The position numbers and the translations under genes are program-made. The notes below the pieces were generated by a model, which worked only from the letters and a program-made list of their open reading frames with translations, was not told where the DNA came from and made no database searches. From a virus, in IMG/VR virus record IMGVR_UViG_3300046703_000247, positions 19,234 through 83,233 of that record: a stretch of DNA of 64,000 nucleotides. One strand, written 5' to 3'. Positions within the stretch are counted from its first letter, which is position 1. Each line of letters starts with the position of its first letter. Below are positions 1 through 64,000 of this stretch, in pieces.

Positions 1-229
1 GAAGTGGCAGGATAACGCGAATCCGTCCGGAACGACGTACCTGTTGTATCGAGCCGTGGGTGCTTGCAGCGCGACTTCGCAATTCTCGCAAATTGCGGCG
101 ACAACTAAAAAGAGCTATACGGATTTGCTCAAGCCCGGAGACTACTGCTTCCGCTGCACGGCGATAGCGAAGGGGCTTCCCGAATCCGCGCCCTCGAATC
201 TGGTCACCGTCAGAAAGGCGGACTTCTAG
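1..229 (+). CDS. FN3-like domain protein, 5' truncated by window edge
   Basis: W..Y..YRA..C....Y.D...G.YCF...A....ES.PSN pattern shared with the two repeats of the next ORF; frame is open from the window start. Confidence 0.55.
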   Translation, partial: KWQDNANPSGTTYLLYRAVGACSATSQFSQIAATTKKSYTDLLKPGDYCFRCTAIAKGLPESAPSNLVTVRKADF

Positions 230-822
230 TGAAATCCTTACTGCTATTCTTTGTTGCGATCCCCGCGTTCGCACAGGTTCACAGCGCCACACTCTCCTGG
301 AATCACGCAGACCCAGCGGCGACGTTCTCGATTTATAAGGCATCTGGACCGTGTTCGAGCAGTCCGGCGTTCGCAAAAATTGCCAGTGGCATCACCGTCA
401 AAACGTATCAGGATTTGGCCGTGGCGACCGGAGCCTACGCCTACGTCGCCACCGCAACGGTCGCGGGCGCGGAGAGCGTCTATTCCAATTGCGCGGATGC
501 CCTTGTCCCGGCGTTTGCGCCGACTGGGCTCTCTGCCGGACCTGTTGCCAATGGGGCCGTGCCGCTGACGTGGGCGGATCCGCAGGTTGGCGCGACGTGG
601 AGCGTCTATCGTTCCCCCAGCGCCTGCAACCAGACGCCGACGTGGGCCAAGCTCGTTGGCGGCCTGACGACGCGAGCATACAGCGATTCTACCGTTCCGA
701 TGGGCAGTTCCTGCTATGGGGTCACCGCCACATTGAACGGAGTAGAGTCTCCCATATCCAGCAGCGTGACCGTAACCCGGTCCGCTGCGGCCCCTACCGG
801 GTTGACGGTGCAGGTACAGTGA
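229..822 (+). CDS. Signal-peptide protein with two tandem fibronectin type III-like repeats
   Basis: MKSLLLFFVAIPAFAQ signal; internal duplication LSW..YKASGPC..Y.D..G.Y.Y..TAT..G.ES / LTW..YRSPSAC..YSD..G..CY.VTAT.NG.ES. Confidence 0.65.
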   Translation: MKSLLLFFVAIPAFAQVHSATLSWNHADPAATFSIYKASGPCSSSPAFAKIASGITVKTYQDLAVATGAYAYVATATVAGAESVYSNCADALVPAFAPTGLSAGPVANGAVPLTWADPQVGATWSVYRSPSACNQTPTWAKLVGGLTTRAYSDSTVPMGSSCYGVTATLNGVESPISSSVTVTRSAAAPTGLTVQVQ

Positions 823-834
823 TTTCCCACCACC

Positions 835-1215
835 ATGTCTAGAGCCATGGAATACGCGGGCTTGGGGACGATGCAATTGCGGCCCTTTAAGCCCGGCCAG
901 TTGCTTCACCGTCGCGTTCAGCAGCCGCCGCGCGAACTCCCACTGCTGACCACGCGGCAGGCGCAGGTTGTCGCGCTGGTGCGGGAGGGTATCCACTCCA
1001 CAAAGGAGATTGCGTTTCGCATGGGGTGGACGCCTCAAAGCGCGAAAGTGATGCTGGTGCTGCTCTATCGGAGACTGCAAGCGAATGGCTACGGCGTGGA
1101 CAACTTGACCTCGCTAGCCATCTGGGCCTTCGCTCCAGAGGTTCTCCGCAGGGAAGAAAAGGGTTCTAGGAAAAAGGAACCGTCCGGTTCCGTTTCCCTG
1201 GAGCTTCAACCGTAA
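835..1215 (+). CDS. LuxR/GerE-type HTH protein
   Basis: LTTRQAQVVALVREG.STKEIAFRMG.TPQSAKVML..LYRRL; C-terminus is encoded by repeat copy 1. Confidence 0.65.
   Translation: MSRAMEYAGLGTMQLRPFKPGQLLHRRVQQPPRELPLLTTRQAQVVALVREGIHSTKEIAFRMGWTPQSAKVMLVLLYRRLQANGYGVDNLTSLAIWAFAPEVLRREEKGSRKKEPSGSVSLELQP
1150..1211 (+). repeat. Dispersed hairpin element copy 1 (in-frame, LuxR C-terminus)
   Basis: AGGGAAGAAAAGGG..GGAAAAAGGAACC-GTCC-GGTTCCGTTTCCCTGGAGCTTC. Confidence 0.9.
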
Positions 1216-1239
1216 AGCAATTCTCGACAGTTTAGGCCC

Positions 1240-2691
1240 ATGCCCGCACCTGGCGCAGTCACTTTCACTCCCTTCGTGGACATCTACGGGATGCTCTCGC
1301 TCAAGGACATCCGGGTCTCCTCGTGGGAGGACGACAGCGGTTCGAACGGAGACGTAGCCCCTTACGTTCCGCTGAGAACCCCGCTCTTCAAGAGCCGCAT
1401 CGACCCAACTTCGGGCGCTCCCGCCCAAGATCAACGCAATGTGTTTGGAGCATCGCAGGATGCCCGCATAGAGGCCGGCGCAAACCTGACGCGCACCTGG
1501 GTACTGTTCTTCGAGAAAATCGCCGAGTTGCTCAAGCGAGTGGTCAGCCGTTCCCGGCGCCTGCATGCGCTGGTTTGCTACATCGATGAGACCGAGACGG
1601 ATCAGGTGTGGGCCGAGATTCAAGCGGTGGACGCTTCGACCGACCCCATTGTTGTGGGCAATCTGATACCGCCGCCGCTGCTCCGCTCCTTGCCCCAGAC
1701 GGACGCCTCTCCCTACCCACGTGACTGGGTGGTAGGCGATTACGTGGTCTGGAACGATCCCGAGAGATCCGCGGTGGACCTGACCCGCCGGCGTTATGAG
1801 TGCGGTCAGATCACGGCCATCTCCGACACGGGAGACTGGACAATTCGGCGCCACTGGCCCGAATCGACTCCCGGGAACCGCGCCACCTTCGGCAGCTACA
1901 TGGAAGCGCATCCGGCGGTACGCCTCTACCGGATTGAGGTTGCCCACTTCACCTATGAGATTGTCGAAAACGCCTTCATGGTGGACAGCGATGGGAACCG
2001 CTCGGGAGTTCCAAAGCGCTGGGACATTGTACTGCCGCATGCCGCAGTCGTGGCCGTGTACATGGCGGCCGAAAACAGCACCGGGATGGGCCCGGCCACC
2101 GAAGTGAATTGCAGCTACCCGTACACGAGCATCAACCCCGCCTTGCTCCCTCCCGCTCCCGGGCTCCGGACTCACGTGGGGGCCGCGTACTGGTTTGAAG
2201 AGCCGGGAACCATTGCGCTGCGCACCCGGCCGGAAGGCTTGACGTTCAATTTCTACCCGACACTGCCCATCCGGATTCAAGACTGGGCCACCATCCGGAC
2301 CATGTACGGGTTTCTGGGGACTCCCTCCGGCGACCTCACCGTCCGAGTGAAGATACTCCGTGCCTCCGAGCGGCTTCCAGACGTTCAGCTTTACGATCCC
2401 AGCCAGCCCTGGCGGGACCTCGAGGACCTGGTCTGGGCCAGCGGGGAGATTTCGAGCGCAGACAAGGGGCCCGGCTGGACAGCCCCTGGAACCAGCAACC
2501 CGCCCCGGGAGCGCCGGATGCCGTACTGCGAAAACGACCTGTTCTATTGGGACCCCGAGGACGTGGGCGATCCAGACTACGTCAAGAAAGCTTGGCCGGT
2601 ACCGGTGATGGAAGCCGACGCCTGGCTGACCTTTGACATTGTCTCGATGGCCGGGGCTCCGGCGGACATCAGTGTGGTGGTGCAGACATGA
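1240..2691 (+). CDS. Hypothetical, probable virion/tail protein
   Basis: 483-aa ORF with genome-typical codon usage in the structural operon. Confidence 0.5.
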   Translation: MPAPGAVTFTPFVDIYGMLSLKDIRVSSWEDDSGSNGDVAPYVPLRTPLFKSRIDPTSGAPAQDQRNVFGASQDARIEAGANLTRTWVLFFEKIAELLKRVVSRSRRLHALVCYIDETETDQVWAEIQAVDASTDPIVVGNLIPPPLLRSLPQTDASPYPRDWVVGDYVVWNDPERSAVDLTRRRYECGQITAISDTGDWTIRRHWPESTPGNRATFGSYMEAHPAVRLYRIEVAHFTYEIVENAFMVDSDGNRSGVPKRWDIVLPHAAVVAVYMAAENSTGMGPATEVNCSYPYTSINPALLPPAPGLRTHVGAAYWFEEPGTIALRTRPEGLTFNFYPTLPIRIQDWATIRTMYGFLGTPSGDLTVRVKILRASERLPDVQLYDPSQPWRDLEDLVWASGEISSADKGPGWTAPGTSNPPRERRMPYCENDLFYWDPEDVGDPDYVKKAWPVPVMEADAWLTFDIVSMAGAPADISVVVQT

Positions 2692-3110
2692 GCAAGACCG
2701 TCTTTAATGTGTCCGCCCTAACCAGACCCGATCCCACGGCCAGCGATGCGGAGAAAGCTACACACTTTCTCGCGCAACTGCGCGTCCGAACTTTGGAAAG
2801 CCTGCAAACCCTCCACGTCGTTGCAATACCCGATGCCGCCTACTGCCTGGATCTATCCCTACAGCGGCTGGACCTCGATGCGTTAAACCGCGCGTGCATC
2901 GACAAGCTGCTGTCCATGCCGCGCGACGAGGTGCTTCCCGCCGCCGCCGATTCCTTCTGGTCGCAGACCTACCCGCACGCCCACATCCGATGTCTCAAGC
3001 GCTACGTGATTCGGGTGCAGGGCAGGGGGGGGACTTGGGTAGGGGTGATGGTCATGGACGGCGCAGCGATGGGCTTTGACGGGAAAGGATTTCCCCATGG
3101 CCTGGATTAA
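2688..3110 (+). CDS. Hypothetical protein
   Basis: ATGA overlap with the upstream stop codon. Confidence 0.5.
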   Translation: MSKTVFNVSALTRPDPTASDAEKATHFLAQLRVRTLESLQTLHVVAIPDAAYCLDLSLQRLDLDALNRACIDKLLSMPRDEVLPAAADSFWSQTYPHAHIRCLKRYVIRVQGRGGTWVGVMVMDGAAMGFDGKGFPHGLD

Positions 3111-4347
3111 CGGACCAGCCCTGCTTTTGCAGGCACCCACTTGGCCGATGCTGCTGGGGTCAACCGATTCCGGCCCCTGGCAGAACGTCTCCACGGGAAA
3201 ATTCTACTGCGCGCTGACCTATTACGATCCCGTTGCGGGTGACCGGTACTTTCGAATCTACCGTGCGGATGACAGCGCAACCAGCCCGTGGGTGTCGGTT
3301 CTCGATCTGCCGAACTACCGCAATGGCGGCACCCCTACGTTCGGATTCGACCCCTCCACCGGAATCATCACCGCGTACTACCCGATCACCCCGAGCGGGT
3401 ATCGGTTGGGAGAATTCGACACCAACACGGAATCTTGGACAACCTTAGCAAGTTCTGGTGGCCCGACCGCGTTTTCGTACCTGCAGGTTCAGAGATGCGC
3501 AGACGGTTCCACCCTGTTGGCCTATAACGGTGGCTCGCCAGCGCACACGTTGGGCCAACGCTACGCATCTGGATGGGGCGCCGTCTTCGACATTGCATCA
3601 GTGAGCGCCCCCCCTTTGGGCACGGCCGCGGACGGGAGCATCGTATATGTGCTCTACCGGGAAGCGGCCAGCACGACGGCCAAAATCGCCAGGGTGCTGG
3701 CGGACAACACGATTGATTGGACGGTGACCGTCGCAAACTGGCCCTCCCTCCCTTCTTACCTCAATAACCTGTTCTTACAGCTTCACGACGGCCCGCCACA
3801 GGAGTTTGTGGTGGGTAGTGCCGACAAGACGTGGACGGGTCCAGTTGCGGCCGACGCGACGTTTACCGAGGCTCCCGTACTAGGTGTTCCGGCTGGCGGG
3901 ACCTCTTTAGATTATTCAAGGAGCATCGTCCGCCGCCCCGATGGGGTTGTATGGCAAATCTGGAATGTTCAAGTTGTCACGTGGGTAGGAGAGGTTGCCA
4001 CCCTAACCTTCGACGGCATGTACGCCCGGCAGTACCTGGGCGGGAACGCGTGGGGAGCCGATCAAGTCGGAATTGATTTCGTCGAGCATCCGCCGGACAT
4101 GCCCCCCGCGTTCACTCCACCTGGCTTTCCGGACGGCCCATATCTGTATCAGTACAGCCACGCCCAATGGACGACGCGAGGATCGAACGCCGGCTTCGGG
4201 ATCATTTGTGACTTTCTCGTCAACGACACCAACCTGACCTGTACTATTTTCTTCAGCGAATTCGACGCTATCCCCGAAGTTCCGCCGGTTGTGACGGCCC
4301 TGCGCTCCCGCACCTGCTACTACAAGCCCTTTTTTCCACCGCGATGA
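3097..4347 (+). CDS. Hypothetical beta-rich, probable virion protein
   Basis: W/Y/G/T-rich ORF, AAGGA upstream of ATG 3097. Confidence 0.5.
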   Translation: MAWINGPALLLQAPTWPMLLGSTDSGPWQNVSTGKFYCALTYYDPVAGDRYFRIYRADDSATSPWVSVLDLPNYRNGGTPTFGFDPSTGIITAYYPITPSGYRLGEFDTNTESWTTLASSGGPTAFSYLQVQRCADGSTLLAYNGGSPAHTLGQRYASGWGAVFDIASVSAPPLGTAADGSIVYVLYREAASTTAKIARVLADNTIDWTVTVANWPSLPSYLNNLFLQLHDGPPQEFVVGSADKTWTGPVAADATFTEAPVLGVPAGGTSLDYSRSIVRRPDGVVWQIWNVQVVTWVGEVATLTFDGMYARQYLGGNAWGADQVGIDFVEHPPDMPPAFTPPGFPDGPYLYQYSHAQWTTRGSNAGFGIICDFLVNDTNLTCTIFFSEFDAIPEVPPVVTALRSRTCYYKPFFPPR

Positions 4348-4363
4348 TCCGAACGGCGCTGCC

Positions 4364-4831
4364 GTGACCCAATTCGAGCGCACCAACGACATGGAACTCG
4401 TTAGGAAGATTCTCGCGCATCCCAGGCTGTGGGATCACATGACGGACGACTTCTGTCCGACCCGCGAAGAGTTCACGCCCGTCAATGACCCGCTGGTCTG
4501 GTACGTTCTCGCGACGGATGGCCCTGACGTGCTGGGCTTGTTTCTGTTCAGCCCCCAGAACGGAATTTGCTGGGACGCACACGTCTGCATACTGCCGCAC
4601 GCATGGGGAGCCCGAGCGCAACAGGCGGTCCGGGGCGTGATTCAGTGGGTCTTCGACACGACGCCCTGCCGCCGGATCGTAGCCTCGATCCCCGAGTACA
4701 ACCGCCTGGTGCTGCGCTTCGCGGAGCGCGCCGGGTTTGAGGTGTTCGGGGTGAATCGGAGAAGTTTCCAGAAAAACGGCAGGTTGCAGGACCAGATCAT
4801 GTTAGGAATTTCCAAATCGGAGGTGGTGTGA
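4364..4831 (+). CDS. GNAT-fold protein, P22 gp14/DUF2824-like
   Basis: H.CILP.AWG...RRIVASIPEYNR...FAERAGFE..G motif; directly precedes the ejection gene as in P22. Confidence 0.7.
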   Translation: MTQFERTNDMELVRKILAHPRLWDHMTDDFCPTREEFTPVNDPLVWYVLATDGPDVLGLFLFSPQNGICWDAHVCILPHAWGARAQQAVRGVIQWVFDTTPCRRIVASIPEYNRLVLRFAERAGFEVFGVNRRSFQKNGRLQDQIMLGISKSEVV

Positions 4832-4832
4832 C

Positions 4833-5693
4833 ATGCCGCCAATCGTAATTGCAGGAGCGATTTCAGCCGGAGCTTCTATCGGTGGGGCTCTCATTAACAA
4901 GAGTTCCGCCAATAAGGCGGCCGAGATTCAGGCCGAAGCCGCACGCAAGGCAGACGAGGTCGCCAACAAGCAGGCGGGCTACGTGGCCGACACGGGTTAC
5001 GGCCTGGCCACCAACCTGCGCGACGCGGGCACCGCCAACGAGCAGACGCTGCAGCAGGTATCGGGAACCGGCGAGAAAGCGCTGTCCCCGTACCTCGAGG
5101 CGGGCACGTATGGGGTGACGGCGCTCAAGGACCTCGGTCAGAACTTGAACAAGCCGGTCACAATGGCCGATTTACAACTCGACCCCGGCTTCCAGTTTCG
5201 GATGGAGGAAGGGCAGAAGGCGCTGGAGCGCTCGGCCTCAGCTCGAGGAGGTCTGCTCGGCGGCGGAACCCTGAAATCCCTGGCGCGCTATTCGCAAGGC
5301 GTAGCTTCGGACGAATACCAGAAGGCCTTCGACCGGTACCAGACCGACAATGCCGCGCGCTTCTCAAGGCTGTCCACGCTCACAGGTGTCGGGCAGAACG
5401 CCACCGGCAGCCTGCTGGATCTGAGCAAGTGGTACGGGACCAGTTCCACCGGCAACCGCACGGATACCGAATCGAGAGCTGCCAGCCTGGCCATGGGCGG
5501 AGTGACCGGGGCGGCCGATCTGCGCATGAAGGGGGCTGAGGCCGGCCTACAAGGAGCGAACGCATCGGCAGCCGGCACCGTGGCATCGGGCAACGCCTGG
5601 GCGCAAGGATTGAGCGGGGCGGGCTCGAGCATCTCGAACGCCATCCTGCTCTCTCAGATGCTGAAGCCGCAGACGCAGCCAATCAATATCTAA
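4833..5693 (+). CDS. DNA ejection protein, P22 gp7-like
   Basis: A/G-rich; DPGFQFR..EG.KALERSASARGGL.GG.TLK.L..Y.QG.AS.EY signature. Confidence 0.75.
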   Translation: MPPIVIAGAISAGASIGGALINKSSANKAAEIQAEAARKADEVANKQAGYVADTGYGLATNLRDAGTANEQTLQQVSGTGEKALSPYLEAGTYGVTALKDLGQNLNKPVTMADLQLDPGFQFRMEEGQKALERSASARGGLLGGGTLKSLARYSQGVASDEYQKAFDRYQTDNAARFSRLSTLTGVGQNATGSLLDLSKWYGTSSTGNRTDTESRAASLAMGGVTGAADLRMKGAEAGLQGANASAAGTVASGNAWAQGLSGAGSSISNAILLSQMLKPQTQPINI

Positions 5694-5695
5694 TT

Positions 5696-5750
5696 GAAGC
5701 CACCAGGGGCGAGACCCGGCGGTCTCTCCCCCGGTACCCCCTCGTCCCTG
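5696..5750 (-). repeat. Hairpin element copy 2 (intergenic)
   Basis: Reverse complement CAGGGACGAGGGGG..GGGGGAGAGACC-GCCG-GGTCTCGCCCC. Confidence 0.9.
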
Positions 5751-5764
5751 ATCTGCTCCGTCCG

Positions 5765-5820
5765 AAGGGAGAAAAAGGGTTTGGGAAAAGGAACCATAGG
5801 TTCCGTTTCCCGAGGCCCCA
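5765..5820 (+). repeat. Hairpin element copy 3 (intergenic, back-to-back with copy 2)
   Basis: AAGGGAGAAAAAGGG..GGGAAAAGGAACC-ATA-GGTTCCGTTTCCC. Confidence 0.9.
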
Positions 5821-5839
5821 CTTGAAAGAGGCAATCTTT

Positions 5840-7144
5840 ATGGAACACAAACGCAGTTTCCCACGGGCCATTCTTGGCCTGATCGCGGTTATGGTCCTGT
5901 CGGTAGTCGCACTGAACTGGCAGACCCTGGCCCAGAGCACCGGGCAGTCGGCCATGTACGCGCAGATCTTCAAGACCCAGACGTCGACGGGCCGCAGCCT
6001 GATCTTTGTAGATGCCCGGGGAGTCGGCGCGACCAACCACGTCTTCACCTGGACTACGGCTGGAGTTCCCAGCGGCTGCACCCTGCTCATCGAATCGAGT
6101 CTGGATGCCGTCACCTGGACCACGGCGAGCACCCAGACCTGCACCTCGAGCGGGAGTGTGACCCTCGCAGATGCCAGTTATTCCTTCCTGACCGCGAATC
6201 TGAGCGTGCTGACGGGCGGCTCTACGCCGTCGATCGACGTGGCCTATCGCGGGTACCTGCCGGGGCAGGGCGTCCCCGTGCGCCCGGCGGAAGGCGGGAC
6301 CGGCAGCACAACCGCCTTCACGGCGGGCTCGGTGCTCTTCAGCGGAGCCTTGGGTGTCTACACCCAGGACAATGCCAACTTCTTCTGGGACAACTCAAAT
6401 AAGCGCCTGTGCCTGCTGGCGGCCGCCTGTTCGAACACTCTCGACGTTGGCAACGGCAAGTTCTCGGTGACTTCGAACGGGCTGCTCACGAGCTACGACG
6501 CCACCCTGCGTGCGCGCGTGGCCGGGAGCGTGGCCAGCACGGTAACAGGGGCAGCCTCCCAGACCGCCGCTCTCAGCGAGTGGAAGAACAGCGCGGGAAG
6601 CGTGCTGGCGAGTGTCACGGCAGCCGGGGTGATCACCCCGACCTCGGGTATCGCGGGGACCGGGAAGTCCCGGTTCTCGACCGTGCCGATTGGCTTCACC
6701 GCCTACGGCTCCTTTGGAACCAACACAACTCTGGTTGCCGGAACGATCTATTGGGCCGAGGTCTTCATCCCGCGCAACGTCACCCTCACGGGGATCGGCG
6801 TCTTGAACGGCGCGACCGTGGGCACCGACAAGTGGATTGTGGGGCTGTACGGATCTGCGGGTGGCGCCGTGTTGGCCAACAGCGCCCTGGCCGGAGCGAC
6901 TGCGAGCGGCGCGGACGCCTTCCAGGAGCTGGCTTTCACGGCGACCTATGCGGCGGTCGGACCGGCGCGGTACTGGATCGCATTTCAATCCAACGGAACC
7001 ACCGCCAAGATCCGCACGATTGCGGTGAACACGTTTGTGGATGTGCTGACCGATAGCGATACAGGATCGTTTGGGATACTGACGGCTTTGACGGCGCCGA
7101 CCACGTTCACAGCGGATTTGGGACCCATAGCCTACGTGTACTGA
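5840..7144 (+). CDS. G/T/A/S-rich fibre-like protein with N-terminal hydrophobic or signal segment
   Basis: GGTG.T.AFTAGSVLF....YTQDNANFFWD..NKRL fibre-type motif; AILGLIAVMVLSVVAL at the N-terminus. Confidence 0.55.
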   Translation: MEHKRSFPRAILGLIAVMVLSVVALNWQTLAQSTGQSAMYAQIFKTQTSTGRSLIFVDARGVGATNHVFTWTTAGVPSGCTLLIESSLDAVTWTTASTQTCTSSGSVTLADASYSFLTANLSVLTGGSTPSIDVAYRGYLPGQGVPVRPAEGGTGSTTAFTAGSVLFSGALGVYTQDNANFFWDNSNKRLCLLAAACSNTLDVGNGKFSVTSNGLLTSYDATLRARVAGSVASTVTGAASQTAALSEWKNSAGSVLASVTAAGVITPTSGIAGTGKSRFSTVPIGFTAYGSFGTNTTLVAGTIYWAEVFIPRNVTLTGIGVLNGATVGTDKWIVGLYGSAGGAVLANSALAGATASGADAFQELAFTATYAAVGPARYWIAFQSNGTTAKIRTIAVNTFVDVLTDSDTGSFGILTALTAPTTFTADLGPIAYVY

Positions 7145-7153
7145 GCGATTAGA

Positions 7154-7210
7154 GGCCGAAGCCTCGGGGACGAAACCCGGCGGTTTCTTCCCCAAACCCC
7201 TTCATCCCTG
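7154..7210 (-). repeat. Hairpin element copy 4 (intergenic)
   Basis: Reverse complement CAGGGATGAAGGGG..GGGGAAGAAACC-GCCG-GGTTTCGTCCCC. Confidence 0.9.
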
Positions 7211-7216
7211 ATCGCA

Positions 7217-7525
7217 ATGCCCAAGCTCAAAGGCGTCAGCAACTCCGAGGGCCAGCGTCTGGGCTACATGATGGAGTGCCCCGGCTGCGGCCAGTGGCAC
7301 GTCATCTACACCGAACAAGCCAACGACCTCAAGGCCCGCTGGACCTTCGACGGAAACATGGAGAAGCCCACCTTCCACCCTTCCATTCTGTGCCGCTGGA
7401 CCGAAGGCAAGGAGCAGGTGAAGAAGGTCTGTCACTTCTTTGTGCGCGCGGGCAAGATCGAGTTCTGCGGCGACTCGACACACGCGCTGGCGGGTAAGAC
7501 CGTAGATCTACCGGACTGGAGTTAA
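7217..7525 (+). CDS. Small Cys/His protein, DUF6527-like
   Basis: CPGC..H...W.FDG..EKPTF.PSIL...CHFFV..G.I.FC.DSTH.LAG.TVDLP. Confidence 0.65.
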   Translation: MPKLKGVSNSEGQRLGYMMECPGCGQWHVIYTEQANDLKARWTFDGNMEKPTFHPSILCRWTEGKEQVKKVCHFFVRAGKIEFCGDSTHALAGKTVDLPDWS

Positions 7526-7531
7526 CTGCTA

Positions 7532-7855
7532 ATGCCAATCCCAGAAATGCTTTGGTGGCTGATCGTCGCGCACGCCCTCTGCGACTTCCCGTTGCAGGGC
7601 GACTTCCTGGCGCGCGGGAAGAACCACCGCGCTCCGATTGCCGGGGTGCCCTGGATTATCTGTCTCTTCTCCCACGCGCTGATTCACGGCGGAGCGGTGG
7701 CGCTCGTGACCGGCAGCGTCTTACTCGGAGCGGCCGAGACTGCCGCACACGCCTGGATTGACTGGGCCAAGTGCGACGGCCGCTACGGGTTCGCGGTGGA
7801 CCAAGGGCTGCATCTGCTGGTCAAGGTCGGGTGGGTGATTTGGCTGACGCGCTAG
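7532..7855 (+). CDS. Membrane protein, DUF3307-like
   Basis: H.L.DFPLQ...K...H..IH...H..ID..K...DQ.LH motif. Confidence 0.7.
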   Translation: MPIPEMLWWLIVAHALCDFPLQGDFLARGKNHRAPIAGVPWIICLFSHALIHGGAVALVTGSVLLGAAETAAHAWIDWAKCDGRYGFAVDQGLHLLVKVGWVIWLTR

Positions 7856-7858
7856 AAC

Positions 7859-8173
7859 TCAGCCGTGCCGGTGCCGGCGAGCGCGGCGAGGAATCCATGG
7901 CGGTTCAGGGCTTCTTTTCATGGACACTTTCTTTCCCAATACAGGCTGGAAGCAGAAGGACGATTCAACCACTTCCGTGATTCGGAACTGTGTCGGGTCC
8001 TCAAAGAACGTAACAATGTCCCCAACATTGAGAAATGCCAGACCATTGACCTGGCAAGCAGTTCCCGGCGGAATACATCCGAGAGACGGGATGCCGGCTG
8101 CCGGTGCGGGCTGCGGCAGCAGTGGCGCGGCAATCGCGCCCGCCAGCGCTCCGATGAACCCGCGTCGATTCAT
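7859..8173 (-). CDS. Small protein with twin-arginine-like N-terminus
   Basis: MNRRGFIGALAGAIAAP; TG-n-CAGAAT 6 nt upstream of the ATG. Confidence 0.5.
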   Translation of the reverse strand: MNRRGFIGALAGAIAAPLLPQPAPAAGIPSLGCIPPGTACQVNGLAFLNVGDIVTFFEDPTQFRITEVVESSFCFQPVLGKKVSMKRSPEPPWIPRRARRHRHG

Positions 8174-8191
8174 AAACCCATTCTGCCACCG

Positions 8192-8248
8192 AAGGGAAAA
8201 GAAAGGTTCGGAAAGAGAAACCTCGGTTTCGTTTTCCGAGGCCCCCAG
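8192..8248 (+). repeat. Hairpin element copy 5 (intergenic)
   Basis: AAGGGAAAAGAAAGG..CGGAAAGAGAAACC-TC-GGTTTCGTTTTCCG. Confidence 0.85.
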
Positions 8249-8263
8249 TAAAGGAACCGTGCC

Positions 8264-9820
8264 ATGCCGATAGATCCATCCATCCCTTTGCAAGTGAAAT
8301 CCTACCAGCCCCCGGACTTCATGGAGCAGTACGGCCAGGTGCTGAGCCTGCGCAACCTCCAGGAGCGCGGCAAGATGAGCGCCATCCAACTGCGCCAGGC
8401 GCAAGCCGAGGAGCAGCAACGCCAGCGTGACTTGAGGGATCAGCAGGGGATCGAGGCCTCCTACGTCAAAGCCGAGGGCGACCCCGACAAGTTCGAGGCT
8501 TTCGCTAGAGAGAGTGGAGTGTCCCCCAACGGCCTGTTGAAGGTTCGTGGCCTGGTGCTCGACCAGAAGACCAAAATGGAGACGCTCGATGAGAAACAGC
8601 GCGCCAACGCCCGGCAGCAGGCTGAACTTCGCGCCGGCTATATGGCACCGCTCTCTGCAGCCCCCCCCGAGCAGCGGCCAGCGCTGTGGGGAGTCACCCG
8701 GTCACAGGTGATTGCGGCGGGGCATGCCAAGGAAGATCAGATCCCCGTCGATTACCCCGGCGATCAGGTTTTCGAAATCGAATATGCCGGAGCCCTGGGA
8801 ACGAAGAACTACCTAGAGCAACTGGACAAGAGGGCGCAGGAACAGCGCAACCAGGCCGAGGAGACCCGCAAGGCAGCCGAAGAGGGGCGCAAAGCGGAAG
8901 AGTACGGGGTGAAACTCCCCGGCACGCGCGCGGACGCAACCGGGAAGGTTCGCCAGGACGCCGCCGCACGGTTGGCCGCGGCGGGCTCAGCCGAGGCTTA
9001 CCGCACGATCTGGGAACAGTTGCCGGCGGGAGTAGCGCGGGACTTCGACCCGCCCGAGACGTGGGACGCGAAAAAGACCCCGGAGCGGTCTCGCCAGTTT
9101 GGTATGACGCCCACCGAGCAGGCTACCTCGCTGCGTGGGAACCGGCCCGAAGTGCTGCGCACCCCCGAGGGGACGTATCTGACCGATGTCGGTACGGGAG
9201 AATCCATCGAAGCCAAGACTCCCGCCGGAGGCCCAATCAAAGCAATCACTGGGGTTCCGCGCACCGCCGAAGGGTTTACACCAGGCGAAGCGGCCCGCCG
9301 GCTCGATCAAGGCATGGCTGAAGCCGACAGGGCGCAGGTGGAGGAGCAGGAGCAACACCAACTCCGCATCCGCGCCGGGAACGTCATCAAACTGATTCGA
9401 GACGCGCAGAAGGCCGGCAAGCCCACCTACACTGCCGCCGATGGTAGGGAGTATCCCGCGACCAATGAGCAAGCCAAGTTGCTCCAAACCGAGTTCGATG
9501 CGGCAACCCAGAGAGTCACCGCCCTACAGCGCAAGCAACGGGATCTTCGCCAGAAGTTCAAGGTGGGAGAATTCTCCGAGCAACCCTCGGCCAGGGTCCC
9601 GCTCTCCCAAACCGGCACACCTCCGCCGGTTGCGGCACCTCCCCCGGCGGCGCCCGGACGTGGCGGGGTCCCTGCGCAGACCCCGCCCGCCCCGGGCCGG
9701 GGAACCCCGGCACCGGCCGCGCCCGCAAGACCCGGCAAAATCCACGTGCGCCTGAAGGACGGGCGCCCCGGCTGGATCATCCCTGCCGAGTTTGACGACA
9801 AGACCATGACCAAGCTCTAG
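8264..9820 (+). CDS. Ejection protein, gp20-like by position
   Basis: MPIDPSIPLQVK start, Q/A/E coiled coil, lies between the gp7-like gene and the giant protein. Confidence 0.55.
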   Translation: MPIDPSIPLQVKSYQPPDFMEQYGQVLSLRNLQERGKMSAIQLRQAQAEEQQRQRDLRDQQGIEASYVKAEGDPDKFEAFARESGVSPNGLLKVRGLVLDQKTKMETLDEKQRANARQQAELRAGYMAPLSAAPPEQRPALWGVTRSQVIAAGHAKEDQIPVDYPGDQVFEIEYAGALGTKNYLEQLDKRAQEQRNQAEETRKAAEEGRKAEEYGVKLPGTRADATGKVRQDAAARLAAAGSAEAYRTIWEQLPAGVARDFDPPETWDAKKTPERSRQFGMTPTEQATSLRGNRPEVLRTPEGTYLTDVGTGESIEAKTPAGGPIKAITGVPRTAEGFTPGEAARRLDQGMAEADRAQVEEQEQHQLRIRAGNVIKLIRDAQKAGKPTYTAADGREYPATNEQAKLLQTEFDAATQRVTALQRKQRDLRQKFKVGEFSEQPSARVPLSQTGTPPPVAAPPPAAPGRGGVPAQTPPAPGRGTPAPAAPARPGKIHVRLKDGRPGWIIPAEFDDKTMTKL

Positions 9821-9821
9821 C

Positions 9822-12800
9822 ATGCCCCTTACCGATACCCCCGACAGCTTCGTGCCCGACGTTCCGACCCCGGAAGAGGTCGAAGCCGAGTTGCGCGCGG
9901 CTGCCAAAGCCCACGGCCTCGACGAGGACCTGGCGCTACGTGTGGCCAACCGGGAAAGCCGGCTCACGCAGTCCGCCACCTCCCCTAAAAAGGCGCGCGG
10001 AGTCATGCAACTGATGCCCGAGACAGCCAAAACCCTGGGCGTCGATCCAGAGGACTGGCAGCAGAACATCCAGGGTGGGGTGAAGCTCCTCAAGAGTAAT
10101 CTTGACTACTACAAGGGCGACACCAGGAAAGCGCTCGCGGCTTACAACGCCGGACGCGGACCCGTCGACAAGTACAACGGCGTTCCCCCCTACAAGGAAA
10201 CCCAGGAGTATGTGGATAACATCCTCGGCAAGCCCGTAGCCCCGCCGCCGAGTTTCGAGCCGGATCCGCCCAGCTTCGAAGCGGACCAGCCGGTCACCAT
10301 CCCCGGCCTACTTAAACCGGGCAATATCGACCTCACCGCCAGGCCCGTTCATAAGAACCCTGATGGCACAACCTCAACAGTGCTTTCCATGAGGTTTGGC
10401 GAGGATGGCAAGGAAATACTGGTTCCCAAGGTCAGTGAGGATGGGACCTGGATACTGTCCGACGAAGAGGCGGTCGACACCTACCACAAAACGGGGAAGC
10501 ACCTCGGGATCTTCAAGGATGTGCCCAGTGCGAACGCCTATGCGCAGCAACTCCACGAAGATTACGCCTCCGGAAGAATCAAGTTAAAGACCCCGGGGGC
10601 CGCTGACCCGCCCAGCTTCGAAGCGGACCAGCCGACTGCACTCCAGGTTCCCGCCCAGATCCCCAGCCGAGCCGAACTGGCCACGATGGGCGAGCGCTTG
10701 GGCGTCCTACGCATGACGCTCGATACTCAGGCCGAGCAGATGGCCCGCAACCGGGCCGCGCTCGAGGCCGAGGCCCAGCAGTTCACCCCCAAGACCCCTC
10801 CCGAGCAACTGGCGGCCTTCGACCAGAAGGTGAAGTTGCACAACCTGGACCTGGCCGAGTTCCAGAACGCGGTCGCCGGGCACGCCAAAGACATCGAGGC
10901 GTACAACGCCGGGACGGCGGCGTTCAACGAGAACCTTGGGCGCTATGACCAGGCAATGAAGGTGCCGCCGGGCACCCAACGGACAGGACTCCCAGGAATG
11001 CCGCTCACCCGCATGCCGGTGCAGGTGCAGCCGAGCGGGGTGTTAGGCCTGGCTAAAGAGTCGCTGCCTTGGAAGATTGCCAACACCCAGGCATTCAAGG
11101 CGCTGGGATTGCCCACCACCGCCGACGCCTACGACTATTCGGTGGAGGCTGCGAAGAAACTTGTAGCGAAGGTGCTGGGTGAACCGAGCGAAACCACCGC
11201 CAGGAAGCACCCAGGCGTGGCAGCAACCCTCACATTCGGCGCGCGCGTTGCCCGCCTGTTCCCTGAAGTGGCCGACTTCATCCTGACGCCGGCGGGGACG
11301 GCTACGGCCATCGCGACCGCGGTCGCCCCTCCGGCGGTAGTCGCAGGTGTGGGCGCCGCCTTCAGCACAGACATCGCCCTGAAGGCGAATGACGCCATCG
11401 AAGTAGCCCGGACCAACCCGACTCCCGAGAATATCGGGGAGGCCGTCAAGCTGTCGGCTATGGCTCTCTTGCCCTTCCTGCGGCCGGCGGCCGAGTTGGG
11501 CCGGAAGGTCGAACGCGGGATCGAACAGCACAACGTCCAGGCGGCCCAACTGGTGGAGCGGGAGCGCACCCAGGGGTTAGGAAAAGAATGGGGGCAGGCC
11601 ATCCTTGGGGAAGAGCCGGTCCGCGTCGAGATTGCGGGGAAGTCCCACACTATTCAGGCGCTGGGCGGGAATCCTGTTGCCGGTAGTGTCAGACCGCGTC
11701 CCACCTACCAAGTGGTGGATGATGCCACCGGCAAAGCCGTCTACTCGGGAGAAGCTCCGGCGGTCCAAGGTTATCTCGAACAGCAGCAGGCAGTTCGAGT
11801 CGGCGGGCTCGTAACATCTGTCGACCAGATCTCAGCGCAACTCGATACTGAGTATTCCAAAGCCGTGGCCGACCGCGCGGTGGCCCAATCGGTTCGGGAC
11901 CAGATCAGACAACTTCAGAAATTCTCGCCCGAGCAACTGAAGGCCGAGCAAGCCAAGGGCAAGGTCATCCTGGACCACGAGGCCGAACTCAACCAAAAAG
12001 GCGTAGCGGGGCTCTCGGAAACAGACCTGGTGGAGGTCCAACAGCACCTCCAGATGGTCGATGATCTACTCGCCGGGAAGCCCATCAGCGACAACTTTGC
12101 CGAACAGGCCGTCAAGGAAGCCGACGCACATATCTCCGAAATTCAGAAGAAACGGGCACAACTCGGAGCCGAAGGCACGAAGCTCCCACAAGCGCAGCGG
12201 CCCGCCGCCCCCGGGCCCGCCGCTCCCGCCGTGATCGCCAAAGGCACCACCGTCGCCGGCGGGAAGATCACGGTCACCGAGGTCAAAGGCGGCAAGGTCG
12301 GCTTCGAAAAGACCATGCCCGGCGGCCAGAAGATCCGCGGAACCATGCCGATCGAAGCCTTCCGGTCCCAGTTTCTTGCGACGTCGCAGCCTGTTCAGCC
12401 GCAGCCTACTGCTCAGCCGAAGCCTCGGGAGACGGAACCTACGGTTCCTTCTCCCAAACCCACTTTTTCCCTTTCGGAAGCCGAGCAGGCGCAGTACGAC
12501 CAGGTCGCGGAGTTCGCCCGCACCGCCGGAAAGCCGCTCACCGACAAGTTGCTTTGGGAGAAGTTGAAGATTCCGCGCCACGAGGGCGCAAAGATCCTCG
12601 CGGTGATGAAGCAGCAGGGAGCGCTGGACCAGCAGGGGCAGCCGCAAGCTCTTTCGCCGCAGCCTGTTGTTCAACCGCAGCCTCCAGGGGCGAAACCTGC
12701 GGTTTCTCCCCTAGCAACCCCTCTTCCCTTGAACGCCGCCCCGGTCGGCCAAGCCTACCAGGGCGAGCTGGCGGGCGACTGGTCGCCCTACTACCGGACC

Positions 12801-15800
12801 ATGGCCGAGGCGCAGGCCGCCGGCGCGAAGAACGTGCAACTCGGGGCGGCTCCGGAGGTATGGAACGGGCAGAAGTGGGCGGGGGCGGTATCAAATGATG
12901 CCAAGCAGCAGGCTCAGCCGCAGCCTCCAGGGGCGAAACCTGCGGTTTCTCCCCTAGCAACCCCTCTTCCCTCCGAACCCCAAACGCCCGCCCTTGAGGC
13001 GCTGAAGCGCCAAATGTCGGACTTCTACAGACGGCGCGTGCGCGTGAACGACCGCACCTTCGTGGGGGGCGTCTACAATCCCAATCGCTCCGAAGAGGAA
13101 CGCCAAAGCATTGACGCCCAACTAGAAGAGATTGATTCCGAGGCGCGCAGTGTTCTGTCGAAGGTCCCACAGAACGACTTGCCCGAGCTAATGAGCGCGG
13201 ACAACCGGATGCGGGTCCTTGAAGGGGACAATCCCCTAACCCGAAATGACAGAGGAGGCCCTGACTGGGCAGCGCAGGAATGGCTGAACCGGATTGTCGA
13301 GGTGACGCCGGAGCGCGCCGCATTGTCTGCGCCGACAAGCACCCCAGCCCCAGCAGGTAAGCAGATTGCCGCGCCCCAGCCCCCCGCTGTGCGCGCGCCG
13401 GCCCCCGCCGAGACTCCAGCATCCTTCGAGCCGGACACACTGCCCAGGAGCCTGGAACTGGAGCAGAAGCACGGTCTCTCACCCGCCGAGGCAGCCGTCA
13501 TCAACCATGCGCTCGACCGCCTGCCCCAGGTTCGCAAGGACTACTCCAGCGCAGCGGAGGCACTTCAGAAGGAAGCCCTGCGGCTGGCGGCGCCGGCGAA
13601 CGTCCCGCTCGACAAGATCGCCAACATCAAGTTGCTCAAGCGCATCCTGGCGGACTACCTCGACCCCGAGCAGTTTAGAGCCGCAGAGGCGCAGAACAAG
13701 GAACCCTGGCAGATGACGCGGGAGGAGTTCACCGCCCCGGTGCGTGAGGATCTGGCTCGTTGGAATTCGTCCTTCGATGAGTTGCGCGCCAAGAGAGGCG
13801 GGACTCGCGGACAGACCCCAGCACAGGCTCTCTTTGATGCGAAGCAGAAGCACGAAGAGGGAAGAAAGCCCTACCTCGAACGTATCGCGGAGACAGAGCA
13901 ACTTCATGAGCGGAACATTCGCCGTGCGGTTGCAGACGGTAAACCCGTTCCGGCCGCAGTCCTAGCCGAGTACCCCGATCTGAAGCCCGCGCAAGCACTC
14001 GACCCCGACCAAGTCTACCGACGCGCACAGGCCGAGATGGAGCGGCGCCATCTGAAGCAGGGGCTGGAGCAGTTAATCGCCCTCGACCCCGACAACCCGC
14101 GTGAAGACGATCTTGGAGTTGGCAACGATCTTGAGGACGTAACAGGAAACCTGCAAAGCATCGGCTTCTCCAGACCGGAGATCCAGGCCGTACTGGAAGG
14201 CCGCCGCCAGCGGCTCCAGGCGCACCGTGAGCAATCCGCGCGCGCGGCTGAAGCCATCAAGCCGGCGATGCCTGGGGGCGTGGTCTATGAAGCGGTGGGC
14301 AAGGCTGTGGGCGCTTCGCGCGATAAGAAGGACTCCCAGATGTTCGTGTGGCGCACGGACAGCGAGAAGCAGGGCTACGAGTTCCTGAACGCGCTGGGCA
14401 ACAACCTCCAATATGGCCACAAGGATCTGCCGGCCGCCATTCGCGCGGTAGCCGAGCAGAACCCAGATTGGACGGATCTATCAAAGACGGCTCTCACTGC
14501 GCTCGGAAGGGAAGAAGTGGTCTCGGAGAAGAAACCGCAGGTTGCGTCTCCGGAGTCTCAGCCGAAAGAAAAGCCCACCGAGTACGACTTCGCCTCCACC
14601 CAGGTGAACCTCCCGCCGGAGATCGCCCAGGCCATGCAGGAGTTCAACGCCCAGATCCCAGATGAAGACCTGGCGGTAGAGGCGGGAGCCAAATACGGCG
14701 GGGAGACAGCCGCCAAGGGCCGCGAAGAACAGTCGCACGTCACCCTGCTCTACGGAATCAAATCCGAGAACCCGGACGCTGTGCGCAAGTTGCTGGAGAA
14801 CCAGCCGCCCATCACCCTGAAGCTGGGCAAGACCTCGGTGTTCGCAGGAACCGACAACGGCGATGTGCTCAAAATCGACGTGGAATCAGAGGATCTGGAG
14901 CGGCTCAACAAGCTGTTGAAAGACAACCTGGAGTTCACCGAGACCCACCCAGGCTACAAGCCCCACGCCACGCTGGCCTACCTCAAGGTGGGGAAGGGCA
15001 AGGAGTGGAGCGGCAAGGACGTGCCGGGAGTCACCGGGAAGACTGTAACCCTGGACCGGATTGCATTCTCGGACAAGAGCGGGGAGCAGACATCTATCCA
15101 ATTGAAAGGTGAGAAGCCGCAGACTACTCCTAAGCCGCAGCCTCGGGAGACGGAACCAACGGTTCCTTCTCCCAAGCCCGCTTCTTCCCTTTCGGAAATC
15201 CCGAAGCCGAAGGCCTACACCTTTGCCAATCACAAGTTCATGTCGGCGAAGGACAAGCAACTCACCTTCAAGGCGTGGATCACCTTCCTCCGCAACGGGC
15301 TACAACAGAAGGACTTCACCAAGCGGCTGTACGAGCAACTCCACCAGCACATGGGCTTCATCGCCCACTACAACATCAACGGGTTCTACGAGGAGTACTT
15401 CCTGCACGGCGAGGACACCGAGCGGTTCATTCAGCACTTTGACCTGGCCGACCACCGCTACGGTCCGGACTCCACCAACGGATTCTGGATGAATAGTGAC
15501 ACCGCCAAGGATTTGAACCGCGCCATGGTGGATGAGGCGGCGCCGTATCTGCCCGGCCTGTTGGAGAAGGCGGCGGCGGGCCAGAAGGCCGAAGACCTGG
15601 CGGAAGCGCAACGGCTCCAGGCGAAGCACGGCGCGCCGGCGCCGGCGCCGGTTGTCACCCATAAACTTCAGGGCGGAGGGATCGTACAGGAGTTGAAGTC
15701 TCCGGAATTGCGTTTTCAGAAGAACGACCACGTTCGCTGGACCGACAAAGACGGAAATGCCAAAGAGGGATACGTCAGCCGCGTCGAGGGTCACCTGGTT

Positions 15801-18800
15801 TTCATCGGGACAGAGTCAGATCAGAAGTTCGGGATGTTCCGCCCGGTGATGGCGAGCAAGGTCGAACTGATCGAGGATGAGGGCGACACCCCCACTCCGA
15901 AAAGGGATGAAGGGGTCGAGGGGAAGCAACCGCAGGTGGCGTCCCCTCGGGCTCCAGCCAAGACAGAAGCGCCCGCCAAGACCGGAGATATCGAGCGCCA
16001 GATCACCGAAGCTGAATCCGACTTGGCCGCCGCCCGTAAGCTCTACGAGGGCACCGAAGACGGAACACTCGACCAGGAAGAAGCCATCCGGGAGATGCAC
16101 CAGGCGCTGGCCGAGGTGAACCGCCTCCAGGCCGAAGCCGCCAAAGAGAACCCGCTCCTCACCGAACAGGCCGAAGGCCGCCGTCAGACCATGCCCCCGA
16201 TGCCCAAGGGCAAGGAGAGCCACTGGCAGCAGTTGATGGACGACTCCTCCGACCTGGGGGCCACCGCCGGCGAGGAGTACGTCGTTGACTACGGCCTATG
16301 GGTCGAGCGCGGCAAACCGGCAGGCAAGGAACCCGAGAAGCCCAACGCCGAGCGTGAGACCTCCATCGACCGCGGCGAATACCCCAAGGGTTGGCTGCGC
16401 CAGGCGGCCGCCGAGTTCCAGACCAGCTTTGATAAGGAAGTTGCCAAGGGGCTGAAGGAGATTGAGCAGGAGACCGCCAGAAACGCGGCGGGAGCGGCGG
16501 CCGACGCGGCGCGCGAGCTCGAGATCCGCAAGGCTGAGATTCAGGACCTGGCCGCCAAGTTGCGCGAGCACGCGAGCGGCGATCGCACCGACCTGGCGGA
16601 GCGCAAGCGGCTCGTCACCGCCGCCCTAGACCTGAAGACCGGCAAGAAGCTCAACGAGGACACCGATGCGCTCTGGGAGCAAGCAATCCGCCCGGCCATC
16701 GAGGCGATCCGTCGCGCCGCGGTGGACAAGATTGAGGGCAAACAGATCACCCCTGACACCCCTGTCTGGGAGATGCGACCAGCGCAATACCTGGAGCACC
16801 GGCGCGAACAGGCGTTGCAGATTCCAAAGGGCAGCTTCCTCGAGCGCGAGCCCGGGGAGTGGCGCACCGAGTTTCTGGTAACGCTGTCCAAGGAGGAACT
16901 TGGGGTATTGCTCCGCCTCAACGGTCTCCCCATAAACGGCACCAAAGCCATGATGGTGCAGCGCTTCCAGGATGCCCGCGCGTTGCGCAACCAGTTCGAG
17001 GGCAAGACGGCGGAGCAGATCGAAGAGGAGATGACTGGCGCGGAGATCGACCGCGCGCTGGAACAACTCGGGGCGGGGAAGTACGGCAACAAGCTGACGC
17101 GGGCCGGGACAATCCTCGGCACCATTCAAAGCCAGCGTAAGAAGGGCGAGAGCGTCCTGGCTGAATTCAACTATCAGCGCGCCATCTATCGGGCAGTGGG
17201 GAAAGGCCAGCCGGTCCCCGAGGAGATCCAGAAGAAGTACGGCGCCTTCCAGACAATCGAGGATGTTGCCGCCGCAATTCCAGAAGAGGGGACCGCGGAA
17301 CCAGACAAGAAAATCAGGATTGGCGACCGGGTCACATGGAAGGGATTCGACAAGGTTGTACGGGTCGGCACGGTCAGCCACATTCGCCACCACATAGAGA
17401 ACGGCCGGGAGCGCAATACGCTGGAGATTGACGGCGACGACCATGGCCGCTACTTCCCTGACGACGTCGACGTCACGAAAGTAGCCGCCGAAACCAGGGA
17501 TGAAGGGGGCGCGGGGGAAGCAACCGCAGGGTTGCGTCCCCAGCAGGCTCCGGCAGAAACACCCGCCGAACCGACGGAATACGCCTTGTCGGGCGACACC
17601 TACCGCTTCAAGAACATCATCCGGGCCCAACTGCAAGGCAAGTGGAACGGCAAAGAAAAGGTGTGGATTATCCCCGCCAGCCAGGTGGAGGCAGCCCGGA
17701 AACTCTCAAAGAAGATCGAGGTGAAGCCCTTCGGGCAGGTGAAGACAGCCCCCGCCCAGCCGCCCATGGACGAGCAGACCGCCTCGGCCGTCATCCAGGA
17801 TCTGGTCAAGACCATCTCCGAAGCCCAGGAAGAGGTGCACTTCGCGCAGAACGACAAGGACACCGACAAAGGCGCAAGCACTCAGGCAAACGAGGCCAAA
17901 CTGGCTACGGCCGTCAAGGATCTGCGGAGCGTGGTAACGGAAGCCAAGAAGTACTTGGACTTTCCAAACGCACCGGAGAGCGATAGGGAAGCTTTGCGGA
18001 CTCAACTCTACCGCGCCGAGCAAAACCTCAGAGGATATGAGCGCCCCGGCCCCTCCATCAACCAGACCATCGAAGCCGAGAAGTACGTTGAGAAACTGAC
18101 GGGTCCCGAGCAGACCTACGCGGCGAAGTACAAGGACTACTGGCTGGGAAAGATCGCCGAAGAGCCTCCCTACGTCGGCGTCCACATCAACCCGCTGCGC
18201 GCTGAAGGCATCCGGACACATCTAAAACACGTCCTCGGAAAACGGGTAGAGGTTACCGGCGGGCCGGAAGCTACGAAGCCCGCGACCGAGACGCGCGTCC
18301 CCAAGTGGGGCAACCTCACAGAATTGGAAGCTGAGCTGCTCCGCGGCCTCAATAGACCACAGCCTATTGGTGATCTCTTTGATTCGATCGGTCAGCATTG
18401 GCCTGATTCCGAGAAAATCAAGGTGCTTCATGCACTCGACAGCCACGGTCTGGTAAAAGCCATCCACGGCGGCGGGTACGAGCGCACCGAGGCGGGCACC
18501 GTCGCAATCGGCAAAGGACCGGCGGAAGCGTATCTTCCGAAGGGGACCGCGCCGGCGCCTGCACCGAAGGGCAGCTTCAAATACGAGTTCCAGGTGCACG
18601 GCGAAGGCGGCAAGTGGAGCGACAACGCCCTGCGCTTTGCCACCGAGAAGGAAGCCCAAGCAGCCGGAGATGAGCACCTTACGCGCTGGACCATGGCCGA
18701 TGCGGTCCGGGTGGTGCCGTCCGAGGATGCGCCTAACTACCGCTGGGACGACGACCAGTACAAATCCGTCCGGCTGTCCGGGAAGGAAGAGGGGGTGCAG

Positions 18801-21800
18801 GGGGAGAAACCGGAGGTTTCGCCTCCTGAAGCGCCGGCCCCAACAGTTGAGGAAGCCCTGGCTATCATCGAGAGAAAAGGCTCAGCCCATTGGGAAGACA
18901 CTACCATCAAGGTGGTTCCACACCCATCGGTTACCGGGATGGTCGACACCGATGGAACCAGCTTCTCAGTAGAAGTGACCCGGAATGGGGAGCGCAACAT
19001 CATCGAAGCCGCCCCTCTGTCCCTGGAAGATGCCCAGAAAAAAGCTGCCCGGATGCTGGTGGAACGCGCAAAACTTCCGCCACTCGGCAAAAAACAGAGC
19101 ATAATGGAGGCGGAGCAACCCAATGCCCCAGGTGGAATACAGCAGCCCGTTCGTTCAACTGGTGCTCGACCAGTGGAAGAACAACTTCCCGAAGGAAGCC
19201 GAGCGCCTGGAGAAGCAGGGAACGCTCCTCAAGTGGGCCGAGTACGCGACCAAGCGGGCGGGCGCGGTACACGAGCAGGCGCTGGCAAACGGAGCGAGCT
19301 ACACCCAGGCGGAGGATCTGTCCCTACCCGAGTGGGGCCAGCCACCGACGTTGAACGATCCCTCCCTCCCCGTTCCCGAGACGTAGCCAACAACCGCCAC
19401 GAGCACGACTTCCGCATTCCGGACCGGCGTGTCATTTCCGGATCCCCTGAAACCCGGGCGAAAGCCAACCTCGCAGCCATCCGCCTGTTGCGCGAAATCC
19501 AGCAAGACAACCGCGCCGCCACGGTCGAGGAGCAGGAGACCCTGGCGCGGTACGTCGGATGGGGCGCCGTTCCGCAGTTGTTCGCCGGCAACACCTCAGA
19601 GTGGAAGGCGCTCCAGAACGACCTGCGCAAGTCGTTGAGCGAAGAGGAGTACTCTCTCGCCCAGAATTCCACCAAGAACGCCCACTACACGGGAGATGAG
19701 GTGGTGGATGCCATGTGGGCCACGCTCGAGCGGATGGGCGCCACGCCGGGCATGAACTGGCTGGAGCCCGCGGTGGGAGTCGGGAACTTCTTCGGCCGGC
19801 AGCCGGAGGCCTTGCTCGCGGGTTCGCGACGAATCGGAATCGACAAGGATTCGCTTTCCGCACAGATTGCCACGCTGCTCTACCCGGACTCGGGCATCCA
19901 GAACCAGCCCTTCGAGGAAGCCGAACTCCCCAAGGACTACTTCGACGCCGCCATCTCAAACGTGCCCTTCGCCGATGTTAAGGTGCACGACCCTGAATTC
20001 CGCAACAAAATATACCTGAGATCGAGCGTTCACAACTACTTCTTTGCAAAGACTTTGGGCAATGTGAAGCCGGGCGGCATCGTGGCCTTCATCACTTCTC
20101 ACTACACCATGGACGCCTACGGCCAAGAGGCCAGGGCTTTCCGGAAGTGGATCGCTTCACAGGCCGATTTCCTCGGCGCCGTGCGGCTGCCCTCGAACGC
20201 CTTCATGCAGAGTTCGGGCACCCACGTCATCACCGACATCGTCTTCCTACAGAAGCGACTGCCCAACGCTGCGCCCGCCGGCGAGGATTGGGTGGAGACG
20301 GTGAACAAGACGCTCTCCGGGCAGTGGGGCGTGTATCCCGTAACCACCAACGCCTACTACAAGCGGCATCCCGAACACCTTCTGGGAGAGGAGAAGCTGA
20401 AACGCGGCCAGTTCTCAGACCATGATTACTTTGTGGAAGGGGAACTGACGCCGGCCGCCCTGAAGAAAGCCCTCTCCAAGATCCCCGGCCAGTTCCAGCA
20501 ATGGCAGACAGGGGCGACGGCCCCCCGGCGGATCGCCCTGCGGGAGATTCGCGCAGAATCCGACAAGGCCAAGCTCGGAGCCCTCTTCTTTGATGACAAG
20601 GGCGACCTGTTCCGCAAGACCAGCAAGGGATCCGCTGAGCCGATTCCCGTGAGTGCGGATGCCAAGCAGAAGATCAAGGGTCAGTTGGAATTGCGCAACG
20701 CCTACGCGGAGCTGCTCGAGCTCGAGCGCAAGGATGCCCCCGAGGCGGCGCTCGATAGCGCCCGCAAGCGGCTCAACCGGATGTACGACAAGTACGTCGC
20801 CGAGCACGGCCCCTTATCGAGCCGAAGCAACACGGAGCTGCTCAAGGGAGATCCGGACGCCCCGCACGTCGTCAGCCTGGAGCGCAAGTGGGACCCCAAG
20901 ACGAAGACCGCCGAGAAGTCCCCGATTTTCAAGCGCCGCATGCTCCAGCCGCCCAAGGCCCTGGAACACACCGCCGACGCCAAAGATGCTCTTTACGTCT
21001 CCCTGAATCAGACCGGGCGGATTGACTTCGAGCGCATGGAGAAGTTAACCGGCAAGGGAAGCACCCAACTCCAGAGCGAGTTGAAGGGCATCATCTACCA
21101 GGACCCGACCAGCCGCGAGTGGGAGATGGCCGACGAGTATCTCTCCGGAGCGGTGCGCACGAAGTTGCGCCAAGCCCAGGCCGTGGCCAAATTGGAGCCC
21201 GAGTTTGAGGAGAACGTCAAGGCGCTCGAACAGGTGCAGCCCGACGACATTCCGCCGGCACAGATCAGGGTCGCACTGGGCGCAACCTGGGTTCCGATCG
21301 ATATCTACACCGAGTTTGCAACGCACATTCTGAACAGCTCGACCGACACCCCGGTCCGCTACGTGGCGAACCACTGGCACGTGGATGAGCCCTACTACAG
21401 TTCCGCCCGGTCCAAGAGCCAGTGGGACACCGGCCGCATGAATGCCCACCAGATCCTGGAAGGCTCCCTCAACATGACGCGCCTCAAGGTCCACGACTGG
21501 GACAGCGATAAGAAGCGGGATGTTATCAACCAGCCGGAAACGGCCGCGGCGCAGGCCAAGCAGCAGGAGTTGCAGACCTACTTCGAAAGATGGCTTCTAT
21601 CTACCGAGGCCGCGCGCACGGACCAGATGGTGCGCCTCTACAACGATGCGAAAAACGACCTCCGCCTCCCGACCTTTGACGGCTCCCACCTGACCCTTCC
21701 GGAAATCGTTCGGGATCCGCAGATTGTGACGGGCGGCGATCTGGCACCCCACCAGAAGAATGCCGTTTGGCGCGGCATCAAGCAGCGCAATGTGCTCCTG

Positions 21801-24800
21801 GCCCACTGGGTAGGAACCGGCAAAACCTTCGAAGGCATCACCATCGGCATGGAGCTGAAGCGGCTGGGTCTCATCCAGCGGCCGATGTACGTGGTTCCGA
21901 ACGCCACCCTGGGCGGTTGGCAGTTGCAGTTCAACCAACTCTACCCGCAGAAGCGCGTCATTGTTTTCAGCGAGAAGGACCTGGAGAAGGAAAACCGGCG
22001 GGCCACTATCGCGCGCATCGCGGGCGGCGAGTGGGACGCGGTTGTCATGCCCGAGTCCAGTTTCCGGTTCATCCGCACCGGCGACGAGATCTTCAACCAG
22101 CATTTTCAGCGTCTCCAGGAAGAATTGGACACCTCCATCCAAGAGGCTGAGGGCGCCGGGATGGACACCCGGATGATTAAGCGCATGGAAAAGATGCGCG
22201 ACAAGCTGCTCACGGCCCTGCAGGATAAGCGCAACGCGGAGCGGCAGGATCAGACCATCATCTGGGAGCAGTTGGGGATCGATTGGCTGTTCGTGGACGA
22301 ATCCCACCACTACCGCAAGTTGGGGTTCTCAACCAAACAGCAGAACATCGCCGGCATCGATGTGAACGGCAACCAGATGACGTTCGACCTGCTCATGAAG
22401 ATGCGGCACGTCCAGACGACCGGGCGCGGAGTGGTCTTCGCCACGGGTACACCGATTGTCAACACCATTGGGGAAATGTACTCTCTGATGCGCTACCTGA
22501 TTGAGCCGGAAATGCAGGCGCGCGGCATCGGCCGCTTCGATGAATGGTCGGCCGACTACGCCCGGACGGTCCCCGTGTTCGAACCGAAGGTGGAGGGTGG
22601 CGGCTACCGGATGAAGGACCGCTTCGCCCGCATCGTCAACATCCCCGAGTTGGCGAACCTGTTCCGCTCCTTCGCCGATGTGGTCACCAATGACATGGTA
22701 GACCTAAAGATCCCGGGTTTGGCGGGAGGGGAACGCAAGAGCATCCTGACGGACTTGAGCGACGAGCAGACTCAATATCTGGAAGAAGATCTGCGACCCC
22801 GCGGGGCCGCTATTCGCCACAACCCCCGGGATGCCATGCCGGACAACATGCTGGCTGTCTATACCGACGCCGGCAAGATGGCATTGGACATCCGGACGGT
22901 AATGCCGCACGCCAAAGAGGACCCCGGCAGCCGGCTGAACAAAGCCGCCGAAATCATCTTCCGCGACTGGCAGGACAGCGCGAAGACGAAGGGCGTACAG
23001 GCCATATTCTGCGACTGGGGCAAGCCCAACAGCGCGCGCCCCCTTGCGGATCGCGGGCAGTTCTCGGTGTACGACGAGCTGATTCGAAAGCTGATTAAAA
23101 AAGGCATCCCGCGCGAGCAGATTGCCACTATCTATCAGGCGAAAGGGAAGGACCAGCGGGCCCGGCTCTTCCAGCAGGTGAACGAGGGGACCATCCGGAT
23201 CATCCTCGGTTCCACGAAGAAGCTCGGTGAAGGCGTAAACATTCAGGAGCGCCTATATTCCCTTCATCACCTGGACCTGCCGCACACGCCCTCGGAACTA
23301 GACCAGCGCGAAGGCCGCGCCCTGCGCCAAGGGAACACCAACCCCGACGTGCGGGTGTACTACTACATGACCCGGGGCTCACTCGACGAAATGAAGTTCG
23401 CCAACGTCCTGCGTAAGGCGAAGTTCATCCTGGCCATGATGCAGGGCAAGGCCACGGTACGCGAGGCCGACGACGTGGGCGGTATGATCCCCTCTCTTGA
23501 GATGTTCCAGGCGGCCACCTCGGGGGATCCGCGCGTGCTGAGGAAGATGGAGGTTGACGCCGAAGTAGCGCGCCTCGAGGCCATTCACTACGCCTGGCGG
23601 AATCAGCAATGGGACGAGCGGCGCCAGTTGGCGGACCTGCCTGGCAGAATCAGTCGCTTTGAAACTACCATCTCCAATTCCCGAAGTGACATCGCCCTGC
23701 GGGACGCGCACCTGCCGGGGGTGTGGTCGGTCCGCGGGCAGACCTATGAAGGCAAAACTCCGGAAGCGGCGAAGGCACTTGCCGAGTACTCCAACAGCAG
23801 GCGAAGGGAGCATGACGCGGATCTGAAAACGGAGATGGCCAAGGCTATAGCGGAAGGCGGTGAAGACGCCAAGAAGGTCCGCGCGCTACAGAATCGAGCC
23901 TTTACAGAAGCGGGGAAGCGCTTTCCTCCCGAGATCATCGCTGAATACGCCGGTTTCAAGATCCGGTTTGATCCCATTGATGGGGCAATGACCATCGTTG
24001 GCGAAGGGTCCGCATACGGGATGGAGCGGCAGGACACCGCGACAGGCACGCTCGCGAGCGCAGCCTACTTCATTCACCACCATTTTGAAAAGGCCATCAC
24101 CAGTGCCGAAGAGGACATTGCCCGCGCCAGGCGCGACGAGGAACAGTTGCAGATCTCTGTCGGAAAGTCCTGGCCCTATCAGAAGCAGTTCGACAACCTG
24201 GTTGCCGAGCAGGAGACCCTGACTCACGATTTGGGCGGCGATCACGGAGACCCCGGCGCCGCTCTGCTCGAGGATGGGGAGGAAATAGAAGACAAGCGGG
24301 TGGAAGCCGAGGAGACGGCAGAGTCTGGAGACGAGGCCCAGCCGGAGCAGCCGCACCCAACCACACCCAATCCACCTACGCCGGGCCGGCGGCCGGGAGC
24401 AGCTACGCAATCCCGCCGCTCCAGCCAGGCCGGCGCGGCCAGCCTCGATCTGCTCACCCTGGGAGCGCCCAAGTTCATCCAAGAGGATGTCGCCCCAGCC
24501 CTCGGCAGGGTCGCCCAGAACTTTGTGGCGGTCAAAAACGAGATCTTCACGATTATCGCCCCGGCCGCTCGCGGGCCCGCCGCCAAACAAACTGCCCTCT
24601 CCGTGCGCTACCGGGCGGCCGAGTTGGCCCAGAAGACGGACCGTGCCCTGGCCGCCCTCAAGGAAACCCGCCGCTACTTCGACTCGCTGCCCGAGTGGAA
24701 CCGGTTGGAGTTCATGGACCGCATCGAAAACGGCCAGCAGCAGATCTATCCACAGGAGGACGCGATTGCTGAGGTCTTTCGCGAGATGCTCGACGGCCGC

Positions 24801-27182
24801 CGGCAGGATGTGCAGGATTTGGGAACCGGAAAACTTGAGAACTGGATCGAGAACTACTTCCCACACATCTGGGAGGACCCCGAAAAGGCCACCAAGTTCG
24901 CCGCCGACTGGCTCGCAAAGCGCCCGTTCGAAGGAAAGAAAGCGTTTCTCAAGAAGCGCAAGATCCCTACTATTCAAGAGGGCATGAACGCCGGGCTCGT
25001 GCCGGTCTCAACCAACCCCGTCGACCTGGTCCTCATGAAGGTCCGGGAGATGGACAAGTACATCATGGCCCACAAGGCCCTCGGCGATCTGAAGGACATG
25101 GGCTTTCTGCCATTCGTTTCCTCTTTCGACAAACTCCCGGAGGGTCACAAGTGGATCGATGACCGGGTCGCCACGGTCTTCGGGCCACCCACCGTCACAG
25201 TGAAAGAGGCCTTCGATCAGCAGTTGAGCGACCGGCTGAACCAGTTGGCCGACGCCCTCGGCATCAAACACGAGCGCAAGGTCCAAATCGGCGGTCAGCG
25301 AAGCGGGTATGCCGAAAAAGCCAGCGGCAAAGTGGTGACGCGCTTCGCCTCCCCCGAGAGCGTGCTGATCCACGAGATCGGCCACCAGTTGGAGTGGAAG
25401 TACAACCTGCTCTCCCTGCTGAAAGACCGCGACTTCCCGGAGCGCACCAAGGAACTGCGCGCGCTGGCGGACCTCCGCTATGAGGGGGACCCCGACGTCG
25501 CCGAATCCTTCAAGAAGTACGTGCGCCGGAAGGACGAGAAGATCGCCAACGCGGTGATGGCGGTGCTGTACGCGCCGGAGAAAGTCAAAGCCGTGGCGCC
25601 CAACACCTGGGATTTTCTACGCGATGAGCTGTGGCATATCCCCGCGTTGCGGCCACTGTTTGACATCAAACCTTCCCTGGTGCTCGGAGCCCGCACAGCG
25701 GAAGTGCCGGTTGGTGGGCTGGTGATTATTGGGAGGTACGCGGCGCCTGAGCCTGCCGCGCGCGTGCTCAACAACTACCTCTCTCCGGGCCTGCGGGACA
25801 GGAGCATGCTATTCCGGTCCTACCTGGGGGCGGCCAACGTGCTGAACCAGTTCCAATTGGGTTGGAGCGCGTTCCACTTGGGGTTCACCAGCATGGATGC
25901 GGCGGTTTCGAAGTTCGGCCTGGGGATCTACCAACTGGCCCACGGTCATCCGCTCGAGGCCTTGGGTTCCATGGCGCTCACTCCCGTGGCTCCCTTCACC
26001 AACATCCTGCACGGGGACAAAATCCTGAAGGAATGGGATCATCCGGGAACCCAGAGCGCACAGATTGCTGAACTGGTCGACGCCATGGTCCAGGCCGGCG
26101 GCCGGGCCCACATGGACAAGTTCTATGAGACCCAGATCAGCAAGCGGATGACAAACACCATGCGCGGTGCCCTTCAGGCGTGGCAGGGCGGCAACTGGGT
26201 GGGCGCTGGGGCACGAATCGTGGGAGCTGGGCTGCAACTGCCCTTCGCCCTCACCGAGCAGGCTTCTCGCCCCATCATGGAATGGCTGGTTCCACGTCAG
26301 AAGATGGGCGTCTTCGCGGACATGGCGCGATTTGAACTGGATCGCCTTGGAAATAATGCAACCGAGCAGGACAAGCGGGCAGCCCTCGCCAAGGCCTGGG
26401 ATTCGGTTGACAACCGCATGGGCCAACTCGTCTACGACAACCTCTTCTGGAACAAGGTCACCAAGGACCTGGCCATGGGTTCGATCCGGTCGGTAGGTTG
26501 GAACGTCGGAACAATCCGGGAACTGGTGGGAGGCGCCGGAGATACCGTGGTTGCTCTCGGGGGCGCCCTCGGCGGGAAGAAGCCCGAGATGACCTGGCGC
26601 ATGTCCTACCTGATTGCCCTGCCGATCGTCGTCGGGATTCTGGGGGCCATCCTTTATTACCTGTTCAACGGCAAGGCACCCGAGAACCTGCGCGACGTAT
26701 ATGCCCCGCGGACCGGTCTCAAGGACAAGTCTGGGATGCCCGAGCGGCTGATGCTGCCGAGCTACATGAAGGACGTGATCCACTACACCAAGGAACCCGT
26801 CCGGACGGCCACCAATAAAATCCATCCGCTGCTCACGCTGATCGCCGACACGCTCACCAACGAAGACTTCGCGCACCGAAAGATTCGTGATCCCAAGGAC
26901 CCGCTCGAGAAGCAGCTCGTTGAATTGGCGGACCACGTTGCCACGCAATTCGTCCCAATGGCCTGGCGGGGCTGGGTGGACCCCGGCAAGCGGCGCCCGC
27001 AGGCCAACTGGACCGAGGAATATCTGCCGTTCGTCGGCATCACCCCAGCACCGAAGGCCATCAAGGAAGGCGGAAACCAGCCGGCCACCGCCGCCCCGAA
27101 CCTCCGCCGCATGTTGAGCGCCCCGGCCTCGGGCTACCGTGGCGGCTCACTCAAGCAACTCGGCCGCCCCGCCGGCTACTGA
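9822..27182 (+). CDS. Giant polyvalent ejection protein: lytic transglycosylase, 2H phosphoesterase, N6-methyltransferase plus SF2 helicase (DarB-like), HExxH motif, LPD-like C-terminus
   Basis: RES..ARGVMQLMP.TA..AYNAG (SLT); HVTL/HATL (2H); LEPAVGVGNF and NVPF (MTase); VGTGKT, FVDESH, ATGTP, QREGR..RQGN (helicase); HEIGH. Confidence 0.85.
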   Translation: MPLTDTPDSFVPDVPTPEEVEAELRAAAKAHGLDEDLALRVANRESRLTQSATSPKKARGVMQLMPETAKTLGVDPEDWQQNIQGGVKLLKSNLDYYKGDTRKALAAYNAGRGPVDKYNGVPPYKETQEYVDNILGKPVAPPPSFEPDPPSFEADQPVTIPGLLKPGNIDLTARPVHKNPDGTTSTVLSMRFGEDGKEILVPKVSEDGTWILSDEEAVDTYHKTGKHLGIFKDVPSANAYAQQLHEDYASGRIKLKTPGAADPPSFEADQPTALQVPAQIPSRAELATMGERLGVLRMTLDTQAEQMARNRAALEAEAQQFTPKTPPEQLAAFDQKVKLHNLDLAEFQNAVAGHAKDIEAYNAGTAAFNENLGRYDQAMKVPPGTQRTGLPGMPLTRMPVQVQPSGVLGLAKESLPWKIANTQAFKALGLPTTADAYDYSVEAAKKLVAKVLGEPSETTARKHPGVAATLTFGARVARLFPEVADFILTPAGTATAIATAVAPPAVVAGVGAAFSTDIALKANDAIEVARTNPTPENIGEAVKLSAMALLPFLRPAAELGRKVERGIEQHNVQAAQLVERERTQGLGKEWGQAILGEEPVRVEIAGKSHTIQALGGNPVAGSVRPRPTYQVVDDATGKAVYSGEAPAVQGYLEQQQAVRVGGLVTSVDQISAQLDTEYSKAVADRAVAQSVRDQIRQLQKFSPEQLKAEQAKGKVILDHEAELNQKGVAGLSETDLVEVQQHLQMVDDLLAGKPISDNFAEQAVKEADAHISEIQKKRAQLGAEGTKLPQAQRPAAPGPAAPAVIAKGTTVAGGKITVTEVKGGKVGFEKTMPGGQKIRGTMPIEAFRSQFLATSQPVQPQPTAQPKPRETEPTVPSPKPTFSLSEAEQAQYDQVAEFARTAGKPLTDKLLWEKLKIPRHEGAKILAVMKQQGALDQQGQPQALSPQPVVQPQPPGAKPAVSPLATPLPLNAAPVGQAYQGELAGDWSPYYRTMAEAQAAGAKNVQLGAAPEVWNGQKWAGAVSNDAKQQAQPQPPGAKPAVSPLATPLPSEPQTPALEALKRQMSDFYRRRVRVNDRTFVGGVYNPNRSEEERQSIDAQLEEIDSEARSVLSKVPQNDLPELMSADNRMRVLEGDNPLTRNDRGGPDWAAQEWLNRIVEVTPERAALSAPTSTPAPAGKQIAAPQPPAVRAPAPAETPASFEPDTLPRSLELEQKHGLSPAEAAVINHALDRLPQVRKDYSSAAEALQKEALRLAAPANVPLDKIANIKLLKRILADYLDPEQFRAAEAQNKEPWQMTREEFTAPVREDLARWNSSFDELRAKRGGTRGQTPAQALFDAKQKHEEGRKPYLERIAETEQLHERNIRRAVADGKPVPAAVLAEYPDLKPAQALDPDQVYRRAQAEMERRHLKQGLEQLIALDPDNPREDDLGVGNDLEDVTGNLQSIGFSRPEIQAVLEGRRQRLQAHREQSARAAEAIKPAMPGGVVYEAVGKAVGASRDKKDSQMFVWRTDSEKQGYEFLNALGNNLQYGHKDLPAAIRAVAEQNPDWTDLSKTALTALGREEVVSEKKPQVASPESQPKEKPTEYDFASTQVNLPPEIAQAMQEFNAQIPDEDLAVEAGAKYGGETAAKGREEQSHVTLLYGIKSENPDAVRKLLENQPPITLKLGKTSVFAGTDNGDVLKIDVESEDLERLNKLLKDNLEFTETHPGYKPHATLAYLKVGKGKEWSGKDVPGVTGKTVTLDRIAFSDKSGEQTSIQLKGEKPQTTPKPQPRETEPTVPSPKPASSLSEIPKPKAYTFANHKFMSAKDKQLTFKAWITFLRNGLQQKDFTKRLYEQLHQHMGFIAHYNINGFYEEYFLHGEDTERFIQHFDLADHRYGPDSTNGFWMNSDTAKDLNRAMVDEAAPYLPGLLEKAAAGQKAEDLAEAQRLQAKHGAPAPAPVVTHKLQGGGIVQELKSPELRFQKNDHVRWTDKDGNAKEGYVSRVEGHLVFIGTESDQKFGMFRPVMASKVELIEDEGDTPTPKRDEGVEGKQPQVASPRAPAKTEAPAKTGDIERQITEAESDLAAARKLYEGTEDGTLDQEEAIREMHQALAEVNRLQAEAAKENPLLTEQAEGRRQTMPPMPKGKESHWQQLMDDSSDLGATAGEEYVVDYGLWVERGKPAGKEPEKPNAERETSIDRGEYPKGWLRQAAAEFQTSFDKEVAKGLKEIEQETARNAAGAAADAARELEIRKAEIQDLAAKLREHASGDRTDLAERKRLVTAALDLKTGKKLNEDTDALWEQAIRPAIEAIRRAAVDKIEGKQITPDTPVWEMRPAQYLEHRREQALQIPKGSFLEREPGEWRTEFLVTLSKEELGVLLRLNGLPINGTKAMMVQRFQDARALRNQFEGKTAEQIEEEMTGAEIDRALEQLGAGKYGNKLTRAGTILGTIQSQRKKGESVLAEFNYQRAIYRAVGKGQPVPEEIQKKYGAFQTIEDVAAAIPEEGTAEPDKKIRIGDRVTWKGFDKVVRVGTVSHIRHHIENGRERNTLEIDGDDHGRYFPDDVDVTKVAAETRDEGGAGEATAGLRPQQAPAETPAEPTEYALSGDTYRFKNIIRAQLQGKWNGKEKVWIIPASQVEAARKLSKKIEVKPFGQVKTAPAQPPMDEQTASAVIQDLVKTISEAQEEVHFAQNDKDTDKGASTQANEAKLATAVKDLRSVVTEAKKYLDFPNAPESDREALRTQLYRAEQNLRGYERPGPSINQTIEAEKYVEKLTGPEQTYAAKYKDYWLGKIAEEPPYVGVHINPLRAEGIRTHLKHVLGKRVEVTGGPEATKPATETRVPKWGNLTELEAELLRGLNRPQPIGDLFDSIGQHWPDSEKIKVLHALDSHGLVKAIHGGGYERTEAGTVAIGKGPAEAYLPKGTAPAPAPKGSFKYEFQVHGEGGKWSDNALRFATEKEAQAAGDEHLTRWTMADAVRVVPSEDAPNYRWDDDQYKSVRLSGKEEGVQGEKPEVSPPEAPAPTVEEALAIIERKGSAHWEDTTIKVVPHPSVTGMVDTDGTSFSVEVTRNGERNIIEAAPLSLEDAQKKAARMLVERAKLPPLGKKQSIMEAEQPNAPGGIQQPVRSTGARPVEEQLPEGSRAPGEAGNAPQVGRVRDQAGGRGTRAGAGKRSELHPGGGSVPTRVGPATDVERSLPPRSRDVANNRHEHDFRIPDRRVISGSPETRAKANLAAIRLLREIQQDNRAATVEEQETLARYVGWGAVPQLFAGNTSEWKALQNDLRKSLSEEEYSLAQNSTKNAHYTGDEVVDAMWATLERMGATPGMNWLEPAVGVGNFFGRQPEALLAGSRRIGIDKDSLSAQIATLLYPDSGIQNQPFEEAELPKDYFDAAISNVPFADVKVHDPEFRNKIYLRSSVHNYFFAKTLGNVKPGGIVAFITSHYTMDAYGQEARAFRKWIASQADFLGAVRLPSNAFMQSSGTHVITDIVFLQKRLPNAAPAGEDWVETVNKTLSGQWGVYPVTTNAYYKRHPEHLLGEEKLKRGQFSDHDYFVEGELTPAALKKALSKIPGQFQQWQTGATAPRRIALREIRAESDKAKLGALFFDDKGDLFRKTSKGSAEPIPVSADAKQKIKGQLELRNAYAELLELERKDAPEAALDSARKRLNRMYDKYVAEHGPLSSRSNTELLKGDPDAPHVVSLERKWDPKTKTAEKSPIFKRRMLQPPKALEHTADAKDALYVSLNQTGRIDFERMEKLTGKGSTQLQSELKGIIYQDPTSREWEMADEYLSGAVRTKLRQAQAVAKLEPEFEENVKALEQVQPDDIPPAQIRVALGATWVPIDIYTEFATHILNSSTDTPVRYVANHWHVDEPYYSSARSKSQWDTGRMNAHQILEGSLNMTRLKVHDWDSDKKRDVINQPETAAAQAKQQELQTYFERWLLSTEAARTDQMVRLYNDAKNDLRLPTFDGSHLTLPEIVRDPQIVTGGDLAPHQKNAVWRGIKQRNVLLAHWVGTGKTFEGITIGMELKRLGLIQRPMYVVPNATLGGWQLQFNQLYPQKRVIVFSEKDLEKENRRATIARIAGGEWDAVVMPESSFRFIRTGDEIFNQHFQRLQEELDTSIQEAEGAGMDTRMIKRMEKMRDKLLTALQDKRNAERQDQTIIWEQLGIDWLFVDESHHYRKLGFSTKQQNIAGIDVNGNQMTFDLLMKMRHVQTTGRGVVFATGTPIVNTIGEMYSLMRYLIEPEMQARGIGRFDEWSADYARTVPVFEPKVEGGGYRMKDRFARIVNIPELANLFRSFADVVTNDMVDLKIPGLAGGERKSILTDLSDEQTQYLEEDLRPRGAAIRHNPRDAMPDNMLAVYTDAGKMALDIRTVMPHAKEDPGSRLNKAAEIIFRDWQDSAKTKGVQAIFCDWGKPNSARPLADRGQFSVYDELIRKLIKKGIPREQIATIYQAKGKDQRARLFQQVNEGTIRIILGSTKKLGEGVNIQERLYSLHHLDLPHTPSELDQREGRALRQGNTNPDVRVYYYMTRGSLDEMKFANVLRKAKFILAMMQGKATVREADDVGGMIPSLEMFQAATSGDPRVLRKMEVDAEVARLEAIHYAWRNQQWDERRQLADLPGRISRFETTISNSRSDIALRDAHLPGVWSVRGQTYEGKTPEAAKALAEYSNSRRREHDADLKTEMAKAIAEGGEDAKKVRALQNRAFTEAGKRFPPEIIAEYAGFKIRFDPIDGAMTIVGEGSAYGMERQDTATGTLASAAYFIHHHFEKAITSAEEDIARARRDEEQLQISVGKSWPYQKQFDNLVAEQETLTHDLGGDHGDPGAALLEDGEEIEDKRVEAEETAESGDEAQPEQPHPTTPNPPTPGRRPGAATQSRRSSQAGAASLDLLTLGAPKFIQEDVAPALGRVAQNFVAVKNEIFTIIAPAARGPAAKQTALSVRYRAAELAQKTDRALAALKETRRYFDSLPEWNRLEFMDRIENGQQQIYPQEDAIAEVFREMLDGRRQDVQDLGTGKLENWIENYFPHIWEDPEKATKFAADWLAKRPFEGKKAFLKKRKIPTIQEGMNAGLVPVSTNPVDLVLMKVREMDKYIMAHKALGDLKDMGFLPFVSSFDKLPEGHKWIDDRVATVFGPPTVTVKEAFDQQLSDRLNQLADALGIKHERKVQIGGQRSGYAEKASGKVVTRFASPESVLIHEIGHQLEWKYNLLSLLKDRDFPERTKELRALADLRYEGDPDVAESFKKYVRRKDEKIANAVMAVLYAPEKVKAVAPNTWDFLRDELWHIPALRPLFDIKPSLVLGARTAEVPVGGLVIIGRYAAPEPAARVLNNYLSPGLRDRSMLFRSYLGAANVLNQFQLGWSAFHLGFTSMDAAVSKFGLGIYQLAHGHPLEALGSMALTPVAPFTNILHGDKILKEWDHPGTQSAQIAELVDAMVQAGGRAHMDKFYETQISKRMTNTMRGALQAWQGGNWVGAGARIVGAGLQLPFALTEQASRPIMEWLVPRQKMGVFADMARFELDRLGNNATEQDKRAALAKAWDSVDNRMGQLVYDNLFWNKVTKDLAMGSIRSVGWNVGTIRELVGGAGDTVVALGGALGGKKPEMTWRMSYLIALPIVVGILGAILYYLFNGKAPENLRDVYAPRTGLKDKSGMPERLMLPSYMKDVIHYTKEPVRTATNKIHPLLTLIADTLTNEDFAHRKIRDPKDPLEKQLVELADHVATQFVPMAWRGWVDPGKRRPQANWTEEYLPFVGITPAPKAIKEGGNQPATAAPNLRRMLSAPASGYRGGSLKQLGRPAGY
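12415..12474 (-). repeat. Hairpin element copy 6 (in-frame in giant CDS)
   Basis: Reverse complement GGGAGAAGGAACC-GTA-GGTTCCGTCTCCC; reads PRETEPTVPSPKPTFSL. Confidence 0.9.
12675..12730 (-). repeat. Hairpin element copy 7 (in-frame in giant CDS)
   Basis: Reverse complement AAGGGAAGAGGGG..GGGGAGAAACC-GCA-GGTTTCGCCCC. Confidence 0.9.
12918..12972 (-). repeat. Hairpin element copy 8 (identical to copy 7 over 55 bp)
   Basis: Exact direct repeat 243 bp downstream of copy 7. Confidence 0.9.
14507..14563 (+). repeat. Hairpin element copy 9 (in-frame in giant CDS)
   Basis: AAGGGAAGAAGTGG..CGGAGAAGAAACC-GCA-GGTTGCGTCTCCG. Confidence 0.9.
15134..15192 (-). repeat. Hairpin element copy 10 (in-frame; close to copy 6)
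   Basis: Reverse complement GGGAGAAGGAACC-GTT-GGTTCCGTCTCCC. Confidence 0.9.
15901..15959 (+). repeat. Hairpin element copy 11 (in-frame in giant CDS)
   Basis: AAGGGATGAAGGGG.CGAGGGGAAGCAACC-GCA-GGTGGCGTCCCCTCG. Confidence 0.9.
17496..17554 (+). repeat. Hairpin element copy 12 (in-frame in giant CDS)
   Basis: AGGGATGAAGGGGG..GGGGAAGCAACC-GCAG-GGTTGCGTCCCC. Confidence 0.9.
18780..18839 (+). repeat. Hairpin element copy 13 (in-frame in giant CDS)
   Basis: GGGAAGGAAGAGGGGG..CAGGGGGAGAAACC-GGA-GGTTTCGCCTCCTG. Confidence 0.85.
19123..19386 (+). CDS. Nested out-of-frame gene inside the giant CDS (87 aa, loosely TnpV-like)
   Basis: GGAGGCGGAG upstream of the ATG; third codon positions are strongly G/C in this frame but often A/T in the giant-ORF frame. 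Confidence 0.6.
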   Translation: MPQVEYSSPFVQLVLDQWKNNFPKEAERLEKQGTLLKWAEYATKRAGAVHEQALANGASYTQAEDLSLPEWGQPPTLNDPSLPVPET

Positions 27183-27218
27183 AACATCCTGCAACCCACT
27201 GAAACGCTCTGCAACACC

Positions 27219-27635
27219 ATGCTCCCCAGCCGAAAGCTGATCGCCTTCTTATCGCTCTACGAGACCCTGGACCCCCAGAAGTTGTTGCAGGTCACCGCCG
27301 GCCTGAATCACCTGGTCACAGCCCCCTTATCGCGCCACCAGTTCGACGCCTTAGTCTCATTGACGTGCAGCATCGGGGTCTCGGACCTGCGCACTTCGAA
27401 CCTGCTTTACCAGATTAATCTGTCGAATTGGGAAGCCGCAGCAAAGGAGTGGAAGCGCTGGCACTGGTGGCAAGGGGTACCCCACCTAGCCGACGACCGG
27501 CGCGCGGCGGAACTGAAGATCTGGGAGCAAGGCTGGCCCGTCAGTAAATCGAAACGAAAGGAACGACCATGCCAAAAGACCCGACCTACCACAAGGCCGC
27601 AAGCGAAACGCGGTTGCGGATCCGCCACGCAATAA
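27219..27635 (+). CDS. GH24 lysozyme-like protein lacking most of the N-terminal catalytic lobe
   Basis: PLS..QFDALVSL...IG......S.LL..IN......AA.EW.RW.....RR.AE..W. Confidence 0.65.
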   Translation: MLPSRKLIAFLSLYETLDPQKLLQVTAGLNHLVTAPLSRHQFDALVSLTCSIGVSDLRTSNLLYQINLSNWEAAAKEWKRWHWWQGVPHLADDRRAAELKIWEQGWPVSKSKRKERPCQKTRPTTRPQAKRGCGSATQ

Positions 27636-27753
27636 AGTGCATTTTCAAGGCCGCCCCGCATTCCTGTTGGGTGGTTGTGGACATCGAGAAAAAGATCAAC
27701 CAGTTCATCCTGGGGATGGACGAGCGGCAGGACAAGCGGAAGGGTGGATTGTG

Positions 27754-27969
27754 ATGGCACTGATCGACGTTTTGGAAGCGAAGGACATCGACCAACTCGG
27801 CCAAGTGCTCCTGGGCGCGCTCGACCGCGGCAAGGAAATCGTTCAGGAACTCCGCGACGAATCCGAAATCGTAATCGAGATCCCCGGCCCCATCCGAATT
27901 CACTTCAAACGTAAGGAGAAATTTCAATGTCCCTTAAAGCCTGGCTCTTTGGACTCCTCTCCGGTGTGA
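27754..27969 (+). CDS. Hypothetical protein
   Basis: Coupled small ORF with typical codon usage. Confidence 0.35.
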   Translation: MALIDVLEAKDIDQLGQVLLGALDRGKEIVQELRDESEIVIEIPGPIRIHFKRKEKFQCPLKPGSLDSSPV

Positions 27970-28214
27970 TTGCCTCGGCCGCAAACGCTGGATCGGGGCT
28001 GCTCGGAGCGATGGTCCTGGGTCCCGAGTTGCTGCATGATCGAAACTTCTGGAAGGTGATGTGTGCGACTGCGCTATTCGCCGGCCTGAAGACCGCCCTG
28101 GCGTGGCTGAAACAGAGCCCTCTGCCGGCCGTTTTACTCACTACGGAGACGGTCACCACCGTCAAGACCACCAGCACGGACCCGGCGCCAGCCGTGCCAG
28201 ATCCCAAGCAGTAA
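27927..28214 (+). CDS. Putative holin (two TM segments)
   Basis: AAGGAG RBS, two hydrophobic segments, lysis region. Confidence 0.55.
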   Translation: MSLKAWLFGLLSGVIASAANAGSGLLGAMVLGPELLHDRNFWKVMCATALFAGLKTALAWLKQSPLPAVLLTTETVTTVKTTSTDPAPAVPDPKQ

Positions 28215-28273
28215 ACGCCCGACGCCCGCGGACTCCGCGCGGCCCAGACCGAATCTTTTGAAAGGCACTTCCT

Positions 28274-28525
28274 ATGTCCATCGCCAATTGCAACTTCACC
28301 CCTCAGAGCTGTAAAGAACTCATCAACGTGCGGATCGCACAGGAAGGCTCATTCGAGCGGCTCGATAGCCTCGAACGCTGGCAGGAAAATCAGAACGGCC
28401 ACATCAGCCGGATTGACAACAAGCTCGATAAATTCTTCTGGTTCTGGTTGAGTTTACTGGCAACCTCGGCCGGCACCCTGCTGGTCCTGATCCTCACCCA
28501 GACTGGTGTGCTTGGCCATCGTTAG
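28274..28525 (+). CDS. Coiled-coil plus C-terminal TM protein (XhlA/holin-associated type)
   Basis: ERLDSLE..QNG.I.RIDNKLDK followed by a TM segment. Confidence 0.5.
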   Translation: MSIANCNFTPQSCKELINVRIAQEGSFERLDSLERWQENQNGHISRIDNKLDKFFWFWLSLLATSAGTLLVLILTQTGVLGHR

Positions 28526-28533
28526 CCCTCCCA

Positions 28534-28902
28534 ATGGCTCTCCGCCTGGTCCGTCAACCGCCCGGGACTTCGCTGTGTGGCCAGTGCTGTGTGGCCATGG
28601 CAGCCGAAGTGTGCCTCGACAGGGCCATTGCGGTTGTCAATCATCGCGGGCCCGCTGGAACCACCACGCGGGAAGTGATTGCGGCCCTTCGGAAGTTGGG
28701 GTTGAAGTGCGCCGATCGCTGCCGGCCGCTCTCCCGAATCAGACCGAGCTACCCGAGGCGGGCCATCCTCGCACTGCGACAGAACGGGCGAGCGCGCTAC
28801 CACTGGGTGTATTACGAGGATGGAGTCTTCTACGATCCGGAAGATGAATGGCCGCGCTATGACGGGTGGCGAATTACAAGTTACCTAGAAGTCTTCGGTT
28901 GA
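28534..28902 (+). CDS. Papain-fold C39-like peptidase
   Basis: VRQ.....CG..CVAM...GT....HWV.Y..G.FYDP. Confidence 0.6.
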   Translation: MALRLVRQPPGTSLCGQCCVAMAAEVCLDRAIAVVNHRGPAGTTTREVIAALRKLGLKCADRCRPLSRIRPSYPRRAILALRQNGRARYHWVYYEDGVFYDPEDEWPRYDGWRITSYLEVFG

Positions 28903-28925
28903 ATCTGCATCATCCTGCCTTTTTG

Positions 28926-28985
28926 CTGCTACTCCAGGGGAACGAAACCTCACGGTTTCTTTCCCCTCGCCCCCTTTCATCCCTT
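28926..28985 (-). repeat. Hairpin element copy 14 (intergenic)
   Basis: Reverse complement AAGGGATGAAAGGGGG..GGGGAAAGAAACC-GTGA-GGTTTCGTTCCCC. Confidence 0.9.
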
Positions 28986-29001
28986 CGGCTAGAATCGAAG
29001 C

Positions 29002-29427
29002 ATGAACCGCCGAGGGTTCCTCTTCACAGCCTTGGGAGCACCCGCTGTTGTTGTTGGCGCGACCGCGCCCACCACGCGCTTACAACCTCCCGGCCTGCCT
29101 GTAGATCCTCAGTTTGATTTTGTCGACGGGGCACATTACTGTGCTGGGCTGTACTACGGCCGCCGGGTTGCCTTCGCTTCGCCAAATTATCCCAACCGCC
29201 TCTGGTTTTCCCGTGCCGATCCCCCGCGCCGCTTTCACGACCCCTACGGTATTGGCGACTGGGTCGACGTCGGCGATTCATGGGACCGGATCGTTTCAGT
29301 CTATGTTTGGCACGCGGACCTGATTATTCGCAAGCTCAACAGTGAATGGCAGTTCTGCGGCGACCTAGACTGGGGCATTTTCTATTTTCTGGGTGATCCC
29401 CAACGGAGAGGAGTTCTGAGAGTATGA
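29002..29427 (+). CDS. Protein with twin-arginine-like N-terminus
   Basis: MNRRGFLFTALGAP; TAGAAT 6 nt upstream of the ATG. Confidence 0.55.
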   Translation: MNRRGFLFTALGAPAVVVGATAPTTRLQPPGLPVDPQFDFVDGAHYCAGLYYGRRVAFASPNYPNRLWFSRADPPRRFHDPYGIGDWVDVGDSWDRIVSVYVWHADLIIRKLNSEWQFCGDLDWGIFYFLGDPQRRGVLRV

Positions 29428-29774
29428 ACCGCCGCGGCTTCCTGGCTATGCTGGCTGGCGCGGTGCTCGACCCCGAGCGCTTGCTCTGGGTGCCGGGGAA
29501 GAAGCTCATCTCTATTCCGGCAGAATCCGCGCCCTGGCCTTGGCGGCACGGACCGTTTCTCGTAACCGCGCACATGGAAGGTTCCAGCGACGTGGCCGCC
29601 ATTATGGAACGCCTACTCAATCACCGTTGGACGATGGACCCCGTGTGGCGACAGCACGCGCAAGACATGATTGACCGCGACATGCAACGGATTCTTCTGG
29701 GCGAGGTGCAGCAGACCATCGGGTTCTTCCGCACTTCCGAGAAACCTACTCCTTCGCTGCAGATGTCGGCCTGA
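29424..29774 (+). CDS. Protein with twin-arginine-like N-terminus
   Basis: MNRRGFLAMLAGA; ATGA coupling. Confidence 0.55.
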   Translation: MNRRGFLAMLAGAVLDPERLLWVPGKKLISIPAESAPWPWRHGPFLVTAHMEGSSDVAAIMERLLNHRWTMDPVWRQHAQDMIDRDMQRILLGEVQQTIGFFRTSEKPTPSLQMSA

Positions 29775-30105
29775 CAATAATAGGCGGTGTCACCTGCTGC
29801 ATGACTCGTTCCATCGCCAACTCGTCGTAGGCGCTGAGCCGCTCCTGCAAGTGTTCAAAGGCGTTTTCACAGCAGCGCAGCACGTCCTCACACCAGCGGA
29901 TCTTTTCTCTCTCCATCTCAGCCTTGCTCCAGAAATCCAGTTGACGAGGGACCAGAAACATCCGCTCCTGCGTCAACGCTAGGATTTGCCGCGCCAGTTG
30001 GTGCGCCACTGTTGGAGGGGGCGGCAGACGCATGCGCGGCTGAAGGGATGAAGGGGCTTCCGGGGAAGCAACCGCAGGTGGCGTCCCCGGAGGCTGCGAT
30101 TTCAC
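29746..30105 (-). CDS. Hypothetical protein (N-terminus encoded by repeat copy 15)
   Basis: Coupled to 30102..30284. Confidence 0.4.
   Translation of the reverse strand: MKSQPPGTPPAVASPEAPSSLQPRMRLPPPPTVAHQLARQILALTQERMFLVPRQLDFWSKAEMEREKIRWCEDVLRCCENAFEHLQERLSAYDELAMERVMQQVTPPIIVRPTSAAKE
30043..30098 (+). repeat. Hairpin element copy 15
   Basis: AAGGGATGAAGGGG..CCGGGGAAGCAACC-GCA-GGTGGCGTCCCCGG. Confidence 0.9.
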
Positions 30106-30284
30106 TTGGAATCCTTTACCAGACGATCCACCAGCTTGCTGAAGTTCAGATCCCCGTCTACCTGCACGGTACGCTCCTCCCCGCGTTCAAAGTGATCCAG
30201 GTCCAGCTCCTGGACATAGACGAAGTCCGCAATCTGACCATGCAGCCATTCACAGACGATCTTCCGGGCAAGCGCCTCTTTCAT
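30102..30284 (-). CDS. Hypothetical protein
   Basis: GAGGAG RBS, typical codons. Confidence 0.45.
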   Translation of the reverse strand: MKEALARKIVCEWLHGQIADFVYVQELDLDHFERGEERTVQVDGDLNFSKLVDRLVKDSK

Positions 30285-30296
30285 CAGAACAACTCC

Positions 30297-30509
30297 TCAC
30301 TTCTCCCACCTGGCCAGAGCGGCCACCCTGGCAATCTCAGATCGTCGCTTTGCCGACAACTTCTTTGCCCTGGCTCTGCCGCCGGCCGCGCCGCCTTGCC
30401 GCCCAATCTCACTGAGTTGCTCAGGAGATAAGGATGCTGCGCGGGCCTTGCCTCCCTTGGAAGCTCCGAGCTTTCCCAGAGCAACCGCGTGCGGGTTTTT
30501 GTAGACCAT
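30297..30509 (-). CDS. Small basic GGKARA..LS.E.RSEIA..AA.ARW repeat protein (paralogue 1)
   Basis: Two internal repeats; promoter-like motif directly before ATG 30509. Confidence 0.65.
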   Translation of the reverse strand: MVYKNPHAVALGKLGASKGGKARAASLSPEQLSEIGRQGGAAGGRARAKKLSAKRRSEIARVAALARWEK

Positions 30510-30516
30510 CACGTCA

Positions 30517-30597
30517 AGCATACCGGACCCGCCCAAGACAAGCAAGAGGCTTGGCCCTGTTTTTATGCGTGACATACGCGGCTAGATCAGGCATACT
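30517..30597. promoter_or_regulatory. Divergent sigma70-like promoters
   Basis: Minus strand TTGCTT-17-TATGCT (30545-30517); plus strand GTGACA-17-CATACT (30569-30597). Confidence 0.55.
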
Positions 30598-30614
30598 CAA
30601 GCCGTGATACGAGG

Positions 30615-30672
30615 AAGGGAAGAAAAGGTTCAAGGAAAAGAAACCGCAGGTTTCGTGTCCTTGGGCTCCAGC
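30615..30672 (+). repeat. Hairpin element copy 16 (probable 5' UTR)
   Basis: AAGGGAAGAAAAGG..CAAGGAAAAGAAACC-GCA-GGTTTCGTGTCCTTG. Confidence 0.9.
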
Positions 30673-30687
30673 GAAAAGGAGTTCGCC

Positions 30688-30987
30688 ATGTGGATCAACG
30701 ATAAGAAACTCGAAACCGCCCAGGAACTACTGATGCTGGTCGGCCAGGCACTGGACTTGACCCCGGAAGCGATCGAACGGCTCTCGGAGGTAGACCCCCA
30801 CTATCTGACGGAAGCCCGCACGGAGTTGCACAACGCCCTCGAGCGGTGGAACGACGACCACACCGTGCCGGCCTGCCTCGCCTGCGGCAGCCAGCGGGTG
30901 GACTTCGCGGGCGACGTCGGGATGTTCCGCTGCCAGGATTGCGGCGCCGAAGAGGACCGCACGGGAAAGGTGCGGAAGGCCGCCTGA
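30688..30987 (+). CDS. Small Zn-ribbon protein
   Basis: AAGGAG RBS; CLACG...CQDCG. Confidence 0.55.
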   Translation: MWINDKKLETAQELLMLVGQALDLTPEAIERLSEVDPHYLTEARTELHNALERWNDDHTVPACLACGSQRVDFAGDVGMFRCQDCGAEEDRTGKVRKAA

Positions 30988-30989
30988 CT

Positions 30990-31337
30990 GTGCTCCGCCG
31001 CTACACCCGCCTGCGTTGCTACACCCGGCTGCGGCCGGTCCGCCTGAAGCCCCGGCGCGGACGGATCGAAGACCCGGCCTACCTGCGCTGGATCCGGTCG
31101 CAGCCCTGCATGATTCAAAACCGCGAGTGCCGCGGCGCGACCGATCCGCACCACGTCGGCCACTGCGGCCAGGCCCGGTCGAACGACCGGAACGCCGTCC
31201 CGCTCTGTAGGCTGCACCACGACGAAGCGCAAGACATTCATAACCGGCCGTTTGAAGAGCGCTACGGCGTCTCGTTTGCGGCCGCTATCCAGGAGTTGAA
31301 CGACGAGTACGATGCAACCAGGAGGAAGATCGCATGA
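30990..31337 (+). CDS. DUF968/Ref-like HNH-fold protein
   Basis: DPAYL.WIRSQPC.I....DPHH......D.NAVPLC..HH.E. Confidence 0.65.
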   Translation: MLRRYTRLRCYTRLRPVRLKPRRGRIEDPAYLRWIRSQPCMIQNRECRGATDPHHVGHCGQARSNDRNAVPLCRLHHDEAQDIHNRPFEERYGVSFAAAIQELNDEYDATRRKIA

Positions 31338-31611
31338 GGGACCTCGACATCCGCGTGGAGCGCAACTTCCCGCCGATCCGGGATCGGAGTTGCGACTGGT
31401 CCGCCTGGGTCAACGGCCAGGAGGAGACGACCACCTGCACGGCGGCCACTGCACCTGAAGCCCTGTTTGCCCTCGCCGAACGCATCGAAGAAACCGTTAT
31501 CATTCCTCCCATATCCTTACTACCCTTCGAGTGTTCCCGTACTGACCAGCACTTATAGGCCGTTGTTTTTTCCGGTCCGACCGTTTAGATTTGCCACAGT
31601 GAATCTGACTG

Positions 31612-32142
31612 ATGAACGCAATAGTGGCGGCGGAAGTCGCTGGTGCGGAGCGGCTCATCCGGTTGCCCCATACCTCTGGACGGCGTAACCAAATCACCTA
31701 CCTTCAGTTGCTGGAGCGCGTGACCCCGGACACGGTCTGGGGCGGCTGGCGCTTCGAAGGGCGATTACTGCGGCATGGCGCCACGGTGCCCGCGGATACC
31801 CTCCCAAAGAAAGCACTCCTACTCGAGTGTGTCGGCAACCAGCCCGGCGGATCCGGGCACCGGCGGGCGCCCACGGTCTACATCTTATGGAGATTGCAGG
31901 GCGATGCCTGGCGGGAGGTCGCTCGGGCGGCGAGCGTTGGCCGGGACTGGACGCTCGACCTGGGGCCGATCGCCCGGCGGGAGCTCGAGCCGGCCCGTCC
32001 GGTGCTGGTCGATCCGGAGGGCGCGGCGGGGCGGGTGATGATTGCGCTCGACCGGGAACTCGAGCCGCTCAACGCCGAGGCGCGGTGTCTGGTGGCGCGG
32101 GCGGTGTACGATCGGTTCGCGTCGCGGGTGGTGGCGGGGTAG
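31612..32142 (+). CDS. Hypothetical protein
   Basis: 176-aa ORF with typical codon usage. Confidence 0.45.
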   Translation: MNAIVAAEVAGAERLIRLPHTSGRRNQITYLQLLERVTPDTVWGGWRFEGRLLRHGATVPADTLPKKALLLECVGNQPGGSGHRRAPTVYILWRLQGDAWREVARAASVGRDWTLDLGPIARRELEPARPVLVDPEGAAGRVMIALDRELEPLNAEARCLVARAVYDRFASRVVAG

Positions 32143-32149
32143 TCCCGGT

Positions 32150-32569
32150 TCAGCGCGGGCCGACGGGTGGTGGCTGGGTGACGGGTGCATCTGTCCTAAC
32201 GGTCATCCCAACCAGGCCGAACTTGTGTTTCTTCTTCTTCGAGTCCAGAACAATGAACCAGTCTTTGTCGCGGTAAAACTGGATGACACCGTTTACCGGC
32301 AGAATCACACTCGGTGAAGTAGCCTCGCTCCATTCGAGACGATGCGTTTCGGTTTCGACGACGACGCGGTTGGATGTTCGATAGATGGGAACCCCAACCA
32401 CCGCGGTCCCGATGGGAGCGGCATAGACGCCCGCCTGTGAGGAATTCAGACTCTGGGAGAGCACTTTCGCTTTCTCCCAATTTTGCTTCTTCTCGGCCAG
32501 TGTGGCGGGAACGTATAAAAGAAGAGCGAGCGCGATGCAGGAGGTTGTTCGGAGGGTAGGGCACTTCAT
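32150..32569 (-). CDS. Secreted hypothetical protein
   Basis: Signal-like IALALLLYVPATLA. Confidence 0.5.
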   Translation of the reverse strand: MKCPTLRTTSCIALALLLYVPATLAEKKQNWEKAKVLSQSLNSSQAGVYAAPIGTAVVGVPIYRTSNRVVVETETHRLEWSEATSPSVILPVNGVIQFYRDKDWFIVLDSKKKKHKFGLVGMTVRTDAPVTQPPPVGPR

Positions 32570-32717
32570 ATTGGTCCACCTCTACGCGGATATTTTCGCC
32601 TTGAGTTCGGCGATGATCTCGCGCATTCGTTTTGGCGCGGCCTCATCGTTGTTGGCGGATGGATTCTCTTCGCCCGTCTCGATGCAACCGAAGTACTCAA
32701 CGTTTTCCAGTAGGGCT

Positions 32718-33101
32718 TCAGCTTCCTGGAGGAGCAGCAACTGCTTTTCTTGGTGCATTATGTTGGCCAACCTCTCTGGACGAACGGTTCTTCTTTCCCC
32801 ACCTCTTCAACGCCTCCATGGAATTTGCGGCCACTACAATCACCAGGACTGCAGCCGCCAATATCCACAGCCACCAGAACGCGAGGGCGACCAGCCAATT
32901 GAGAGCTACAAAAGCGAGAATTAAACACGTGGCGCCAAACACCCCGAAGACAACCTCTTGCTGGTAGGCTTTACCGCGCTGCCGGATCATCCCTTCTACA
33001 ACTAGGCCCGCCCCAATCAGAAACATACCAGCGATGATGCTGAGTACGAGGATCACGGTTGGCTCGTTTCTCCCGTCTTCCGTTTCCTGGTCGTTCCCCA
33101 C
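32718..33101 (-). CDS. Membrane protein (about three TM segments)
   Basis: Hydrophobic segments; lies downstream of regulator paralogue 2. Confidence 0.45.
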   Translation of the reverse strand: MGNDQETEDGRNEPTVILVLSIIAGMFLIGAGLVVEGMIRQRGKAYQQEVVFGVFGATCLILAFVALNWLVALAFWWLWILAAAVLVIVVAANSMEALKRWGKKNRSSREVGQHNAPRKAVAAPPGS

Positions 33102-33274
33102 CTCTTCAACGCCCCAGCCTTTCCGGCCTTGCTCGCGATCGCGCTGCGCCGCTCCGGTGTGAGCTTCTCGTTCCGTGCTTGGTTGGCACCTTGAGCAATT
33201 TCACTTCGGCGAGCGGGAGACAGCTTTCGCGCTCGTTCCCGCGCCATCTCCGCTGCCGCCGTCGAAACAGACAT
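33053..33274 (-). CDS. Small basic repeat protein (paralogue 2)
   Basis: RARKLSPARRSEIA / RNEKLTPERRSAIASKAG...RW. Confidence 0.65.
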   Translation of the reverse strand: MSVSTAAAEMARERARKLSPARRSEIAQGANQARNEKLTPERRSAIASKAGKAGALKRWGTTRKRKTGETSQP

Positions 33275-33281
33275 CAAGAAG

Positions 33282-33353
33282 AGTATAGTCTCACATCCGC
33301 AAGAAAGTAAAGTGAATTCTCCTATTGACTCGCCTACGCAAGAGAGCTATACT
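33282..33353. promoter_or_regulatory. Divergent sigma70-like promoters with CGCAAGA direct repeat
   Basis: Plus strand TTGACT-17-TATACT (33325-33353); minus strand TTACTT-17-TATACT (33310-33282). Confidence 0.7.
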
Positions 33354-33391
33354 AGGGCTGCAATCGATCTTCCGAAAGGAGAAAACACACT

Positions 33392-34099
33392 GTGGCAACA
33401 ACGGAAGGAGCAAGCACCCAAGCGGGGGGATACCTTCGCTTCCAAACCAACATCCCCGAAGAGGTGGCCCTGCGCTACGCCGAGGGGAAACAGGTCAAAT
33501 CGCAGAACAAGGCCCCCGACGGGACACCCTGGCCCGACCAGTTGATGTTCTCGTTGGTAGACGGCCGCGTGATGTACGTTCCCCTGCACGTGGGGGAGAT
33601 CATCCGCGAATTGGGCATCGGCCCCGGAGAGCGGATCAGCATCGGGAAGTTCGAAGTCAAACAGGGGAACCGGCGCGGAACCCAAATCCAAATAAAGCGG
33701 GTGGACCCGCCCGCTGAGAAGCCGGCGGCGCCGGCTGCCCCCCAGGCGGCGAAGCTAGAAGGGGCAGCGGCACGGCCAGGAACTCCAGTGCGAACCGGAA
33801 CTCCAACCCAGTCTACCGCGAACGGTAATGGGAACGGAACGGCTCCGGTGAACGGCAAACCGCCGGTGAACGGCAACGGAAACGCAGCCGCAATCCCCAC
33901 TAAGGTGCAGTTCGGCGACGCCATGCAGGAGTTCCTGGTGCTGGCCGGCCGCGCCACCAAGGGAGCGGAAGTCACGCTCGGCGCCGAGGGCGGCAGCGTC
34001 CGGTTCGACAGCCGGGACATCGCCGCAACCGCAACCACCATGTTCATCGAGGCGGCCCGCAACGGCTGGCTGACCTGGAGACCGGGGGGTGTGCGATGA
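33392..34099 (+). CDS. Hypothetical early protein
   Basis: AAGGAG RBS; first gene after a strong promoter; coupled to the nuclease gene. Confidence 0.55.
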   Translation: MATTEGASTQAGGYLRFQTNIPEEVALRYAEGKQVKSQNKAPDGTPWPDQLMFSLVDGRVMYVPLHVGEIIRELGIGPGERISIGKFEVKQGNRRGTQIQIKRVDPPAEKPAAPAAPQAAKLEGAAARPGTPVRTGTPTQSTANGNGNGTAPVNGKPPVNGNGNAAAIPTKVQFGDAMQEFLVLAGRATKGAEVTLGAEGGSVRFDSRDIAATATTMFIEAARNGWLTWRPGGVR

Positions 34100-35082
34100 C
34101 GCCCACCAACGGCCACTCGACACAATTCAGCTTTATCGACCGGATCGCCCTGCTGTTCGGCGGCTCGTTCGAGGAGCGCATGGCCCGGCTCGAAAAGACC
34201 GTGGCCGAAGGGACGGATAGGGTCCAGGGGAAGGAAACCGTAGGTGTCCTTCCCTTGGAGTCTCAGCCCCAAATACTGCCAGTCCTAGCAGTATCCCCGC
34301 AGCCCGACCTCGGTCTGAACATGGAAGTAGCCGAGATCCTGAGTCCCTCGCAGGTGAACAACTACCTGAACTGCTCAGCCTCGTGGTACTTCAAGTATTT
34401 CCGCAACCTACCCGACAAGACCGACGCCAAGCGCGCGCTAGGTAAAGCAGTCCACTCAGCCCTGGAGGGCAACTTCCGCCAGAAGATCGAGACGAAGAAG
34501 GATCTGGGCAGGGAAGAGTTGCTCGAGGCTTTCGCCTTGGCTTGGAAGAAGGAAGCCGAACTGGCGCAGTTCTCGGAAGGCGACGACCAGGCCGAACTGG
34601 AGCGGACCGGCACGGTGCTGGTTCAGAAGTACCTCATCGAAGCGGCGCCGGAGATCACGCCGATCGCCGTCGAGCACCCGGTCTCGGGAGTAATCGCCGG
34701 CGTGAAGGTCCGAGGGTACGTCGACCTGATGGACTCGAACGGCAGAATCGTAGACCTGAAGACCTCCTCGAAGAAGCCGAGCGAGATCACCCCTGGCTAC
34801 AAGCGCCAGTGCACCACCTACACGCGCATCATGCCCGGCGCCTCGGGCAAGGTGACGGTCCAGACCCTGGTCCGCACCAAGACCCCGCAACTGGCCGAGC
34901 AGCACCTGACGGTCGGCCCGGAAGACGTCCGCCACATCGAAGTGATGTTCCCTCTCGTGCAAGAGGCCATGAGATCCGGCTTGTACACACCCAACCGCGA
35001 GAATATGTTCTGCTCCAAGAAGTCGTGTGCCTTCTGGAAATCCTGTCAGGACGAGTACGGTGGAGAGGTGCCGGAGTCATGA
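34096..35082 (+). CDS. PD-(D/E)XK RecB/Cas4-like exonuclease
   Basis: LSPSQ...YL.C, G.AVH..LE, VE..., GYVDL....IVDLKTS, Q...Y, C-terminal C....C....C. Confidence 0.8.
   Translation: MTPTNGHSTQFSFIDRIALLFGGSFEERMARLEKTVAEGTDRVQGKETVGVLPLESQPQILPVLAVSPQPDLGLNMEVAEILSPSQVNNYLNCSASWYFKYFRNLPDKTDAKRALGKAVHSALEGNFRQKIETKKDLGREELLEAFALAWKKEAELAQFSEGDDQAELERTGTVLVQKYLIEAAPEITPIAVEHPVSGVIAGVKVRGYVDLMDSNGRIVDLKTSSKKPSEITPGYKRQCTTYTRIMPGASGKVTVQTLVRTKTPQLAEQHLTVGPEDVRHIEVMFPLVQEAMRSGLYTPNRENMFCSKKSCAFWKSCQDEYGGEVPES
34208..34268 (+). repeat. Hairpin element copy 17 (in-frame, nuclease N-terminal extension)
   Basis: AAGGGACGGATAGGG.CCAGGGGAAGGAAACC-GTA-GGTGTCCTTCCCTTGG; the only copy lacking the position-7 A.G. 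Confidence 0.8.
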
Positions 35083-35739
35083 GCGACGAATTCAGACCGC
35101 CCGCGCGCGGGCTCACAGATCAGGAGTTCATCCGGCGCGATGAGGAAGCCGACCGCCGCGCTCATCCTCCACTGGCACCCGGACTCGACACCCACCCGGC
35201 GCCCGGCTGCATCCAGGAGATGGTGGTGAAGCTGGCCGCCATCAAGACCGCCGCATTGAACGGCGACTCGAAGGAGACCATCATCCGCCTGACGGCCGAG
35301 GCCGAGGTCTCCATACTGAGGATCTGGCGGGAGATCAACCTACTGTCCGCACTGGCGGCGCGGCCGAGGAGGTCGGCATGAAGACCGGACGCGAGCAATT
35401 CTGGCTCTACATGGTGCTGATTCTGGCCCTGGCTGCCAGCGCCTACATCCTGGGCAGCGAGATCACGGCCGCCTGGCACTCGACCGCGCAGCACATCGAG
35501 GAGGCGATCAAGTGACCCGCCTCGATAAGCCCGTGACGCGCGAAGCCAAGCAGTTTCACCGCGGCCGGCCCTTGGTGGTGAAATTGGATCCGGCCGGATA
35601 CGTCGAGATCCACCCGAAAGGGAAGCGGACAGAGGTCTACCGTCTGACCTTCGACCAGATTATGCAGAGGGCCGCCTGGTTTGACGGCGCGCCACAGCGG
35701 GCGGATCGTGCCCGGGAAAGGAGGCAGGCCACCAGGTAA
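35079..35739 (+). CDS. Three small coupled hypothetical genes
   Basis: ATGA overlaps and GGAGG RBSs (starts at 35079, 35378 and 35512). Confidence 0.45.
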
Positions 35740-35763
35740 GACTCCAGAGTCCGAAAACAACAG

Positions 35764-35797
35764 ACGCCGCGGTTTCCACAGGGCCGCGGCGTTTTTC
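35764..35797 (+). terminator. Rho-independent terminator
   Basis: ACGCCGCGGT-loop-GCCGCGGCGT followed by a T tract. Confidence 0.65.
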
Positions 35798-35915
35798 TAT
35801 TGAGGGAAGCGGCAGGATGCACTGAATTTCGCGCACGGCCTGCGTAGGAAAGGTTCTCGCGACCAGGGTAATGGTTCTATACCCCCGAAATCGTTGTAGG
35901 GGCTCTGGCGCGACC

Positions 35916-35972
35916 AGGGAAGAGGGGTTCCAGGGGAGAAACCGTAGGGTTTCGCCCCTTGGGGCTCCGACC
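35916..35972 (+). repeat. Hairpin element copy 18 (upstream of resolvase)
   Basis: AGGGAAGAGGGG..AGGGGAGAAACC-GTAG-GGTTTCGCCCCT. Confidence 0.9.
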
Positions 35973-36011
35973 TCCCTGGCAGATTCTCCCGCGAACTGGC
36001 GACTATAAGGT

Positions 36012-36674
36012 ATGCGAGCTGCGATCTACGCCCGAGTGAGCACCCTCGATCAGAACTGCCAGATGCAACTGAAGGAACTCCGTGAGTACTGCGAGCGCCG
36101 AGCGTGGACCATCTCAGGCGAGTACGTCGACACCGGCTGGTCTGGCGCCAAGGCCTCGAGGCCGGAACTGGACCGGATCATGCACGACGCCGGCCAGCAT
36201 CGGTTCGACGCCATCCTGGTCTGGAAGCTGGACCGCTTCGGCCGCTCGGTGTTGAACCTCTCCGAGCAGCTCGCCCGGCTGAGCTCCTGGGGGATCCGCT
36301 TCCTGGCAACCACGCAGGCCCTAGACACAGATGCCTCGAACCCGACGAGCCGCCTGATGCTGCACATCCTGGCCTCGGTGGCGGAGTTCGAGCGTGAGAT
36401 GATCCGGGAGCGCGTAAGCGCCGGCCTGAAGAACTACCGCGAGGCGTTCAAGCAGAAGCGGATTGGCCGCGATCGCCACAGCCACAGCGGCATGAACTTG
36501 GCAGTCGGCAGGCCGAAGAAGATATTCGATCGTGAGCGAGTGCTGGAGATGCGAGACGGAGGATTCTCGGTCCGCGCGATCGCGCACAAGTTCAAGATTG
36601 GCGTTGCAACCGTACAACGGCTGGTTTCGGCGCATAAAAAGGCTAAAAAGGGGCGTTCCAAAACCCCACGTTGA
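36012..36674 (+). CDS. Small serine recombinase (resolvase/invertase)
   Basis: YARVST.DQ, VWKLDRFGRS, AEFERE.I.ER, GRP, C-terminal HTH. Confidence 0.9.
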   Translation: MRAAIYARVSTLDQNCQMQLKELREYCERRAWTISGEYVDTGWSGAKASRPELDRIMHDAGQHRFDAILVWKLDRFGRSVLNLSEQLARLSSWGIRFLATTQALDTDASNPTSRLMLHILASVAEFEREMIRERVSAGLKNYREAFKQKRIGRDRHSHSGMNLAVGRPKKIFDRERVLEMRDGGFSVRAIAHKFKIGVATVQRLVSAHKKAKKGRSKTPR

Positions 36675-37120
36675 CCCCCCACCGCCTGCAAGCGATTCTA
36701 AAGGACCTCCGCGCGCAGGTATCGGCGTTCCAAAACCTTCAGTTTTCCGAACACCCAGGTTGCGCGGAAGGGCCGTGGATATTGGAGTTGGATGATGTAA
36801 TCGAGGAATCGAGGATTCGAACTTCGCGCAAAAGTTGCGAAAGAGTGCGCGGAAAAGGCTCAAATTTGGCGCCCTCCGTCCGACAAAGTTGTACACCGGA
36901 TCGGGGGTCCAGAGTTTCGTTGACGCTTCAGTGGGTATTGCTTTTACGATTCTTCTGCCGCTCGAATCGCGGCCTCAACCTCGGCGTTGAACTTCGCTAC
37001 TTGTTCGAGGTCGTAACGCCAATCAGTCTTGTTGCCATCCTCGTCAAAGTCCAGCGGTGCAAGCCTTGCTGCTATTTCACCCTTTTCTTCGGGAGACAAT
37101 TTCTTCATATAGCAACGGGA

Positions 37121-37198
37121 CGCCAGCGGCCCGGAGTCGAACCGGGTGTCTCGTTGCGATAACGCCCGTGCGGGTCACCGAGTCCGCTCCCTGCTGGC
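37121..37198 (-). ncRNA. tRNA-like fold with a non-canonical anticodon arm
   Basis: Acceptor GCCAGCAG/CCGCTGGC, D-arm GCGG/CCGC, T-arm CCCGG-TTCGACT-CCGGG. Confidence 0.45.
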
Positions 37199-37252
37199 AC
37201 AATCAGTGTACCGCGGGCAGCGCCTCGAGAATCAGCAGCCCGCGGTCCTTCG

Positions 37253-37543
37253 TCACCCCGCCGCGGCGACCACTTTCAGCCGCGGTTTGGCCGCGCGCTT
37301 GGGCTTCTCGCCTGCCTTCTGTTCCGCGTGCACCTTCGCCCACCGGGCCTTCTGCGCGGCGACGATCCGCGCCCGACCGGCGGCGGACATCGTGCGCTTG
37401 GGGGCCGCGGTTCGGCTGCCGCCCTGGATGTGGGTGTGGGTTCTGCCGGTTAGGAGTCGGTGCACTTGCTCGATCTGAGCATCGATGCGAATGCGCTGCG
37501 CCTCAAGGCCTTCGAGCGCGGCTTCCAGAATGTAGTGTTCCAT
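37253..37543 (-). CDS. Small basic protein (MSAAGRARI.AAQKARWAK type)
   Basis: Coiled coil plus basic motif; GAAAGG upstream. Confidence 0.6.
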   Translation of the reverse strand: MEHYILEAALEGLEAQRIRIDAQIEQVHRLLTGRTHTHIQGGSRTAAPKRTMSAAGRARIVAAQKARWAKVHAEQKAGEKPKRAAKPRLKVVAAAG

Positions 37544-37963
37544 GTTGTACTGCCTTTCTGGCGGCCAGTGTGCCGCCCTTTCACGCCAAATCCCCCATGG
37601 TTTCATCGACACAGCGCCGGTAGCCTGCCAACCAGGCGGCCTCCAGGAGCTTCCGAACGTCTTCCCGATCACAGACGTTGCACAGAAGCAGGTTGTCAAC
37701 CTCGTCCGCGTGCTCCTCCGCATATTCTCGGGCCAACTTCTCAGCGTCCATGGTTCACGGCTTCCTCAGTCTCGCCGCCACTCGTTCAGCACAGGTGGCA
37801 CACAACTGTTTGCCCTTGTATAGCCGCCAGCCCGCCCGGTAGAGTTCGAAGTTGCACTCCTCCCGCGTCTTGCGGGCGACGTGAATCGACACCGGGCAGC
37901 GGGAGCGTGGCGACTTCCCATCGCAGGAAATCTCCATGTGGTGCATCGGCTCGTCAATCGTAA

Positions 37964-38356
37964 TCATGGCTTGGTTCCCCCGGTCCGCGGCGGATCCTGC
38001 CAGAACGCATTCGAGCAACGTGCACAGCGCTCAAGGTTCTGCGTTGGGAGCAGGGATGGGTCGCAACCACTCTTTGTGGTTTGAGGTCCCACAGAAAGCG
38101 ACCCGTCCTCGTTCAGCACGAGTGATCCGCCTGAAACTACCTGCACATCCCCGCAGCCCACCTGAGCTTGCGGAACAAACGGCGGCGCTTGTACCCCACA
38201 CACCGGGCACTGGCCGTTGCGGGGTTTCCGTTGGCTCCAGGCGGTCCCCCAGTCTGGCGCGCCGGTAGCCATCTCAGACGACTGGGGCACTTGCGCTTTC
38301 AGCCCCACCGCCCCCAACAGAGCGGCCCATAAGGTACGTCGGGTCACGTTCACCAC
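37964..38356 (-). CDS. Twin-arginine-like N-terminus plus CxxC protein
   Basis: TRRTLWAALLGA; CPVC and CARC. Confidence 0.5.
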   Translation of the reverse strand: MVNVTRRTLWAALLGAVGLKAQVPQSSEMATGAPDWGTAWSQRKPRNGQCPVCGVQAPPFVPQAQVGCGDVQVVSGGSLVLNEDGSLSVGPQTTKSGCDPSLLPTQNLERCARCSNAFWQDPPRTGGTKP

Positions 38357-38541
38357 GTTCTCCCTGCCAGTAAGGAGTTAAATAAAACCACCAAAGAGAA
38401 GCCCAGCGCCGCCCACGGTGGGCCGCCGCAGATCATCACCGAACCGGACGTAATAAGTGCCAGGGCAAGCGAGGCCAAGAACCTCCTGGTGGGCTCATCA
38501 AGTTGGGGCTCTACGGGTTTGTCAGCCACAGCGTCTCTCCT

Positions 38542-39762
38542 CTACCCCACCGGGTTATCGCCCTTCGGCCGCGGAGGATCCGGCGGGCCGGGCGGCCGCG
38601 CGGGCTTTGTCATCTCCTCAAACTCCCGCTCCAGAGCACCCGCGACGCTCGACCCGTAGGGAATGTGCTCATGGGCCACCGCTACGCAGTGCCGCAGCAT
38701 ATCCAGGGCGGCCGCTTTGCGCTCGCGGGCGATGACAACCTCGGGGGCCTCGGGCTTCGGCGCCGGCTTCTCGTCGGCGAACGCATCCGGGTAGGCGGTG
38801 CGCAGATCGGCTGCATCGCAGTGCACCGCCTCGCCGGCGACCTCGTGATATATAAACGGAGCGCAGTCAAGGTGGCGGGACGGCAGTATCGGCTTATGCT
38901 CAGCGCACATCGAGCAGAGCCTGGCCGCGCAGTCCCGGTAGGCTTGGTTGACGGCGGCTTCCATCAGATCCGCGGAGTGATGTACAAACTCCCAGTAGAT
39001 TTCATGGAGGCGTAGCACCTTGCCACGCGCCTCCTCGAGCTCGCGCTTCTGCCGCTCGATCTCCCGGTCCCGGAAGCGGAGGCCGGCGAGTGCAAGGTCA
39101 GTTAGCTTCTGAAGTATCGTCACCTCACTGAATGTCGAAGGCTGCCGCCAATTGATCCTCTTTAGTTCCTCAATCTGGGCCGGGCTGATCGGGTCGACGT
39201 CGGGGGCGGCGGCTGCCGTTTCGTTGGCTGGGGCGTCAGCGCCGATCGGCGCGGGGTCGGACGCCAGGCGTAACGCCGTCCCCTCCCACTCCGAGCGCAA
39301 CTTGTCCACCTGACGGTTGGCATCCTGGAGACTGCAGACCTCGGCGGCGTGCTCATCAGCCTCCTTCCACCGGATCCGCACCTCGGCCGCCAATGTTCCC
39401 AGGAGTTCGGCGGCCCTCAGTGCAGAACTGGTCGTGGTCCAGTGCCTATCGGACGCCAGTTTCTCAGCTTCCTCCAGCTCGGCCAGGCTGGGGCTCATGG
39501 GTTTGGTCGCTGGCGGATTCTTGGGTTGCGGGGGTGCGCGGCGAACGCCTGCTCCGTCGAGCCAATCAGGTCCAATCCCGCCCGTGGCCACAGTAATCTC
39601 CTGCTCGAGCGGCTGGAGCTGCCGGCGGATCAACTGGGCCAGAGCGCGGCACTCGGGGCAGGGCCGGTCAGGAAGGCAGGGTATATCGCCGAGCCTCTCC
39701 TCGGCGTGAGCGTTGAACGCGCGCGCGGCCTCTATGGCGGCCTTCCATTTCTCATTGGGCAT
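38542..39762 (-). CDS. Hypothetical coiled-coil protein
   Basis: GGAGGAG RBS upstream of ATG 39762. Confidence 0.45.
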   Translation of the reverse strand: MPNEKWKAAIEAARAFNAHAEERLGDIPCLPDRPCPECRALAQLIRRQLQPLEQEITVATGGIGPDWLDGAGVRRAPPQPKNPPATKPMSPSLAELEEAEKLASDRHWTTTSSALRAAELLGTLAAEVRIRWKEADEHAAEVCSLQDANRQVDKLRSEWEGTALRLASDPAPIGADAPANETAAAAPDVDPISPAQIEELKRINWRQPSTFSEVTILQKLTDLALAGLRFRDREIERQKRELEEARGKVLRLHEIYWEFVHHSADLMEAAVNQAYRDCAARLCSMCAEHKPILPSRHLDCAPFIYHEVAGEAVHCDAADLRTAYPDAFADEKPAPKPEAPEVVIARERKAAALDMLRHCVAVAHEHIPYGSSVAGALEREFEEMTKPARPPGPPDPPRPKGDNPVG

Positions 39763-40178
39763 CAACACGGGGCTCCTCCTTCGGCTGCTCGTGCAGCGGC
39801 TTGGTCGCGGGGTTGCGCACCTCGTGGCAGCGCTTGCACTCTTCCCGGACTCCAATCGTGCGCCACTGGTGGCGGCGCCAGATGCCTTGGCACTTCGGGC
39901 CTTTACTGCTCATGCGGATCTTCCTCCTGCTAGGTGATTGATGGATTCAAGGCGCTTCTGCAACTGGGCGATGTCCTCCCGCGCGCGGGCACGCACGTCC
40001 GAGAGTTCGCGCTGGAGTTGGGAAACTTTGTGCGAAACGATGGGCTGTTGGGTTTTCAGGCGCTCATGCTCCAGGCGGAGCTTCTCGAGCTCCGAGGCGC
40101 GGACCAGGCCCAGGAAACCCAAGAGGTTATCGAGTGTGGTCATTGCAAGGGGGGGCAGCCGGGCCGCCCCCCTTCCCC

Positions 40179-40787
40179 CTACGGCTGATCGACGGGCACT
40201 CCCGCCACAACCGAGAGTCCCACTGCTTCGCTCGGCACCACTTCGATGTCGAGGGTTCCGCTGATGGGTTTGATGCCCTCGCCCAGGTCAGCGTCGGCTT
40301 CTACCAGGATCTGAGCGACCCCCAGCGGCCCAACCGCTACCGCTTTGGCGCTCAATCCGTCCTCGGCAACCGTGAGTGAGACCACATCCGGCATGGAGCT
40401 ACTCCACGCCGGCGCCCCTTCCACCGGAGCCGCGTTGCCTTTCTTGTCCACCGGCTGGATGGACAAGTCTACTTCCTGCACATCGGTCAATCGCATATTT
40501 GTAACGTCCTCCAAAACATGGCCTTCGAGTGTTGCCGTGAACACGAGCCTGAGAGCCTCGGAAGGAATCAAGGCCTCCAGGATCTGGCGCAGTAGGAGTC
40601 GCTGCCCCAGGATCTCGGTCTCCACTGCTTGTAAGCGCTGCTCAACAGCTTGAACAGATTGGTTGAGGTCTTCGAGTTGGTCCGAGAGATGCCCCAGCAT
40701 CCGGAGAATGCTTGCGATGCCGGTAACCAGTTCCAGGATCTTTGCCATGGCCTTCTGTAACAGCGAAAGAATCATAGGTCTCTCCAC
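40179..40787 (-). CDS. Coiled-coil plus Ig-like domain protein
   Basis: PVDKKGN.APV.G.P.WSSS...V.LTV..DGLSA. Confidence 0.55.
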   Translation of the reverse strand: MERPMILSLLQKAMAKILELVTGIASILRMLGHLSDQLEDLNQSVQAVEQRLQAVETEILGQRLLLRQILEALIPSEALRLVFTATLEGHVLEDVTNMRLTDVQEVDLSIQPVDKKGNAAPVEGAPAWSSSMPDVVSLTVAEDGLSAKAVAVGPLGVAQILVEADADLGEGIKPISGTLDIEVVPSEAVGLSVVAGVPVDQP

Positions 40788-40799
40788 GGATTGCGGGTT

Positions 40800-42614
40800 C
40801 TACACGAGAGCAGCAGCTTCTTCCACATCGCTGTCCTCATTCTGCTGAGACTCCAAGGGAGCGCAACCTGCGGTTTCTCTCCCTTGGAAACCCACTTTTC
40901 CCTTCAGTTTCGCGGCCTGCCAGTTCGCCATCAGCACGTACTTGGGATTCACTTCAATCCCCACGAAGTTGCGCCCCAGCTTCACCGCGGCCAGGCCGGT
41001 GCGGCCGGATCCGGCGAAGGGATCGAGCACTGTACAGGGTTCCACTTCCGCCGGCATCAGTGGATGGGGACACGTCGGCCGCCAGCCGAGGGTTTCCGGC
41101 GCGGGGAAGGGGTTGTCGTGCTGGCCAGTTGATATGCGCGCACCCTCGGTATTCAGCGTCATCCTTAACTGTGAGAACTGCGACCCTTCCGGAGCCGCCT
41201 TCGACTCCAGCCGCGATTCGCGCTCGAGGTGCGCCATCCGATGAACACCCTGCGCCTTCAGATCCTGCCGAGGATGCAGGTCCCCATTGCCGGGCTTCAC
41301 TGTGATCCGCTCCCACGGCGCGCCGCACACCGAGCAGCAGCCGTGCGCGCTCGTGGCGGCTAGGATGCAGGGCGAGACCAGGCGCTCTGGGAACGTGGCA
41401 AAGTGACTCAGCCAGGTCGAGGCGCCGCACAGGCAGACCCTGACGTGCTGAATCTTCTTCGATTCGCAGGCGGGACATTGGCGGGACAGTTTCGACCCGC
41501 GTTCACTCCAAGAGTGCTGGCATTCCGTGCAGGTCATTGCCGCTTCGAGTTTCCGGTAGGTGGATTGCTCGTAGCAGGTGTCACACGCCGGGCACATCTC
41601 GACCGCGAAGGGCTGCGGGTTGACCAACATCGCGAGGGGCTCTCCGTCATCGTCCACCAGCAGGCCCTGAAAGTCGGGTGAGTAGGTTGCAAGCGAGGCG
41701 AAGAACCAGTCGGAGTTGCGGCGGACGCGGGAGGGGACCAGTGCGTGCACGGCGGCCGAGAAGCTCCGGTTCTGTTTGGCGCGAATGCGCCGGTCGGTCT
41801 GGTGGGCCGGGTCTTGGTCCAAAAGCATCCGGCTGTTCGGCCCCATGGCTTTCGGGTTGACGCCGTTGCCGCGCGCGGGGGAATTGGCGCTCGATGCGAT
41901 CCGCACCGCCTCCTGGTCGTAGAAGGTGGTCTCGCTATTGGCGAGCATGAAGATGTACTCGACCATCGAGGTCGGACGATCCCTCACCGACTCGGGCATG
42001 CCGTTTTGCTTCACCCAGGGGTTTGCTGAGCGCAGATACCAGCCGTCCGCCTGCAGCGCCAGGGCGACGCGGGCGGGGAGCATGGCGAGGTCCTTGGGTT
42101 TCAGACCAGGTATCGGCATGCGATTTGGCTGAGACGTCGGTCCTTTCCAGCGCTCGCCTTGTGAACCACCGCCCGGGCAGTTTCCAACCTTGCCGCCGCC
42201 GGTCGCGTAGCAGTCCCCGAGGTTCAGCCAGCAACTTCCCTCTGGTCTGAGCACCCGCCGAACCTCGCGGAATACCGCGGTCATGTGCTCGACATAGAGC
42301 TGCGGTGTGGGTTCCAGGCCCAGGGCGCCGCGCCAGGCGGAGCAGCCGGAGCAGAACTGGCCGGTAGAACCGTGCTCATCCCTGCCAACCGGAGAGGTTC
42401 CGAGTGTGGGGTCCCAGGCGCGCCCGTTTCGTCGCGTCGGCTCTTGCTCACCCCATCTGTGCGCGCACATCGGATCGCCGCCCCACACGCTGGGGGCGAT
42501 GCCGTAGTCTCGGAGGCCCCAGTAGGGCGGGGAAGTCACAACGCAGTGCACCGAGTTCTCCGGCATCCCCGCGAGCACCTGCAGCACGTCGCCCTGCAAG
42601 ATTTCAAAGCTCAT
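40800..42614 (-). CDS. Beta-class N4C/N6A DNA methyltransferase with Cys-rich inserts
   Basis: VVTSPPY near the N-terminus, HFATFP, VLDPFAGSG.T near the C-terminus. Confidence 0.9.
   Translation of the reverse strand: MSFEILQGDVLQVLAGMPENSVHCVVTSPPYWGLRDYGIAPSVWGGDPMCAHRWGEQEPTRRNGRAWDPTLGTSPVGRDEHGSTGQFCSGCSAWRGALGLEPTPQLYVEHMTAVFREVRRVLRPEGSCWLNLGDCYATGGGKVGNCPGGGSQGERWKGPTSQPNRMPIPGLKPKDLAMLPARVALALQADGWYLRSANPWVKQNGMPESVRDRPTSMVEYIFMLANSETTFYDQEAVRIASSANSPARGNGVNPKAMGPNSRMLLDQDPAHQTDRRIRAKQNRSFSAAVHALVPSRVRRNSDWFFASLATYSPDFQGLLVDDDGEPLAMLVNPQPFAVEMCPACDTCYEQSTYRKLEAAMTCTECQHSWSERGSKLSRQCPACESKKIQHVRVCLCGASTWLSHFATFPERLVSPCILAATSAHGCCSVCGAPWERITVKPGNGDLHPRQDLKAQGVHRMAHLERESRLESKAAPEGSQFSQLRMTLNTEGARISTGQHDNPFPAPETLGWRPTCPHPLMPAEVEPCTVLDPFAGSGRTGLAAVKLGRNFVGIEVNPKYVLMANWQAAKLKGKVGFQGRETAGCAPLESQQNEDSDVEEAAALV
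40844..40904 (-). repeat. Hairpin element copy 19 (in-frame, MTase C-terminus)
   Basis: Reverse complement AAGGGAAAAGTGGG..CCAAGGGAGAGAAACC-GCA-GGTTGCGCTCCCTTGG. Confidence 0.9.
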
Positions 42615-42813
42615 CTGATCTCAGGCTTCGCTTTCGTCTCGGGCCGCGCCGGCGGATCGTGCTTCCCCTCGCGTCCTTCGCCGGGGTGCAGCCGCCATTC
42701 CTCTTCGGTGTGGGGCCGTTTGTCGCGGCAGGCGGGGCAGGCAACCGCTTCCTTGGCTACGGCTATGTCGTGTTCGGTCAGCGACATGATTCCTTCCGGG
42801 TCGACGTCCCGCA

Positions 42814-43788
42814 TCACTTGAGCATCTCCGGCAACTCCAGCCACTCGCGCCCGTCGAACAGGCGGCCGGCGGAAGACTTGCCGACGCGGAGCATCAGCGT
42901 CGCGTCTCCGTCATCAAGGCGGCGCCCGTTGAACGGTCCCAAGAAACCAGCAGAGAAACCGTCTCGCCACACATAGCGCCCGCGATCCAGGAGGACGTTC
43001 AAATCCAGCCGCTCGTGTTTGGCCACTGGCCGAAACTCACCGTGCTGCTTGAAGTAGAACGGCACGCCTGCCGCCTGACACTGGTCACGCACGCTCCGAA
43101 CCCAGTCGGGGTGGCACGGCCGCGCGCCGGGGCCGCTCTCGCCGCCGACGATTACCCAGTCGAGGGCGTTTAGGTCAGGTAGTCTTTCCAGAGCGGCTGC
43201 AAGGGGCGCTGGCAAACCAGACCCACGACCTGACCATCGCCTGAGCCATGGCGAGATGTCCACCGCCCCGAGTAGCGGCTCCAGACTTAGAAACCGCATC
43301 GCCGCCAGCTTCTCCAGTAGATCCACCGCGCGCGCTTCCCACTCCGCCTGGTTCGACGCGGAGATGCCCAGACCGACGTTGGGCAGAAACCCCTTCATCC
43401 CGAACTTCTGTCGGTACGCGGCCAGCCGCTTCGAGCGCTTGGTGAGTATCAGGAAGCGGTGCTGCGGGCTCGCCGCGCATGTGTGAAACACCCGATCAAT
43501 CCAGATGTCGGGCACCGACTCATGGAACAGATCCCCCATGAACCCGATGCCAACCGTGGCCGGCTTGCGCCTCCGGAGCAACTCCCGGAGCGCCTCCTCG
43601 CAGAACGCCGTCTTCCCGGTCCAGTTGCCCTGCGCGTCCACAACATTCTGGTACTGCGGCAGCCCAGCCGCGCGCAGCCGCCGGGCCATCCGCCGCGCCC
43701 AGCAGTGCTCGGCACACGGCAGGCTCATGTCGCAGCCCACCACGGGGTTTGCGGTGAAGTCGAGGTACTCGATGCCGGTGCGGTTCAC
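42814..43788 (-). CDS. Phage Gp37/Gp68 (DUF5131) radical-SAM-like protein
   Basis: T.IE...T.NPVVGC....C.HCWA, MGDLFH, LTKR, FLSLEPLLG, DWVIVGGESG, PFYFKQ.G. Confidence 0.85.
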   Translation of the reverse strand: MNRTGIEYLDFTANPVVGCDMSLPCAEHCWARRMARRLRAAGLPQYQNVVDAQGNWTGKTAFCEEALRELLRRRKPATVGIGFMGDLFHESVPDIWIDRVFHTCAASPQHRFLILTKRSKRLAAYRQKFGMKGFLPNVGLGISASNQAEWEARAVDLLEKLAAMRFLSLEPLLGAVDISPWLRRWSGRGSGLPAPLAAALERLPDLNALDWVIVGGESGPGARPCHPDWVRSVRDQCQAAGVPFYFKQHGEFRPVAKHERLDLNVLLDRGRYVWRDGFSAGFLGPFNGRRLDDGDATLMLRVGKSSAGRLFDGREWLELPEMLK

Positions 43789-44468
43789 CTGACCTCCACA
43801 AACAGGTGCGGCGCAAACTCAGCGCCCCAGCCTTCGAGCACCACCATGCCGTCCGAGGTGACCTCCACCACTTTCGCGGGCCGTATGCCCTGTGGCTTGT
43901 GGACGAAGAGCACCAACTTGCCGAGTAGCGCCTGAGCTTGGATCTTGCGATCGACGATTTCCTGTTCCATGGGTTATGAGTGCTGGCCTGTCACTTTCGC
44001 CAGGTGCAGCTCCGCCTCGTGGTTCTCCGCCTGCTGCTGCCGCTCCGCAACCTTCTCCGCAATCCACCGGGCTACCTGGAGCACCAGCACGCTCCCGATA
44101 AGAGCCAAGAGCACAACGTCGTGCAGTTCCATACAGCACCTCCGGTCTGACGCGCGGGCCGGCGCACCTCCCCGAGATGCTACCGGCCCGCGCGTTGCCA
44201 ACTACACCCGGCTAGGTACAGCCAGCCGGTCGCTTCGCGGTGGTGCGCTTGGTGGTCCGCATGTTCCGCGTTGCTGGAGCCGCGTTCTTACGCGGCGCGG
44301 TCTTGCCGCCTTTCTTGGTGCCTGACGGTTTGGTGATTGGTCTCGCCATATCCCTCCTTCCTTTCGGTATGATTCTCCCCTCGTTCCCTACGTCCGGCTG
44401 TAAGACCGCGGCTCCCGGCTCAGTGGGTGCCGCGGCCCCAGCAGGCTCGCGGGTAGAGCTTGGTCGGC

Positions 44469-44726
44469 CTACTGATGAATGGCCTGAAGACGTTTGGGAA
44501 GCTCCCTGTCCTCTTCCGGCAAGTTAAAAAAGGCCGTGCTGCCGGGGACTCTGGCACTGACGGCCTTCACCATGTCTACTTCAGCCTTGGCGGTGTTGAT
44601 GATGGTCTGTGCCACCAGACTGATAGTGCGAGCGCGATCGAGATCCATGGGTTTGTCCGGATCTTTAAGCGCTTCCAGCGTCTCGAACAGGTGATCCCGG
44701 AGATCGGTTATCTTGTTCTTCGCCAC
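44469..44726 (-). CDS. Small phage protein coupled to the HNH gene
   Basis: KNKITDLRDHLFETLE.L.D....D.DRA......Q.IIN.AK.E. Confidence 0.6.
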   Translation of the reverse strand: MAKNKITDLRDHLFETLEALKDPDKPMDLDRARTISLVAQTIINTAKAEVDMVKAVSARVPGSTAFFNLPEEDRELPKRLQAIHQ

Positions 44727-45447
44727 CTAGTTTCCTCAACTTTCTCTTCAAGGCGCCCTGCGCCTGGATTGCTTCAGCCAGCTCGCGGGGCAGGTTGTTC
44801 CACATCACGTTGCGCCGCGCGTTATCCGTCATGGAGCGCAGTTCGAGATTCTCAATCACGCAGTTCGCGCGCTTGCCGTCTTTGAACGCCACCAGGTGCT
44901 TCGGCGGAATCGGGCCGTGAGTTTGCTCCCACAGGTAGCGGTTGTACAACGGCCACACTTTCGGGTTTCCGAAGCCGGTAGCCTCCTCGCCGTACACTGC
45001 CTCCCGGACCTTGATCCGCAGATAGCCTTCTGAATCCGGCATGATGGTGCCCACAGGCTTCCAGTTCCGCGCAGCGACTCCGGAGCGCTCGCCCTTCTTG
45101 AACTGCGTCTCCTTCATTCGGCCTGGAGCATAGCCAGGCCGCCTCAACCCCAGGTTCGCCGGAACATGACCTTTGGGAAACTGCGTTGACTGGCCGTACT
45201 TGTGACCCCTGAACAGCCGACAACGATTCTTCGGATCCTGAATGTACCCGGCCGTTTTTTTCAGCCCGAGTGCATTGGCCTTGGCATACACCTTCCAAAG
45301 GGAACGGTTCAAACGCTCCGCAATCTCTTTGGTCGAGCGGTGCGGATACAGCTTCACTAAAAGACGCAGCTCTCCTTTCGCCCACACCTGACGATGAAAC
45401 GTTCGCGCGGCGGGAGCCGGGCGTGCTCCAGTCCCTACGATCAGCAC
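44665..45447 (-). CDS. HNH_3-type endonuclease
   Basis: TQF.KG repeats, WE..HGPIP..H.V.FKDG...N..IENL; start codon uncertain. Confidence 0.75.
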   Translation of the reverse strand: MLIVGTGARPAPAARTFHRQVWAKGELRLLVKLYPHRSTKEIAERLNRSLWKVYAKANALGLKKTAGYIQDPKNRCRLFRGHKYGQSTQFPKGHVPANLGLRRPGYAPGRMKETQFKKGERSGVAARNWKPVGTIMPDSEGYLRIKVREAVYGEEATGFGNPKVWPLYNRYLWEQTHGPIPPKHLVAFKDGKRANCVIENLELRSMTDNARRNVMWNNLPRELAEAIQAQGALKRKLRKLGGEEQDNRSPGSPVRDAGSA

Positions 45448-45975
45448 GCCCGCGCAGCCCCCGCCGCGATCGCGCGTCCGCCGGTCGCAAGGACCCTGGC
45501 GGGAGGTTTGCGCGCGAGCTTCTGGAGATCCGCGAAGCGGACCCCGCATTCCACAAGAACTCTGCAAGTCTCCGGATGAATAATCACAGCCCATGACCGC
45601 GGACCATCGAACTGCGCGGCGAATTTGACCGCACGGTCGAGACCCCTGACCCGGCCCTGGCCGCATTCGCCCCATTCGTCGCGCCAGGCAACGAGAAAGT
45701 AGGGCCCTGGCGCCCGCTTTGGTTTCACGACGACGGCAGCAGTTCGCCGGCGGGGACGCGGCGCCGCAGGTTTCGGCAGGTCCTCGACGCGCGCGACGAT
45801 GCGGGTCAGCACAAGAGGCTCGGGAGTTTCCAGCACATCCTCGTCCGCCCTCCAACGCCGGCGTTCCCCTCTGCTCATATACCGGGGAGGTATAGTCCGC
45901 CGGGCGCGCCTGGTTGTCGGCACGTCAACAGGCTGGGAGTTCAGGCTAAACGGCACGGTCCCTCTCTTTGCGATC

Positions 45976-46031
45976 AGGGATGAAGAGGGTTTGGGGGAAG
46001 CAACCGCCGGGTTGCGTCCCCCGAGGCTTCG
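45976..46031 (+). repeat. Hairpin element copy 20 (close to copy 4)
   Basis: AGGGATGAAGAGGG..GGGGGAAGCAACC-GCCG-GGTTGCGTCCCCC. Confidence 0.9.
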
Positions 46032-46204
46032 AAACCCCAAGGTGAGGGTGACTAGGACAGGGCATCGAAGAACCTCTCTGCTATGTGCCCGATTGCCCAG
46101 AACACACCAATCCAGAAAAGGACCACCACCACAGCCATCAACAGCCAGCCGCGGATGAGCGGCCAGTTCCACCCCGTGTGTGTCAGGTTGCGGAGCATCA
46201 CGCG

Positions 46205-46774
46205 CTATTTCGGCTGGTTGGACAGCCAGATCAGATCGGAGATCATTTCGTCTCGCACAGCCGGGGGCTGTATCTGGGCCACCAACCTGCCCTGTAGATA
46301 CGCCGAGAATGCCTGGCGCTCACTGGCGATGCCCATCGCGGTGGTAATCTCCACTGTGGGTGGCGGTTTAACCGCGGCGACAGGAGCAGCGACGCGGCAC
46401 TTCAGGGGAGCGATGCCAGGCCCCATCCACGGGTGGTACTCATACCAGACGCCGTCCGTTGGGTCTTGAAAGGGCGTGAAGAGCAGGTAGACCGGTTCGG
46501 GTTGGGGCGCAGGTGCCGGTTGTGGAGGAGCCGGAAGACCCGCGCGAAGAAAGTCCAGAATCGGCCTGCCTTTCTGGTAGTCGGTATACCCCATTTGGTT
46601 CAAGAGGATGCGGTTGTCACCGACAACCAGTTCGGGAACTACGACTGAGCGGGCCCAGTCAAGCCCTTCAACGATGGCACCCCACACTGCGATGGCGGCA
46701 GCCAGAACTTCCAGACACCACTTTGCAAAGCCTGGGTCTTCGGGACCGAGGCTTGGATTTCTTGGAGTAAGCAT
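46205..46774 (-). CDS. Hypothetical protein
   Basis: AAGGAAG upstream of ATG 46774. Confidence 0.45.
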   Translation of the reverse strand: MLTPRNPSLGPEDPGFAKWCLEVLAAAIAVWGAIVEGLDWARSVVVPELVVGDNRILLNQMGYTDYQKGRPILDFLRAGLPAPPQPAPAPQPEPVYLLFTPFQDPTDGVWYEYHPWMGPGIAPLKCRVAAPVAAVKPPPTVEITTAMGIASERQAFSAYLQGRLVAQIQPPAVRDEMISDLIWLSNQPK

Positions 46775-46966
46775 TTGTTTCTTCCTTTCTATGTTCGAAT
46801 TGAAATTGACTCTGACGAGAGCGTTGTTGCGGCGCTTCCATACCTTCCCCGCTGCACCCGCTCCCGGTTCCGCCGCCTCTGTTGGAGAATTGCCCAGGCC
46901 GGCCCGTGCGCATCGCACACCCGCTGATTCCCCCGGCCGGGGAACCACTTCTCGCACCGGGGATAC

Positions 46967-48288
46967 TCACAGGGACGCTTGGCTGCGCGTGGCGCGAAAT
47001 TCATCCGTGTCCTCTCTGATCTGCGGTACCCACTCGTCGCGCTTCTCGGCGTTGTAGGTGCGGTAGTAAGCCTCGAGTCCCAGCGCGTGGGCCGTGCAGC
47101 GCACACCGATGCGGTGCCAGATGATGCACAACCATTCGCTCGGGCGCCGGCGCGGGGTGAACGTCTCGATGCGTTCGGGCCGCTTGTGCTCTCCGAAGAC
47201 CCAGTCGCGGAGGCGCTCGATGGTGCTCGCAGTTTGAAACTCGTCAGTAATCATGTTTTCGCCGCCTGTTTTTTGGATTTGGCGCGGGGGCCCCGCCGCT
47301 CGGGTGCCCCCCGCTGTACGCTCAAGCCGGCATTTACTCCGATGGAGGTTGGCGGCGCTACGCTTGGCCCTGTCACGCGCCCGGCTTTCCCGCAGCTCTC
47401 CGGGCTGGCACACACTGCCGCTCCTCGCCCACCGGCCAGTGCTTTCGCTTGGGTGTATCTCGTGATGATCTTGTCTACTTCCTCCTGGGCCACGCGGCCG
47501 CGGGTGGGGAAGTTCTGGATGTCTTCGATGCTCATGGCGCCGCTCTCTGCGCTTTTTCTCCGACGACGCGCAGCTCATGGTATTGGTAGGTCCGCGTCCA
47601 ACCATCCGGGAAACGCACGATTATGCGGCCGTAGTCCCAGCCAATCACTGTGCCGACGTCGAGGTCGGTTACCGTCACCTCGGCTTTCACTTCGACCTGG
47701 TCGCCGACCTCGATCTTCATGCGCTCGCACCTGGCGGGGGCGCAACCTGCGGTTTCTCCCCCACCGGCCCCTTCTTCCCTTCGCGCGGATCGATCTTCTT
47801 GAGCAGGATGTTGTACTCAGTGGCCCTCTCGCGCCAGCCCTGCGCGTGTGGCGGAGGTTTCGTCCCGGGCACCTCACAACTCATCTCGGCCTGGAACATC
47901 ATCTTGCAGTGGGCAATTGCGTCGCGCAGCGCGCGGGAGATCAGGGAGGGGCGGGGAACGCTCACCCCGACGCTCCCTTCGTGAAGGTGACCTTCAGCCC
48001 GTGTCCAAATTCCGACCGACCCGACACGATCCATCGCCTCTTTTCCTCTTCGACCTCGCGTAGCAACGCGGCCCAATACGGGCGGTGTGCACCTTCGAGC
48101 CAGCAAGTCACCACCAACACAGCGGCCTCGCAGTTTGAACACAGGTCCGCTTCGCCCGGTGCCCACGAGCACGGCGGATCGCACGGCTCGCGCTCCGTGC
48201 AGCCGCAGACCCGGCAGCGGATGTAGCCGTCGCGGTCGTGGTGGAGGACGGCCTCGCGCCGCTGCGGCTTCAAACGCACGGTCTTCAT
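46967..48288 (-). CDS. Run of small coupled hypothetical genes, including a CxxC protein at 47962..48288
   Basis: 4-bp start/stop overlaps at 47251-47254, 47532-47535, 47717-47720 and 47962-47965. Confidence 0.5.
47727..47781 (-). repeat. Hairpin element copy 21 (in-frame, C-terminus of 47717..47965)
   Basis: Reverse complement AAGGGAAGAAGGGG..GGGGGAGAAACC-GCA-GGTTGCGCCCCC. Confidence 0.9.
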
Positions 48289-48839
48289 CCCCGCCCCTCC
48301 ACCGCCTCGAAGGCGCTCTCGATGATGAGGTCCTCGGCGCCGAGCTGCTCGAGAAACTCCTGGGACTTCGCATTGGGGAAGCACTCGGCCGGTGGCCGCC
48401 AATGTAGGATGTAGCCCTCCCAGGGCAGGCGTTCGCGCCAGAACTCCATCATCAGATCGAAGCAAGTGACCCCGCGGTCATCCCGCTTTCGCCAGGTCTC
48501 TGGGAACTGAAAGCCATCGCGCCAGGCCAGCGAGATCTTCTCGTCCTGGTCCAGTTCCAGAAACCCACCGGGCACGCCGGCGCCGCCGATGTCGTCCGGA
48601 TTGTAGCCGTCGATCCGGCCACCGATCCGCACGCGCCCATCGACTTCGAAGCGGACGAATTCATATTTGACGCACGGCACGCGCATCAGCAGCCGGGCTC
48701 CCTTGTGCCTCAGCCCGGTGTAAAGGTGCATCGTCTTGCCGGGCATGTCCATGTGCCGCCGCTCGGCCCGGATGGTGTGGGTCTTGGTGCCATCCAGGAT
48801 GTAGGGGACGAACCGCGGCTGAAAGTTATAGAGACCCAT
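48285..48839 (-). CDS. ASCH/PUA-like domain protein
   Basis: F..RF...ILDG.K.HTIR......G..M.LYTG.R; A..DGF. Confidence 0.6.
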   Translation of the reverse strand: MGLYNFQPRFVPYILDGTKTHTIRAERRHMDMPGKTMHLYTGLRHKGARLLMRVPCVKYEFVRFEVDGRVRIGGRIDGYNPDDIGGAGVPGGFLELDQDEKISLAWRDGFQFPETWRKRDDRGVTCFDLMMEFWRERLPWEGYILHWRPPAECFPNAKSQEFLEQLGAEDLIIESAFEAVEGRG

Positions 48840-49356
48840 GTAAAGCTCCTTGCGCCGCCGCTTCGAACTGCTCGCCGAACCGCCGCACGATCTCACTGAG
48901 GCTCACCGAGTCCATAGCCACCAGCAGCGGCCGGCGCTCGTCCTTGTGGATTTCGCGGGTTTCCTTGTGCTGCGGCAGGTCGTAGTTGAGATGACAGTAC
49001 TGGCAAAAGATGGCCAGGTCGGCATCGTCGTTGCGTAGTGAGTCGTGGGTCAGATGTGTCATGGCCAGCGAAATGGTCACAGATCGCACGTTCTCCCACT
49101 TCCAGCGCGGCGTGCCATCGGGAGACCACCAGAAGCCGCCCACAGCCCAGGAGTTGAGGTGTGCTCGGAGCACGGTCGTCTTGTCCGGGACCCGGCACCG
49201 CTCGCACTTGTGACCGCAGCGCTCGAGCAGCCGCGCGCGGCGGGCCGCGTAGGACGGGCCGCGATAGACGAGCTCGCCTTCGGGATGCACTGGGTAGCCG
49301 GGAAGCGGCGGGATGTTCGGATCCCGGAGGTTGCGCATCTCACGCGAGAGGGGCAC
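48826..49356 (-). CDS. HNH-like Zn protein
   Basis: R.GHKCERC...L...HL.HD...N...L...CQYCHL.YD. Confidence 0.6.
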   Translation of the reverse strand: MPLSREMRNLRDPNIPPLPGYPVHPEGELVYRGPSYAARRARLLERCGHKCERCRVPDKTTVLRAHLNSWAVGGFWWSPDGTPRWKWENVRSVTISLAMTHLTHDSLRNDDADLAIFCQYCHLNYDLPQHKETREIHKDERRPLLVAMDSVSLSEIVRRFGEQFEAAAQGALHGSL

Positions 49357-49848
49357 TTACATCACCTTCTCGGTGGCCGCCGGCGCGTCGATCGCGGCGG
49401 GCTTTGGTAGCGGTAACTCCATTAACAAGCACATGGCGGCTCTCCATATTTCGAAGCCGAAGTTGCGGGCCGACCTTGGGAGTAGATGCAACTGACGCCC
49501 CTCGATCTCCACAACCACCGTGCCCGTCGTAGGGTCGGTATACACCACTGCAGCAATCTCCCGCATCCTAGAGGAATCGGGTTCCATCACCGCAGCCCCC
49601 ACAGGACGATCTCGCGCACCGCCAGAACGCTGAGCACGACAACACAGAGCACCAGCGCCTGTACGAGGCTGTGGTTGCGCGTCTCCAGGCTGTTTACCTT
49701 CGCCTGAAGATCCTCACCGGAGCGGACCGATTGCCGCACTCCGACGCCTTCCAGAAAGCCGCAGTCGTACTCGGTGAGTACCGCGGCCACTTCGTTCGGA
49801 TTCTCTGAGCCTTTGTCTTTCACTACTCGCCGCCTGTCCTTTCGGTTT

Positions 49849-51105
49849 CTACCCACTGGCGCCCCGCCGGCGCCGTTTCGCCCACACGTCGGCCGCATCC
49901 TTGGCTAGATTGATCGCAAACCCCCACCGTGTGAATTTTTCTACCCTCGCCAGCACGCAATCGTGTAGGATCGCGAGCGGCGCCCCACCTTTGGCCTCCC
50001 AGATTTTCTTGGCTATCGCCTCGGGCAGGGTACCGCCGACCAACCGCACTGGGACCAGGGCCTCGAGCATCTCGGTCATGGCCTCGATCGTCTCGGCGGC
50101 GGCCGGTTCCGTCTCATTTGACGGCTCAGCCTGGTGAGCTCTCAAAACCACCTGATACGCAACCCGCGAGAAGCCGAGTGGCCGCAGGGCCGCCGCAATC
50201 TGGGAGGCGTACTCGTCTTCGAGCCAACTCCTGGTCGGCTTGTTCGGCACGGCCACCTGGACCAGGCCATTCTCGACCGCGATGAATTCCGTCCGGGCGA
50301 TCCAGTTCTGGTAGCCCTCGGGGCTCAACTTCGCTGCCAGCGCCTCCTTGACGCGCTCCCAGACGTTCAGAGCCCTTCCATCCTTCGAAACAGTGTTTAT
50401 TGCAGCAATTGGGGTTACGGATGAATTACCCGAACTCCTGATGGGGTAATTCGGATCTCCCTCGGCGCTTCCTGGGGGCTTTGAGGGGATTGTCTTCGCC
50501 GGCTTGCGGACCTCTTCGAACTTGACGCTGCCGTTGGCGAGGAGTTTGACATATTTGGCTGGGCACTCTGACCCATCCCCCACGCACTTCTGACCCTTGG
50601 CTATGGGTCGGCGCCGTGAGCCCTCAGCGAGCTCGTCCAGGTGCAGCAGCTCCTCAACCTCATCGCTGTTGTGTGGGTTGGGGTTGCCACTGCGGGTGTT
50701 CGGCAGGTCGGGGAGTTCCCTAAGTCGCTGGGGATTCACCCTGTAGGCCATCGCCGGGCGACCGCGAGAACCTGTGGACGGACTAGGGGCGGCTTCTAAA
50801 ATGCCGAGCTCGACCGCTTGGGTGAAGGCCCTCTCTACAGCCTTCACTGTGGTATCACAGAGTTCAGCGAGCTTGGTGTGGACAGGGACGCAAAACGGAT
50901 CCGTTCGGTTCTTGACGTACCGTGGGTCCCAACACGTCCGGGCGAGAGTCTGACCGACAACCTCGCGTAGCAGACCCCTTCCCAACTTGCGTGGACCTAA
51001 AGTGAAGTACTCCAGGGGGATGGCCGCCCAGACGCCCCAGGAGGCCTCCGTGGGGGCTGGATTGCCGCGGGGTGGTCGGGGCCTCACCTGCGCTGCCGCT
51101 GCCAT
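49849..51105 (-). CDS. Putative replication initiator with wHTH and a DnaA domain I-like region
   Basis: HTKLAELC..TVKAVERA....V..G.L; VW..V...L...LS...Y..WI.......V.VPN.....WL...Y...I. Confidence 0.6.
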   Translation of the reverse strand: MAAAAQVRPRPPRGNPAPTEASWGVWAAIPLEYFTLGPRKLGRGLLREVVGQTLARTCWDPRYVKNRTDPFCVPVHTKLAELCDTTVKAVERAFTQAVELGILEAAPSPSTGSRGRPAMAYRVNPQRLRELPDLPNTRSGNPNPHNSDEVEELLHLDELAEGSRRRPIAKGQKCVGDGSECPAKYVKLLANGSVKFEEVRKPAKTIPSKPPGSAEGDPNYPIRSSGNSSVTPIAAINTVSKDGRALNVWERVKEALAAKLSPEGYQNWIARTEFIAVENGLVQVAVPNKPTRSWLEDEYASQIAAALRPLGFSRVAYQVVLRAHQAEPSNETEPAAAETIEAMTEMLEALVPVRLVGGTLPEAIAKKIWEAKGGAPLAILHDCVLARVEKFTRWGFAINLAKDAADVWAKRRRRGASG

Positions 51106-51206
51106 CAGCCGCGCCCCGTGGGGGGCTCGAACTTCCGATAACAGATATTATCGTCGCCCATTTTCAAACACCCGTCGGGCGCGGCTTCCCAGGGCCACAC
51201 CTCACC

Positions 51207-51440
51207 CTACGCTGCTTCGGTTTGCTGCCGCCTGCGCTTCGCCGCCCGCTGCCGGCCCTTCGCGATCGCCACCCCGTGCGCCGCCCGCTGCTCGGGAGTA
51301 GCCTGCGCCCAGCGCTTCGCCGCCCGCTCACGATTTGTGGCGCGGAGTTGCTCCGGCGTCAGGGAATTCACCCAGGCTTTGCCACCCCGAGATGCTACCT
51401 CGGCTATGGTGATGGAACCGCGTTCACGCTTCGCGGACAT
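51207..51440 (-). CDS. Small basic repeat protein (paralogue 3)
   Basis: GGKAW..SLTPEQ / AKRWAQATPEQR. Confidence 0.55.
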   Translation of the reverse strand: MSAKRERGSITIAEVASRGGKAWVNSLTPEQLRATNRERAAKRWAQATPEQRAAHGVAIAKGRQRAAKRRRQQTEAA

Positions 51441-51447
51441 TAGGAGA

Positions 51448-51476
51448 ATTGTATACGGACTAGTTCTAAAGTGCAA
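51448..51476 (-). promoter_or_regulatory. sigma70-like promoter, probably leaderless
   Basis: TTGCAC-17-TACAAT, 7 nt before ATG 51440. Confidence 0.65.
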
Positions 51477-52022
51477 CTCTTTTTTTCAGGAAGCCCCTGT
51501 AGTGTATAGGCTTACACCTAATTTCCCTATCAGCAGTTGGGGTAATCCAGGGGGAGAACAAACAGCGAACGACCCCCAACAGGAGATGGGGTTTCTGGCA
51601 CCGTATCCTTATTGCGTTAAACACTACTTAGAGTACGTCTTTGAGAGTAGGTAGGTAGGTAGAAGAGACCCACCCACCGACTCCCTCGAAGCACTCCCAG
51701 CCGGACACAGCACAGAGAACGAACGGCTGAATTCCGGTCAGGTGCTGCTTGGGTGCTCGCCCCCGGCTCGGGTGCCCTCCCGCCTGCCCTCCGCAGCCCT
51801 GCACCCGGTGTGGAAGTTCTTTCACACTTGGCAGATTTGAAACTCCACGGATTGGGTCGGGTTGTGGGTGAAACTTGCTGCAGATCCAGCCTGTCAGCCG
51901 CTTGCAATCCGAGTAAACGGTTGTAAACTAAAGACCGTGGAGTCTTTTTTTGGCTCGATAGACCATTCCTGCGGTGAGGTTTAGCTGCAGCGTCTTGCCA
52001 TCGGCTCCCAGGGATCCCAACA

Positions 52023-52673
52023 ATGCCCAGCGGCAACTGGGGGCGGCGGGGATCAGGCGCCAGTAAGAGCGCTACCCTCCTCCGCTCCAAGACTTCGAGC
52101 AGATGGGCTGCCAAACGGTCCATCTTCCTCCGCAACCGCATCATCGAGTCGGAACTGGGACTAGTAGAACCCATAGCCCGGCACATTCTGGGTTCCCTCC
52201 CGCCTTCGTTTGAGCTGGATGATCTAGTCTCAGCCGGGCACCTGGGTCTGATCGAAGCCGCCGGCCGGTTCATCTCGAGCGGCAGCCGGAGCCCACAGGC
52301 ACGCTTCCGCAGTTTCGCCCGCTACCGCATACGCGGAGCTATCCTCGACTCGATCCGCCGCGGGCGTTATCGCGACGCCACCCATGGGCCGATCGAGGAG
52401 GCCGCCGCCAGGCCCGGGGAAGACATGGAGGCAGACCTCGCCCATAAGGAAGCGCTGGAGGCCGTGCAGCAAGCCCTGAAGTCACTCTCGCGAGCAGAGG
52501 CTCGCCTGGTGAGCCTGCACTACGCCCGCGGGCTGCCGCTCTACCGGGTTGGGGAAGCGCTCAACATCCCGCCGGGGGATGCCTCAATTTTGCGACAGCA
52601 AACCCTCAACCACCTGCGCGCCTCCCTCGCTCAAACCCCCGCCCCAGAGCCCGAAGCGGAAGTTCTTCTGTAG
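52023..52673 (+). CDS. FliA/WhiG-like sigma factor
   Basis: DDLVSAG.LGLIEAA.RF...F.SFA.YRIRGAILD.IR; region 4 HTH. Confidence 0.8.
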   Translation: MPSGNWGRRGSGASKSATLLRSKTSSRWAAKRSIFLRNRIIESELGLVEPIARHILGSLPPSFELDDLVSAGHLGLIEAAGRFISSGSRSPQARFRSFARYRIRGAILDSIRRGRYRDATHGPIEEAAARPGEDMEADLAHKEALEAVQQALKSLSRAEARLVSLHYARGLPLYRVGEALNIPPGDASILRQQTLNHLRASLAQTPAPEPEAEVLL

Positions 52674-52703
52674 ATTTTCCAGGAAGTGGCGACTTGTATA
52701 TGA

Positions 52704-53141
52704 GTGACAAAAGCAGTACCGATAGATCGATCGAAAACTCCGAAACCGGCCGAGCGCGCGAAACTCGTTGATGAGTACGGCGCGCTCCAGGCCTCCCTCG
52801 TGCCGAAGGTAGCCCGCCTGAAGGAACTGATCGAACAGTTCCGCGACTGGGCGGAAGCCGAGAAGAAGGCCTGCGAGGCCGCGCTCTTCGAAGGCCACCG
52901 CTACGCGGTTCCGGTGACCGAGCGGGCCAAGAAGCGCAAGATCAAATCCCTCCAGAAACTCTTCGACCTGCTCGGGCAGCAGGTGTTTCTGGATGCTTGC
53001 AGTATGCGGATCGACACCGCCGAGAAGCACCTGAAGCCCGCGGAGCGGACCCGGATGATCGAGGACCTGGGCAACGTCGGCGTTCGCACGGTGGAAGACG
53101 CCATCCTACGCCCGACGTCGACCAGAAAAGCCGCAGCCTGA
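52704..53141 (+). CDS. Hypothetical phage protein
   Basis: Helical ORF, LVDEYG.L. Confidence 0.5.
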   Translation: MTKAVPIDRSKTPKPAERAKLVDEYGALQASLVPKVARLKELIEQFRDWAEAEKKACEAALFEGHRYAVPVTERAKKRKIKSLQKLFDLLGQQVFLDACSMRIDTAEKHLKPAERTRMIEDLGNVGVRTVEDAILRPTSTRKAAA

Positions 53142-53159
53142 ACCGGAAAGGGTTGAAGT

Positions 53160-53705
53160 GTGGAGAGTGCCTGTGTGGGACAAGGGGGCGAAGCCTGTCG
53201 CTGGTACGCCCTGCAGGTCCGATCACAGTTCGAGAGGAAAGTCCGCGATGCGCTGAACCAGGCTCAGATCGAACCGTACCTGCCCACCTACCAGACCCGG
53301 GCGCGCTGGAGCGACCGAACCAAGACGGTGGAGCGGATTCTGTTCCCCGGCTACGTTTTCGGCCGCTTCGAACTCGGCCGGCGCCGCACGGCGATCGCGC
53401 TTACCGGTGTGGTGAGGATTCTGGGCGTTGGGGCACAGCCAATTGCCATCGAGGATGCCGAGATTGTGAATTTGCAGCGCGTCATCGAAGCCGGTCTCGA
53501 CCCACTTCCGGCGGCCTCCCTGGCCGCGGGGCAGCGGGTCCGGGTAGTGGAAGGTCCGTTGGCCGGGGTGGAGGGCGCCATTGTGCGTCTGAAGGGCGTC
53601 CTGCGCATCGTGGTGGCCATCTCGCTGCTCAACCGGGCGGTGAGCGCCGAGGTGGACGTCGACTCCGTCGAGCCGATCCTTGCCACCCAGCGCGCCGCCG
53701 CGTAG
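53160..53705 (+). CDS. NusG paralogue (RfaH/UpxY-like antiterminator)
   Basis: WYALQVRSQFE.KV, YLP, LFPGYVF, KOW motif GQRVRV.EGPL.G.EG. Confidence 0.85.
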   Translation: MESACVGQGGEACRWYALQVRSQFERKVRDALNQAQIEPYLPTYQTRARWSDRTKTVERILFPGYVFGRFELGRRRTAIALTGVVRILGVGAQPIAIEDAEIVNLQRVIEAGLDPLPAASLAAGQRVRVVEGPLAGVEGAIVRLKGVLRIVVAISLLNRAVSAEVDVDSVEPILATQRAAA

Positions 53706-53706
53706 T

Positions 53707-54213
53707 ATGGCCAAAGCCCAGAAACCAGTAGCCCGTAGAATACATCGTAAGTTGCAACCCGAGGTGGTCGCCGCCCCGAAAAGCCGGATCCGCCCGGTCA
53801 AGATCCGGCAGGCCGCATTTCTGGCCGCCTATGCGGAGATGGCGAGCGTCAGTTGGGCCGCCAAAGCCTCCCGAATTTCCCGCGACTGCCACTATCAATG
53901 GCTTGCCAACGATCCGGAATACGTCAAGAAATGGGAAGCCGTCCAGCCACGGGCTCTACAGCTACTGTTAGACGAAGTCTGGCGCCGCGCGCGCGTGGGA
54001 GTCGAAGAGCCGGTCTTCTACCAGGGCGAGATCTGCGGCACGGTTCAGAAGTACTCCGATGGCCTAGCACAATCACTATTGCGCGCCTTAGACCCGCGCT
54101 TCCGAGAAAAGACCGAACTCTCCGGGCCGGGCGGCGGGCCTGTGCAGATTGACATCGCCGAACGCCTCAACGCGGCCCGTAAGAGGATAGCCGCAGAACC
54201 CCATGCGGAATGA
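53707..54213 (+). CDS. terS: Terminase small subunit
   Basis: FL..YA....V..AA....ISR..HY.W...D.EY; RRA..GV.EPVF..G.....KYSD; ELSGP.GGP. Confidence 0.75.
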   Translation: MAKAQKPVARRIHRKLQPEVVAAPKSRIRPVKIRQAAFLAAYAEMASVSWAAKASRISRDCHYQWLANDPEYVKKWEAVQPRALQLLLDEVWRRARVGVEEPVFYQGEICGTVQKYSDGLAQSLLRALDPRFREKTELSGPGGGPVQIDIAERLNAARKRIAAEPHAE

Positions 54214-55700
54214 GCACTGCCACCGAACTCGACAACGAACTGGCCGACGAAGTCGGCAAGTTTTATGCCGACCCCTTCGGCTTTGTACGGTTTGCGTACC
54301 CATGGGGGGAACCGGGCCCGCTCAGCAACTATCAGGGTCCGGACGTCTGGCAGGAGAAATACCTTCGGCAGGTAGGGGAGGAAATACTCAAGCGCAGATT
54401 CGACGGTCTGAACAGCGTCGATCCTCTGCGGGAAGCTACCGCTTCCGGACACGGAATCGGCAAGAGTACGGTGGTCGCATGGCTGGTCAACTGGATCATG
54501 TCCACCCGGCCGAACGCGCAGGGGACCGTCACCGCCAACACCTTCCCCCAGTTGCGGACCAAGACCTGGGCGGCTATTCAAAAATGGAACAGGCTCTCCA
54601 TCACGCAGCGCTGGTTCACGACCAGTGCCAGCCGCATGTACCAGCGGGACCATCCGGCCACCTGGTTCTGTTCGCCTCAGACGTGCCGCGAGGAGAACTC
54701 CGAGGCTTTTGCCGGTCAGCACGCGGCGTCCTCCACCAGCTTCTACATTTTCGACGAGGCCTCGGCGGTTCCGGACATCATCTTCGAGGTGGCCGAGGGG
54801 GGGATGACAGACGGCGAGCCCATGATGTTCGCCTTTGGCAACCCGACCAGGAACACAGGCAAATTCTTCCGCGCCACATTCGGACCGGAGCGGGGCCGCT
54901 GGATACACCGATCCATCGATTCCCGCGAATGCGCCCTTCCCAACAAGTCTCTAATTCAGGAATGGATTGCCGACTACGGCGAGGATTCCGACTTTGTGCG
55001 GGTCCGCGTCCGCGGCCTTCCACCCCGAGCTTCCGAGATTCAGTTCATCGATCTGGACCGGATCTATGCAGCGCAGAAGAAGGAGGCTCAGTCGCTTCCG
55101 GACGACCCCCTCATCGCCGGCGTGGATGTCAGCGGCGGCGGATCTGCCTGGAACGTGGTGCGCTTTCGAAGAGGCAAGGATGCCAGAACCCTTCCGCCGG
55201 TGCGTATTGCCGGATCCCGGGCGGACCGGGAGGCGCTGATTGCCATGCTGGCCGCACTTCTCCAGGACAAGAGCCCAGAGAAGCAAATCCAGGTAATGTT
55301 TATCGACTCCGCCTTCGGCTCCCCGATTGTGGAGCGCCTCCACGTTCTGGGCAACAAAAACGTGGTCGAGGTCAACTTCGGCGGCCGGTCTCCGGACATT
55401 CACCAACTCAACCTGCGGGCCTATATGTGGAACCAGGTGAAAGAATGGCTGCCCAGCGGGTCAATCGATCCCAACGATGAGCAGCTCGAGATAGACCTCA
55501 GTGGGCCCGGATTTCACTTCAACAAGACCAACCAGTTGGTTTTGGAACCCAAAGAACAAATGCTGAAGCGCGGGTTGAGTTCGCCTGACGACGGAGACGC
55601 CTTGGCCCTGACCTTCGCGCAGGCAGTAGCCCCAGCTCCCAAGAAGCCCAAGCCCTCATCCAGTCACGGGTATACCGGCCCCGGCTCCTGGATGACATAG
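54210..55700 (+). CDS. terL: Terminase large subunit
   Basis: SGHGIGKS Walker A, IFDEAS Walker B, GNPT, GVDV, SPD.GDALALTFA. Confidence 0.92.
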   Translation: MSTATELDNELADEVGKFYADPFGFVRFAYPWGEPGPLSNYQGPDVWQEKYLRQVGEEILKRRFDGLNSVDPLREATASGHGIGKSTVVAWLVNWIMSTRPNAQGTVTANTFPQLRTKTWAAIQKWNRLSITQRWFTTSASRMYQRDHPATWFCSPQTCREENSEAFAGQHAASSTSFYIFDEASAVPDIIFEVAEGGMTDGEPMMFAFGNPTRNTGKFFRATFGPERGRWIHRSIDSRECALPNKSLIQEWIADYGEDSDFVRVRVRGLPPRASEIQFIDLDRIYAAQKKEAQSLPDDPLIAGVDVSGGGSAWNVVRFRRGKDARTLPPVRIAGSRADREALIAMLAALLQDKSPEKQIQVMFIDSAFGSPIVERLHVLGNKNVVEVNFGGRSPDIHQLNLRAYMWNQVKEWLPSGSIDPNDEQLEIDLSGPGFHFNKTNQLVLEPKEQMLKRGLSSPDDGDALALTFAQAVAPAPKKPKPSSSHGYTGPGSWMT

Positions 55701-55722
55701 CGAATTTCAGAAGGAGACTTAC

Positions 55723-55977
55723 ATGGACATGCAACCGACCACAGCGATAGGAACCCGCGGCAGCTCCGTGAAGCCCGGCGAGGTCGACAGCCTTTCGATT
55801 CAGCGCGCCGACAACGGTTTCACGGTCTCGATTCAGACCAAGCAGAAGCCGCTCAAGAAAGGCGAGAACCGCGACTGGGACGCCGGCCGCGAAAATGAGG
55901 TTTACACGAGCGTGGAAAGCCTCTGCGCCCGGATTCGGACAGCCTTCGCCGGGGTGAAGCTCGAGAAATCAGCGTAG
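55723..55977 (+). CDS. Hypothetical protein
   Basis: AAGGAG RBS; I.RADNGF.V. Confidence 0.55.
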   Translation: MDMQPTTAIGTRGSSVKPGEVDSLSIQRADNGFTVSIQTKQKPLKKGENRDWDAGRENEVYTSVESLCARIRTAFAGVKLEKSA

Positions 55978-55995
55978 TCCATTTCCGGGTAGCCG

Positions 55996-57021
55996 ATGGT
56001 TGCCAAGAAGCCAAAAGCCGAGTCCGTTTCCACTTGCGGAGCCGCTGCGGCCGCCGCGGTGCGCCAGCTCGACCCCACGGTGCTCGGCAAGCGCTCCACA
56101 GCGCTGGCAGTAGGTCTCGCCGCCTCAGTTATCGGGCAGGCGGGCGCCACCCAGGAGGTCATGAAGGCCTGGGTCAAGGCGAACTCCGGGCTTTCCAATC
56201 CACAGCGGCCCTTGGTCAGCCTGCTCTTCACTGGTCCGTCCGGGGTGGGGAAGACGCTCACAGTGGAGGTTCTCGCTGAACTGATTCACGGCAGCCGGAA
56301 GAATATGCTCAGAATCGACTGCGCCGAATTCCAACTCCAGCACGAGATGGCAAAACTTATCGGCGCGCCTCCGGGCTATCTGGGCCACCGGGAGACCCAG
56401 CCGATGCTGACGCAACAGAAGTTACAGATGGCGACCAGTGAGAAATCCCACATCTGCCTGGTGCTCTTCGACGAGATTGAAAAGGCCAGCGATTCACTCT
56501 GGACCCTGTTGCTTGGGATTCTCGACAAGGCGACGCTGAACCTGGGAGACAACACCCGGGTGGATTTTTCGAACTGCATGATCTTTCTGAGCAGCAATCT
56601 CGGCAGCCGGGCGATTGAATCGCTACTTCGACCGAGCCTCGGATTCGCTCCAGCGACCGGTGATGGCATCGACGGCGCCGGCCGCGCGGCGGTGCGGAAA
56701 CACTTCACCGCCGAATTCCGCAACCGGCTGGACCAGGTTGTCGTGTTCAAGCCCCTCAGTCAGGCCGACATCGGGAGAATTTTCGACATCGAGATTGGCC
56801 GCCTTCCCGAACCCCTGAGTGTGTTGCCGAGCGACGCCGCGCGGGAGCGACTCATCAAGGATGGTTACCAGCCCGAGTTCGGGGCCCGGCACCTGGAGCG
56901 CGCAATAGAAGCCCACGTGATCCTGCCGATTGCGCACCTGATCGACAGCGGGCAACTCGAACCGAATGAACCGGTCCGGATTGACTGGAACGGACATCGT
57001 TTCGATTACTACAGAGTTTAA
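55996..57021 (+). CDS. Stand-alone ClpA/B second (D2) AAA+ domain
   Basis: VIGQ, GPSGVGKT, LIGAPPGYLG, LFDEIEKA, EFRNRLD, FGAR.L.R. Confidence 0.85.
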   Translation: MVAKKPKAESVSTCGAAAAAAVRQLDPTVLGKRSTALAVGLAASVIGQAGATQEVMKAWVKANSGLSNPQRPLVSLLFTGPSGVGKTLTVEVLAELIHGSRKNMLRIDCAEFQLQHEMAKLIGAPPGYLGHRETQPMLTQQKLQMATSEKSHICLVLFDEIEKASDSLWTLLLGILDKATLNLGDNTRVDFSNCMIFLSSNLGSRAIESLLRPSLGFAPATGDGIDGAGRAAVRKHFTAEFRNRLDQVVVFKPLSQADIGRIFDIEIGRLPEPLSVLPSDAARERLIKDGYQPEFGARHLERAIEAHVILPIAHLIDSGQLEPNEPVRIDWNGHRFDYYRV

Positions 57022-57024
57022 TTC

Positions 57025-57079
57025 GTAGCCCCCAGGGGCGAAACCCTGCGGTTTCTCCCCCGGTACCCCTTCTTCCCTG
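57025..57079 (-). repeat. Hairpin element copy 22 (intergenic; close to copy 2)
   Basis: Reverse complement CAGGGAAGAAGGGG..GGGGGAGAAACC-GCAG-GGTTTCGCCCC. Confidence 0.9.
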
Positions 57080-57110
57080 CTTTTTAGAACCAACACAGGA
57101 GACACACACC

Positions 57111-57341
57111 ATGAACGCATACGAAATTCGTCTGGAAGTTCTCAGGATTGCAAAGGCTGTTGTGCAGGAAAACGCCGTCGAATGGGTCACTACAGACAAT
57201 GGGGTACCTTGCGCCAAGCAAAAGCCCTATCAGGTCGGTGAGGTGCTTCAAACAGCAAAGACGATGTACGGGTTCGTCGAAGGAGAGCCCGATGCCTTAC
57301 AACTGGGCGCGGCTGCCCGGAGGGCCAAGATCGTCGCATAG
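57111..57341 (+). CDS. Small phage protein
   Basis: AGGAG RBS; N.YEIRLEVL..AK....EVL..AK.MY.FV. Confidence 0.6.
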   Translation: MNAYEIRLEVLRIAKAVVQENAVEWVTTDNGVPCAKQKPYQVGEVLQTAKTMYGFVEGEPDALQLGAAARRAKIVA

Positions 57342-57349
57342 ATGTCACG

Positions 57350-57407
57350 AGGGAAAAAGTGGGGCTGGGAGAAGAAACCGTCGGTTTCGTCTCCCAGAGT
57401 CCCAGCC
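57350..57407 (+). repeat. Hairpin element copy 23 (intergenic)
   Basis: AGGGAAAAAGTGGGG.CTGGGAGAAGAAACC-GTC-GGTTTCGTCTCCCAG. Confidence 0.9.
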
Positions 57408-57441
57408 AACAAGCACCTCCGACCGAAACAAGGAACCAGCC

Positions 57442-57642
57442 ATGCCCGCTAAGTCGATTGCCATGCAGCAGGCCGCCGCGATCGCGCTGCACCATCCCTC
57501 AAAGCTCAGTAAGAAGAACCGCTCGCTCAAGCGCATGAGCCCCGAGCAGCTTCGGGAATTCGCTTCTACTCCCCATGCAGGGTTGCCCCAACACAGTGTT
57601 CCCCTCACCCAAATCGGACATCGCGCCGCCAAGCGCAAGTAA
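57442..57642 (+). CDS. DUF3008-like small basic protein
   Basis: MPAKS...Q.AA.IAL.....MS..QL.EFAST...GLP. Confidence 0.6.
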   Translation: MPAKSIAMQQAAAIALHHPSKLSKKNRSLKRMSPEQLREFASTPHAGLPQHSVPLTQIGHRAAKRK

Positions 57643-58135
57643 CCCGCCGGCCAACTTTGCAGATCAGTTGGCGCAGTTGTTCGCGACACACGGCGCGATC
57701 TACCGGCGCCTGGCCTATCGGTATCTCGACTCGAACGACGATGCCGAGGATGCCGTGCAGAACGCTTTTCTGCGGGCCATCGAGCGCCACCACCAGTTCC
57801 GCGGGCAGTCGCTGCTCTCGGGATGGGTCATGCGCATCCTTCAGCGCGAGTGTCTGGATCAGCTTCGGCTGCGCGCCCGGCGGCCCGCGGAGGAGTTGGA
57901 TGAGCGCCACGCCGGCGCGGAAGAGTTTCCCATGGGCGACTTACTTCTCAATCACTGGCGCTCGGCCGTCCTGCAGCACCTGTTCCGGCTGACCGCCGGC
58001 GAGCGGCGGTTTCTCGGAAGAGTACTTGACGACGAGGACCTCAATATGAGCCTCCCTGGCAACAAGAGCCTGCGCCACCGGGTGCTTACGAAGCTACGGT
58101 TCGCCGTGCAGCGCAAGACCCAATGCCGCAATTGA
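57575..58135 (+). CDS. ECF-type sigma factor
   Basis: A.RYL....DAEDAVQ.AFL.A......FRGQS....W..RI....C.D..R; region 4 degenerate. Confidence 0.7.
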   Translation: MQGCPNTVFPSPKSDIAPPSASNPPANFADQLAQLFATHGAIYRRLAYRYLDSNDDAEDAVQNAFLRAIERHHQFRGQSLLSGWVMRILQRECLDQLRLRARRPAEELDERHAGAEEFPMGDLLLNHWRSAVLQHLFRLTAGERRFLGRVLDDEDLNMSLPGNKSLRHRVLTKLRFAVQRKTQCRN

Positions 58136-58153
58136 TTACCTCCGGATTCGACC

Positions 58154-60337
58154 ATGGTCACCGTAACTAGCGTCTCGAAAGAACCCGAAACTCCCGACTG
58201 GGGCCAGCGCGACGAGTTTATCCGCACTGCCCTGCGGCGTTTTCATCTGGCTCGCGACGCGGAGCGCGACATCCGGGACAAGGCGCTCGATGATCTGCGC
58301 TTCTTCCAGGGGGATCAGTGGCCGGCAAGCATCGTCGCCGAGCGCAATGCGGATGGGCGCCCGTGTTTGACCATCAACCGGCTGCCGGAGTTGGCGAGCC
58401 AGCCCCTCAACCAGCAACGGCAAGGGAGACCGCAGATTCAGGTCAACCCGCGCGGCGGCGGCGCCACGCTCGACACCGCTCACATCATCCAGGGGCTGAC
58501 GCGCCACATCGAGGTGGCGAGCCAGGCTGAGGCGGCCTACGATTGGGCGTTTCAGTACGCGGTGATCTGTGGCTTTGGCTACTTCCAGTACGCCACCGAG
58601 TGGGCCGACGAAGCCGACGAACAAAGCTGGGACCTCGAAATCCGCGTCAAGCCGGTTTTGAATCCCTTCGCGGTCTACTTCGATCCCTCCTGCCAGGACC
58701 GGCTGTATCGCGACGCGAAGTGGGCCTTTGTGGTGGAGGATCTCCTCCCGGAGGACTACAAAGCCAAGTACAAGGGCTCCCAAATGGCCAGCCTCTCCGA
58801 GTTCCGCTCCATCGGGGACGGGGAGAAGGAGTGGTTTCGGGACGGCATGATCCGCGTCGCCCAGTACTGGACCGTGGAATTTGACACACACACACTGGTA
58901 CAACTCGCCGACGGAAGAACCATCCCCGAAAACGACCTGGACAAGTATCCCGACGCCACCATTGCCCAACGCAACGGCGAACCCCTGCTCCGCGAAGTCA
59001 GAATTCCCAAAGTGCGCTCCGCGGTAATCAACGCGCGCGAGATTCTGACCGGGAGCAAAGAGCAAGCACCCTTCGGAAAGCTGTTTCCAGGGAAACGAAT
59101 CCCTATCATCCCCGTGCTCGGCGAAGAGTTAATCGTAGACGGCAAGCGGACGTTGAGCGGCATCGTGCGCTATGCCCAAGACGCGCAACGCCAGTACAAC
59201 TACATGCGCACGGCGCTCACTGAGCAGATCGGCCTGTCTCCCAAGGCGCCCTACATCGCCGCCATCGGCCAAATCGAAGGCTTTGAGGAAATCTGGAACA
59301 ACGCGAACCGGAAGAATTACTCCGTCCTCCCCTACAACGCCAAGGACGTCAACGGAACCCTACTGCCAGCTCCCCAGCGGAACTTCGGAGAGCCGCCGAT
59401 CGCTGCCATCGCCGCCGCCGTGGCGCAGGCCGACCAGGATCTGAAGTCGACCACCAGAATTCACGAGCCGATGATCGGCACCATGGGTCCGGAACAGTCC
59501 GGAAGGGCGATTATCGCCCGGCAAAACCAAGGAAATCTGGCAACATTCGCCTATGTCGACAACTTGAGCCAGTCCATTATGCGCCTCGGCGAGGACCTGG
59601 TCGCCATCATGCCCGCGGTGTACGACCGCCCGGGCCGGGTGGTGCGCATCGTCAAGCCGGATCAGACGCACGAAACGGTCACCCTGAACCAGCCTTTCGA
59701 GAAAAACCCCGAGAAGCAGCCCGGAGTGATGGAGTTCTACGACCTCACGACCGGCACCTACGACATCACCATCAGCGTCGGGCCGGGGTACGAAAGCAAG
59801 CGCCAGGAGTTTGTGGCCTCCGTGCTCGACCTGGTCCGCGCGGCGCCCCAGATCGCGCAACTCGTGATGGATCTGGTGGTGCGGCACATGGACTGGCCGG
59901 GAGCGACCGAGATCGCCGACCGGCTGAAGAAGGCCCTGCCGCCTGGCTTACAGGAAGAGGGTGACGCTGCCGGTCCCGGGCAGGTTCCACCGGCCTTCGC
60001 CGCCCAGATGGAGCAGTTGATGGAGCAGCACGCCGCGTTGGTCAAGCAGTTGAACGAGGCGACCAGTGTGATTGAGAGCCGGCGCATGGAGATGGAAAGC
60101 CGGGAGCGCATCGCGGAAGTGCAGGCCCGGACCCAACTTCTGGTAGCCGAGCTGAAGAACCAGAGTGCGGAAAGCCAAACGCTGTTGCGCGAGAGCCTGG
60201 CGCGGATCGACCAGAGGCTGGACCAGTTGAGCGGCAATCAGCCGATTCAAGGTTCGAATTCTCAGCAGCCGCAGCCTGCTGGGGCGCCACCTACGGTTGC
60301 TCCCCCACAAGCCCCCTCATCCCTTCAAGGCGGTTGA
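58154..60337 (+). CDS. Portal protein, P22 gp1-like
   Basis: D.RF..G.QW, RPCLTINR, G.VR...D.QR.YNY, SG.AI.ARQ.QG; precedes scaffold and coat. Confidence 0.88.
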   Translation: MVTVTSVSKEPETPDWGQRDEFIRTALRRFHLARDAERDIRDKALDDLRFFQGDQWPASIVAERNADGRPCLTINRLPELASQPLNQQRQGRPQIQVNPRGGGATLDTAHIIQGLTRHIEVASQAEAAYDWAFQYAVICGFGYFQYATEWADEADEQSWDLEIRVKPVLNPFAVYFDPSCQDRLYRDAKWAFVVEDLLPEDYKAKYKGSQMASLSEFRSIGDGEKEWFRDGMIRVAQYWTVEFDTHTLVQLADGRTIPENDLDKYPDATIAQRNGEPLLREVRIPKVRSAVINAREILTGSKEQAPFGKLFPGKRIPIIPVLGEELIVDGKRTLSGIVRYAQDAQRQYNYMRTALTEQIGLSPKAPYIAAIGQIEGFEEIWNNANRKNYSVLPYNAKDVNGTLLPAPQRNFGEPPIAAIAAAVAQADQDLKSTTRIHEPMIGTMGPEQSGRAIIARQNQGNLATFAYVDNLSQSIMRLGEDLVAIMPAVYDRPGRVVRIVKPDQTHETVTLNQPFEKNPEKQPGVMEFYDLTTGTYDITISVGPGYESKRQEFVASVLDLVRAAPQIAQLVMDLVVRHMDWPGATEIADRLKKALPPGLQEEGDAAGPGQVPPAFAAQMEQLMEQHAALVKQLNEATSVIESRRMEMESRERIAEVQARTQLLVAELKNQSAESQTLLRESLARIDQRLDQLSGNQPIQGSNSQQPQPAGAPPTVAPPQAPSSLQGG
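60268..60325 (-). repeat. Hairpin element copy 24 (in-frame, portal C-terminus)
   Basis: Reverse complement AAGGGATGAGGGGG..GGGGAGCAACC-GTA-GGTGGCGCCCC. Confidence 0.85.
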
Positions 60338-60396
60338 GGGAAGAAAAAGGTCTTAGGGAAAAGAAACCGTCCGGTTTCGTTTCCCTGAAGCAGCAG
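60337..60396 (+). repeat. Hairpin element copy 25 (back-to-back with copy 24; close to copy 1)
   Basis: AGGGAAGAAAAAGG..TAGGGAAAAGAAACC-GTCC-GGTTTCGTTTCCCTG. Confidence 0.9.
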
Positions 60397-60472
60397 TAAA
60401 ACCAACAAGTTCTGAACGAACGCCCAGCGGTCGGCGTCATGGCCGCGCACCATCCCCCGAACAAGGAGCAAC

Positions 60473-61630
60473 ATGATCACCCTAACGTCAGCTTCGGACA
60501 CCCCCGAACAGGTAAAGGAAGCACTGGAAAGCCGCGGCTACTCGACCGAGATCGTCGAGGCGAACCAGATTCCGCAAGCCCCGGAGGAAACCGACAAGAA
60601 GACCCCGCCGGAAACCCCGGTCGAAGACAAGGAAGACAAGAAATCCCCCGCGCCCGCGGAGCCGCCGGCTGACAAGCCGGATGAGGCCGCAGGCAAACCC
60701 GCCGATGCCTCGGGAGCAACGGACGAAAAACAGGAAGCAGGGAAACCCAAACCGAAAAAGGGTATTGAAGAGCGCTTCTCCAAACTGACTCTCGCGCGCA
60801 AGGAAGCCGAACGCGAAACAGCCAAGGTCACACGTCAACGGGACGAGCTGGAACTAAAGCTCGCGGAACTGGAAGCCCAGACCAAACCTCCCGCCGACAA
60901 ACCCGCTGAATCCGCGCCGGCCAAACCCGCCGCAGACGCCAAACCTGACGCCGAACCGGTACTCGCTGACTTCGAAAGTTACGAGCAGTGGACGGTAAAG
61001 CACCAGGAATGGCTCACCGCCCAGAAGCTCTCGCCACTCCAGGCCGAGATCAAGGCCCTCCAGGACAAGATCAAAGCCAAGGAAGACGCCGACGCCCAGC
61101 ACCAGGCCGAGCAAGCCGCCGAAGAAGCGCGCAAGCCGCTGGCCGAGCGCTGGAAAGCCGGCGAGGCGGAGTTGAAGGCGGTCCATGCGGACTACGACGA
61201 AGTCATGGAAGCAAGCGAGGAGGCCGGACTACAGGCGTCTCCCGCCATGCACCAGGAGATCTTCGAAAGCGAGTTCGGGGTCAAGGTCAACTTCTATCTG
61301 GCCACGCATCCGGAGGAGTGCAAACGGATCTTCGAGGCCACCTCGGTGGGTGAAAAGCCCACTGCCGAAGAAGTAGGCCGAGTCACCCGTCTCGCCGCCC
61401 GCGAGATCGGGCGCATCGAAGCCCTGATAACCCAGCAACCCGCTCCGGCCAAAGAGCCGGCGGCCAAGTCCCCAGCTCCTGTAACACCGAAACCCAAGCC
61501 CAGCGCAGCGCCAACGCCCGTTGAAACCGTGGGAACCCGCTCAGTCGTGCCTACCGGCGAAGAATACCGCGACGACATGACCCAAGCGGAATTCCGCGAG
61601 TGGAAAGCCCGCAACGGCGGACGGCGTTAG
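60473..61630 (+). CDS. Capsid scaffolding protein
   Basis: Acidic/coiled coil, P...DFE.YE, YLA.HPEE..RI, EIGRIEA; lies between portal and coat. Confidence 0.75.
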   Translation: MITLTSASDTPEQVKEALESRGYSTEIVEANQIPQAPEETDKKTPPETPVEDKEDKKSPAPAEPPADKPDEAAGKPADASGATDEKQEAGKPKPKKGIEERFSKLTLARKEAERETAKVTRQRDELELKLAELEAQTKPPADKPAESAPAKPAADAKPDAEPVLADFESYEQWTVKHQEWLTAQKLSPLQAEIKALQDKIKAKEDADAQHQAEQAAEEARKPLAERWKAGEAELKAVHADYDEVMEASEEAGLQASPAMHQEIFESEFGVKVNFYLATHPEECKRIFEATSVGEKPTAEEVGRVTRLAAREIGRIEALITQQPAPAKEPAAKSPAPVTPKPKPSAAPTPVETVGTRSVVPTGEEYRDDMTQAEFREWKARNGGRR

Positions 61631-61692
61631 ACGCGCAGGGCTCCTGAGCCGCCCGCCAAGACGGCGCGGCGCGCACACAGAGAAGGTACCCC

Positions 61693-62907
61693 ATGAATAG
61701 CTATTTGACGATCTCGAAGATCACCCATGAGTGTCTCGAGGTCCTCCGCAACAACCTCGTGATGGCGCGTTACGTCAATCGCGAGTACAACAAGGAGTTT
61801 GCCGTCAAGGGCGCAAAGATTGGCCAGCCGGTCTCCGTCCGCAAACCGCCGCGCTACGTCGTCAAAAACGGCGCCACGATGCTGCCGCAGGATTACGTCG
61901 ACGAGTCCGTGACTGTTTCACTGGACCGCCAGAAGCACGTGGGCCTGGTTTTCACCTCCGCCGACCGGCTGTTGAGCCTGGACGACTTTTCGAAGCGCGT
62001 CATTGAGCCGGCCATCGCGCCGCTCGCCAACCAGATCGACTACGACCTGCTCCAGCTCTACAAGCAGGTTCCCAACTTCGTAGGCACACCGGGAGTTGTG
62101 CCGACCGCTCACCTGACCTATCTGAACGCCGGGGTGGACCTCACCAACGAGGCCACTCCCAAGACCATGCGCTACTGCGTGGTGGGAGCCGAGATGCAGG
62201 CCACCATTGTCAACGCGGGCCTGACCTTCCAAAACCCGACCGGCAACATCTCGAAGCAGTTCGAGGACGGCATCATGGGCCGCGCGCTCGGCTTCGACTG
62301 GGCCGACGATCAGAACGTCGGCGGCCACACAGTTGGCGCCATCGGCGGAACGCCCGCAGTGGACGGCGCGCAGATTGGCGCCTCGATTTTGACGAAGAAC
62401 TGGAGCGCGCTCGCCACACTCAAGGAAGGCGACAAAATCACCATCGCGGGGGTCTACGCGGTCAATCCCCAGTCCCGGCAATCCACCGGGAAACTCCGCA
62501 AATTCACCGTTACCGCCGACGTAGCGGCTACGGGTGGCGGGGCGGCCACAGTCACAATCTCTCCCGCCATCGTCATCTCCGGCTCGCAGCAGAACTGCAC
62601 GGCCGGTGCAGCCGCCAACGCCCTGATCTCCGTTTGGGGCAACGTGGCTGGCGAGTTTGACCACATCGCCAGCGCGGTCGGCCCGGTGGGTCTGGCTTTC
62701 CATCGCAACGCCTTCGCTCTGGTCACCGCCGATCTGCCCCTTCCCGAGAAGAAGGACGCCAGCCGGGTCTCCGATCCGGATCTGGGCATCTCGCTCCGGC
62801 TCTGGAACGACAGCGATATCCGGACCGACGAGTTCATCACCAGAGTCGACGTGCTCTACGGCGTCGCCGCGCTGAGGCCCGAGCTGGCCTGCGTGATTGC
62901 CAGCTAG
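61693..62907 (+). CDS. Major capsid protein, P22 gp5-like
   Basis: N.YLT...IT.E.L..L.NNLV, KIG....VR.P.RY, RVDVLYG...LRPELAC. Confidence 0.88.
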   Translation: MNSYLTISKITHECLEVLRNNLVMARYVNREYNKEFAVKGAKIGQPVSVRKPPRYVVKNGATMLPQDYVDESVTVSLDRQKHVGLVFTSADRLLSLDDFSKRVIEPAIAPLANQIDYDLLQLYKQVPNFVGTPGVVPTAHLTYLNAGVDLTNEATPKTMRYCVVGAEMQATIVNAGLTFQNPTGNISKQFEDGIMGRALGFDWADDQNVGGHTVGAIGGTPAVDGAQIGASILTKNWSALATLKEGDKITIAGVYAVNPQSRQSTGKLRKFTVTADVAATGGGAATVTISPAIVISGSQQNCTAGAAANALISVWGNVAGEFDHIASAVGPVGLAFHRNAFALVTADLPLPEKKDASRVSDPDLGISLRLWNDSDIRTDEFITRVDVLYGVAALRPELACVIAS

Positions 62908-63013
62908 TCAACAGCGGTCAGCAATCAGCGCCCGGTGCTTGGCGCGTCCGCTCGGAACCGAGCGCTGAAGGCTGGCGGTTTGGCGCAACGAATTTCAACA
63001 GGAGAACATTACA

Positions 63014-64000
63014 GTGATAAAAAATCTGATCCGCATTTGCGCACTACTGTGCGCACTCACCGGTCTGGCTTTCGGCCAGGCCACCATGGCAGAGACCACG
63101 CTTTCGGCGGCTGTTGGCCTGAATGACGAGTACGTAAACGTCACCTCGGCCACCGGAATATCCGCGACGGGGACGAACAATCTGGTAAGCACGATACTTT
63201 ACGCGGACAAGGAGGCAATGATCGTCCGCAGCCTCTCGGGAACTCGGGTGCGCGTGTACCGCGGCCAAAGGGCATCACGGCAGTCCGCACACGCCTCGGG
63301 AGTGAAAGTATGGGTCGGCCCGCCCAATTACTTCACCGCCAGCGACCAGGTCGGGTCCTGCACCAGCACGTCCGAACTCGTGCTGCCGCTCATCAATGCC
63401 TCTAACGGCAACATCTTCAACTGCACCAACGGCCTATGGGTTCCCTTACAAATCGTTGGAAACCTAAATTCGACCAGCGACACCAACACGGTTAAGCTCA
63501 ACAGCCGGGACTACGTTCAAGCCACCGGCAGTTCGATTGGCTTTCAAGTCCGGCCGGCGCAGACTGTCGCCTCCAGCGGCAGCGTGATCGGCGGCGAAAT
63601 CAGCCCGCGCGTCAATAGCGGTATCACTATGGGCGGAGATGTGATCGGGCTGCATGTCGATACCTACTTGAAGGGTACGGCAGTTGGCACCATCTCGGGC
63701 AGCGTTCGCGGCCTTCAGATAGAGATGACTACCGACGATGCCGCCACGCGCACCATCACCGGAAACGTCAGCGGCATCCGCATCCGTTCGGCGTTCTCTG
63801 CAACGACCATCGGCGGGAAGTTCGTTCCCATCCGGATTGAGTTCCCGGAGATTCAGACCAACAGCAAGACCTATGATGCTGCGTTTGAATTCACGGGGAA
63901 GGTCGCCGGAGTGTGGAACGACGACCCCGGCACTGAGGTAACCAGCACTACAGCCAAGGGGTACATCAAGGTGCTGGTCAACGGGGCCGCCCGGTACATC
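63014..64000 (+). CDS. Probable virion protein with signal-like N-terminus, 3' truncated
   Basis: GGAGA RBS plus GTG; MIKNLIRICALLCALTGLAFGQA then TTLSAAV; no stop seen before the window end. Confidence 0.6.
   Translation, partial: MIKNLIRICALLCALTGLAFGQATMAETTLSAAVGLNDEYVNVTSATGISATGTNNLVSTILYADKEAMIVRSLSGTRVRVYRGQRASRQSAHASGVKVWVGPPNYFTASDQVGSCTSTSELVLPLINASNGNIFNCTNGLWVPLQIVGNLNSTSDTNTVKLNSRDYVQATGSSIGFQVRPAQTVASSGSVIGGEISPRVNSGITMGGDVIGLHVDTYLKGTAVGTISGSVRGLQIEMTTDDAATRTITGNVSGIRIRSAFSATTIGGKFVPIRIEFPEIQTNSKTYDAAFEFTGKVAGVWNDDPGTEVTSTTAKGYIKVLVNGAARYI

Follow-up and report, generated by a model that had tools for sequence, protein, structure and literature searches.

A dispersed, hairpin-forming DNA repeat at the module seams of a peat-soil phage has the layout of an intrastrand triplex motif

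The window analyzed here is a 64,000-nt stretch of a peat-soil phage (positions 19,234 to 83,233 of IMG/VR record IMGVR_UViG_3300046703_000247, which is 83,233 b long and 86% complete). It includes a giant ORF whose product, a virion protein, carries an SLT domain, a 2H phosphoesterase, SAP, an Eco57I-like methylase and an SNF2 helicase, and sigma-70-type and NusG-like proteins are encoded just before the late genes of the phage. Between and within these genes lies a dispersed DNA repeat of ~60-75 nt. An iterated nhmmer profile, trained on the family members themselves, found 31 full-length copies in the record. The window holds 25 of them, 14 on the plus and 11 on the minus strand, from 1151 to 60389 (Table 1), which equals both the count and the span given in an initial annotation made from the sequence alone. 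A seed motif matched the window 24 times, compared with 3.4 ± 1.9 times in shuffled sequence (0 of 100 shuffles reached 24), and a stricter gapped pattern matched 17 times with 0 expected. The median identity of copy pairs is 0.62, and near-identical copies do lie far apart, as that annotation had noted for its sub-families: those at window positions -14064 and 57023, for example, are 91% identical.

Table 1 Copies of the repeat in the window, all detected by nhmmer with the family-trained profile, and the giant ORF that hosts eight of them.
Feature	Coordinates	Strand	Context
Copy	1151..1209	+	E 4e-11; 30 nt upstream of gene 1240-2691; right half of head-to-head pair, partner just before window
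Copy	5692..5749	-	Overlaps stop of ejection-protein gene 4833-5693; head-to-head with next copy, 16 nt apart
Copy	5766..5819	+	Just upstream of gene 5822-7144
Copy	7155..7209	-	10 nt past stop of 5822-7144, 7 nt before gene 7217-7525; left end of cassette
Copy	8194..8249	+	Right end of same cassette; 14 nt before gene 8264-9820
Giant ORF	9822..27182	+	5,786 aa; eight copies as inter-domain linkers
Copy	12415..12473	-	In frame, giant ORF aa 865-884
Copy	12674..12730	-	In frame, giant ORF aa 951-970; near-identical to next copy
Copy	12916..12972	-	In frame, giant ORF aa 1032-1051
Copy	14507..14555	+	In frame, giant ORF aa 1562-1578; N-terminal edge of 2H phosphoesterase module
Copy	15133..15191	-	In frame, giant ORF aa 1771-1790; C-terminal edge of 2H module
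Copy	15901..15958	+	In frame, giant ORF aa 2027-2046
Copy	17496..17552	+	In frame, giant ORF aa 2559-2577
Copy	18785..18837	+	In frame, giant ORF aa 2988-3006; last before methylase-helicase part
Copy	28931..28978	-	23 nt before ORF 29002-29427; left end of cassette
Copy	30043..30101	+	Right end of same cassette
Copy	30616..30672	+	Upstream of zinc-ribbon ORF; AAGGAG-type ribosome site, then ATG, after copy
Copy	34208..34264	+	Divergent, sole copy without A.G; within N-terminal part of PD-(D/E)XK nuclease ORF 34096-35082
Copy	35916..35971	+	40 nt upstream of serine recombinase gene 36012-36674
Copy	40846..40904	-	Within 3' end of DNA methyltransferase ORF 40800-42614 (-)
Copy	45976..46032	+	Intergenic, minus-strand gene on either side
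Copy	47725..47781	-	3' end of weakly supported ORF 47717-48034 (-)
Copy	57023..57078	-	1 nt past stop of 55996-57021; left end of 271-nt cassette with ORF 57111-57341
Copy	57350..57406	+	Right end of 271-nt cassette
Copy	60268..60325	-	Codes for C-terminal tail of portal protein (58154-60337)
Copy	60343..60389	+	5 nt past portal stop; head-to-head with preceding copy, 17 nt between

Along its purine-rich strand, the element has a 5' box of G, A and T, then a purine arm, then a pyrimidine arm; the arms pair over 14-17 bp into a hairpin in which an A.G mismatch is conserved. In an alignment of all 31 copies, 93.8% of hairpin cells are paired, compared with 78.9 ± 1.1% in shuffles, and both-sided changes occur in 10 of the 14 stem pairs. 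The covariation that the initial annotation had read in the stem is significant (score 0.497 vs 0.206; 0 of 500 shuffles get there), and all slid registers score below the hairpin register. Its four inner-stem variants (GAAACC/GGTTTC, GGAACC/GGTTCC, GCAACC/GGTTGC and GAGACC/GGTCTC) were recovered along with three further, imperfect ones, as were its C-GNA-G triloops in 12 window copies and the mismatch in 24 of 25 (30 of 31 genome-wide; the exception is 34208-34264). Loops are 2, 3 or 4 nt long, or ~50 nt in some copies. Rfam contains no family matching the element.

The element acts as DNA and not as an RNA gene. Its stem cells contain 22 G.T wobbles but only 3 A.C pairs, the strand carrying the purine box is the better-folding one in 31 of 31 copies, and both orientations relative to transcription occur, even within one-directional operons, all of which supports the strand-specific DNA hairpin proposed at the outset.

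The 5' purine box, which the hairpin leaves unpaired, mirrors the sequence of the purine stem arm, and the two co-vary. With the mirror alignment optimized copy by copy, controls given equal search space and related copies not being independent, the box-to-arm score is 7.82, compared with 5.89 ± 0.25 for boxes reassigned to the arms of other copies (0 of 2000 reach 7.82) and 4.68 ± 0.24 for shuffled boxes (0 of 500); for 56 distinct copies from other records it is 9.18 vs 7.24 (0 of 2000). The facing of box and arm follows the purine-motif triplex code (G.G-C, A.A-T and T.A-T): in alignments on purine identity alone, box T faces arm A 21 times and arm G twice in the phage copies, and 69 and 4 times, respectively, in those from other records. 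Because its 5' box mirrors the stem arm, the element belongs to the described class of intrastrand triplex motifs (PMC4666352). Its layout is that of a class I motif, and from this arrangement of the sequence a three-stranded fold may be predicted.

The relation between box and arm had not featured in the initial annotation.

Copies in the phage are located at seams between gene modules, many of them 1-24 nt past a stop codon. There are 15 pairs of neighboring copies less than 1.4 kb apart, and nine are head-to-head, enclosing 16-1323 nt with DUF6527 and DUF3307 genes among the contents. The copy-flanked gene 5822-7144 has relatives of 64-71% identity on contigs without any copy. Within the giant ORF, the copies are stop-free, linker-coding inserts of ~19 codons with a constant reading frame: the four plus copies all start and end in one shared relative frame (one shifts frame internally, and an extra loop base restores it), while the four minus copies share another, identical to that of the copy in the portal tail. 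The Pfam-supported 2H module, with copies at both edges, is common to the giant proteins of two other phages, one of which has an element at the same 2H edge and in the same frame as copy 14507..14555. A block shared with phage G004 begins 11 aa after copy 17496..17552. When the phage was compared by blastn with four other element-bearing phages, elements made up 5 of the 13 matches (86-93% identity, 46-64 bp).

The family is found in Acidobacteriota phages and prophages, and also subterminally in an IS-like element of the hosts. Its density is ~200-fold higher in the phage than in Acidobacteriota host genomes, where an ordinary host repeat would be about as dense: in host chromosomes the element is rare outside prophages and the IS-like element, and host copies mostly lie in a prophage or just inside one end of this unannotated 1.7-1.9 kb unit. 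The unit encodes a 505-540-aa protein that adjoins the repeat in 25 of the 53 host loci with a repeat, always on the box side and reading away from it, even among proteins that are 24% identical. It is present in seven copies of 99.7-100% identity in one genome and three in another, and accounts for 10 contig ends in a third. The initial annotation saw no cognate transposase in the window, and this holds for the whole record as far as Y1 HUH/Y1_Tnp genes are concerned; to it can be added a candidate cognate gene, that of the 505-540-aa protein, which is present in hosts and not in the phage.

We tentatively favor the view that the element promotes recombination as a structure-forming junction repeat acting at the DNA level. 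Since the same 50-60 nt are common to otherwise unrelated phages, the element would serve as a portable recombination junction. A strand exposed in replication or recombination would allow it to fold and to stall or break the fork, and cassettes and protein domains could then be gained, lost or swapped with the frame kept. Spread by copying, as the initial annotation suggested, would come about through such recombination, and the IS enzyme may also be used, possibly in trans. The priming, loading or nicking roles that the annotation also listed found no support. There is precedent in E. coli, where triplex-motif repeats have been linked to local genome rearrangement (PMC4666352), and in T4-type phages, where module shuffling is proposed to be mediated by repeated motifs (PMC2839356). 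Against recombination, homologous exchange would for most pairs have to rely on low identity (median 0.62), and the head-to-head pairs with 16-17 nt between them are not explained by simple homologous exchange and rather resemble a unit that was inserted. Within the IS-like element, the repeat keeps its place and polarity, which points to an enzyme-recognized site, and for E. coli TMECO a triplex was reportedly seen neither in double-stranded DNA nor by footprinting in vivo (PMC4666352). We saw no case of recombination at an element; protein identity to the nearest relatives found is only 27-71%, so no breakpoint is mappable at the nucleotide level.

Several of these observations would fit a non-autonomous mobile element of the REP/REPIN or MITE type, with the hairpin as the cis-acting site of the host IS protein; this protein would place copies of solo elements, and of cassettes flanked by them, in phage DNA during its replication. 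We regard this as rather unlikely, even though the fixed side and direction of the IS protein and the multi-copy state of its unit favor it, as do phage cassettes with an element at both ends in the outward polarity seen at the IS end, head-to-head doublets resembling REPIN units, copies within ORFs in both orientations and the near-identical copies far apart. The IS-like element has the repeat at one end only, phage copies end short of its terminal sequence, and its ends show no target duplication and a terminal inverted repeat of only ~6 bp. Its protein has no recognizable catalytic family and no homolog in the phage, the rarity of solo copies in host chromosomes would be odd if the process were host-driven, doublet partners come from different sub-families, and no filled-versus-empty element site was found.

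The positions just past stop codons could instead reflect an RNA-level hairpin that protects the 3' ends of phage mRNAs, marks a site of their processing or serves as a pause or terminator, which would be read through with help of the phage NusG-like factor. E. coli REP hairpins stabilize upstream mRNA, and the phage has sigma-70-type and NusG-like proteins at hand ahead of its late genes. We nevertheless consider such a role improbable: both orientations occur in one-directional operons while the complementary strand folds worse in every copy, the stem lacks a downstream T-run, the number of terminator-like sites is no higher than expected (20 vs 21.6), and in the IS-like element the copy lies upstream of a promoter-like TTGACT-17-GATGAT (read by eye), and hence outside the mRNA. 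The mirror box would have no role in an RNA hairpin; purine-motif triplexes are reported not to form in RNA, and PIT elements are described as showing neither promoter nor terminator activity (PMC4666352). Least probable of all, and very doubtful in our view, is that a regulator or recombinase of phage or host binds the element as a duplex; candidates would be the serine recombinase and sigma-like factor of the phage, or a nucleoid protein. The inner stem is palindromic and conserved, and one copy precedes the serine recombinase gene, which is present in three of the four other element-bearing phages; however, none of those three has a copy directly upstream of it. The variable loop would alter half-site spacing, covariation keeps the pairing and not the sequence, and strand asymmetry is irrelevant to a duplex site.

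Turning to known systems, the element resembles REP/BIME/REPIN sequences with their RAYT (Y1 HUH) in being a short imperfect palindrome that occurs singly and as inverted doublets, with covariation, a strand-specific fold and a proposed cognate gene flanked by the repeat. Unlike in REP/RAYT, the phage record has no Y1_Tnp gene, the candidate cognate protein is 505-540 aa long, of no known family and with the repeat on one side only, and host chromosomes contain few copies whereas REPs number in the hundreds. Subterminal hairpins of IS200/IS605 and integron attC sites are likewise strand-specific, imperfect hairpins with a conserved unpaired position, subterminal in a mobile element, but the phage record lacks the Y1 transposase of the former, and no ordered cassette array as in integrons was seen. 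To our knowledge, a mirror third arm has been described for neither.

The PeSL cassettes of T4-type phages also have a short repeated motif bordering accessory genes, for which module shuffling by inter-copy recombination was proposed (Arbiol et al. 2010, PMC2839356; PMC4122927). A PeSL consists of a sigma-70-like promoter and a terminator stem-loop (PMC2839356; PMC4122927), whereas in the phage promoter-like sites are absent from window positions 1-20000 (0 found vs 2.4 expected), terminator-like sites show no excess, and the elements are also found within ORFs. Rickettsia palindromic elements are repeats that sit in frame in protein genes and are translated as extra peptide segments; they are ~150 bp long and come from a different lineage (PMC10969869), while the phage inserts are of ~19 codons, at boundaries of phage-protein domains, and occur in either orientation, each orientation having its own fixed frame. 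Compared by description only, TMECO is reported to be always intergenic and without association with phages, transposons or plasmids (PMC4666352), whereas the phage element is carried by phages and by an IS-like element and, within ORFs, is translated. The latter is class I (third arm 5') and TMECO class II, and the composition of the phage element is mixed G/A/T, not G/C-rich as in TMECO-type motifs, with a longer stem and a fixed A.G mismatch (PMC4666352). With the BoxC, PIT and TMECO motifs of E. coli (ITxF classes; Holder et al. 2015, PMC4666352) it shares a hairpin and third arm on one strand, the mirroring of the purine arm by the purine-motif code, and a dispersed, conserved occurrence in both orientations that is tied to local genome variability.

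A short core motif matches the window 24 times, compared with 3.4 ± 1.9 times in shuffled sequence, and a stricter gapped pattern matches 17 times with none expected. An iterated nhmmer profile recovered the 25 window copies (14 plus, 11 minus) counted in the initial annotation and 31 full copies in the whole record; its E-values only delimit copies because the profile was trained on the element family. Median pairwise identity is 0.62, with a few distant pairs at 83-96%. When all 31 copies are aligned, RNAalifold and an independent pair count agree on one 14-pair helix, with 93.8% of its cells paired and two-sided changes at 10 of the pairs. The covariation proposed for the stem is borne out: it scores 0.497 versus 0.206 in shuffles (0/500 reach it) and sliding the register always lowers the score, with such shuffle tests overstating independence because the copies are related to one another. 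The compensatory inner stems, the 12 C-GNA-G triloops and the A·G mismatch kept in 24 of the 25 window copies are all present as described. The proposed hairpin also stands, with a longer stem than was drawn: it continues outward to 14-17 bp, and the spacer following the purine box pairs with bases 3′ of the 3′ arm.

The fold favors one strand, as had been suggested. Stems contain 22 G·T wobble cells versus 3 A·C cells, and the purine-box strand folds better than its complement in 31/31 copies (mean -13.2 versus -10.7 kcal/mol with DNA parameters, in programs that model Watson-Crick and wobble pairs only). Two further findings that the initial annotation had named as telling against it, an Rfam match and an equal density in the host chromosome, did not appear. 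Rfam gave no match in the whole window at gathering thresholds (at a permissive threshold, the sole match in 5600-8400 was a chance-level miRNA, E 1.3), and the densities differ by two orders of magnitude, because host chromosomes hold few copies per 5.6-7.4 Mb compared with 31 in the 83-kb phage.

The unpaired 5′ box (consensus AGGGAAGAARGGG) is more than a loose tail: its reversed sequence repeats that of the stem's purine arm, and it varies along with that arm. The order 5′ box, purine arm, pyrimidine arm is found in 31/31 copies, with mirror blocks of 7-11 positions carrying 0-2 mismatches; in this three-block layout, 30 copies have loops of 2-5 nt and the remaining copy has one of 8 nt. 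The mean mirror score of 7.82 compares with 5.89 ± 0.25 when boxes are dealt to the arms of other copies (0/2000 reach it), 4.68 ± 0.24 when each box is shuffled (0/500 reach it) and 6.1 for a direct-repeat reading of the box. The 56 distinct copies of other records behave likewise (9.18 versus 7.24; 0/2000 reach it). With the register set by purine identity alone, box T stands opposite arm A 21 times and G twice in the phage copies, and opposite A 69 times and G four times in those of other records. An antiparallel register in which G faces G, and either A or T faces A, corresponds at the level of sequence to the purine-motif triple-helix code.

Intrastrand triplex motifs fall into four classes as defined by Holder et al. 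2015 (PMC4666352). Class I has a reverse-Hoogsteen block at the 5′ side, then a purine block, then a pyrimidine block, and the third block is to match antiparallel by G·G-C, A·A-T and T·A-T along 6-15 positions, loops being 1-6 nt long. The same paper states that RNA does not form purine-motif triplexes. By block order and matching code the element has the class I layout, and its purine strand is predicted to adopt a three-stranded fold.

The phage record (83,233 b), of which the window is bases 19234-83233, has an estimated completeness of 86% and lacks end repeats; the window has a G+C of ~62% and no tRNA genes, and megablast of window 1-20000 against 50,697 deposited phages gave no near relative. 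Gene functions were taken from PHROG and Pfam matches, and weak small ORFs are uncertain because gene calls rest on a simple codon-usage model made for this analysis. The sigma-70-type gene (regions 2 and 4) adjoins the NusG/KOW gene at window 52023-53705, just upstream of the terminase genes. The pair has homologs in the related phages G003-G005 (other element-bearing viral records), and suggests phage-own control of late transcription.

Coordinates of phage genes and of example IS-like units (window positions unless an element-bearing host locus is named)
Feature	Coordinates	Basis or content
Ejection protein	4833-5693	PHROG/Pfam
Giant ORF (5,786 aa)	9822-27182	N-terminal SLT, 2H phosphoesterase, SAP motif, Eco57I-like methylase, SNF2 helicase
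Serine recombinase	36012-36674	PHROG/Pfam
Sigma-70-type protein	52023-52673	PHROG/Pfam
NusG-like protein	53160-53705	PHROG/Pfam
Large terminase	54210-55700	PHROG/Pfam
Portal	58154-60337	PHROG/Pfam
Scaffold	60473-61630	PHROG/Pfam
Major head protein	61693-62907	PHROG/Pfam
DNA methyltransferase, HNH protein, PD-(D/E)XK nuclease		DNA enzymes; PHROG/Pfam
IS-like unit examples	L083:2241-4183; L076:2393-4122; L081:3921-5843	1.7-1.9 kb

The giant ORF contains eight copies within aa 865-3006, four per orientation and all open. The four minus copies have one common relative frame, which is also that of the minus copy encoding the C-terminal tail of the portal; the four plus copies start and finish in one frame, and in one of them a frame change partway is undone by an extra base in the loop. 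The encoded peptides are P/T/E-rich and unrelated between orientations, so it is the nucleotide sequence that is conserved. Stop codons are unusually rare in the copies: for example, 30/31 are open in the plus-copy frame versus 14.5 expected from composition. Two other ORFs also hold a copy, the methyltransferase ORF at its 3′ end and the PD-(D/E)XK ORF in its N-terminal part, and the remaining ones occupy short intergenic gaps, often 1-24 nt past a stop codon or 2-40 nt ahead of a start. Two near-identical copies 243 nt (81 codons) apart in the giant ORF (window 12674-12972) suggest that element and spacer were recently duplicated in tandem and in frame.

Orientation alternates above chance, switching at 22 of 30 steps (binomial tail 0.008). 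The 15 neighbor pairs closer than 1.4 kb comprise nine head-to-head pairs with boxes inward, two tail-to-tail pairs and four direct ones. The eight head-to-head pairs outside the giant ORF enclose 16, 17, 234, 271, 576, 984, 1064 and 1323 nt; one enclosed stretch contains a DUF6527 gene and a DUF3307 gene, each scoring above its Pfam cut-off. The doublet members of head-to-head pairs differ in sub-family. Most such pairs (e.g. 5692/5766, 7155/8194 and 60268/60343) have a left, minus-strand member with a G-rich outer stem (GGGGG/GGGGA) and a right, plus-strand member with an A-rich outer stem (GGAAAA) just upstream of a core gene, which hints at two functional sub-types. Small ORFs at window 29002, window ~8170 (minus) and ~16281 (minus) of the element-bearing locus L001 have the same MNRRGF-type twin-arginine-like start, ~10-25 nt from the box side of an element and after a shared AGAAT motif; in that sub-family, therefore, the repeated unit extends beyond the element.

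Three of the four other element-bearing phages examined have the head and packaging module in common with this phage (28-59% identity), and the fourth, G001, has only scattered genes in common with it. The DUF968 gene at window 30990-31337 has 81.5% protein and 75% DNA identity to a gene of the otherwise unrelated G001, a sign of recent exchange near an element-rich region. When this phage is compared with the four others by blastn, five of the 13 matches are elements, at 86-93% identity over 46-64 bp. The stretch of the giant protein between the copies at 14507 (plus) and 15133 (minus) is a 2H phosphoesterase (36.7 bits versus a cut-off of 27; the Acb1 model falls below its own cut-off there), and two of the other phages have this module, by itself, in their giant proteins (48% and 41% identity). 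G004 has an element at the N-terminal edge of 2H, in the same orientation and frame as here; a second G004-shared block of the giant protein starts 11 aa past another copy, and a long methylase-helicase block starts ~80 aa past the last copy. The copy-bracketed gene at 5822-7144 has 64-71% relatives on three element-free contigs otherwise unrelated to the phage, one of which also carries a distant relative of a second phage gene. These agreements between elements and seams are coincidences of position. Portal relatives (27-48% identity) have no nearby element, and in a filled-versus-empty comparison the 518-aa neighbor gene yielded no relatives. The one sequencing run listed for window 1000-10900 is probably the source DNA, with no RNA run among the listed matches. 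Contigs of the source run contain joints at element edges (5749>8186, 5753>8193 and 15190>8151) with short sides (30-54 nt) or low depth, which are not usable because they most likely arise from cross-matching of repeat copies. The low-depth joints in window 5749-8193, between the box edges of copies 5692 and 8194, could represent such cross-matching or a variant without the intervening 2.4 kb.

The element is also found outside this phage. An exact-pattern scan of IMG/VR added 18 loci, spread over 12 other viral contigs; five whole viral records had 2-11 model matches, and in four of the five the nhmmer profile found 2-6 copies versus 31 here. A scan of one genome per species returned 53 loci, of which 49 are Acidobacteriota judged from record titles, spanning Bryobacterales, Bryobacteraceae, Solibacteraceae, Terriglobia and Acidobacteriaceae. 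Because of this distribution and the peat metagenome source, the host lineage is likely Acidobacteriota. Five host genomes of 5.6-7.4 Mb had 3-11 model matches each (150 candidates scored per genome) and 0, 1, 22, 5 and 9 exact-pattern matches, versus 29 in the 83-kb phage, and in a class sample scored with stricter filters (40 candidates each) two of 121 genomes had a match, one being the reference genome. All 10 matches of one host genome lie within 65 kb of one contig, overlapping a provirus record. The provirus copies L005:3224-3349 and L018:4215-4341 (same in L013, L021 and L063) have a ~50-nt loop insertion, with the box and both arms kept.

Match scores were identical in three host genomes because the matches belong to a repeated 1.7-1.9 kb unit, of which one genome has seven copies (99.7-100% identical) and two others have three each; in a fourth, 10 contigs terminate at the element. 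This IS-like unit encodes a single protein of 505-540 aa (the IS protein). IS proteins from two genomes are only 24% identical, and the element is present with both. With tblastn, the protein was detected alongside the element at 25 of 53 host loci; of the 15 tested loci without it, three adjoin homologs of phage-group proteins (terminase in two, DUF968 in one). In gene sense, 11/11 extracted 5′ regions have an antisense element with its box toward the gene, followed by a conserved TTGACT-like hexamer, 17 nt, GATGAT, a purine-rich ribosome site and the start codon. Read by eye, the two hexamers would form a promoter; if this is right, the element is outside the mRNA. A conserved terminal sequence lies ahead of the element in ~6 of the 11 regions, the others having a different end or being cut too short, and the opposite end of the unit is without the element.

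We rejected the idea that the element is a target of the IS-like unit and not a part of it: the repeated unit continues for 45-150 nt past the element and finishes in a terminal sequence that different genomes have in common. No target duplication was visible at the unit, and its terminal inverted repeat is ~6 bp at most. Phage copies end short of the IS terminal sequence, and no IS protein homolog was found in the phage. The IS protein belongs to no family in Pfam, NCBIfam or PDB sequences, with only sub-threshold winged-helix hints. A word-indexed search gave at least 6,462 homologs at E ≤ 1e-5 and an exhaustive search 6,182 representatives at E ≤ 1e-3, mostly on contigs of ~2 kb and labelled hypothetical. 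From its sequence features, the unit probably represents an undescribed mobile-element family.

The reading we favor, held tentatively and rated a little below an even chance, is that the element is a DNA-level, structure-forming junction repeat. The purine strand, once exposed, would form a hairpin against which a third strand lies; the folded strand would hinder replication or invite cutting; and the shared 50-60 nt would offer unrelated phages a common recombination place, in frame within genes. This reading draws on the observed fold constraints, strand bias, habitat and positions of the copies. Triplex formation, fork stalling and recombination itself are the steps that we infer. The fixed polarity of the element in the IS-like unit and the tight doublets could also be explained if the IS protein moved the element as a REP- or MITE-like unit, an account that we find rather doubtful given that the element is at one IS end only, phage copies are without the IS terminal sequence and solo copies are scarce in hosts. 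The junction repeat and IS-protein transposition can both be partly true. A role at the RNA level is quite unlikely: the two orientations, the mirror box and the promoter-upstream place in the IS-like unit speak against it, although copies are located after stop codons and the phage has its own NusG-like factor. Variable loop length and pairing-preserving changes make a protein-binding site in duplex DNA highly improbable.

Several narrower candidates were rejected. Canonical promoters and terminators are not enriched in window 1-20000, where there are 0 promoter-like sites versus 2.4 expected and 20 terminator-like sites versus 21.6 expected. For a recombinase site, a copy lies directly upstream of the serine recombinase gene in this phage and not in three other phages bearing the gene, and variable loop length also argues against it. 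An ECF-type promoter in the GAAACC/GGAACC core lacks a second box at suitable spacing in either orientation, as judged by eye. A CRISPR-like repeat or decoy does not fit model matches in host and phage that are dispersed singles, never arrays.

To our knowledge, triplex-motif repeats have been known for decades in bacterial chromosomes and lack an agreed function. The best-studied family is reported as intergenic and absent from mobile DNA, whereas here the architecture is concentrated in a phage. Its tie to an IS-like element and its place at the borders of exchangeable genes and domains provide a testable setting for the idea of fold-driven recombination, and suggest a route for the module-wise assembly of giant multi-domain virion proteins with the reading frame kept. 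A very abundant unannotated soil protein family is also flagged as a probable new mobile-element enzyme. It is conceivable, but unlikely, that the element is a cis module of this unannotated mobile-element protein family (505-540 aa; >6,000 soil-metagenome homologs), turned by Acidobacteriota phages into a triplex-forming, frame-preserving "splice point" that exchanges accessory genes and domains of injected anti-defence proteins between unrelated phages.

The element is similar in form to REP/REPIN sequences, with singles and inverted doublets. Unlike REP/REPIN with RAYT, the phage has no Y1 transposase (PF01797, the Y1 HUH or RAYT gene, is without a match in the phage record and positive in 6/14 control genomes), and the element has neither chromosome-wide spread nor the tens to hundreds of extragenic host copies of those families. 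MITEs are defined by terminal inverted repeats, target-site duplication and descent from both ends of an autonomous IS. Head-to-head doublets are present here, but with members of different sub-families; the element is at one IS end and duplication was not seen at the IS-like unit, phage-copy flanks being judged by eye. Rickettsia palindromic elements are alike in their in-frame insertion, and the PeSL cassettes of T4-type phages (PMC2839356) in their position at accessory-gene borders; PeSLs combine a sigma-70-like promoter with a terminator stem-loop, neither of which is enriched in window 1-20000. Integron attC sites each end a cassette in a same-orientation array near an integron integrase, whereas element orientations alternate.

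A limited literature search brought up no earlier account of a triplex repeat carried by a phage or an IS; the text passages of PMC4666352 leave Acidobacteria unmentioned and mention phage once, and its per-genome motif tables could hold class I motifs of Acidobacteria. The closest comparison is with BoxC/PIT/TMECO, with which the element has intrastrand triplex architecture in common. In those passages, that family is class II, with a G/C-rich 37-nt consensus, always intergenic and unlinked to transposons, phages or plasmids. The passages also cite an earlier study in which promoter/terminator activity was absent, and report that TMECO loci are more rearranged between strains and that the triplex signal of TMECO is absent in duplex DNA and in vivo. 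In contrast to this class II, intergenic family, the element is class I by its layout, with at least 10 of 31 copies inside well-supported ORFs, and whereas TMECO is not on mobile DNA, the element sits in phages and an IS-like element and is translated. We regard the element as having the same architecture as BoxC/PIT/TMECO and belonging to a different family, with habitat and translation as further differences.

Follow-up and report, generated by a model that had tools for sequence, protein, structure and literature searches.

Phage genomes are mosaics, and the sequences at which their modules are exchanged are, to our knowledge, seldom visible. In lambdoid mosaic phages, morons are located between late core genes, and short shared junction sequences have been proposed to guide exchange. 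Imperfect hairpin-like sites bound cassettes in integrons (attC) and Din-family segments, and in mobile insertion cassettes inverted IS ends surround passenger genes. Among short palindromic repeats, REP elements and REPINs are described as being mobilised by RAYTs (PMC3116915, PMC3337134), and Rickettsia palindromic elements (RPEs) as lying in frame within genes and being translated without destroying the protein (PMC10969869). Reported here are a hairpin repeat of a soil phage and the modules it brackets.

The phage is represented by the IMG/VR virus record IMGVR_UViG_3300046703_000247 (83,233 bp, 86% complete; designated G000), and the window analysed is a 64-kb stretch of it (record positions 19,234 to 83,233). 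A profile search identified 31 copies of the repeat in the whole record (E ≤ 2.8e-9), 25 of them inside the window. The copies are ∼57–62 nt long and consist of a purine-rich leader starting with AGGG, a 16-pair hairpin and a weakly conserved trailer, with conservation maxima at the central apex and the leader. A conserved tetranucleotide is placed 15–19 nt 5′ of the imperfect hairpin, which has an invariant AACC-loop-GGTT apex (loop of 2, 3, or 4 nt) and a conserved A·G mismatch. Compensatory changes were found in 10 of the 16 stem pairs, and the lower stem covaries. Copies are named F (plus strand) or R (minus strand) followed by their start in window coordinates; a minus copy followed by a plus copy, leaders inward, bounds an R→F span, and the opposite order an F→R span.

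The strand was found to switch between 22 of the 30 pairs of neighbouring copies (P = 0.011; all 31 copies). The initial annotation stated that most R→F spans are 1.5 kb or shorter and that the opposite spans are generally longer, and both statements were borne out. Across all 31 copies, the R→F centre distances ranged from 68 to 5,130 nt (median 768; 9/11 ≤ 1.5 kb) and the F→R distances from 630 to 10,200 nt (median 4,225; 2/11 ≤ 1.5 kb), with a Mann–Whitney share of 0.87 and permutation P values of 0.001–0.011 (0.011 by strand shuffle, 0.0013 by gap shuffle). In the window alone, six of the eight R→F spans were ≤ 1.5 kb, the exceptions being 1,588 and 5,130 nt. Recombination alone does not account for this asymmetry. 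The two empty doublets were located as described, with CCCT ending at 5749 and AGGG starting at 5766 in the first (16 nt between them) and the corresponding positions at 60324 and 60337 in the second (12 nt). The bracketed spans listed along with them are real as well: 7154–8250, 57020–57407 (76-aa ORF), 28926–30101 (two Tat-like ORFs), 12916–14559, and 15132–15960. The copies outside the giant gene, with their cargo, are as follows.

1151–1207, plus: F1151; a 126-aa ORF (835–1215) runs into this copy, and a 483-aa gene starts 32 nt further on
5691–5749, minus: R5691, left arm of empty doublet 1; the stop of a gp14-like gene overlaps it
5764–5821, plus: F5764, right arm of empty doublet 1; followed after 18 nt by the ATG at 5840
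7154–7209, minus: R7154, left edge of the DUF6527/DUF3307/Tat-like cargo span
7217–8173: cargo with DUF6527 (7217–7525, plus), DUF3307 (7532–7855, plus) (Pfam), and a Tat-like ORF (7859–8173, minus)
8191–8250, plus: F8191, right edge of this cargo; lies 13 nt ahead of a 518-aa gene, and the minus-strand Tat-like ORF starts 18 nt away from it
28926–28984, minus: R28926, left edge of the Tat-like gene span
29002–29774, plus: cargo of two small Tat-like ORFs (29002–29427 and 29424–29774)
30042–30101, plus: F30042, right edge of the Tat-like gene span
30615–30672, plus: F30615, without partner
34208–34266, plus: F34208, immediately precedes the conserved part of a PD-(D/E)XK nuclease gene
35917–35972, plus: F35917, 39 nt before a small serine recombinase gene (36012–36674)
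40844–40904, minus: R40844, forms the non-conserved C-terminal tail of a minus-strand 604-aa methylase ORF and lies 56 nt ahead of the following minus-strand gene
45976–46032, plus: F45976, within a minus-strand gene region
47724–47781, minus: R47724
57020–57078, minus: R57020, overlaps the stop of a ClpB-like AAA gene
57111–57341, plus: cargo, the 76-aa ORF, without a G002 homologue
57349–57407, plus: F57349, closes the 57020–57407 span
60267–60326, minus: R60267, left arm of empty doublet 2; the tail of a P22-type portal ORF is translated from it
60338–60391, plus: F60338, right arm of empty doublet 2

In the collections searched, no close relative of G000 was found, and G002 was its sole syntenic relative (50–70% amino acid identity). 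G002 contains three copies at E ≤ 0.003, all within its giant gene (all remaining matches E ≥ 0.18); it has no intergenic copies and lacks both empty doublets. Its junctions between the gp14-like and 434-aa genes and between the 434-aa and 518-aa genes measure ∼65 nt and hold neither repeat nor cargo. The idea that the doublets are empty integration sites is hence doubtful, as the truly empty state in G002 is devoid of any repeat. The DUF6527, DUF3307, and Tat-like ORF of the cargo at 7217–8173 are all missing from G002. The share of sequence with a G002 homologue was 0, 0, 0, 0, 0, 0.35, 0.09, 0.52, and 0 in the nine R→F spans longer than 100 nt, and 0.15–0.93, with one at 0, in the eleven F→R spans (R→F lower, one-sided P = 0.0037), in agreement with the earlier description of the short spans as accessory and the opposite ones as core. 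Facing pairs mark the edges of accessory genes and extra domains missing from the nearest relative, which suggests a way in which phages gain or swap modules.

The proposal of cassette capture could be sustained in part, since the R→F spans are accessory and their modules are absent or replaced in G002, but cargo also occurs without repeats. G002 carries unrelated cargo at three shared junctions where it has no repeats, and G000 itself has cargo at three junctions lacking them; hence, the repeats are not needed for module turnover. Tat-like genes occur without repeats in the unrelated phage G001 and in G002, and relatives bearing the same genes without the elements had been named beforehand as an argument against capture; the DUF6527/DUF3307 cargo is missing from G002. 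Neither an empty/filled allele pair nor a clean insertion with conserved flanks was found among the sequences compared, and the metagenome contigs of one run yielded only short pieces joining look-alike arms of copies. In three Tat-like gene arrays, the junction to the leader of the adjacent copy is conserved, so that this copy belongs with the cargo; two of the arrays are encoded by the minus strand and the third by the plus strand, and cassettes thus occur in both orientations relative to the core genes. As with the boundary sequences of lambdoid phages, accessory genes are placed between core late genes at gene boundaries, whereas the boundary here is a structured, covarying 60-nt repeat, arranged in inverted pairs and present also in frame within a protein.

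That protein is the giant ejection protein, whose gene and copies are given below.

9822–27182, plus: ejection protein, 5,786 aa, with SLT, a weak Acb1-like match, SAP, Eco57I-type methylase, and SNF2 helicase; eight in-frame copies
12415–12475, minus: R12415, in frame, aa 865–885
12673–12730, minus: R12673, in frame, aa 951–970; orthologous to G002 copy R30129
12916–12972, minus: R12916, in frame, aa 1032–1051; left edge of a module without G002 match
14506–14559, plus: F14506, in frame, aa 1562–1580; right edge of the R12916 module
15132–15193, minus: R15132, in frame, aa 1771–1791; start of an insertion relative to G002
15900–15960, plus: F15900, in frame, aa 2027–2047; a decayed copy at the matching place in G002
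17496–17552, plus: F17496, in frame, aa 2559–2577; end of the 530-aa F15900–F17496 module
18783–18838, plus: F18783, in frame, aa 2988–3006; orthologous to G002 copy F33561

The 5,786-aa frame is open through all eight copies, which are read as linkers rich in Pro, Glu, and Lys (also Ala). At least 10 copies, about a third of those in G000, are translated. The coding copies of three phages use one frame per orientation (7/7 sense-F and 6/6 sense-R, 13/13 in all), so that recombination between two same-oriented coding copies would preserve the frame. Six of the eight giant-gene copies lie ≤ 12 aa from the edge of a G000/G002 homology block (P = 0.0006), a coincidence that is inflated because block edges from homology searches tend toward low-complexity linkers anyway. 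The blocks at these edges are present, lacking, or replaced in G002. The slot R12916–F14506 corresponds to the G002 slot R30129–F31138, likewise R..F bounded and of unrelated content, and in place of the 530-aa module G002 has ∼24 aa with the decayed copy; two giant-gene copies are orthologous between the phages. Translation in frame within otherwise intact ORFs is also the behaviour of RPEs, and the likeness meant here is one of behaviour. RPEs are ∼150 bp long and bacterial, and the account of them in the cited part of PMC10969869 does not describe them as bounding variable modules; the phage copies, in contrast, are ∼60 nt long, serve as linkers in both orientations, and are situated at domain-block edges of one giant protein.

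The family is similar to REP elements and REPINs in its short imperfect palindromes, conserved 5′ motif, many copies, short-spacer inverted doublets, and covarying stems. It differs in its presence in a phage, in its density of ∼370 copies per Mb (31 per 83 kb), and in pairs enclosing up to 1.6 kb of genes. REPIN arms are near-complementary and can fold into one long hairpin, whereas the arms of doublets 1 and 2 are 48% and 41% identical, the least alike of the paired copies (41–70%). Mean identity was 0.585 for R/F partners and 0.621 for all R/F pairs (P = 0.92); partners are thus no more alike than random pairs. A likeness of 41–70% is poor for homologous exchange and speaks against the two copies of a pair having recently moved together, which counts against a role of the repeat as a joint between modules. 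No match to PF01797, the Y1 cognate of REPINs, was obtained in the 83-kb record (86% complete), with control genomes positive. Placement is not extragenic throughout, as eight copies are within the giant ORF and the portal, methylase, and 126-aa ORFs read into copies. With partners no more alike than chance, no RAYT in the record, and no target-site duplication, the earlier comparison to REPINs could not be upheld.

Copies were also found in unrelated complete phages (two in G001; seven model matches each in G003 and G004, contig-end duplicates included) and in phage fragments, whereas 33 loci from distant portal relatives (309,702 nt) and three loci of 434-aa relatives had none. In other phage records, short R→F pairs were seen four more times, at gaps of 240, 285, 951, and ∼1,515 nt; G003 runs against the pattern (R→F 43.5 kb, F→R 2.6 kb). 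Among 115 Acidobacteriota-dominated loci, 36 full-length copies were identified, and in 14 of these loci the copy adjoins a 539-aa ORF, which belongs to an IS-like unit of 1.94 kb present in multiple copies in Acidobacteriota MAGs. This points to an IS-like family that is abundant among soil Acidobacteriota and has not been named. The unit has a single copy 75–120 nt inside one end, ∼90 nt upstream of the 539-aa ORF, which matched no known family and gave no HUH/Y1 match. As in MITEs and mobile insertion cassettes, short inverted copies flank passenger genes without a transposase; the host unit, which looks autonomous and has the same sequence, may be a related element. MITEs are recognised by terminal inverted repeats and target-site duplications; here, in contrast, conservation is at the central hairpin apex and leader instead of the outer termini, the host unit has one internal copy in place of two terminal ones, and no flanking direct repeats were seen by eye in 31 aligned flanks.

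The explanation that we favour, tentatively and at somewhat short of even confidence, is that a horizontally spreading hairpin repeat acts as a joint between modules, which can be gained, lost, or exchanged there. The repeat would spread among phages of Acidobacteriota (Bryobacterales-type hosts), besides being present in the host IS-like unit, and in G000 it would have multiplied to 31 copies and become a portable joint. DNA that this lineage has and G002 lacks, whether accessory genes between core genes or extra domains of the giant protein, is bounded by two inward-leader copies. Modules could be gained, lost, or swapped by recombination at the repeats through homology-driven exchange between co-infecting genomes or, alternatively, through structure-prone breakage and repair, with no dedicated integrase; G000 has genes for a PD-(D/E)XK nuclease, an HNH nuclease, and a serine recombinase. 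Intergenic copies fill the few bases separating a stop from a start and coding copies are read as a flexible Pro/Glu/Lys/Ala-rich linker; copies may persist because they do little harm. One 60-nt repeat marks both the edges of accessory genes and the domain edges of an ejected protein with probable anti-defence enzymes. If exchange does occur at the repeats, it would offer a concrete mechanism for moron gain and for in-frame domain shuffling, the latter concerning the large polyvalent proteins injected by phages.

The main rival is a role in expression, which is possible, though rather unlikely. Judged from sequence, the R-sense hairpin may mark or protect mRNA 3′ ends or block read-through and the F-sense copy may be a 5′ leader, so that core transcription units would be framed F...R and accessory genes would accumulate in the neutral gaps from R to the next F. 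In G000, sense-R copies begin 0–24 nt past stops in eight of nine intergenic cases and sense-F copies end 13–56 nt ahead of starts in ∼10 of 14; in other phages, five R-sense copies follow a stop by 4–81 nt and two F-sense copies directly follow one. Intergenic F copies are A-richer than R copies (P = 0.014), the A-rich ones precede late structural genes, and the compensatory changes indicate selection for the hairpin. The host-unit copy is R-sense and precedes a −35-like hexamer and the 539-aa ORF, which is where an insulating terminator would be expected. The greater A-richness of copies before late genes relative to those after stops (P = 0.014) and the tracking of gene ends by orientation both point to an expression role. 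However, intergenic copies are missing from G002 and from 36 loci of relatives that share the core genes, so that core genes do not need them, and eight copies are inside one ORF. The stem of an intrinsic terminator is present, but in most copies no T run follows it, the R-sense tail being C/U-mixed; a simple terminator scan gave 20 sites against 21.6 in shuffles and touched parts of two copies only; and Tat-like genes begin 12–18 nt beyond sense-R copies, an odd arrangement if these were terminators. Even if their role proves to be confined to expression, the repeats would be the first signals of this type to be defined in phages of a host group that has received little study.

It is unlikely that a phage-borne module-exchange system operates on the repeats, with an enzyme that moves leader-to-leader cassettes between genomes; candidates would be the small serine recombinase that occurs alongside the repeats and the host unit's 539-aa protein. 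As the repeat can be read as a linker whichever way it is oriented, such machinery would also shuffle giant-protein domains in frame, which would be a prokaryotic-virus analogue of exon shuffling in a giant injected anti-defence protein. More doubtful again is a dedicated site-specific system in which either protein inserts, excises, or inverts R...F cassettes, in essence the capture system of the initial annotation. G000 encodes a small serine recombinase as in Din-type systems (36012–36674; Resolvase domain E = 6.7e-40, plus HTH_7), its gene lying 39 nt past F35917. Such a recombinase is encoded in four of five complete repeat-bearing phage records; in G004 the homologue follows a copy by 20 nt, and in G003 it comes one ORF past a copy. 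Cassettes in both orientations, the convergent gene sets at 7217–8173, comparable to invertible segments, and a palindromic apex that may resemble the core of Hin/Gin crossover sites are consistent with this system. Hairpin-like sites bounding cassettes with a small serine recombinase nearby recall integrons and Din segments, but no IntI was found (no PF00589 match in the G000 record), the sites are inverted instead of direct, and loop length varies. Din-type crossover sites have fixed spacing and a matching central dinucleotide, whereas partner loops differ in length and letters in 6/7 pairs compared, a misfit with a fixed 2-bp crossover, and the lower stem covaries rather than preserving half-site sequence. 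G002 retains the recombinase (62% identity) despite having no intergenic copies, G001 has copies but no recombinase, and neither a tyrosine integrase nor a Y1 transposase was found in the G000 record. Inversion of in-ORF modules would close the giant frame, as no full-length antisense ORF lies opposite, and no strand-changing joint was seen in the metagenome contigs compared, which drop rare variants.

Transposition of the REPIN/RAYT or IS200/IS605 single-strand type, with AGGG as cleavage site, the hairpin as recognition element, and a host HUH transposase acting in trans, is highly improbable: the conserved tetranucleotide 5′ of an imperfect mismatch hairpin, the covarying stem, and the inverted doublets do resemble the layout of REP/REPIN and IS608 ends (PMC3337134, PMC6006769), but the record has no Y1 transposase, the host ORF no HUH/Y1 match, the doublet arms are only 41–48% alike, at least 10 copies are translated, and host genomes hold few copies. 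The matches in host genomes number at least 1–11 per 5.6–10 Mb, as lower bounds, against the 31 per 83 kb in G000.

The source of the 83,233-bp record, of which the window comprises bases 19234-83233, is a podovirus-like phage, and the completeness of the record was estimated at 86%. Its genes include those for a P22-type portal and a T7 gp14-like protein, as well as an open frame of 5,786 aa, which starts with a T7 gp16-like SLT domain and further contains a weak Acb1-like match, SAP, an Eco57I-type methylase and an SNF2 helicase; the tRNA scan revealed zero tRNA genes. A profile search, using a profile built from repeats reported by a repeat finder, identified 31 copies of a hairpin repeat at E <= 2.8e-9 in the whole record, including 25 within the window. 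The copies, designated F (plus strand) or R (minus strand) with their window start position, align over about 60 nt and consist of a purine-rich leader that opens with AGGG, followed by a hairpin and a weak trailer. RNAalifold predicted 16 pairs, and at 10 of these at least one copy was altered on both sides with pairing retained. All copies share an invariant AACC-loop-GGTT apex and one invariant G-C pair, and an A opposite G was conserved. The window showed no match to Rfam at gathering scores, and no description of the repeat was found in the limited range of literature and terms searched.

The strand order along the whole record was F R F R F R F R F R F R R R F R F F F R F F F F R F R R F R F, with a switch between neighbours in 22 of 30 cases (P = 0.011). 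The median distance was 768 nt for minus-then-plus neighbours with leaders inward (R-to-F) vs 4,225 nt for the opposite (F-to-R) arrangement in the whole record, these span statistics resting on the small number of 11 of each kind. Shuffling the strands reached the rank statistic in 1.1% of cases, and shuffling the gaps in 0.13%. Since the strand changes and the spacing lie beyond the shuffles, the pattern is more than chance. The initial annotation had described two empty doublets with 16 and 12 nt between leaders, R-to-F brackets around accessory genes and giant-protein modules, and R-to-F spans shorter than F-to-R spans; both spacings were found exactly so, all the brackets are real, and the permutation check upheld the shorter spans.

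A megablast search of the phage collection with window 1-20000 gave zero matches, and single-protein scans of viral contigs with the gp14-like protein, two giant-gene modules and the portal did not reveal a relative. In the portal alignment, G002 alone reached 54% identity and all others at most 37%, while the relatives of a 434-aa protein in a metagenome scan (64-71%) were not syntenic and were devoid of repeats. The complete 87,779-bp record G002 was the sole syntenic relative found, with 50-70% amino acid identity of the core genes. It harbors three copies, all in the giant gene, the remaining matches having E >= 0.18 (covariance model, filters off). More distant relatives, i.e., 3 loci found via the 434-aa protein and 33 via the portal, were without repeats. 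Span-by-span homology, measured by ORF-based tblastn, showed that the share of G002-homologous DNA was near zero in 8/9 R-to-F spans over 100 nt, the exception being a 5-kb span, and usually substantial in F-to-R spans (P = 0.0037). At the junctions of the first empty doublet (R5691/F5764) and of the DUF6527/DUF3307/Tat-like cargo, G002 has ~65 nt with neither repeat nor cargo, and the proposed analogy of doublets to empty integration sites is thus unsupported. Three of the same junctions in G002 hold other, unrelated DNA without any repeat, and three further junctions in the phage under study hold non-conserved genes without repeats, which argues against a simple capture picture. The earlier reading of the pairs as cassette boundaries stands in part: the one moderately distant relative and the recurrence in other phages are in its favor, and the repeat-free cargo at shared junctions is against it.

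In the one metagenome run found to contain the phage, a peat sample available as contigs from which this DNA may originate, the main contig across the phage region was continuous. Short contigs from the same metagenome directly connected one arm resembling R5691 with another resembling F8191 (window 5749-8193), with 30-54 nt to a side and a depth of 2-8.6, one of them having 4 other letters between the arms; they probably represent further doublets from the community and not excision products. A 163-aa ORF at window 30846-31337 shares 75-81% identity over its C-terminal ~100 aa with ORFs of two complete phages (G003 and G004) and a viral contig (L012), which are otherwise unrelated to this phage and carry the gene without flanking repeats; it looks like a recently exchanged gene.

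Among the eight in-frame copies of the giant gene (window 9822-27182, plus strand), the four R copies share one element frame and the four F copies another, and the peptides from both frames are rich in Pro, Glu, Lys, Ala and Ser. The same frames were observed in the three G002 copies, in the one copy within the 4,827-aa giant ORF of G001, an unrelated phage, and in the portal ORF running through R60267, the rule of one frame per orientation being kept in 13/13 coding copies. BLASTP blocks between the giant proteins of the phage and G002 begin or end within 12 aa of 6/8 copies (P = 0.0006 vs random placement), with the caveat that search blocks naturally stop in low-complexity linkers. The 511 aa enclosed by R12916 and F14506 are unmatched in G002, which holds unrelated sequence bounded by R and F copies at the same place; the 530 aa of F15900-F17496 correspond to about 24 aa in G002, beside which lies what looks like a decayed copy. 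Orthologous copies are present in G002 for R12673 and F18783. Comparison of the two proteins shows the copies to be inter-domain linkers on either side of variable modules, which does not demonstrate crossover in the copies themselves.

R12673 and R12916 (window 12671-12972) are 97-98% identical and 243 nt apart, suggesting a recent local duplication within the giant gene, and R12415 is 85% identical to R15132 over 98 nt, a match reaching past the repeat. The domain between F14506 and R15132 (window 14563-15131, aa 1580-1763) is 65% identical to G002, the best conserved module in the giant protein's variable middle, and has a weak Pfam match to Acb1, an anti-CBASS 2H phosphoesterase (E = 0.0064, below cut-off). 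A 126-aa ORF at window 835-1215 derives its final ~20 codons from repeat F1151, has no G002 homologue and gives a weak match to a helix-turn-helix of the sigma-70 region 4 type (E = 1.4e-4, short of the Pfam cut-off).

True copies were also identified in three complete phages unrelated to this one (G001, G003 and G004) and several fragments, viral contigs having been scanned with an exact pattern and then with profile and model. Short R-to-F pairs elsewhere have gaps of 240, 285, 951 and about 1,515 nt; G003 has an R-to-F span of 43.5 kb and an F-to-R span of 2.6 kb. When 185,579 species genomes were scanned with the same pattern, 115 stretches were obtained, of which 36 contained full-length copies, mostly in MAGs of Bryobacterales, Terriglobia, Solibacteraceae and other Acidobacteriota. 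Five host genomes had 1-11 matches each; the density of the repeat in this phage vastly exceeds that in hosts, the host counts being lower bounds as 150 candidates per genome were scored. That the repeat occurs so patchily among unrelated genomes speaks for its horizontal spread.

Five small ORFs with a twin-arginine signal-like N-terminus (MNRRGF/L...) were found in the phage and in the contig L237:

Tat-like ORFs
window 7859-8173, minus strand, Tat-like ORF
window 29002-29427, plus strand, Tat-like ORF
window 29424-29774, plus strand, Tat-like ORF
L237:15635-15997, minus strand, Tat-like ORF
L237:15994-16281, minus strand, Tat-like ORF

All five lie in R-to-F spans; related RR genes in G001 and G002 are without repeats. 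L237:15994-16281 contains a diverged copy of the N-terminus of the phage coat gene (window 61693-62907), with 49% identity over 57 aa. The three arrays begin 12-18 nt downstream of a sense-R copy and have in common a conserved junction together with the adjoining repeat leader (window 8174-8191 and 28985-29001; L237:16282-16292). Because the junction is shared by three arrays, the adjoining copy belongs with the cargo and not with the core gene on the other side. Within the junction, a -10-like hexamer precedes the ATG by 6-7 nt, an arrangement that would point to leaderless transcripts of the arrays.

We tentatively favor, at slightly less than an even chance, a horizontally spreading hairpin repeat that would act as a joint prone to recombination, where modules and protein domains may be gained, lost or swapped; the mechanism, direction of change and enzyme are inferred. 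It is rather unlikely, though the nearest contender, that the copies punctuate expression by acting in transcript ends or insulation. Relative to local genes, R-sense copies lie 0-24 nt after stops and F-sense copies 13-56 nt before starts, a tendency also seen in other phages; the A content of intergenic F copies exceeds that of R copies (P = 0.014), and in a multi-copy host unit the copy is in R sense upstream of what we read as a promoter-like hexamer. However, relatives have the same core genes without the intergenic copies, eight copies lie within one ORF, a T run is lacking at most copies, and the Tat-like arrays start directly downstream of sense-R copies. The promoter/terminator scan gave a count at shuffle level. 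N4-type hairpin promoters, considered because a giant virion protein is present, were rejected as the giant-protein halves matched only SLT/gp16 and SNF2, without RNA polymerase, in PDB sequence searches.

A dedicated recombinase-driven cassette system appears improbable. One candidate enzyme is a small serine recombinase:

Small serine recombinases
window 36012-36674, plus strand, resolvase/invertase-type, 220 aa, 39 nt after F35917
G004 44-637, homologue, downstream of a sense-F copy
G003 4148-4714, minus strand, homologue, downstream of a sense-F copy

The gene thus follows a sense-F copy in three phages and is encoded in 4/5 complete repeat-bearing records. As serine recombinase sites, however, the partner loops are unlike in length and letters, and the lower stem covaries with half-site sequence not kept; moreover, G002 retains the recombinase (62% identity) without intergenic copies, whereas G001 has copies and no recombinase. 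The enzyme is a lead only. An integron was dismissed, as a tyrosine recombinase is missing and the sites are inverted, and so was a classical MITE, the outer ends being least conserved with no target-site duplication seen. A RAYT/IS200-like single-strand system is very improbable, and the REPIN analogy of the initial annotation did not hold, since partners resemble each other no more than random R/F pairs do (the two empty doublets being least alike), a Y1 transposase is not encoded and many copies are translated. RNA pairing between partner copies was likewise rejected, partners being no more complementary than non-partners.

In the host genomes, a copy lies ~90 nt upstream of a 539-aa ORF, on the opposite strand, in 14/115 loci. 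Homologues of the 539-aa protein form 6,182 representative clusters at E <= 0.001, most of them on contigs of ~2 kb; apart from a weak C-terminal winged helix, it matched no family in Pfam, NCBIfam or the PDB sequences. Copy and ORF are enclosed in a 1.94-kb unit:

Host unit
L129:2620-4562 (Bryobacterales MAG), ~1.94-kb multi-copy unit; also in L059, L070, L091, L097 and L146

The unit is present in several copies per MAG, 97-99.8% identical. Obvious terminal inverted repeats are absent, the end of the unit had no Rfam match at E <= 1, and one copy of the phage repeat is located near one end. The unit may represent an undescribed IS family of soil Acidobacteriota.

What the first reader, a model, noticed from the sequence alone, without database searches (positions are those of the whole stretch)
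12415..18839. Eight elements are translated in-frame inside the giant protein and sit at apparent module boundaries
Seen: copies 6-13 all fall in the 6.4-kb variable middle of the ORF and none lie in the SLT, MTase, helicase or C-terminal parts. They are read on both strands, giving unrelated peptides (PRETEPTVPSPKP, PPGAKPAVSPLATP, EKKPQVASPESQP, GEATAGLRPQQAP), so conservation is at the nucleotide level. The 2H domain is tightly bracketed by copies 9 and 10. Other copies add tails to the portal, MTase, nuclease and LuxR proteins. Established analogy: Rickettsia palindromic elements inserted in proteins. Inference: the elements act as joints for domain shuffling that diversifies an injected anti-defence protein.
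Basis: partly seen in the sequence, partly recalled or inferred. Interest (0 to 1): 0.82.

Follow-up and report, generated by a model that had tools for sequence, protein, structure and literature searches.

The report
Hairpin repeats translated as protein linkers
Eight copies of a small hairpin-forming DNA repeat that is scattered over this peat phage's genome are read through as flexible linkers between modules of its giant injected-type protein, and several module differences from related phages begin or end at them, which hints, without proving, that the repeats help swap modules.

Summary
A structured ~60-nt hairpin repeat has 31 copies in the 83-kb phage contig, 25 of them in the window. 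Eight lie inside the 5786-aa ORF, all between nt 12414 and 18841. Four are read on one strand and four on the other, giving unrelated Pro/Ala/Glu/Lys-rich peptides.

All eight lie in stretches with no predicted secondary structure, but both models are poor. The 2H/Acb1-like domain is bracketed by copies 4 and 5.

Against three homologous giant proteins, module insertions, a replacement and homology edges fall at the elements. The order of shared domains is nevertheless conserved.

Six of 10 breakpoints lie within 12 aa of an element. This beats random placement (p about 1.5e-4). It does not clearly beat a null limited to Pro-rich linkers, where 8 of 17 carry an element.

The family is not private to this phage. 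It occurs in at least 12 other viral contigs and many peat and soil metagenome contigs. It also sits upstream of a 539-aa ORF in an IS-like unit of Bryobacterales.

Closest known: in-frame REP/RPE-type repeats and PeSL-mediated shuffling. I class it as a new variant of a known kind. The scan has noted in-frame hairpin repeats on other DNA before.

The parts
9822..27182 (+). Giant ORF, 5786 aa (P0001): SLT at the N-terminus, a variable middle, N6-MTase plus SNF2 helicase, and a C-terminal part
12414..12474 (+). Element 1 (F), aa 865-885, QPKPRETEPTVPSPKPTFSLS. G005 has a PQ-rich linker of similar length here with no detectable element
12671..12730 (+). Element 2 (F), aa 950-970. An orthologous copy is present in G005 (P0002 aa ~1115)
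12915..12972 (+). Element 3 (F), aa 1032-1051. 97-98% identical to element 2 over the element only. Absent in G005. Left edge of the replaced 511-aa segment
14506..14559 (-). Element 4 (R), aa 1562-1580, directly upstream of the 2H domain. Same place and frame in G158; absent in G005 and G157
14559..15110 (+). 2H / Acb1-like phosphoesterase module, aa 1580-1763 (HxT motifs SHVTLLYG and PHATLAY read in the translation)
15131..15192 (+). Element 5 (F), aa 1770-1791. 90% identical to element 1. This element plus about 150 aa are absent in G005
15900..15961 (-). Element 6 (R), aa 2027-2047. G005 has a decayed copy at the same place
15963..17492 (+). 510-aa segment between the direct repeats 6 and 7. 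Absent in G005. Made of two sub-modules, one of which holds the SAP domain and also occurs as stand-alone small proteins
17495..17554 (-). Element 7 (R, read in a different frame), aa 2558-2578, directly before the YALSGDTY domain
18783..18841 (-). Element 8 (R), aa 2988-3007. The orthologous copy in G005 has a different inner stem and equal stability. About 70-80 aa after it are absent in G005
40843..40905 (+). Copy read through as the C-terminal tail of the DNA methyltransferase gene 40800..42614 (-)
60267..60325 (+). Copy forming the C-terminus of the portal gene. With copy 60340-60394 (R) it forms an 'empty' inverted doublet
5691..5823 (.). Inverted doublet F 5691-5749 / R 5764-5823 between two core ejection-region genes. 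G005 has about 50 nt here with no element
7153..8251 (.). F 7153-7210 to R 8191-8251, bracketing DUF6527 and DUF3307 genes that are absent at this site in G005

Best explanation
The eight sequences are copies of a dispersed, structured hairpin repeat of about 60 nt. It behaves like a REP/MITE-type element. It is common in peat and soil phages and also occurs in an IS-like unit of Bryobacterales. In this phage it has multiplied to 31 copies.

Outside the giant gene the copies sit at gene borders and bracket accessory genes. Inside the giant ejection-type protein they survive only in disordered inter-module linkers, and only in reading frames that give Pro/Ala/Glu/Lys-rich peptides. Translation is therefore a tolerated by-product.

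The copies are 60-nt stretches of homology in a fixed frame, so they probably also serve as crossover points. Homologous recombination or gene conversion at them would insert, delete or replace whole modules without breaking the frame, much as PeSL cassettes do between genes of T4-type phages.

Shown: the family, its structure, its in-frame reading, its linker position, and module differences that abut elements. Inferred: that recombination at the elements caused those differences, and that the protein is injected.
For: Family and structure.
- 31 copies; 8 of 12 stem pairs covary.
- ORF copies are as stable as intergenic ones and are interleaved with them by similarity.

Frames.
- 4 of 4 F copies and 3 of 4 R copies share a frame, although nearly all three frames per strand are open in the 25 copies.

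Linkers.
- 8 of 8 elements lie in DSSP-coil segments with pLDDT below 50. Helices start 1-6 aa after elements 1, 3, 6 and 8.
- 8 of 17 Pro-rich linkers in the variable middle carry an element, against 0 of 9 elsewhere in the protein. My hand-computed one-sided Fisher p is about 0.016.

Module differences.
- G005 lacks the 510 aa between direct repeats 6 and 7 and keeps one decayed copy at the junction.
- G005 lacks element 5 plus about 150 aa, and about 70-80 aa after element 8.
- The 511 aa between elements 3 and 4 are replaced by unrelated sequence in G005.
- G000 and G158 homology starts exactly at the 5' edge of element 4. The element looks more conserved than the adjacent 2H domain in the printed nucleotide alignment; by eye about 85% against about 60%, not computed by a tool.
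- Element 3 is a 97-98% copy of element 2 confined to the element itself. It is absent in G005 and so looks recent.

Structure kept in a coding copy.
- Element 8 of G005 has a different inner stem and a different peptide but equal stability, -20.9 against -21.0 kcal/mol.

Gene level.
- F..R pairs bracket genes absent at that site in G005 at the 5 sites I could compare.
- G005 itself has no dispersed repeat family.
Against: - With a null restricted to Pro-rich linkers, 6 of 10 breakpoints at element-bearing linkers is not clearly more than the 8 of 17 linkers that carry an element. Four breakpoints (1944, 2652, 2914, 3087) lie at element-free linkers.
- Shared domains keep the same order in all four giant proteins.
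- The comparison phages are distant (33-65% aa identity), so no crossover can be mapped inside an element.
- Modules A and B of the 510-aa segment occur in other giant proteins that show no element-type peptides. This was a regex test only.
- No variant joints appear in the one peat DNA run.
- No Y1 transposase or tyrosine recombinase is found in the 86%-complete contig.
- The structure models are poor (mean pLDDT 44.6 and 46.9). Even the 2H domain is modelled as coil.
Confidence: 0.5

Rival explanations
1. Pure passengers. The elements are selfish or neutral insertions that are tolerated only in disordered linkers. Module differences coincide with them only because both are confined to linkers. 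They play no part in shuffling.
For: - Under the linker-restricted null, 6 of 10 against 8 of 17 is not significant.
- Domain order is conserved.
- At element 1, G005 has a PQ-rich linker of nearly the same length with no element, so the difference there is simple presence or absence in a linker.
- Other giant proteins share modules without element-type peptides.
- The sister phage G005 has no intergenic copies at all.
Against: - Direct repeats 6 and 7 flank a clean 510-aa indel.
- Homology with G158 starts exactly at an element edge, and the element looks better conserved than the neighbouring domain.
- Elements are in 8 of 17 linkers of the variable middle but in 0 of 9 elsewhere.
- Hairpin structure is kept by compensatory change in a coding copy of a diverged phage.
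Confidence: 0.33
2. Fusion scars. The middle of the giant gene was built from once-separate genes. The elements are their former 5' and 3' border elements, now read through after loss of stops and starts.
For: - Outside the giant gene, R copies lie 12-170 nt before starts and F copies 0-172 nt after stops.
- The 2H module is flanked R..F, like free-standing genes such as 5822..7144.
- Sub-module B exists as stand-alone proteins of 180-250 aa elsewhere.
- The polyvalent-protein paper argues for accretion from solo versions (passage in PMC5512222).
Against: - The 2H module sits at the same relative place in G005 and G157 without flanking elements.
- No remnant RBS or start was noted by eye after the R copies in the ORF (translation; not scanned).
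- The order F F F R F R R R does not give clean R-module-F units.
Confidence: 0.2
3. Functional signal inside the gene. The hairpins act on the mRNA or the DNA of the giant gene itself, for example as attenuators, processing sites, ribosome pause sites between domains, or protein-binding sites.
For: - Stem covariation and structure kept in coding copies across phages.
- Orientation relative to genes is non-random outside the ORF.
Against: - G005 does without intergenic copies, and G157 has none in its giant gene.
- Both orientations occur in the ORF.
- No match to any Rfam family.
- Not terminator-like in the simple scan: 20 sites found against 21.6 expected.
- No RNA data were available.
Confidence: 0.12

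Closest known systems
Rickettsia palindromic elements (RPE) and REPs located inside genes
   Same: Short palindromic dispersed repeats inserted in frame in ORFs, translated, and compatible with protein function. REPs lie mostly downstream of genes and often in inverted pairs (passages of PMC10969869, and PMC3733652).
   Different: - This case is in a phage, with eight copies in one gene, on both strands, all at module borders.
- There is no terminal GTAG or CGTC tag (GACG in only 9 of 25 copies, and inside the stem).
- No RAYT is present.
- RPEs are about 150 bp; this element is about 60 nt.
PeSL (promoter-early stem-loop) cassettes of T4-type phages
   Same: Dispersed intergenic stem-loop cassettes in a phage. 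Recombination between copies explains insertions, deletions and replacements between close relatives (abstract and section 14 of PMC2839356; PMC4122927 seen in the search listing only).
   Different: - PeSLs contain a sigma-70 promoter and lie between genes.
- Here no sigma-70-like promoter was found in window 1-20000 (0 found, 2.4 expected).
- Here copies lie inside an ORF and are translated.
Polyvalent proteins of phages and conjugative elements (DarB-like)
   Same: A giant multidomain protein that combines SLT, DNA methylase, SNF2 helicase and small enzyme domains. The paper argues these were pieced together from solo versions (abstract start in the search listing; passages of PMC5512222).
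   Different: That paper names no sequence-level mechanism for accretion. The words 'linker' and 'shuffling' occur 0 times in its main text. Repeat elements at module borders are not described there.
MITEs shared between viruses and hosts
   Same: The same small repeat occurs in phage genomes and in genomes of the likely host group (abstract of bioRxiv 10.1101/2024.01.18.576219; here).
   Different: In the MAGs the element is rare (4 of 151 Bryobacterales genomes sampled). There it forms part of an IS-like unit and is not an abundant free MITE.

Membership tests
REP (GTAG- or CGTC-tagged palindromic repeats) | GTAG or CGTC tetranucleotide at one end of the palindrome | tested here: not met
   The 5' flank consensus is GCCGnAGCC. 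GACG (CGTC on the other strand) is present in only 9 of 25 aligned copies and lies inside the stem. The feature is taken from passages of PMC3733652.
REP (GTAG- or CGTC-tagged palindromic repeats) | Association with a RAYT (IS200/IS605-type Y1 transposase) | tested here: not met
   PF01797 has no match in the 86%-complete contig; the control rings in 6 of 14 genomes. Host genomes were not tested.
REP (GTAG- or CGTC-tagged palindromic repeats) | Short GC-rich stem-loop, mostly downstream of ORFs, often in inverted pairs, sometimes inside genes | tested here: met
   The element is longer (about 60 nt with a hairpin of about 38 nt) than the 20-40 bp given in the paper's abstract (listing).
MITE | Terminal inverted repeats, target-site duplication and a related autonomous IS | tested here: inconclusive
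   F-R doublets look like TIR pairs. No target-site duplication could be read, because relatives are too diverged. The element lies near the left end only of an IS-like unit, and 10 of 51 assessable metagenome copies are in that context.
Rickettsia palindromic elements | Sequence relatedness to RPE families; Rickettsia host | not tested
   I held no RPE sequences. The resemblance is functional only (in-frame translated palindromic repeat; passages).
PeSL cassettes | Sigma-70-type early promoter joined to the stem-loop | tested here: not met
   0 promoter-like sites in window 1-20000, against 2.4 expected. This phage's host promoters may differ, so the test is weak.
PeSL cassettes | Indels and replacements between relatives bounded by the cassettes | tested here: met
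   Five F..R intervals hold genes absent at that site in G005. Within the ORF. The relatives are distant, not 96% identical as in the paper.
Intrinsic terminators | GC-rich hairpin directly followed by a U tract | tested here: not met
   The scan finds 20 sites against 21.6 expected. Only two of its sites overlap elements (1191-1176 and 7164-7180). The 3' tail is CCCCTTCTTCCCT and starts 3-5 nt after the stem.
Polyvalent (DarB-like) phage proteins | Many unrelated effector and enzyme domains in one polypeptide of a phage, including DNA methylase and SNF2 helicase | tested here: met
   SLT 6.9e-21, Eco57I 3.5e-6, SNF2-rel 5.6e-6, Helicase_C 1.3e-8, weak Acb1 and SAP. P0002 is named N12-class adenine methylase by JGI.
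Virion-packaged ejection protein (T7 gp16-like) | Presence in virions and ejection into the host | not testable with these tools
   Context only: N-terminal SLT, and a position downstream of a 'DNA ejection' PHROG gene. The likeness to T7 gp16 is recalled, not tested.

The most novel reading that the evidence does not exclude
The hairpin repeats are frame-standardised connectors of a phage 'exon-shuffling' system. Because every copy in a given orientation is read in one frame, recombination between any two copies, whether inside the giant gene, at gene borders or in co-infecting phages, swaps or inserts whole anti-defence modules into an injected polyvalent protein without breaking it. The hairpin itself is kept by selection even in coding copies, through compensatory stem changes, because it is the recombination or template-switch substrate.
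Probability: 0.27. Interest if true: 0.85.

Novelty: new variant of a known kind. Interest (0 to 1): 0.64.

Why it matters
Giant polyvalent proteins of phages are thought to be assembled from solo domains, but no sequence-level mechanism has been given. The main paper on them has no mention of linkers or shuffling.

If dispersed, in-frame hairpin repeats are the joints, two things follow. It would explain how phages rapidly re-equip an injected counter-defence protein. It would also give a simple sequence signature for finding module borders and recently acquired cargo in uncultured phages.

The case also extends in-frame palindromic repeats, known from Rickettsia and some bacterial genes, to phage genes. 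It links a phage repeat to an undescribed IS-like element of Acidobacteriota, which points to the host group.

If the elements are only passengers, the case is still a clean example of how strongly protein linkers filter where selfish DNA can persist.

Tried and rejected
Searches that gave nothing.
- Megablast of the giant gene against the phage collection: no match.
- Rfam at gathering and at permissive thresholds: nothing credible.
- tRNA scan: none.

A search that was too strict.
- My first DNA pattern matched only 2 hits in G000 when checked later. The 0 viral hits are therefore uninformative. The looser pattern was used.

Host abundance.
- I considered that the element is an abundant host REP. 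Rejected for the genomes sampled: 4 of 151 Bryobacterales genomes, 1-4 matches each (only 34 candidates per genome scored), and 0 in the Paludibaculum MAG.

Mobilising enzymes.
- RAYT and tyrosine recombinase searched in the phage: none.
- The 539-aa IS-like protein has no homologue in G000 or G005. It has no Pfam or NCBIfam family. The Atlas gives only unnamed clusters.

In-frame copies elsewhere.
- Of 67 copies in 58 metagenome loci, one was flagged as inside a long ORF (L094) and one locus (L095) looked like it. On reading the translations, L094 lies after the stop of a transposase-like ORF (my reading by eye, untested). L095 has no clean long ORF. Neither matches the giant proteins, so neither was counted.

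Orientation rule.
- It was not clearly reproduced in G159 or G160, where copies sit in tight intergenic gaps in either orientation.

Structure.
- Single-sequence AlphaFold models were poor. I did not run fold searches on them.

RNA and population data.
- No RNA holder was listed.
- The single peat DNA run, probably the source sample, shows contig breaks at the near-identical elements 2 and 3 and no joints.

Limits.
- Supplementary files of papers were not opened.
I therefore could not get DNA for P0003-P0028 (except P0006, through) and tested those proteins by peptide regex only.

Full report
**What the window is.**
The window is bases 19234-83233 of an 83,233-nt IMG/VR viral contig. The record is linear with an estimated completeness of 86%, and the window's GC content is 62%. 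The only run that holds it is a peat metagenome.

It encodes a portal, a large terminase, a DNA-ejection protein and a DNA methyltransferase. It also holds one ORF of 5786 aa at 9822..27182. That ORF carries these Pfam domains:
- an N-terminal SLT domain (E 6.9e-21);
- a weak Acb1/2H match at aa 1636-1721;
- a SAP motif at aa 2354-2385;
- an Eco57I-type methylase;
- a SNF2/helicase region.

This is the architecture of the 'polyvalent proteins' of phages (PMC5512222: abstract start in the listing; passages). That it is packaged and injected is inferred only from the SLT domain and from its place after the ejection gene.

**The element.**
The repeat finder shows a family of about 46-60 nt on both strands. 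A profile search finds 31 copies (E <= 1.1e-8) in the contig, 25 of them in the window.

The consensus is GCCGnAGCCnCnGGGGACGAAACCTGCGGTTTCTTCCCCnnnACCCCCTTTTTCCCTT. RNAalifold predicts a 12-pair hairpin interrupted by a kept C/T mismatch, and 8 of the 12 pairs show compensatory changes among the 25 copies.

It matches no Rfam family. It is not terminator-like in the simple scan, which finds 20 sites against 21.6 expected.

**The observation.**
Eight copies lie in the giant ORF, at aa 865-885, 950-970, 1032-1051, 1562-1580, 1770-1791, 2027-2047, 2558-2578 and 2988-3007. In order, their orientations are F F F R F R R R. All fall between nt 12414 and 18841 (p = 0.005 for such clustering). None is in the SLT, MTase, helicase or C-terminal parts.

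Frame use is not random. Nearly all three frames of each strand are open in the 25 aligned copies. Yet all 4 F copies use the frame that gives QPxPPGAKPAVSP or PRETEPTVPSP, and 3 of 4 R copies use the frame that gives EKKPQVASPE. The portal's element-coded tail uses the same F frame.

The ORF copies are not decayed. Their hairpins are as stable as those of intergenic copies, -18.4 against -18.6 kcal/mol, p = 0.73. Their nearest relatives include intergenic copies.

**Linker position.**
Two single-sequence AlphaFold models cover aa 850-2049 and 2020-3110. Both are poor (mean pLDDT 44.6 and 46.9).

In them all eight elements lie in stretches with no secondary structure and pLDDT below 50. Helices begin 1-6 residues after elements 1, 3, 6 and 8, and a small beta domain ends before element 6. 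The known 2H domain is also modelled as coil, so this is weak evidence.

A crude composition scan finds 26 Pro-rich, hydrophobic-poor segments in the protein. Seventeen lie in the variable middle, and 8 of those carry the elements. Nine lie elsewhere, and none of those carries one.

**Relatives.**
Length-matched homology search finds one giant relative, P0002 of 5551 aa. It lies on the complete 87,779-nt phage G005, which is syntenic at 62-89% nt identity in the blocks that align (most 65-78%).

G005 has no dispersed repeat family. It has only three element matches, all inside its giant gene.

A looser DNA pattern plus the covariance model finds the family in at least 12 other viral contigs. 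Counts in five whole records are 2, 2, 11, 6 and 3. Two of these, G157 and G158, have giant MTase-helicase ORFs of 3402 and 4854 aa.

**Module comparison.**
Against P0002 the conserved blocks are:

| P0001 (aa) | P0002 (aa) | Note |
|---|---|---|
| 17-272 | 9-259 | |
| 243-1020 | 425-1186 | |
| 1580-1763 | 1621-1803 | 2H domain, 65% identity |
| 1944-2053 | 1818-1929 | |
| 2552-2652 | 1920-2020 | |
| 2914-4652 | 2188-3934 | |

. From these blocks and the alignments:
- The 511 aa between elements 3 and 4 are replaced by unrelated sequence.
- Element 5 plus about 150 aa are an insertion.
- The 510 aa between the direct repeats 6 and 7 are absent in G005. G005 keeps one decayed copy at the junction.
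- About 70-80 aa after element 8 are absent in G005.
- Elements 2 and 8 are orthologous in both phages.
- Element 8 of G005 has a different inner stem (GGAAGC/GCTTCC) and a different peptide, but equal stability: -20.9 against -21.0 kcal/mol.
- Element 3 is a 97-98% copy of element 2 limited to the element itself, and it is absent from G005.

In G158 an R copy sits in the same frame directly before the 2H domain. Homology with this phage starts exactly at the element's 5' edge. In the printed alignment the element looks better conserved than the domain; by eye about 85% against about 60%, not computed. G157 has the 2H domain without any element.

**How strong is the link?**
Six of 10 homology breakpoints lie within 12 aa of an element. 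Under random placement of the elements, p is about 1.5e-4.

Breakpoints must lie in linkers, however, and so must tolerated insertions. All 10 breakpoints are at or near one of the 17 Pro-rich linkers of the middle region. Six are at element-bearing linkers and 4 at element-free linkers, while 8 of 17 linkers carry an element. That is no clear excess.

The order of shared domains is the same in all four proteins. What is seen is insertion, deletion and replacement, not permutation.

The 510-aa segment consists of two sub-modules. One occurs as stand-alone 180-250-aa proteins and in other giant proteins at other positions (21 hits). None of the 26 other proteins I held (P0003-P0028) shows element-type peptides by regex. 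Module movement in general therefore does not need this element.

**Outside the giant gene.**
These statements rest on my rough GC3-based gene calls.
- F copies lie 0-172 nt after stop codons.
- R copies lie 12-170 nt before start codons, usually with an RBS and ATG 15-35 nt further on.
- F..R pairs enclose either 12-16 nt (5691/5764 and 60267/60340) or small accessory genes (DUF6527, DUF3307, mini-genes). These genes are absent at that site in G005, which has a short spacer or other cargo there.

This echoes earlier first-reader notes on this genome and the PeSL cassettes of T4-type phages (PMC2839356: abstract and section 14).

The MTase gene reads through a copy. Its G005 orthologue ends 6 codons after the point where the element begins.

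**Where else the element lives.**
The strict pattern hit six genome contigs, five of them Bryobacterales or Bryobacteraceae MAGs.

There the element lies inside the left end of a 1.94-kb repeated, IS-like unit, about 90 nt upstream of a 539-aa ORF. That ORF has no Pfam or NCBIfam family. A 55-59% identical ORF in two other MAGs has the same arrangement.

Only 4 of 151 sampled Bryobacterales genomes matched.

These gave 72 model matches. Ten of 51 assessable copies are followed by a homologue of that ORF.

A 2H-bearing giant protein from a Paludibaculum MAG fits an acidobacterial host.

**Verdict.**
- The elements are best read as a REP/MITE-like dispersed hairpin repeat that persists in the giant protein only in linkers and in benign frames.
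- That they also act as recombination joints is plausible. The support is the flanked indel, the edge-exact homology with G158, the recent copy at a replacement edge and the gene-level cassettes. It is not demonstrated, and the passenger explanation remains a serious rival.
- Known parallels: RPEs and intragenic REPs (passages of PMC10969869; PMC3733652) and PeSL shuffling. I class this as a new variant of a known kind.
- My paper searches found no description of in-frame dispersed repeats at module borders of a phage polyvalent protein.
- The scan's own notes list in-frame hairpin repeats on other DNA.

Noticed in passing
L011:2620-4562 (minus strand); also L009, L013, L014, L036 and metagenome loci L092, L099, L103, L121, L141, L145, L147, L151: A ~1.94-kb IS-like repeat of Bryobacterales (left end CTAGCCAAA.A.ATTTGAAATTT). 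It holds one 539-aa ORF with no Pfam or NCBIfam family and a weak C-terminal winged-helix hit. There are at least 4 copies in one MAG. The hairpin element lies 80-91 nt upstream of the start codon. This may be an undescribed transposase family.
   Followed up: partly
window 5691-5823, 7153-8251, 28923-30673, 57018-57408, 60267-60394; upstream of the window at -14065..-13717, -3574..-2880, -229..1208: F..R inverted pairs of the element enclose either 12-16 nt or small accessory genes that the sister phage G005 lacks at that site. Outside the giant gene, F copies follow stops and R copies precede starts.
   Followed up: partly
window 15963-17492 (P0001 aa 2048-2557): The segment between elements 6 and 7 is two sub-modules. 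The SAP-containing one (aa ~2213-2492) has stand-alone homologues of 180-250 aa and copies inside other giant proteins of 2000-5400 aa at other positions.
   Followed up: partly
G005 (IMGVR_UViG_3300037424_002164), giant gene, P0002 aa ~2259-2274: The orthologue of element 8 keeps a hairpin of equal stability with a different inner stem and a different peptide. Structure, not peptide, is conserved in a coding copy.
   Followed up: yes
window 8151-8190 and the stretch about 2980-2941 bases before the window's start: Two R copies share about 40 nt upstream. On the opposite strand this is the start (MNRRGF...) of small twin-arginine-like mini-genes already noted by first readers.
   Followed up: no
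window 15600-15900 and 17300-17490: Small beta-rich domains (SH3/Tudor-like by eye; strands predicted in the model) directly precede elements 6 and 7. A similar motif occurs in P0002. Possibly a repeated 'module + small beta domain + element' unit.
   Followed up: no
window 12700-12950: Contigs of the one peat DNA run break at the near-identical elements 2 and 3. This is an assembly effect of the repeat; no structural variants were seen.
   Followed up: yes
G159 (IMGVR_UViG_3300005531_000248, 81,155 nt, flagged provirus): It carries 11 model matches of the same element but has no homologue of the MTase-helicase part of the giant protein. The family crosses phage types.
   Followed up: partly
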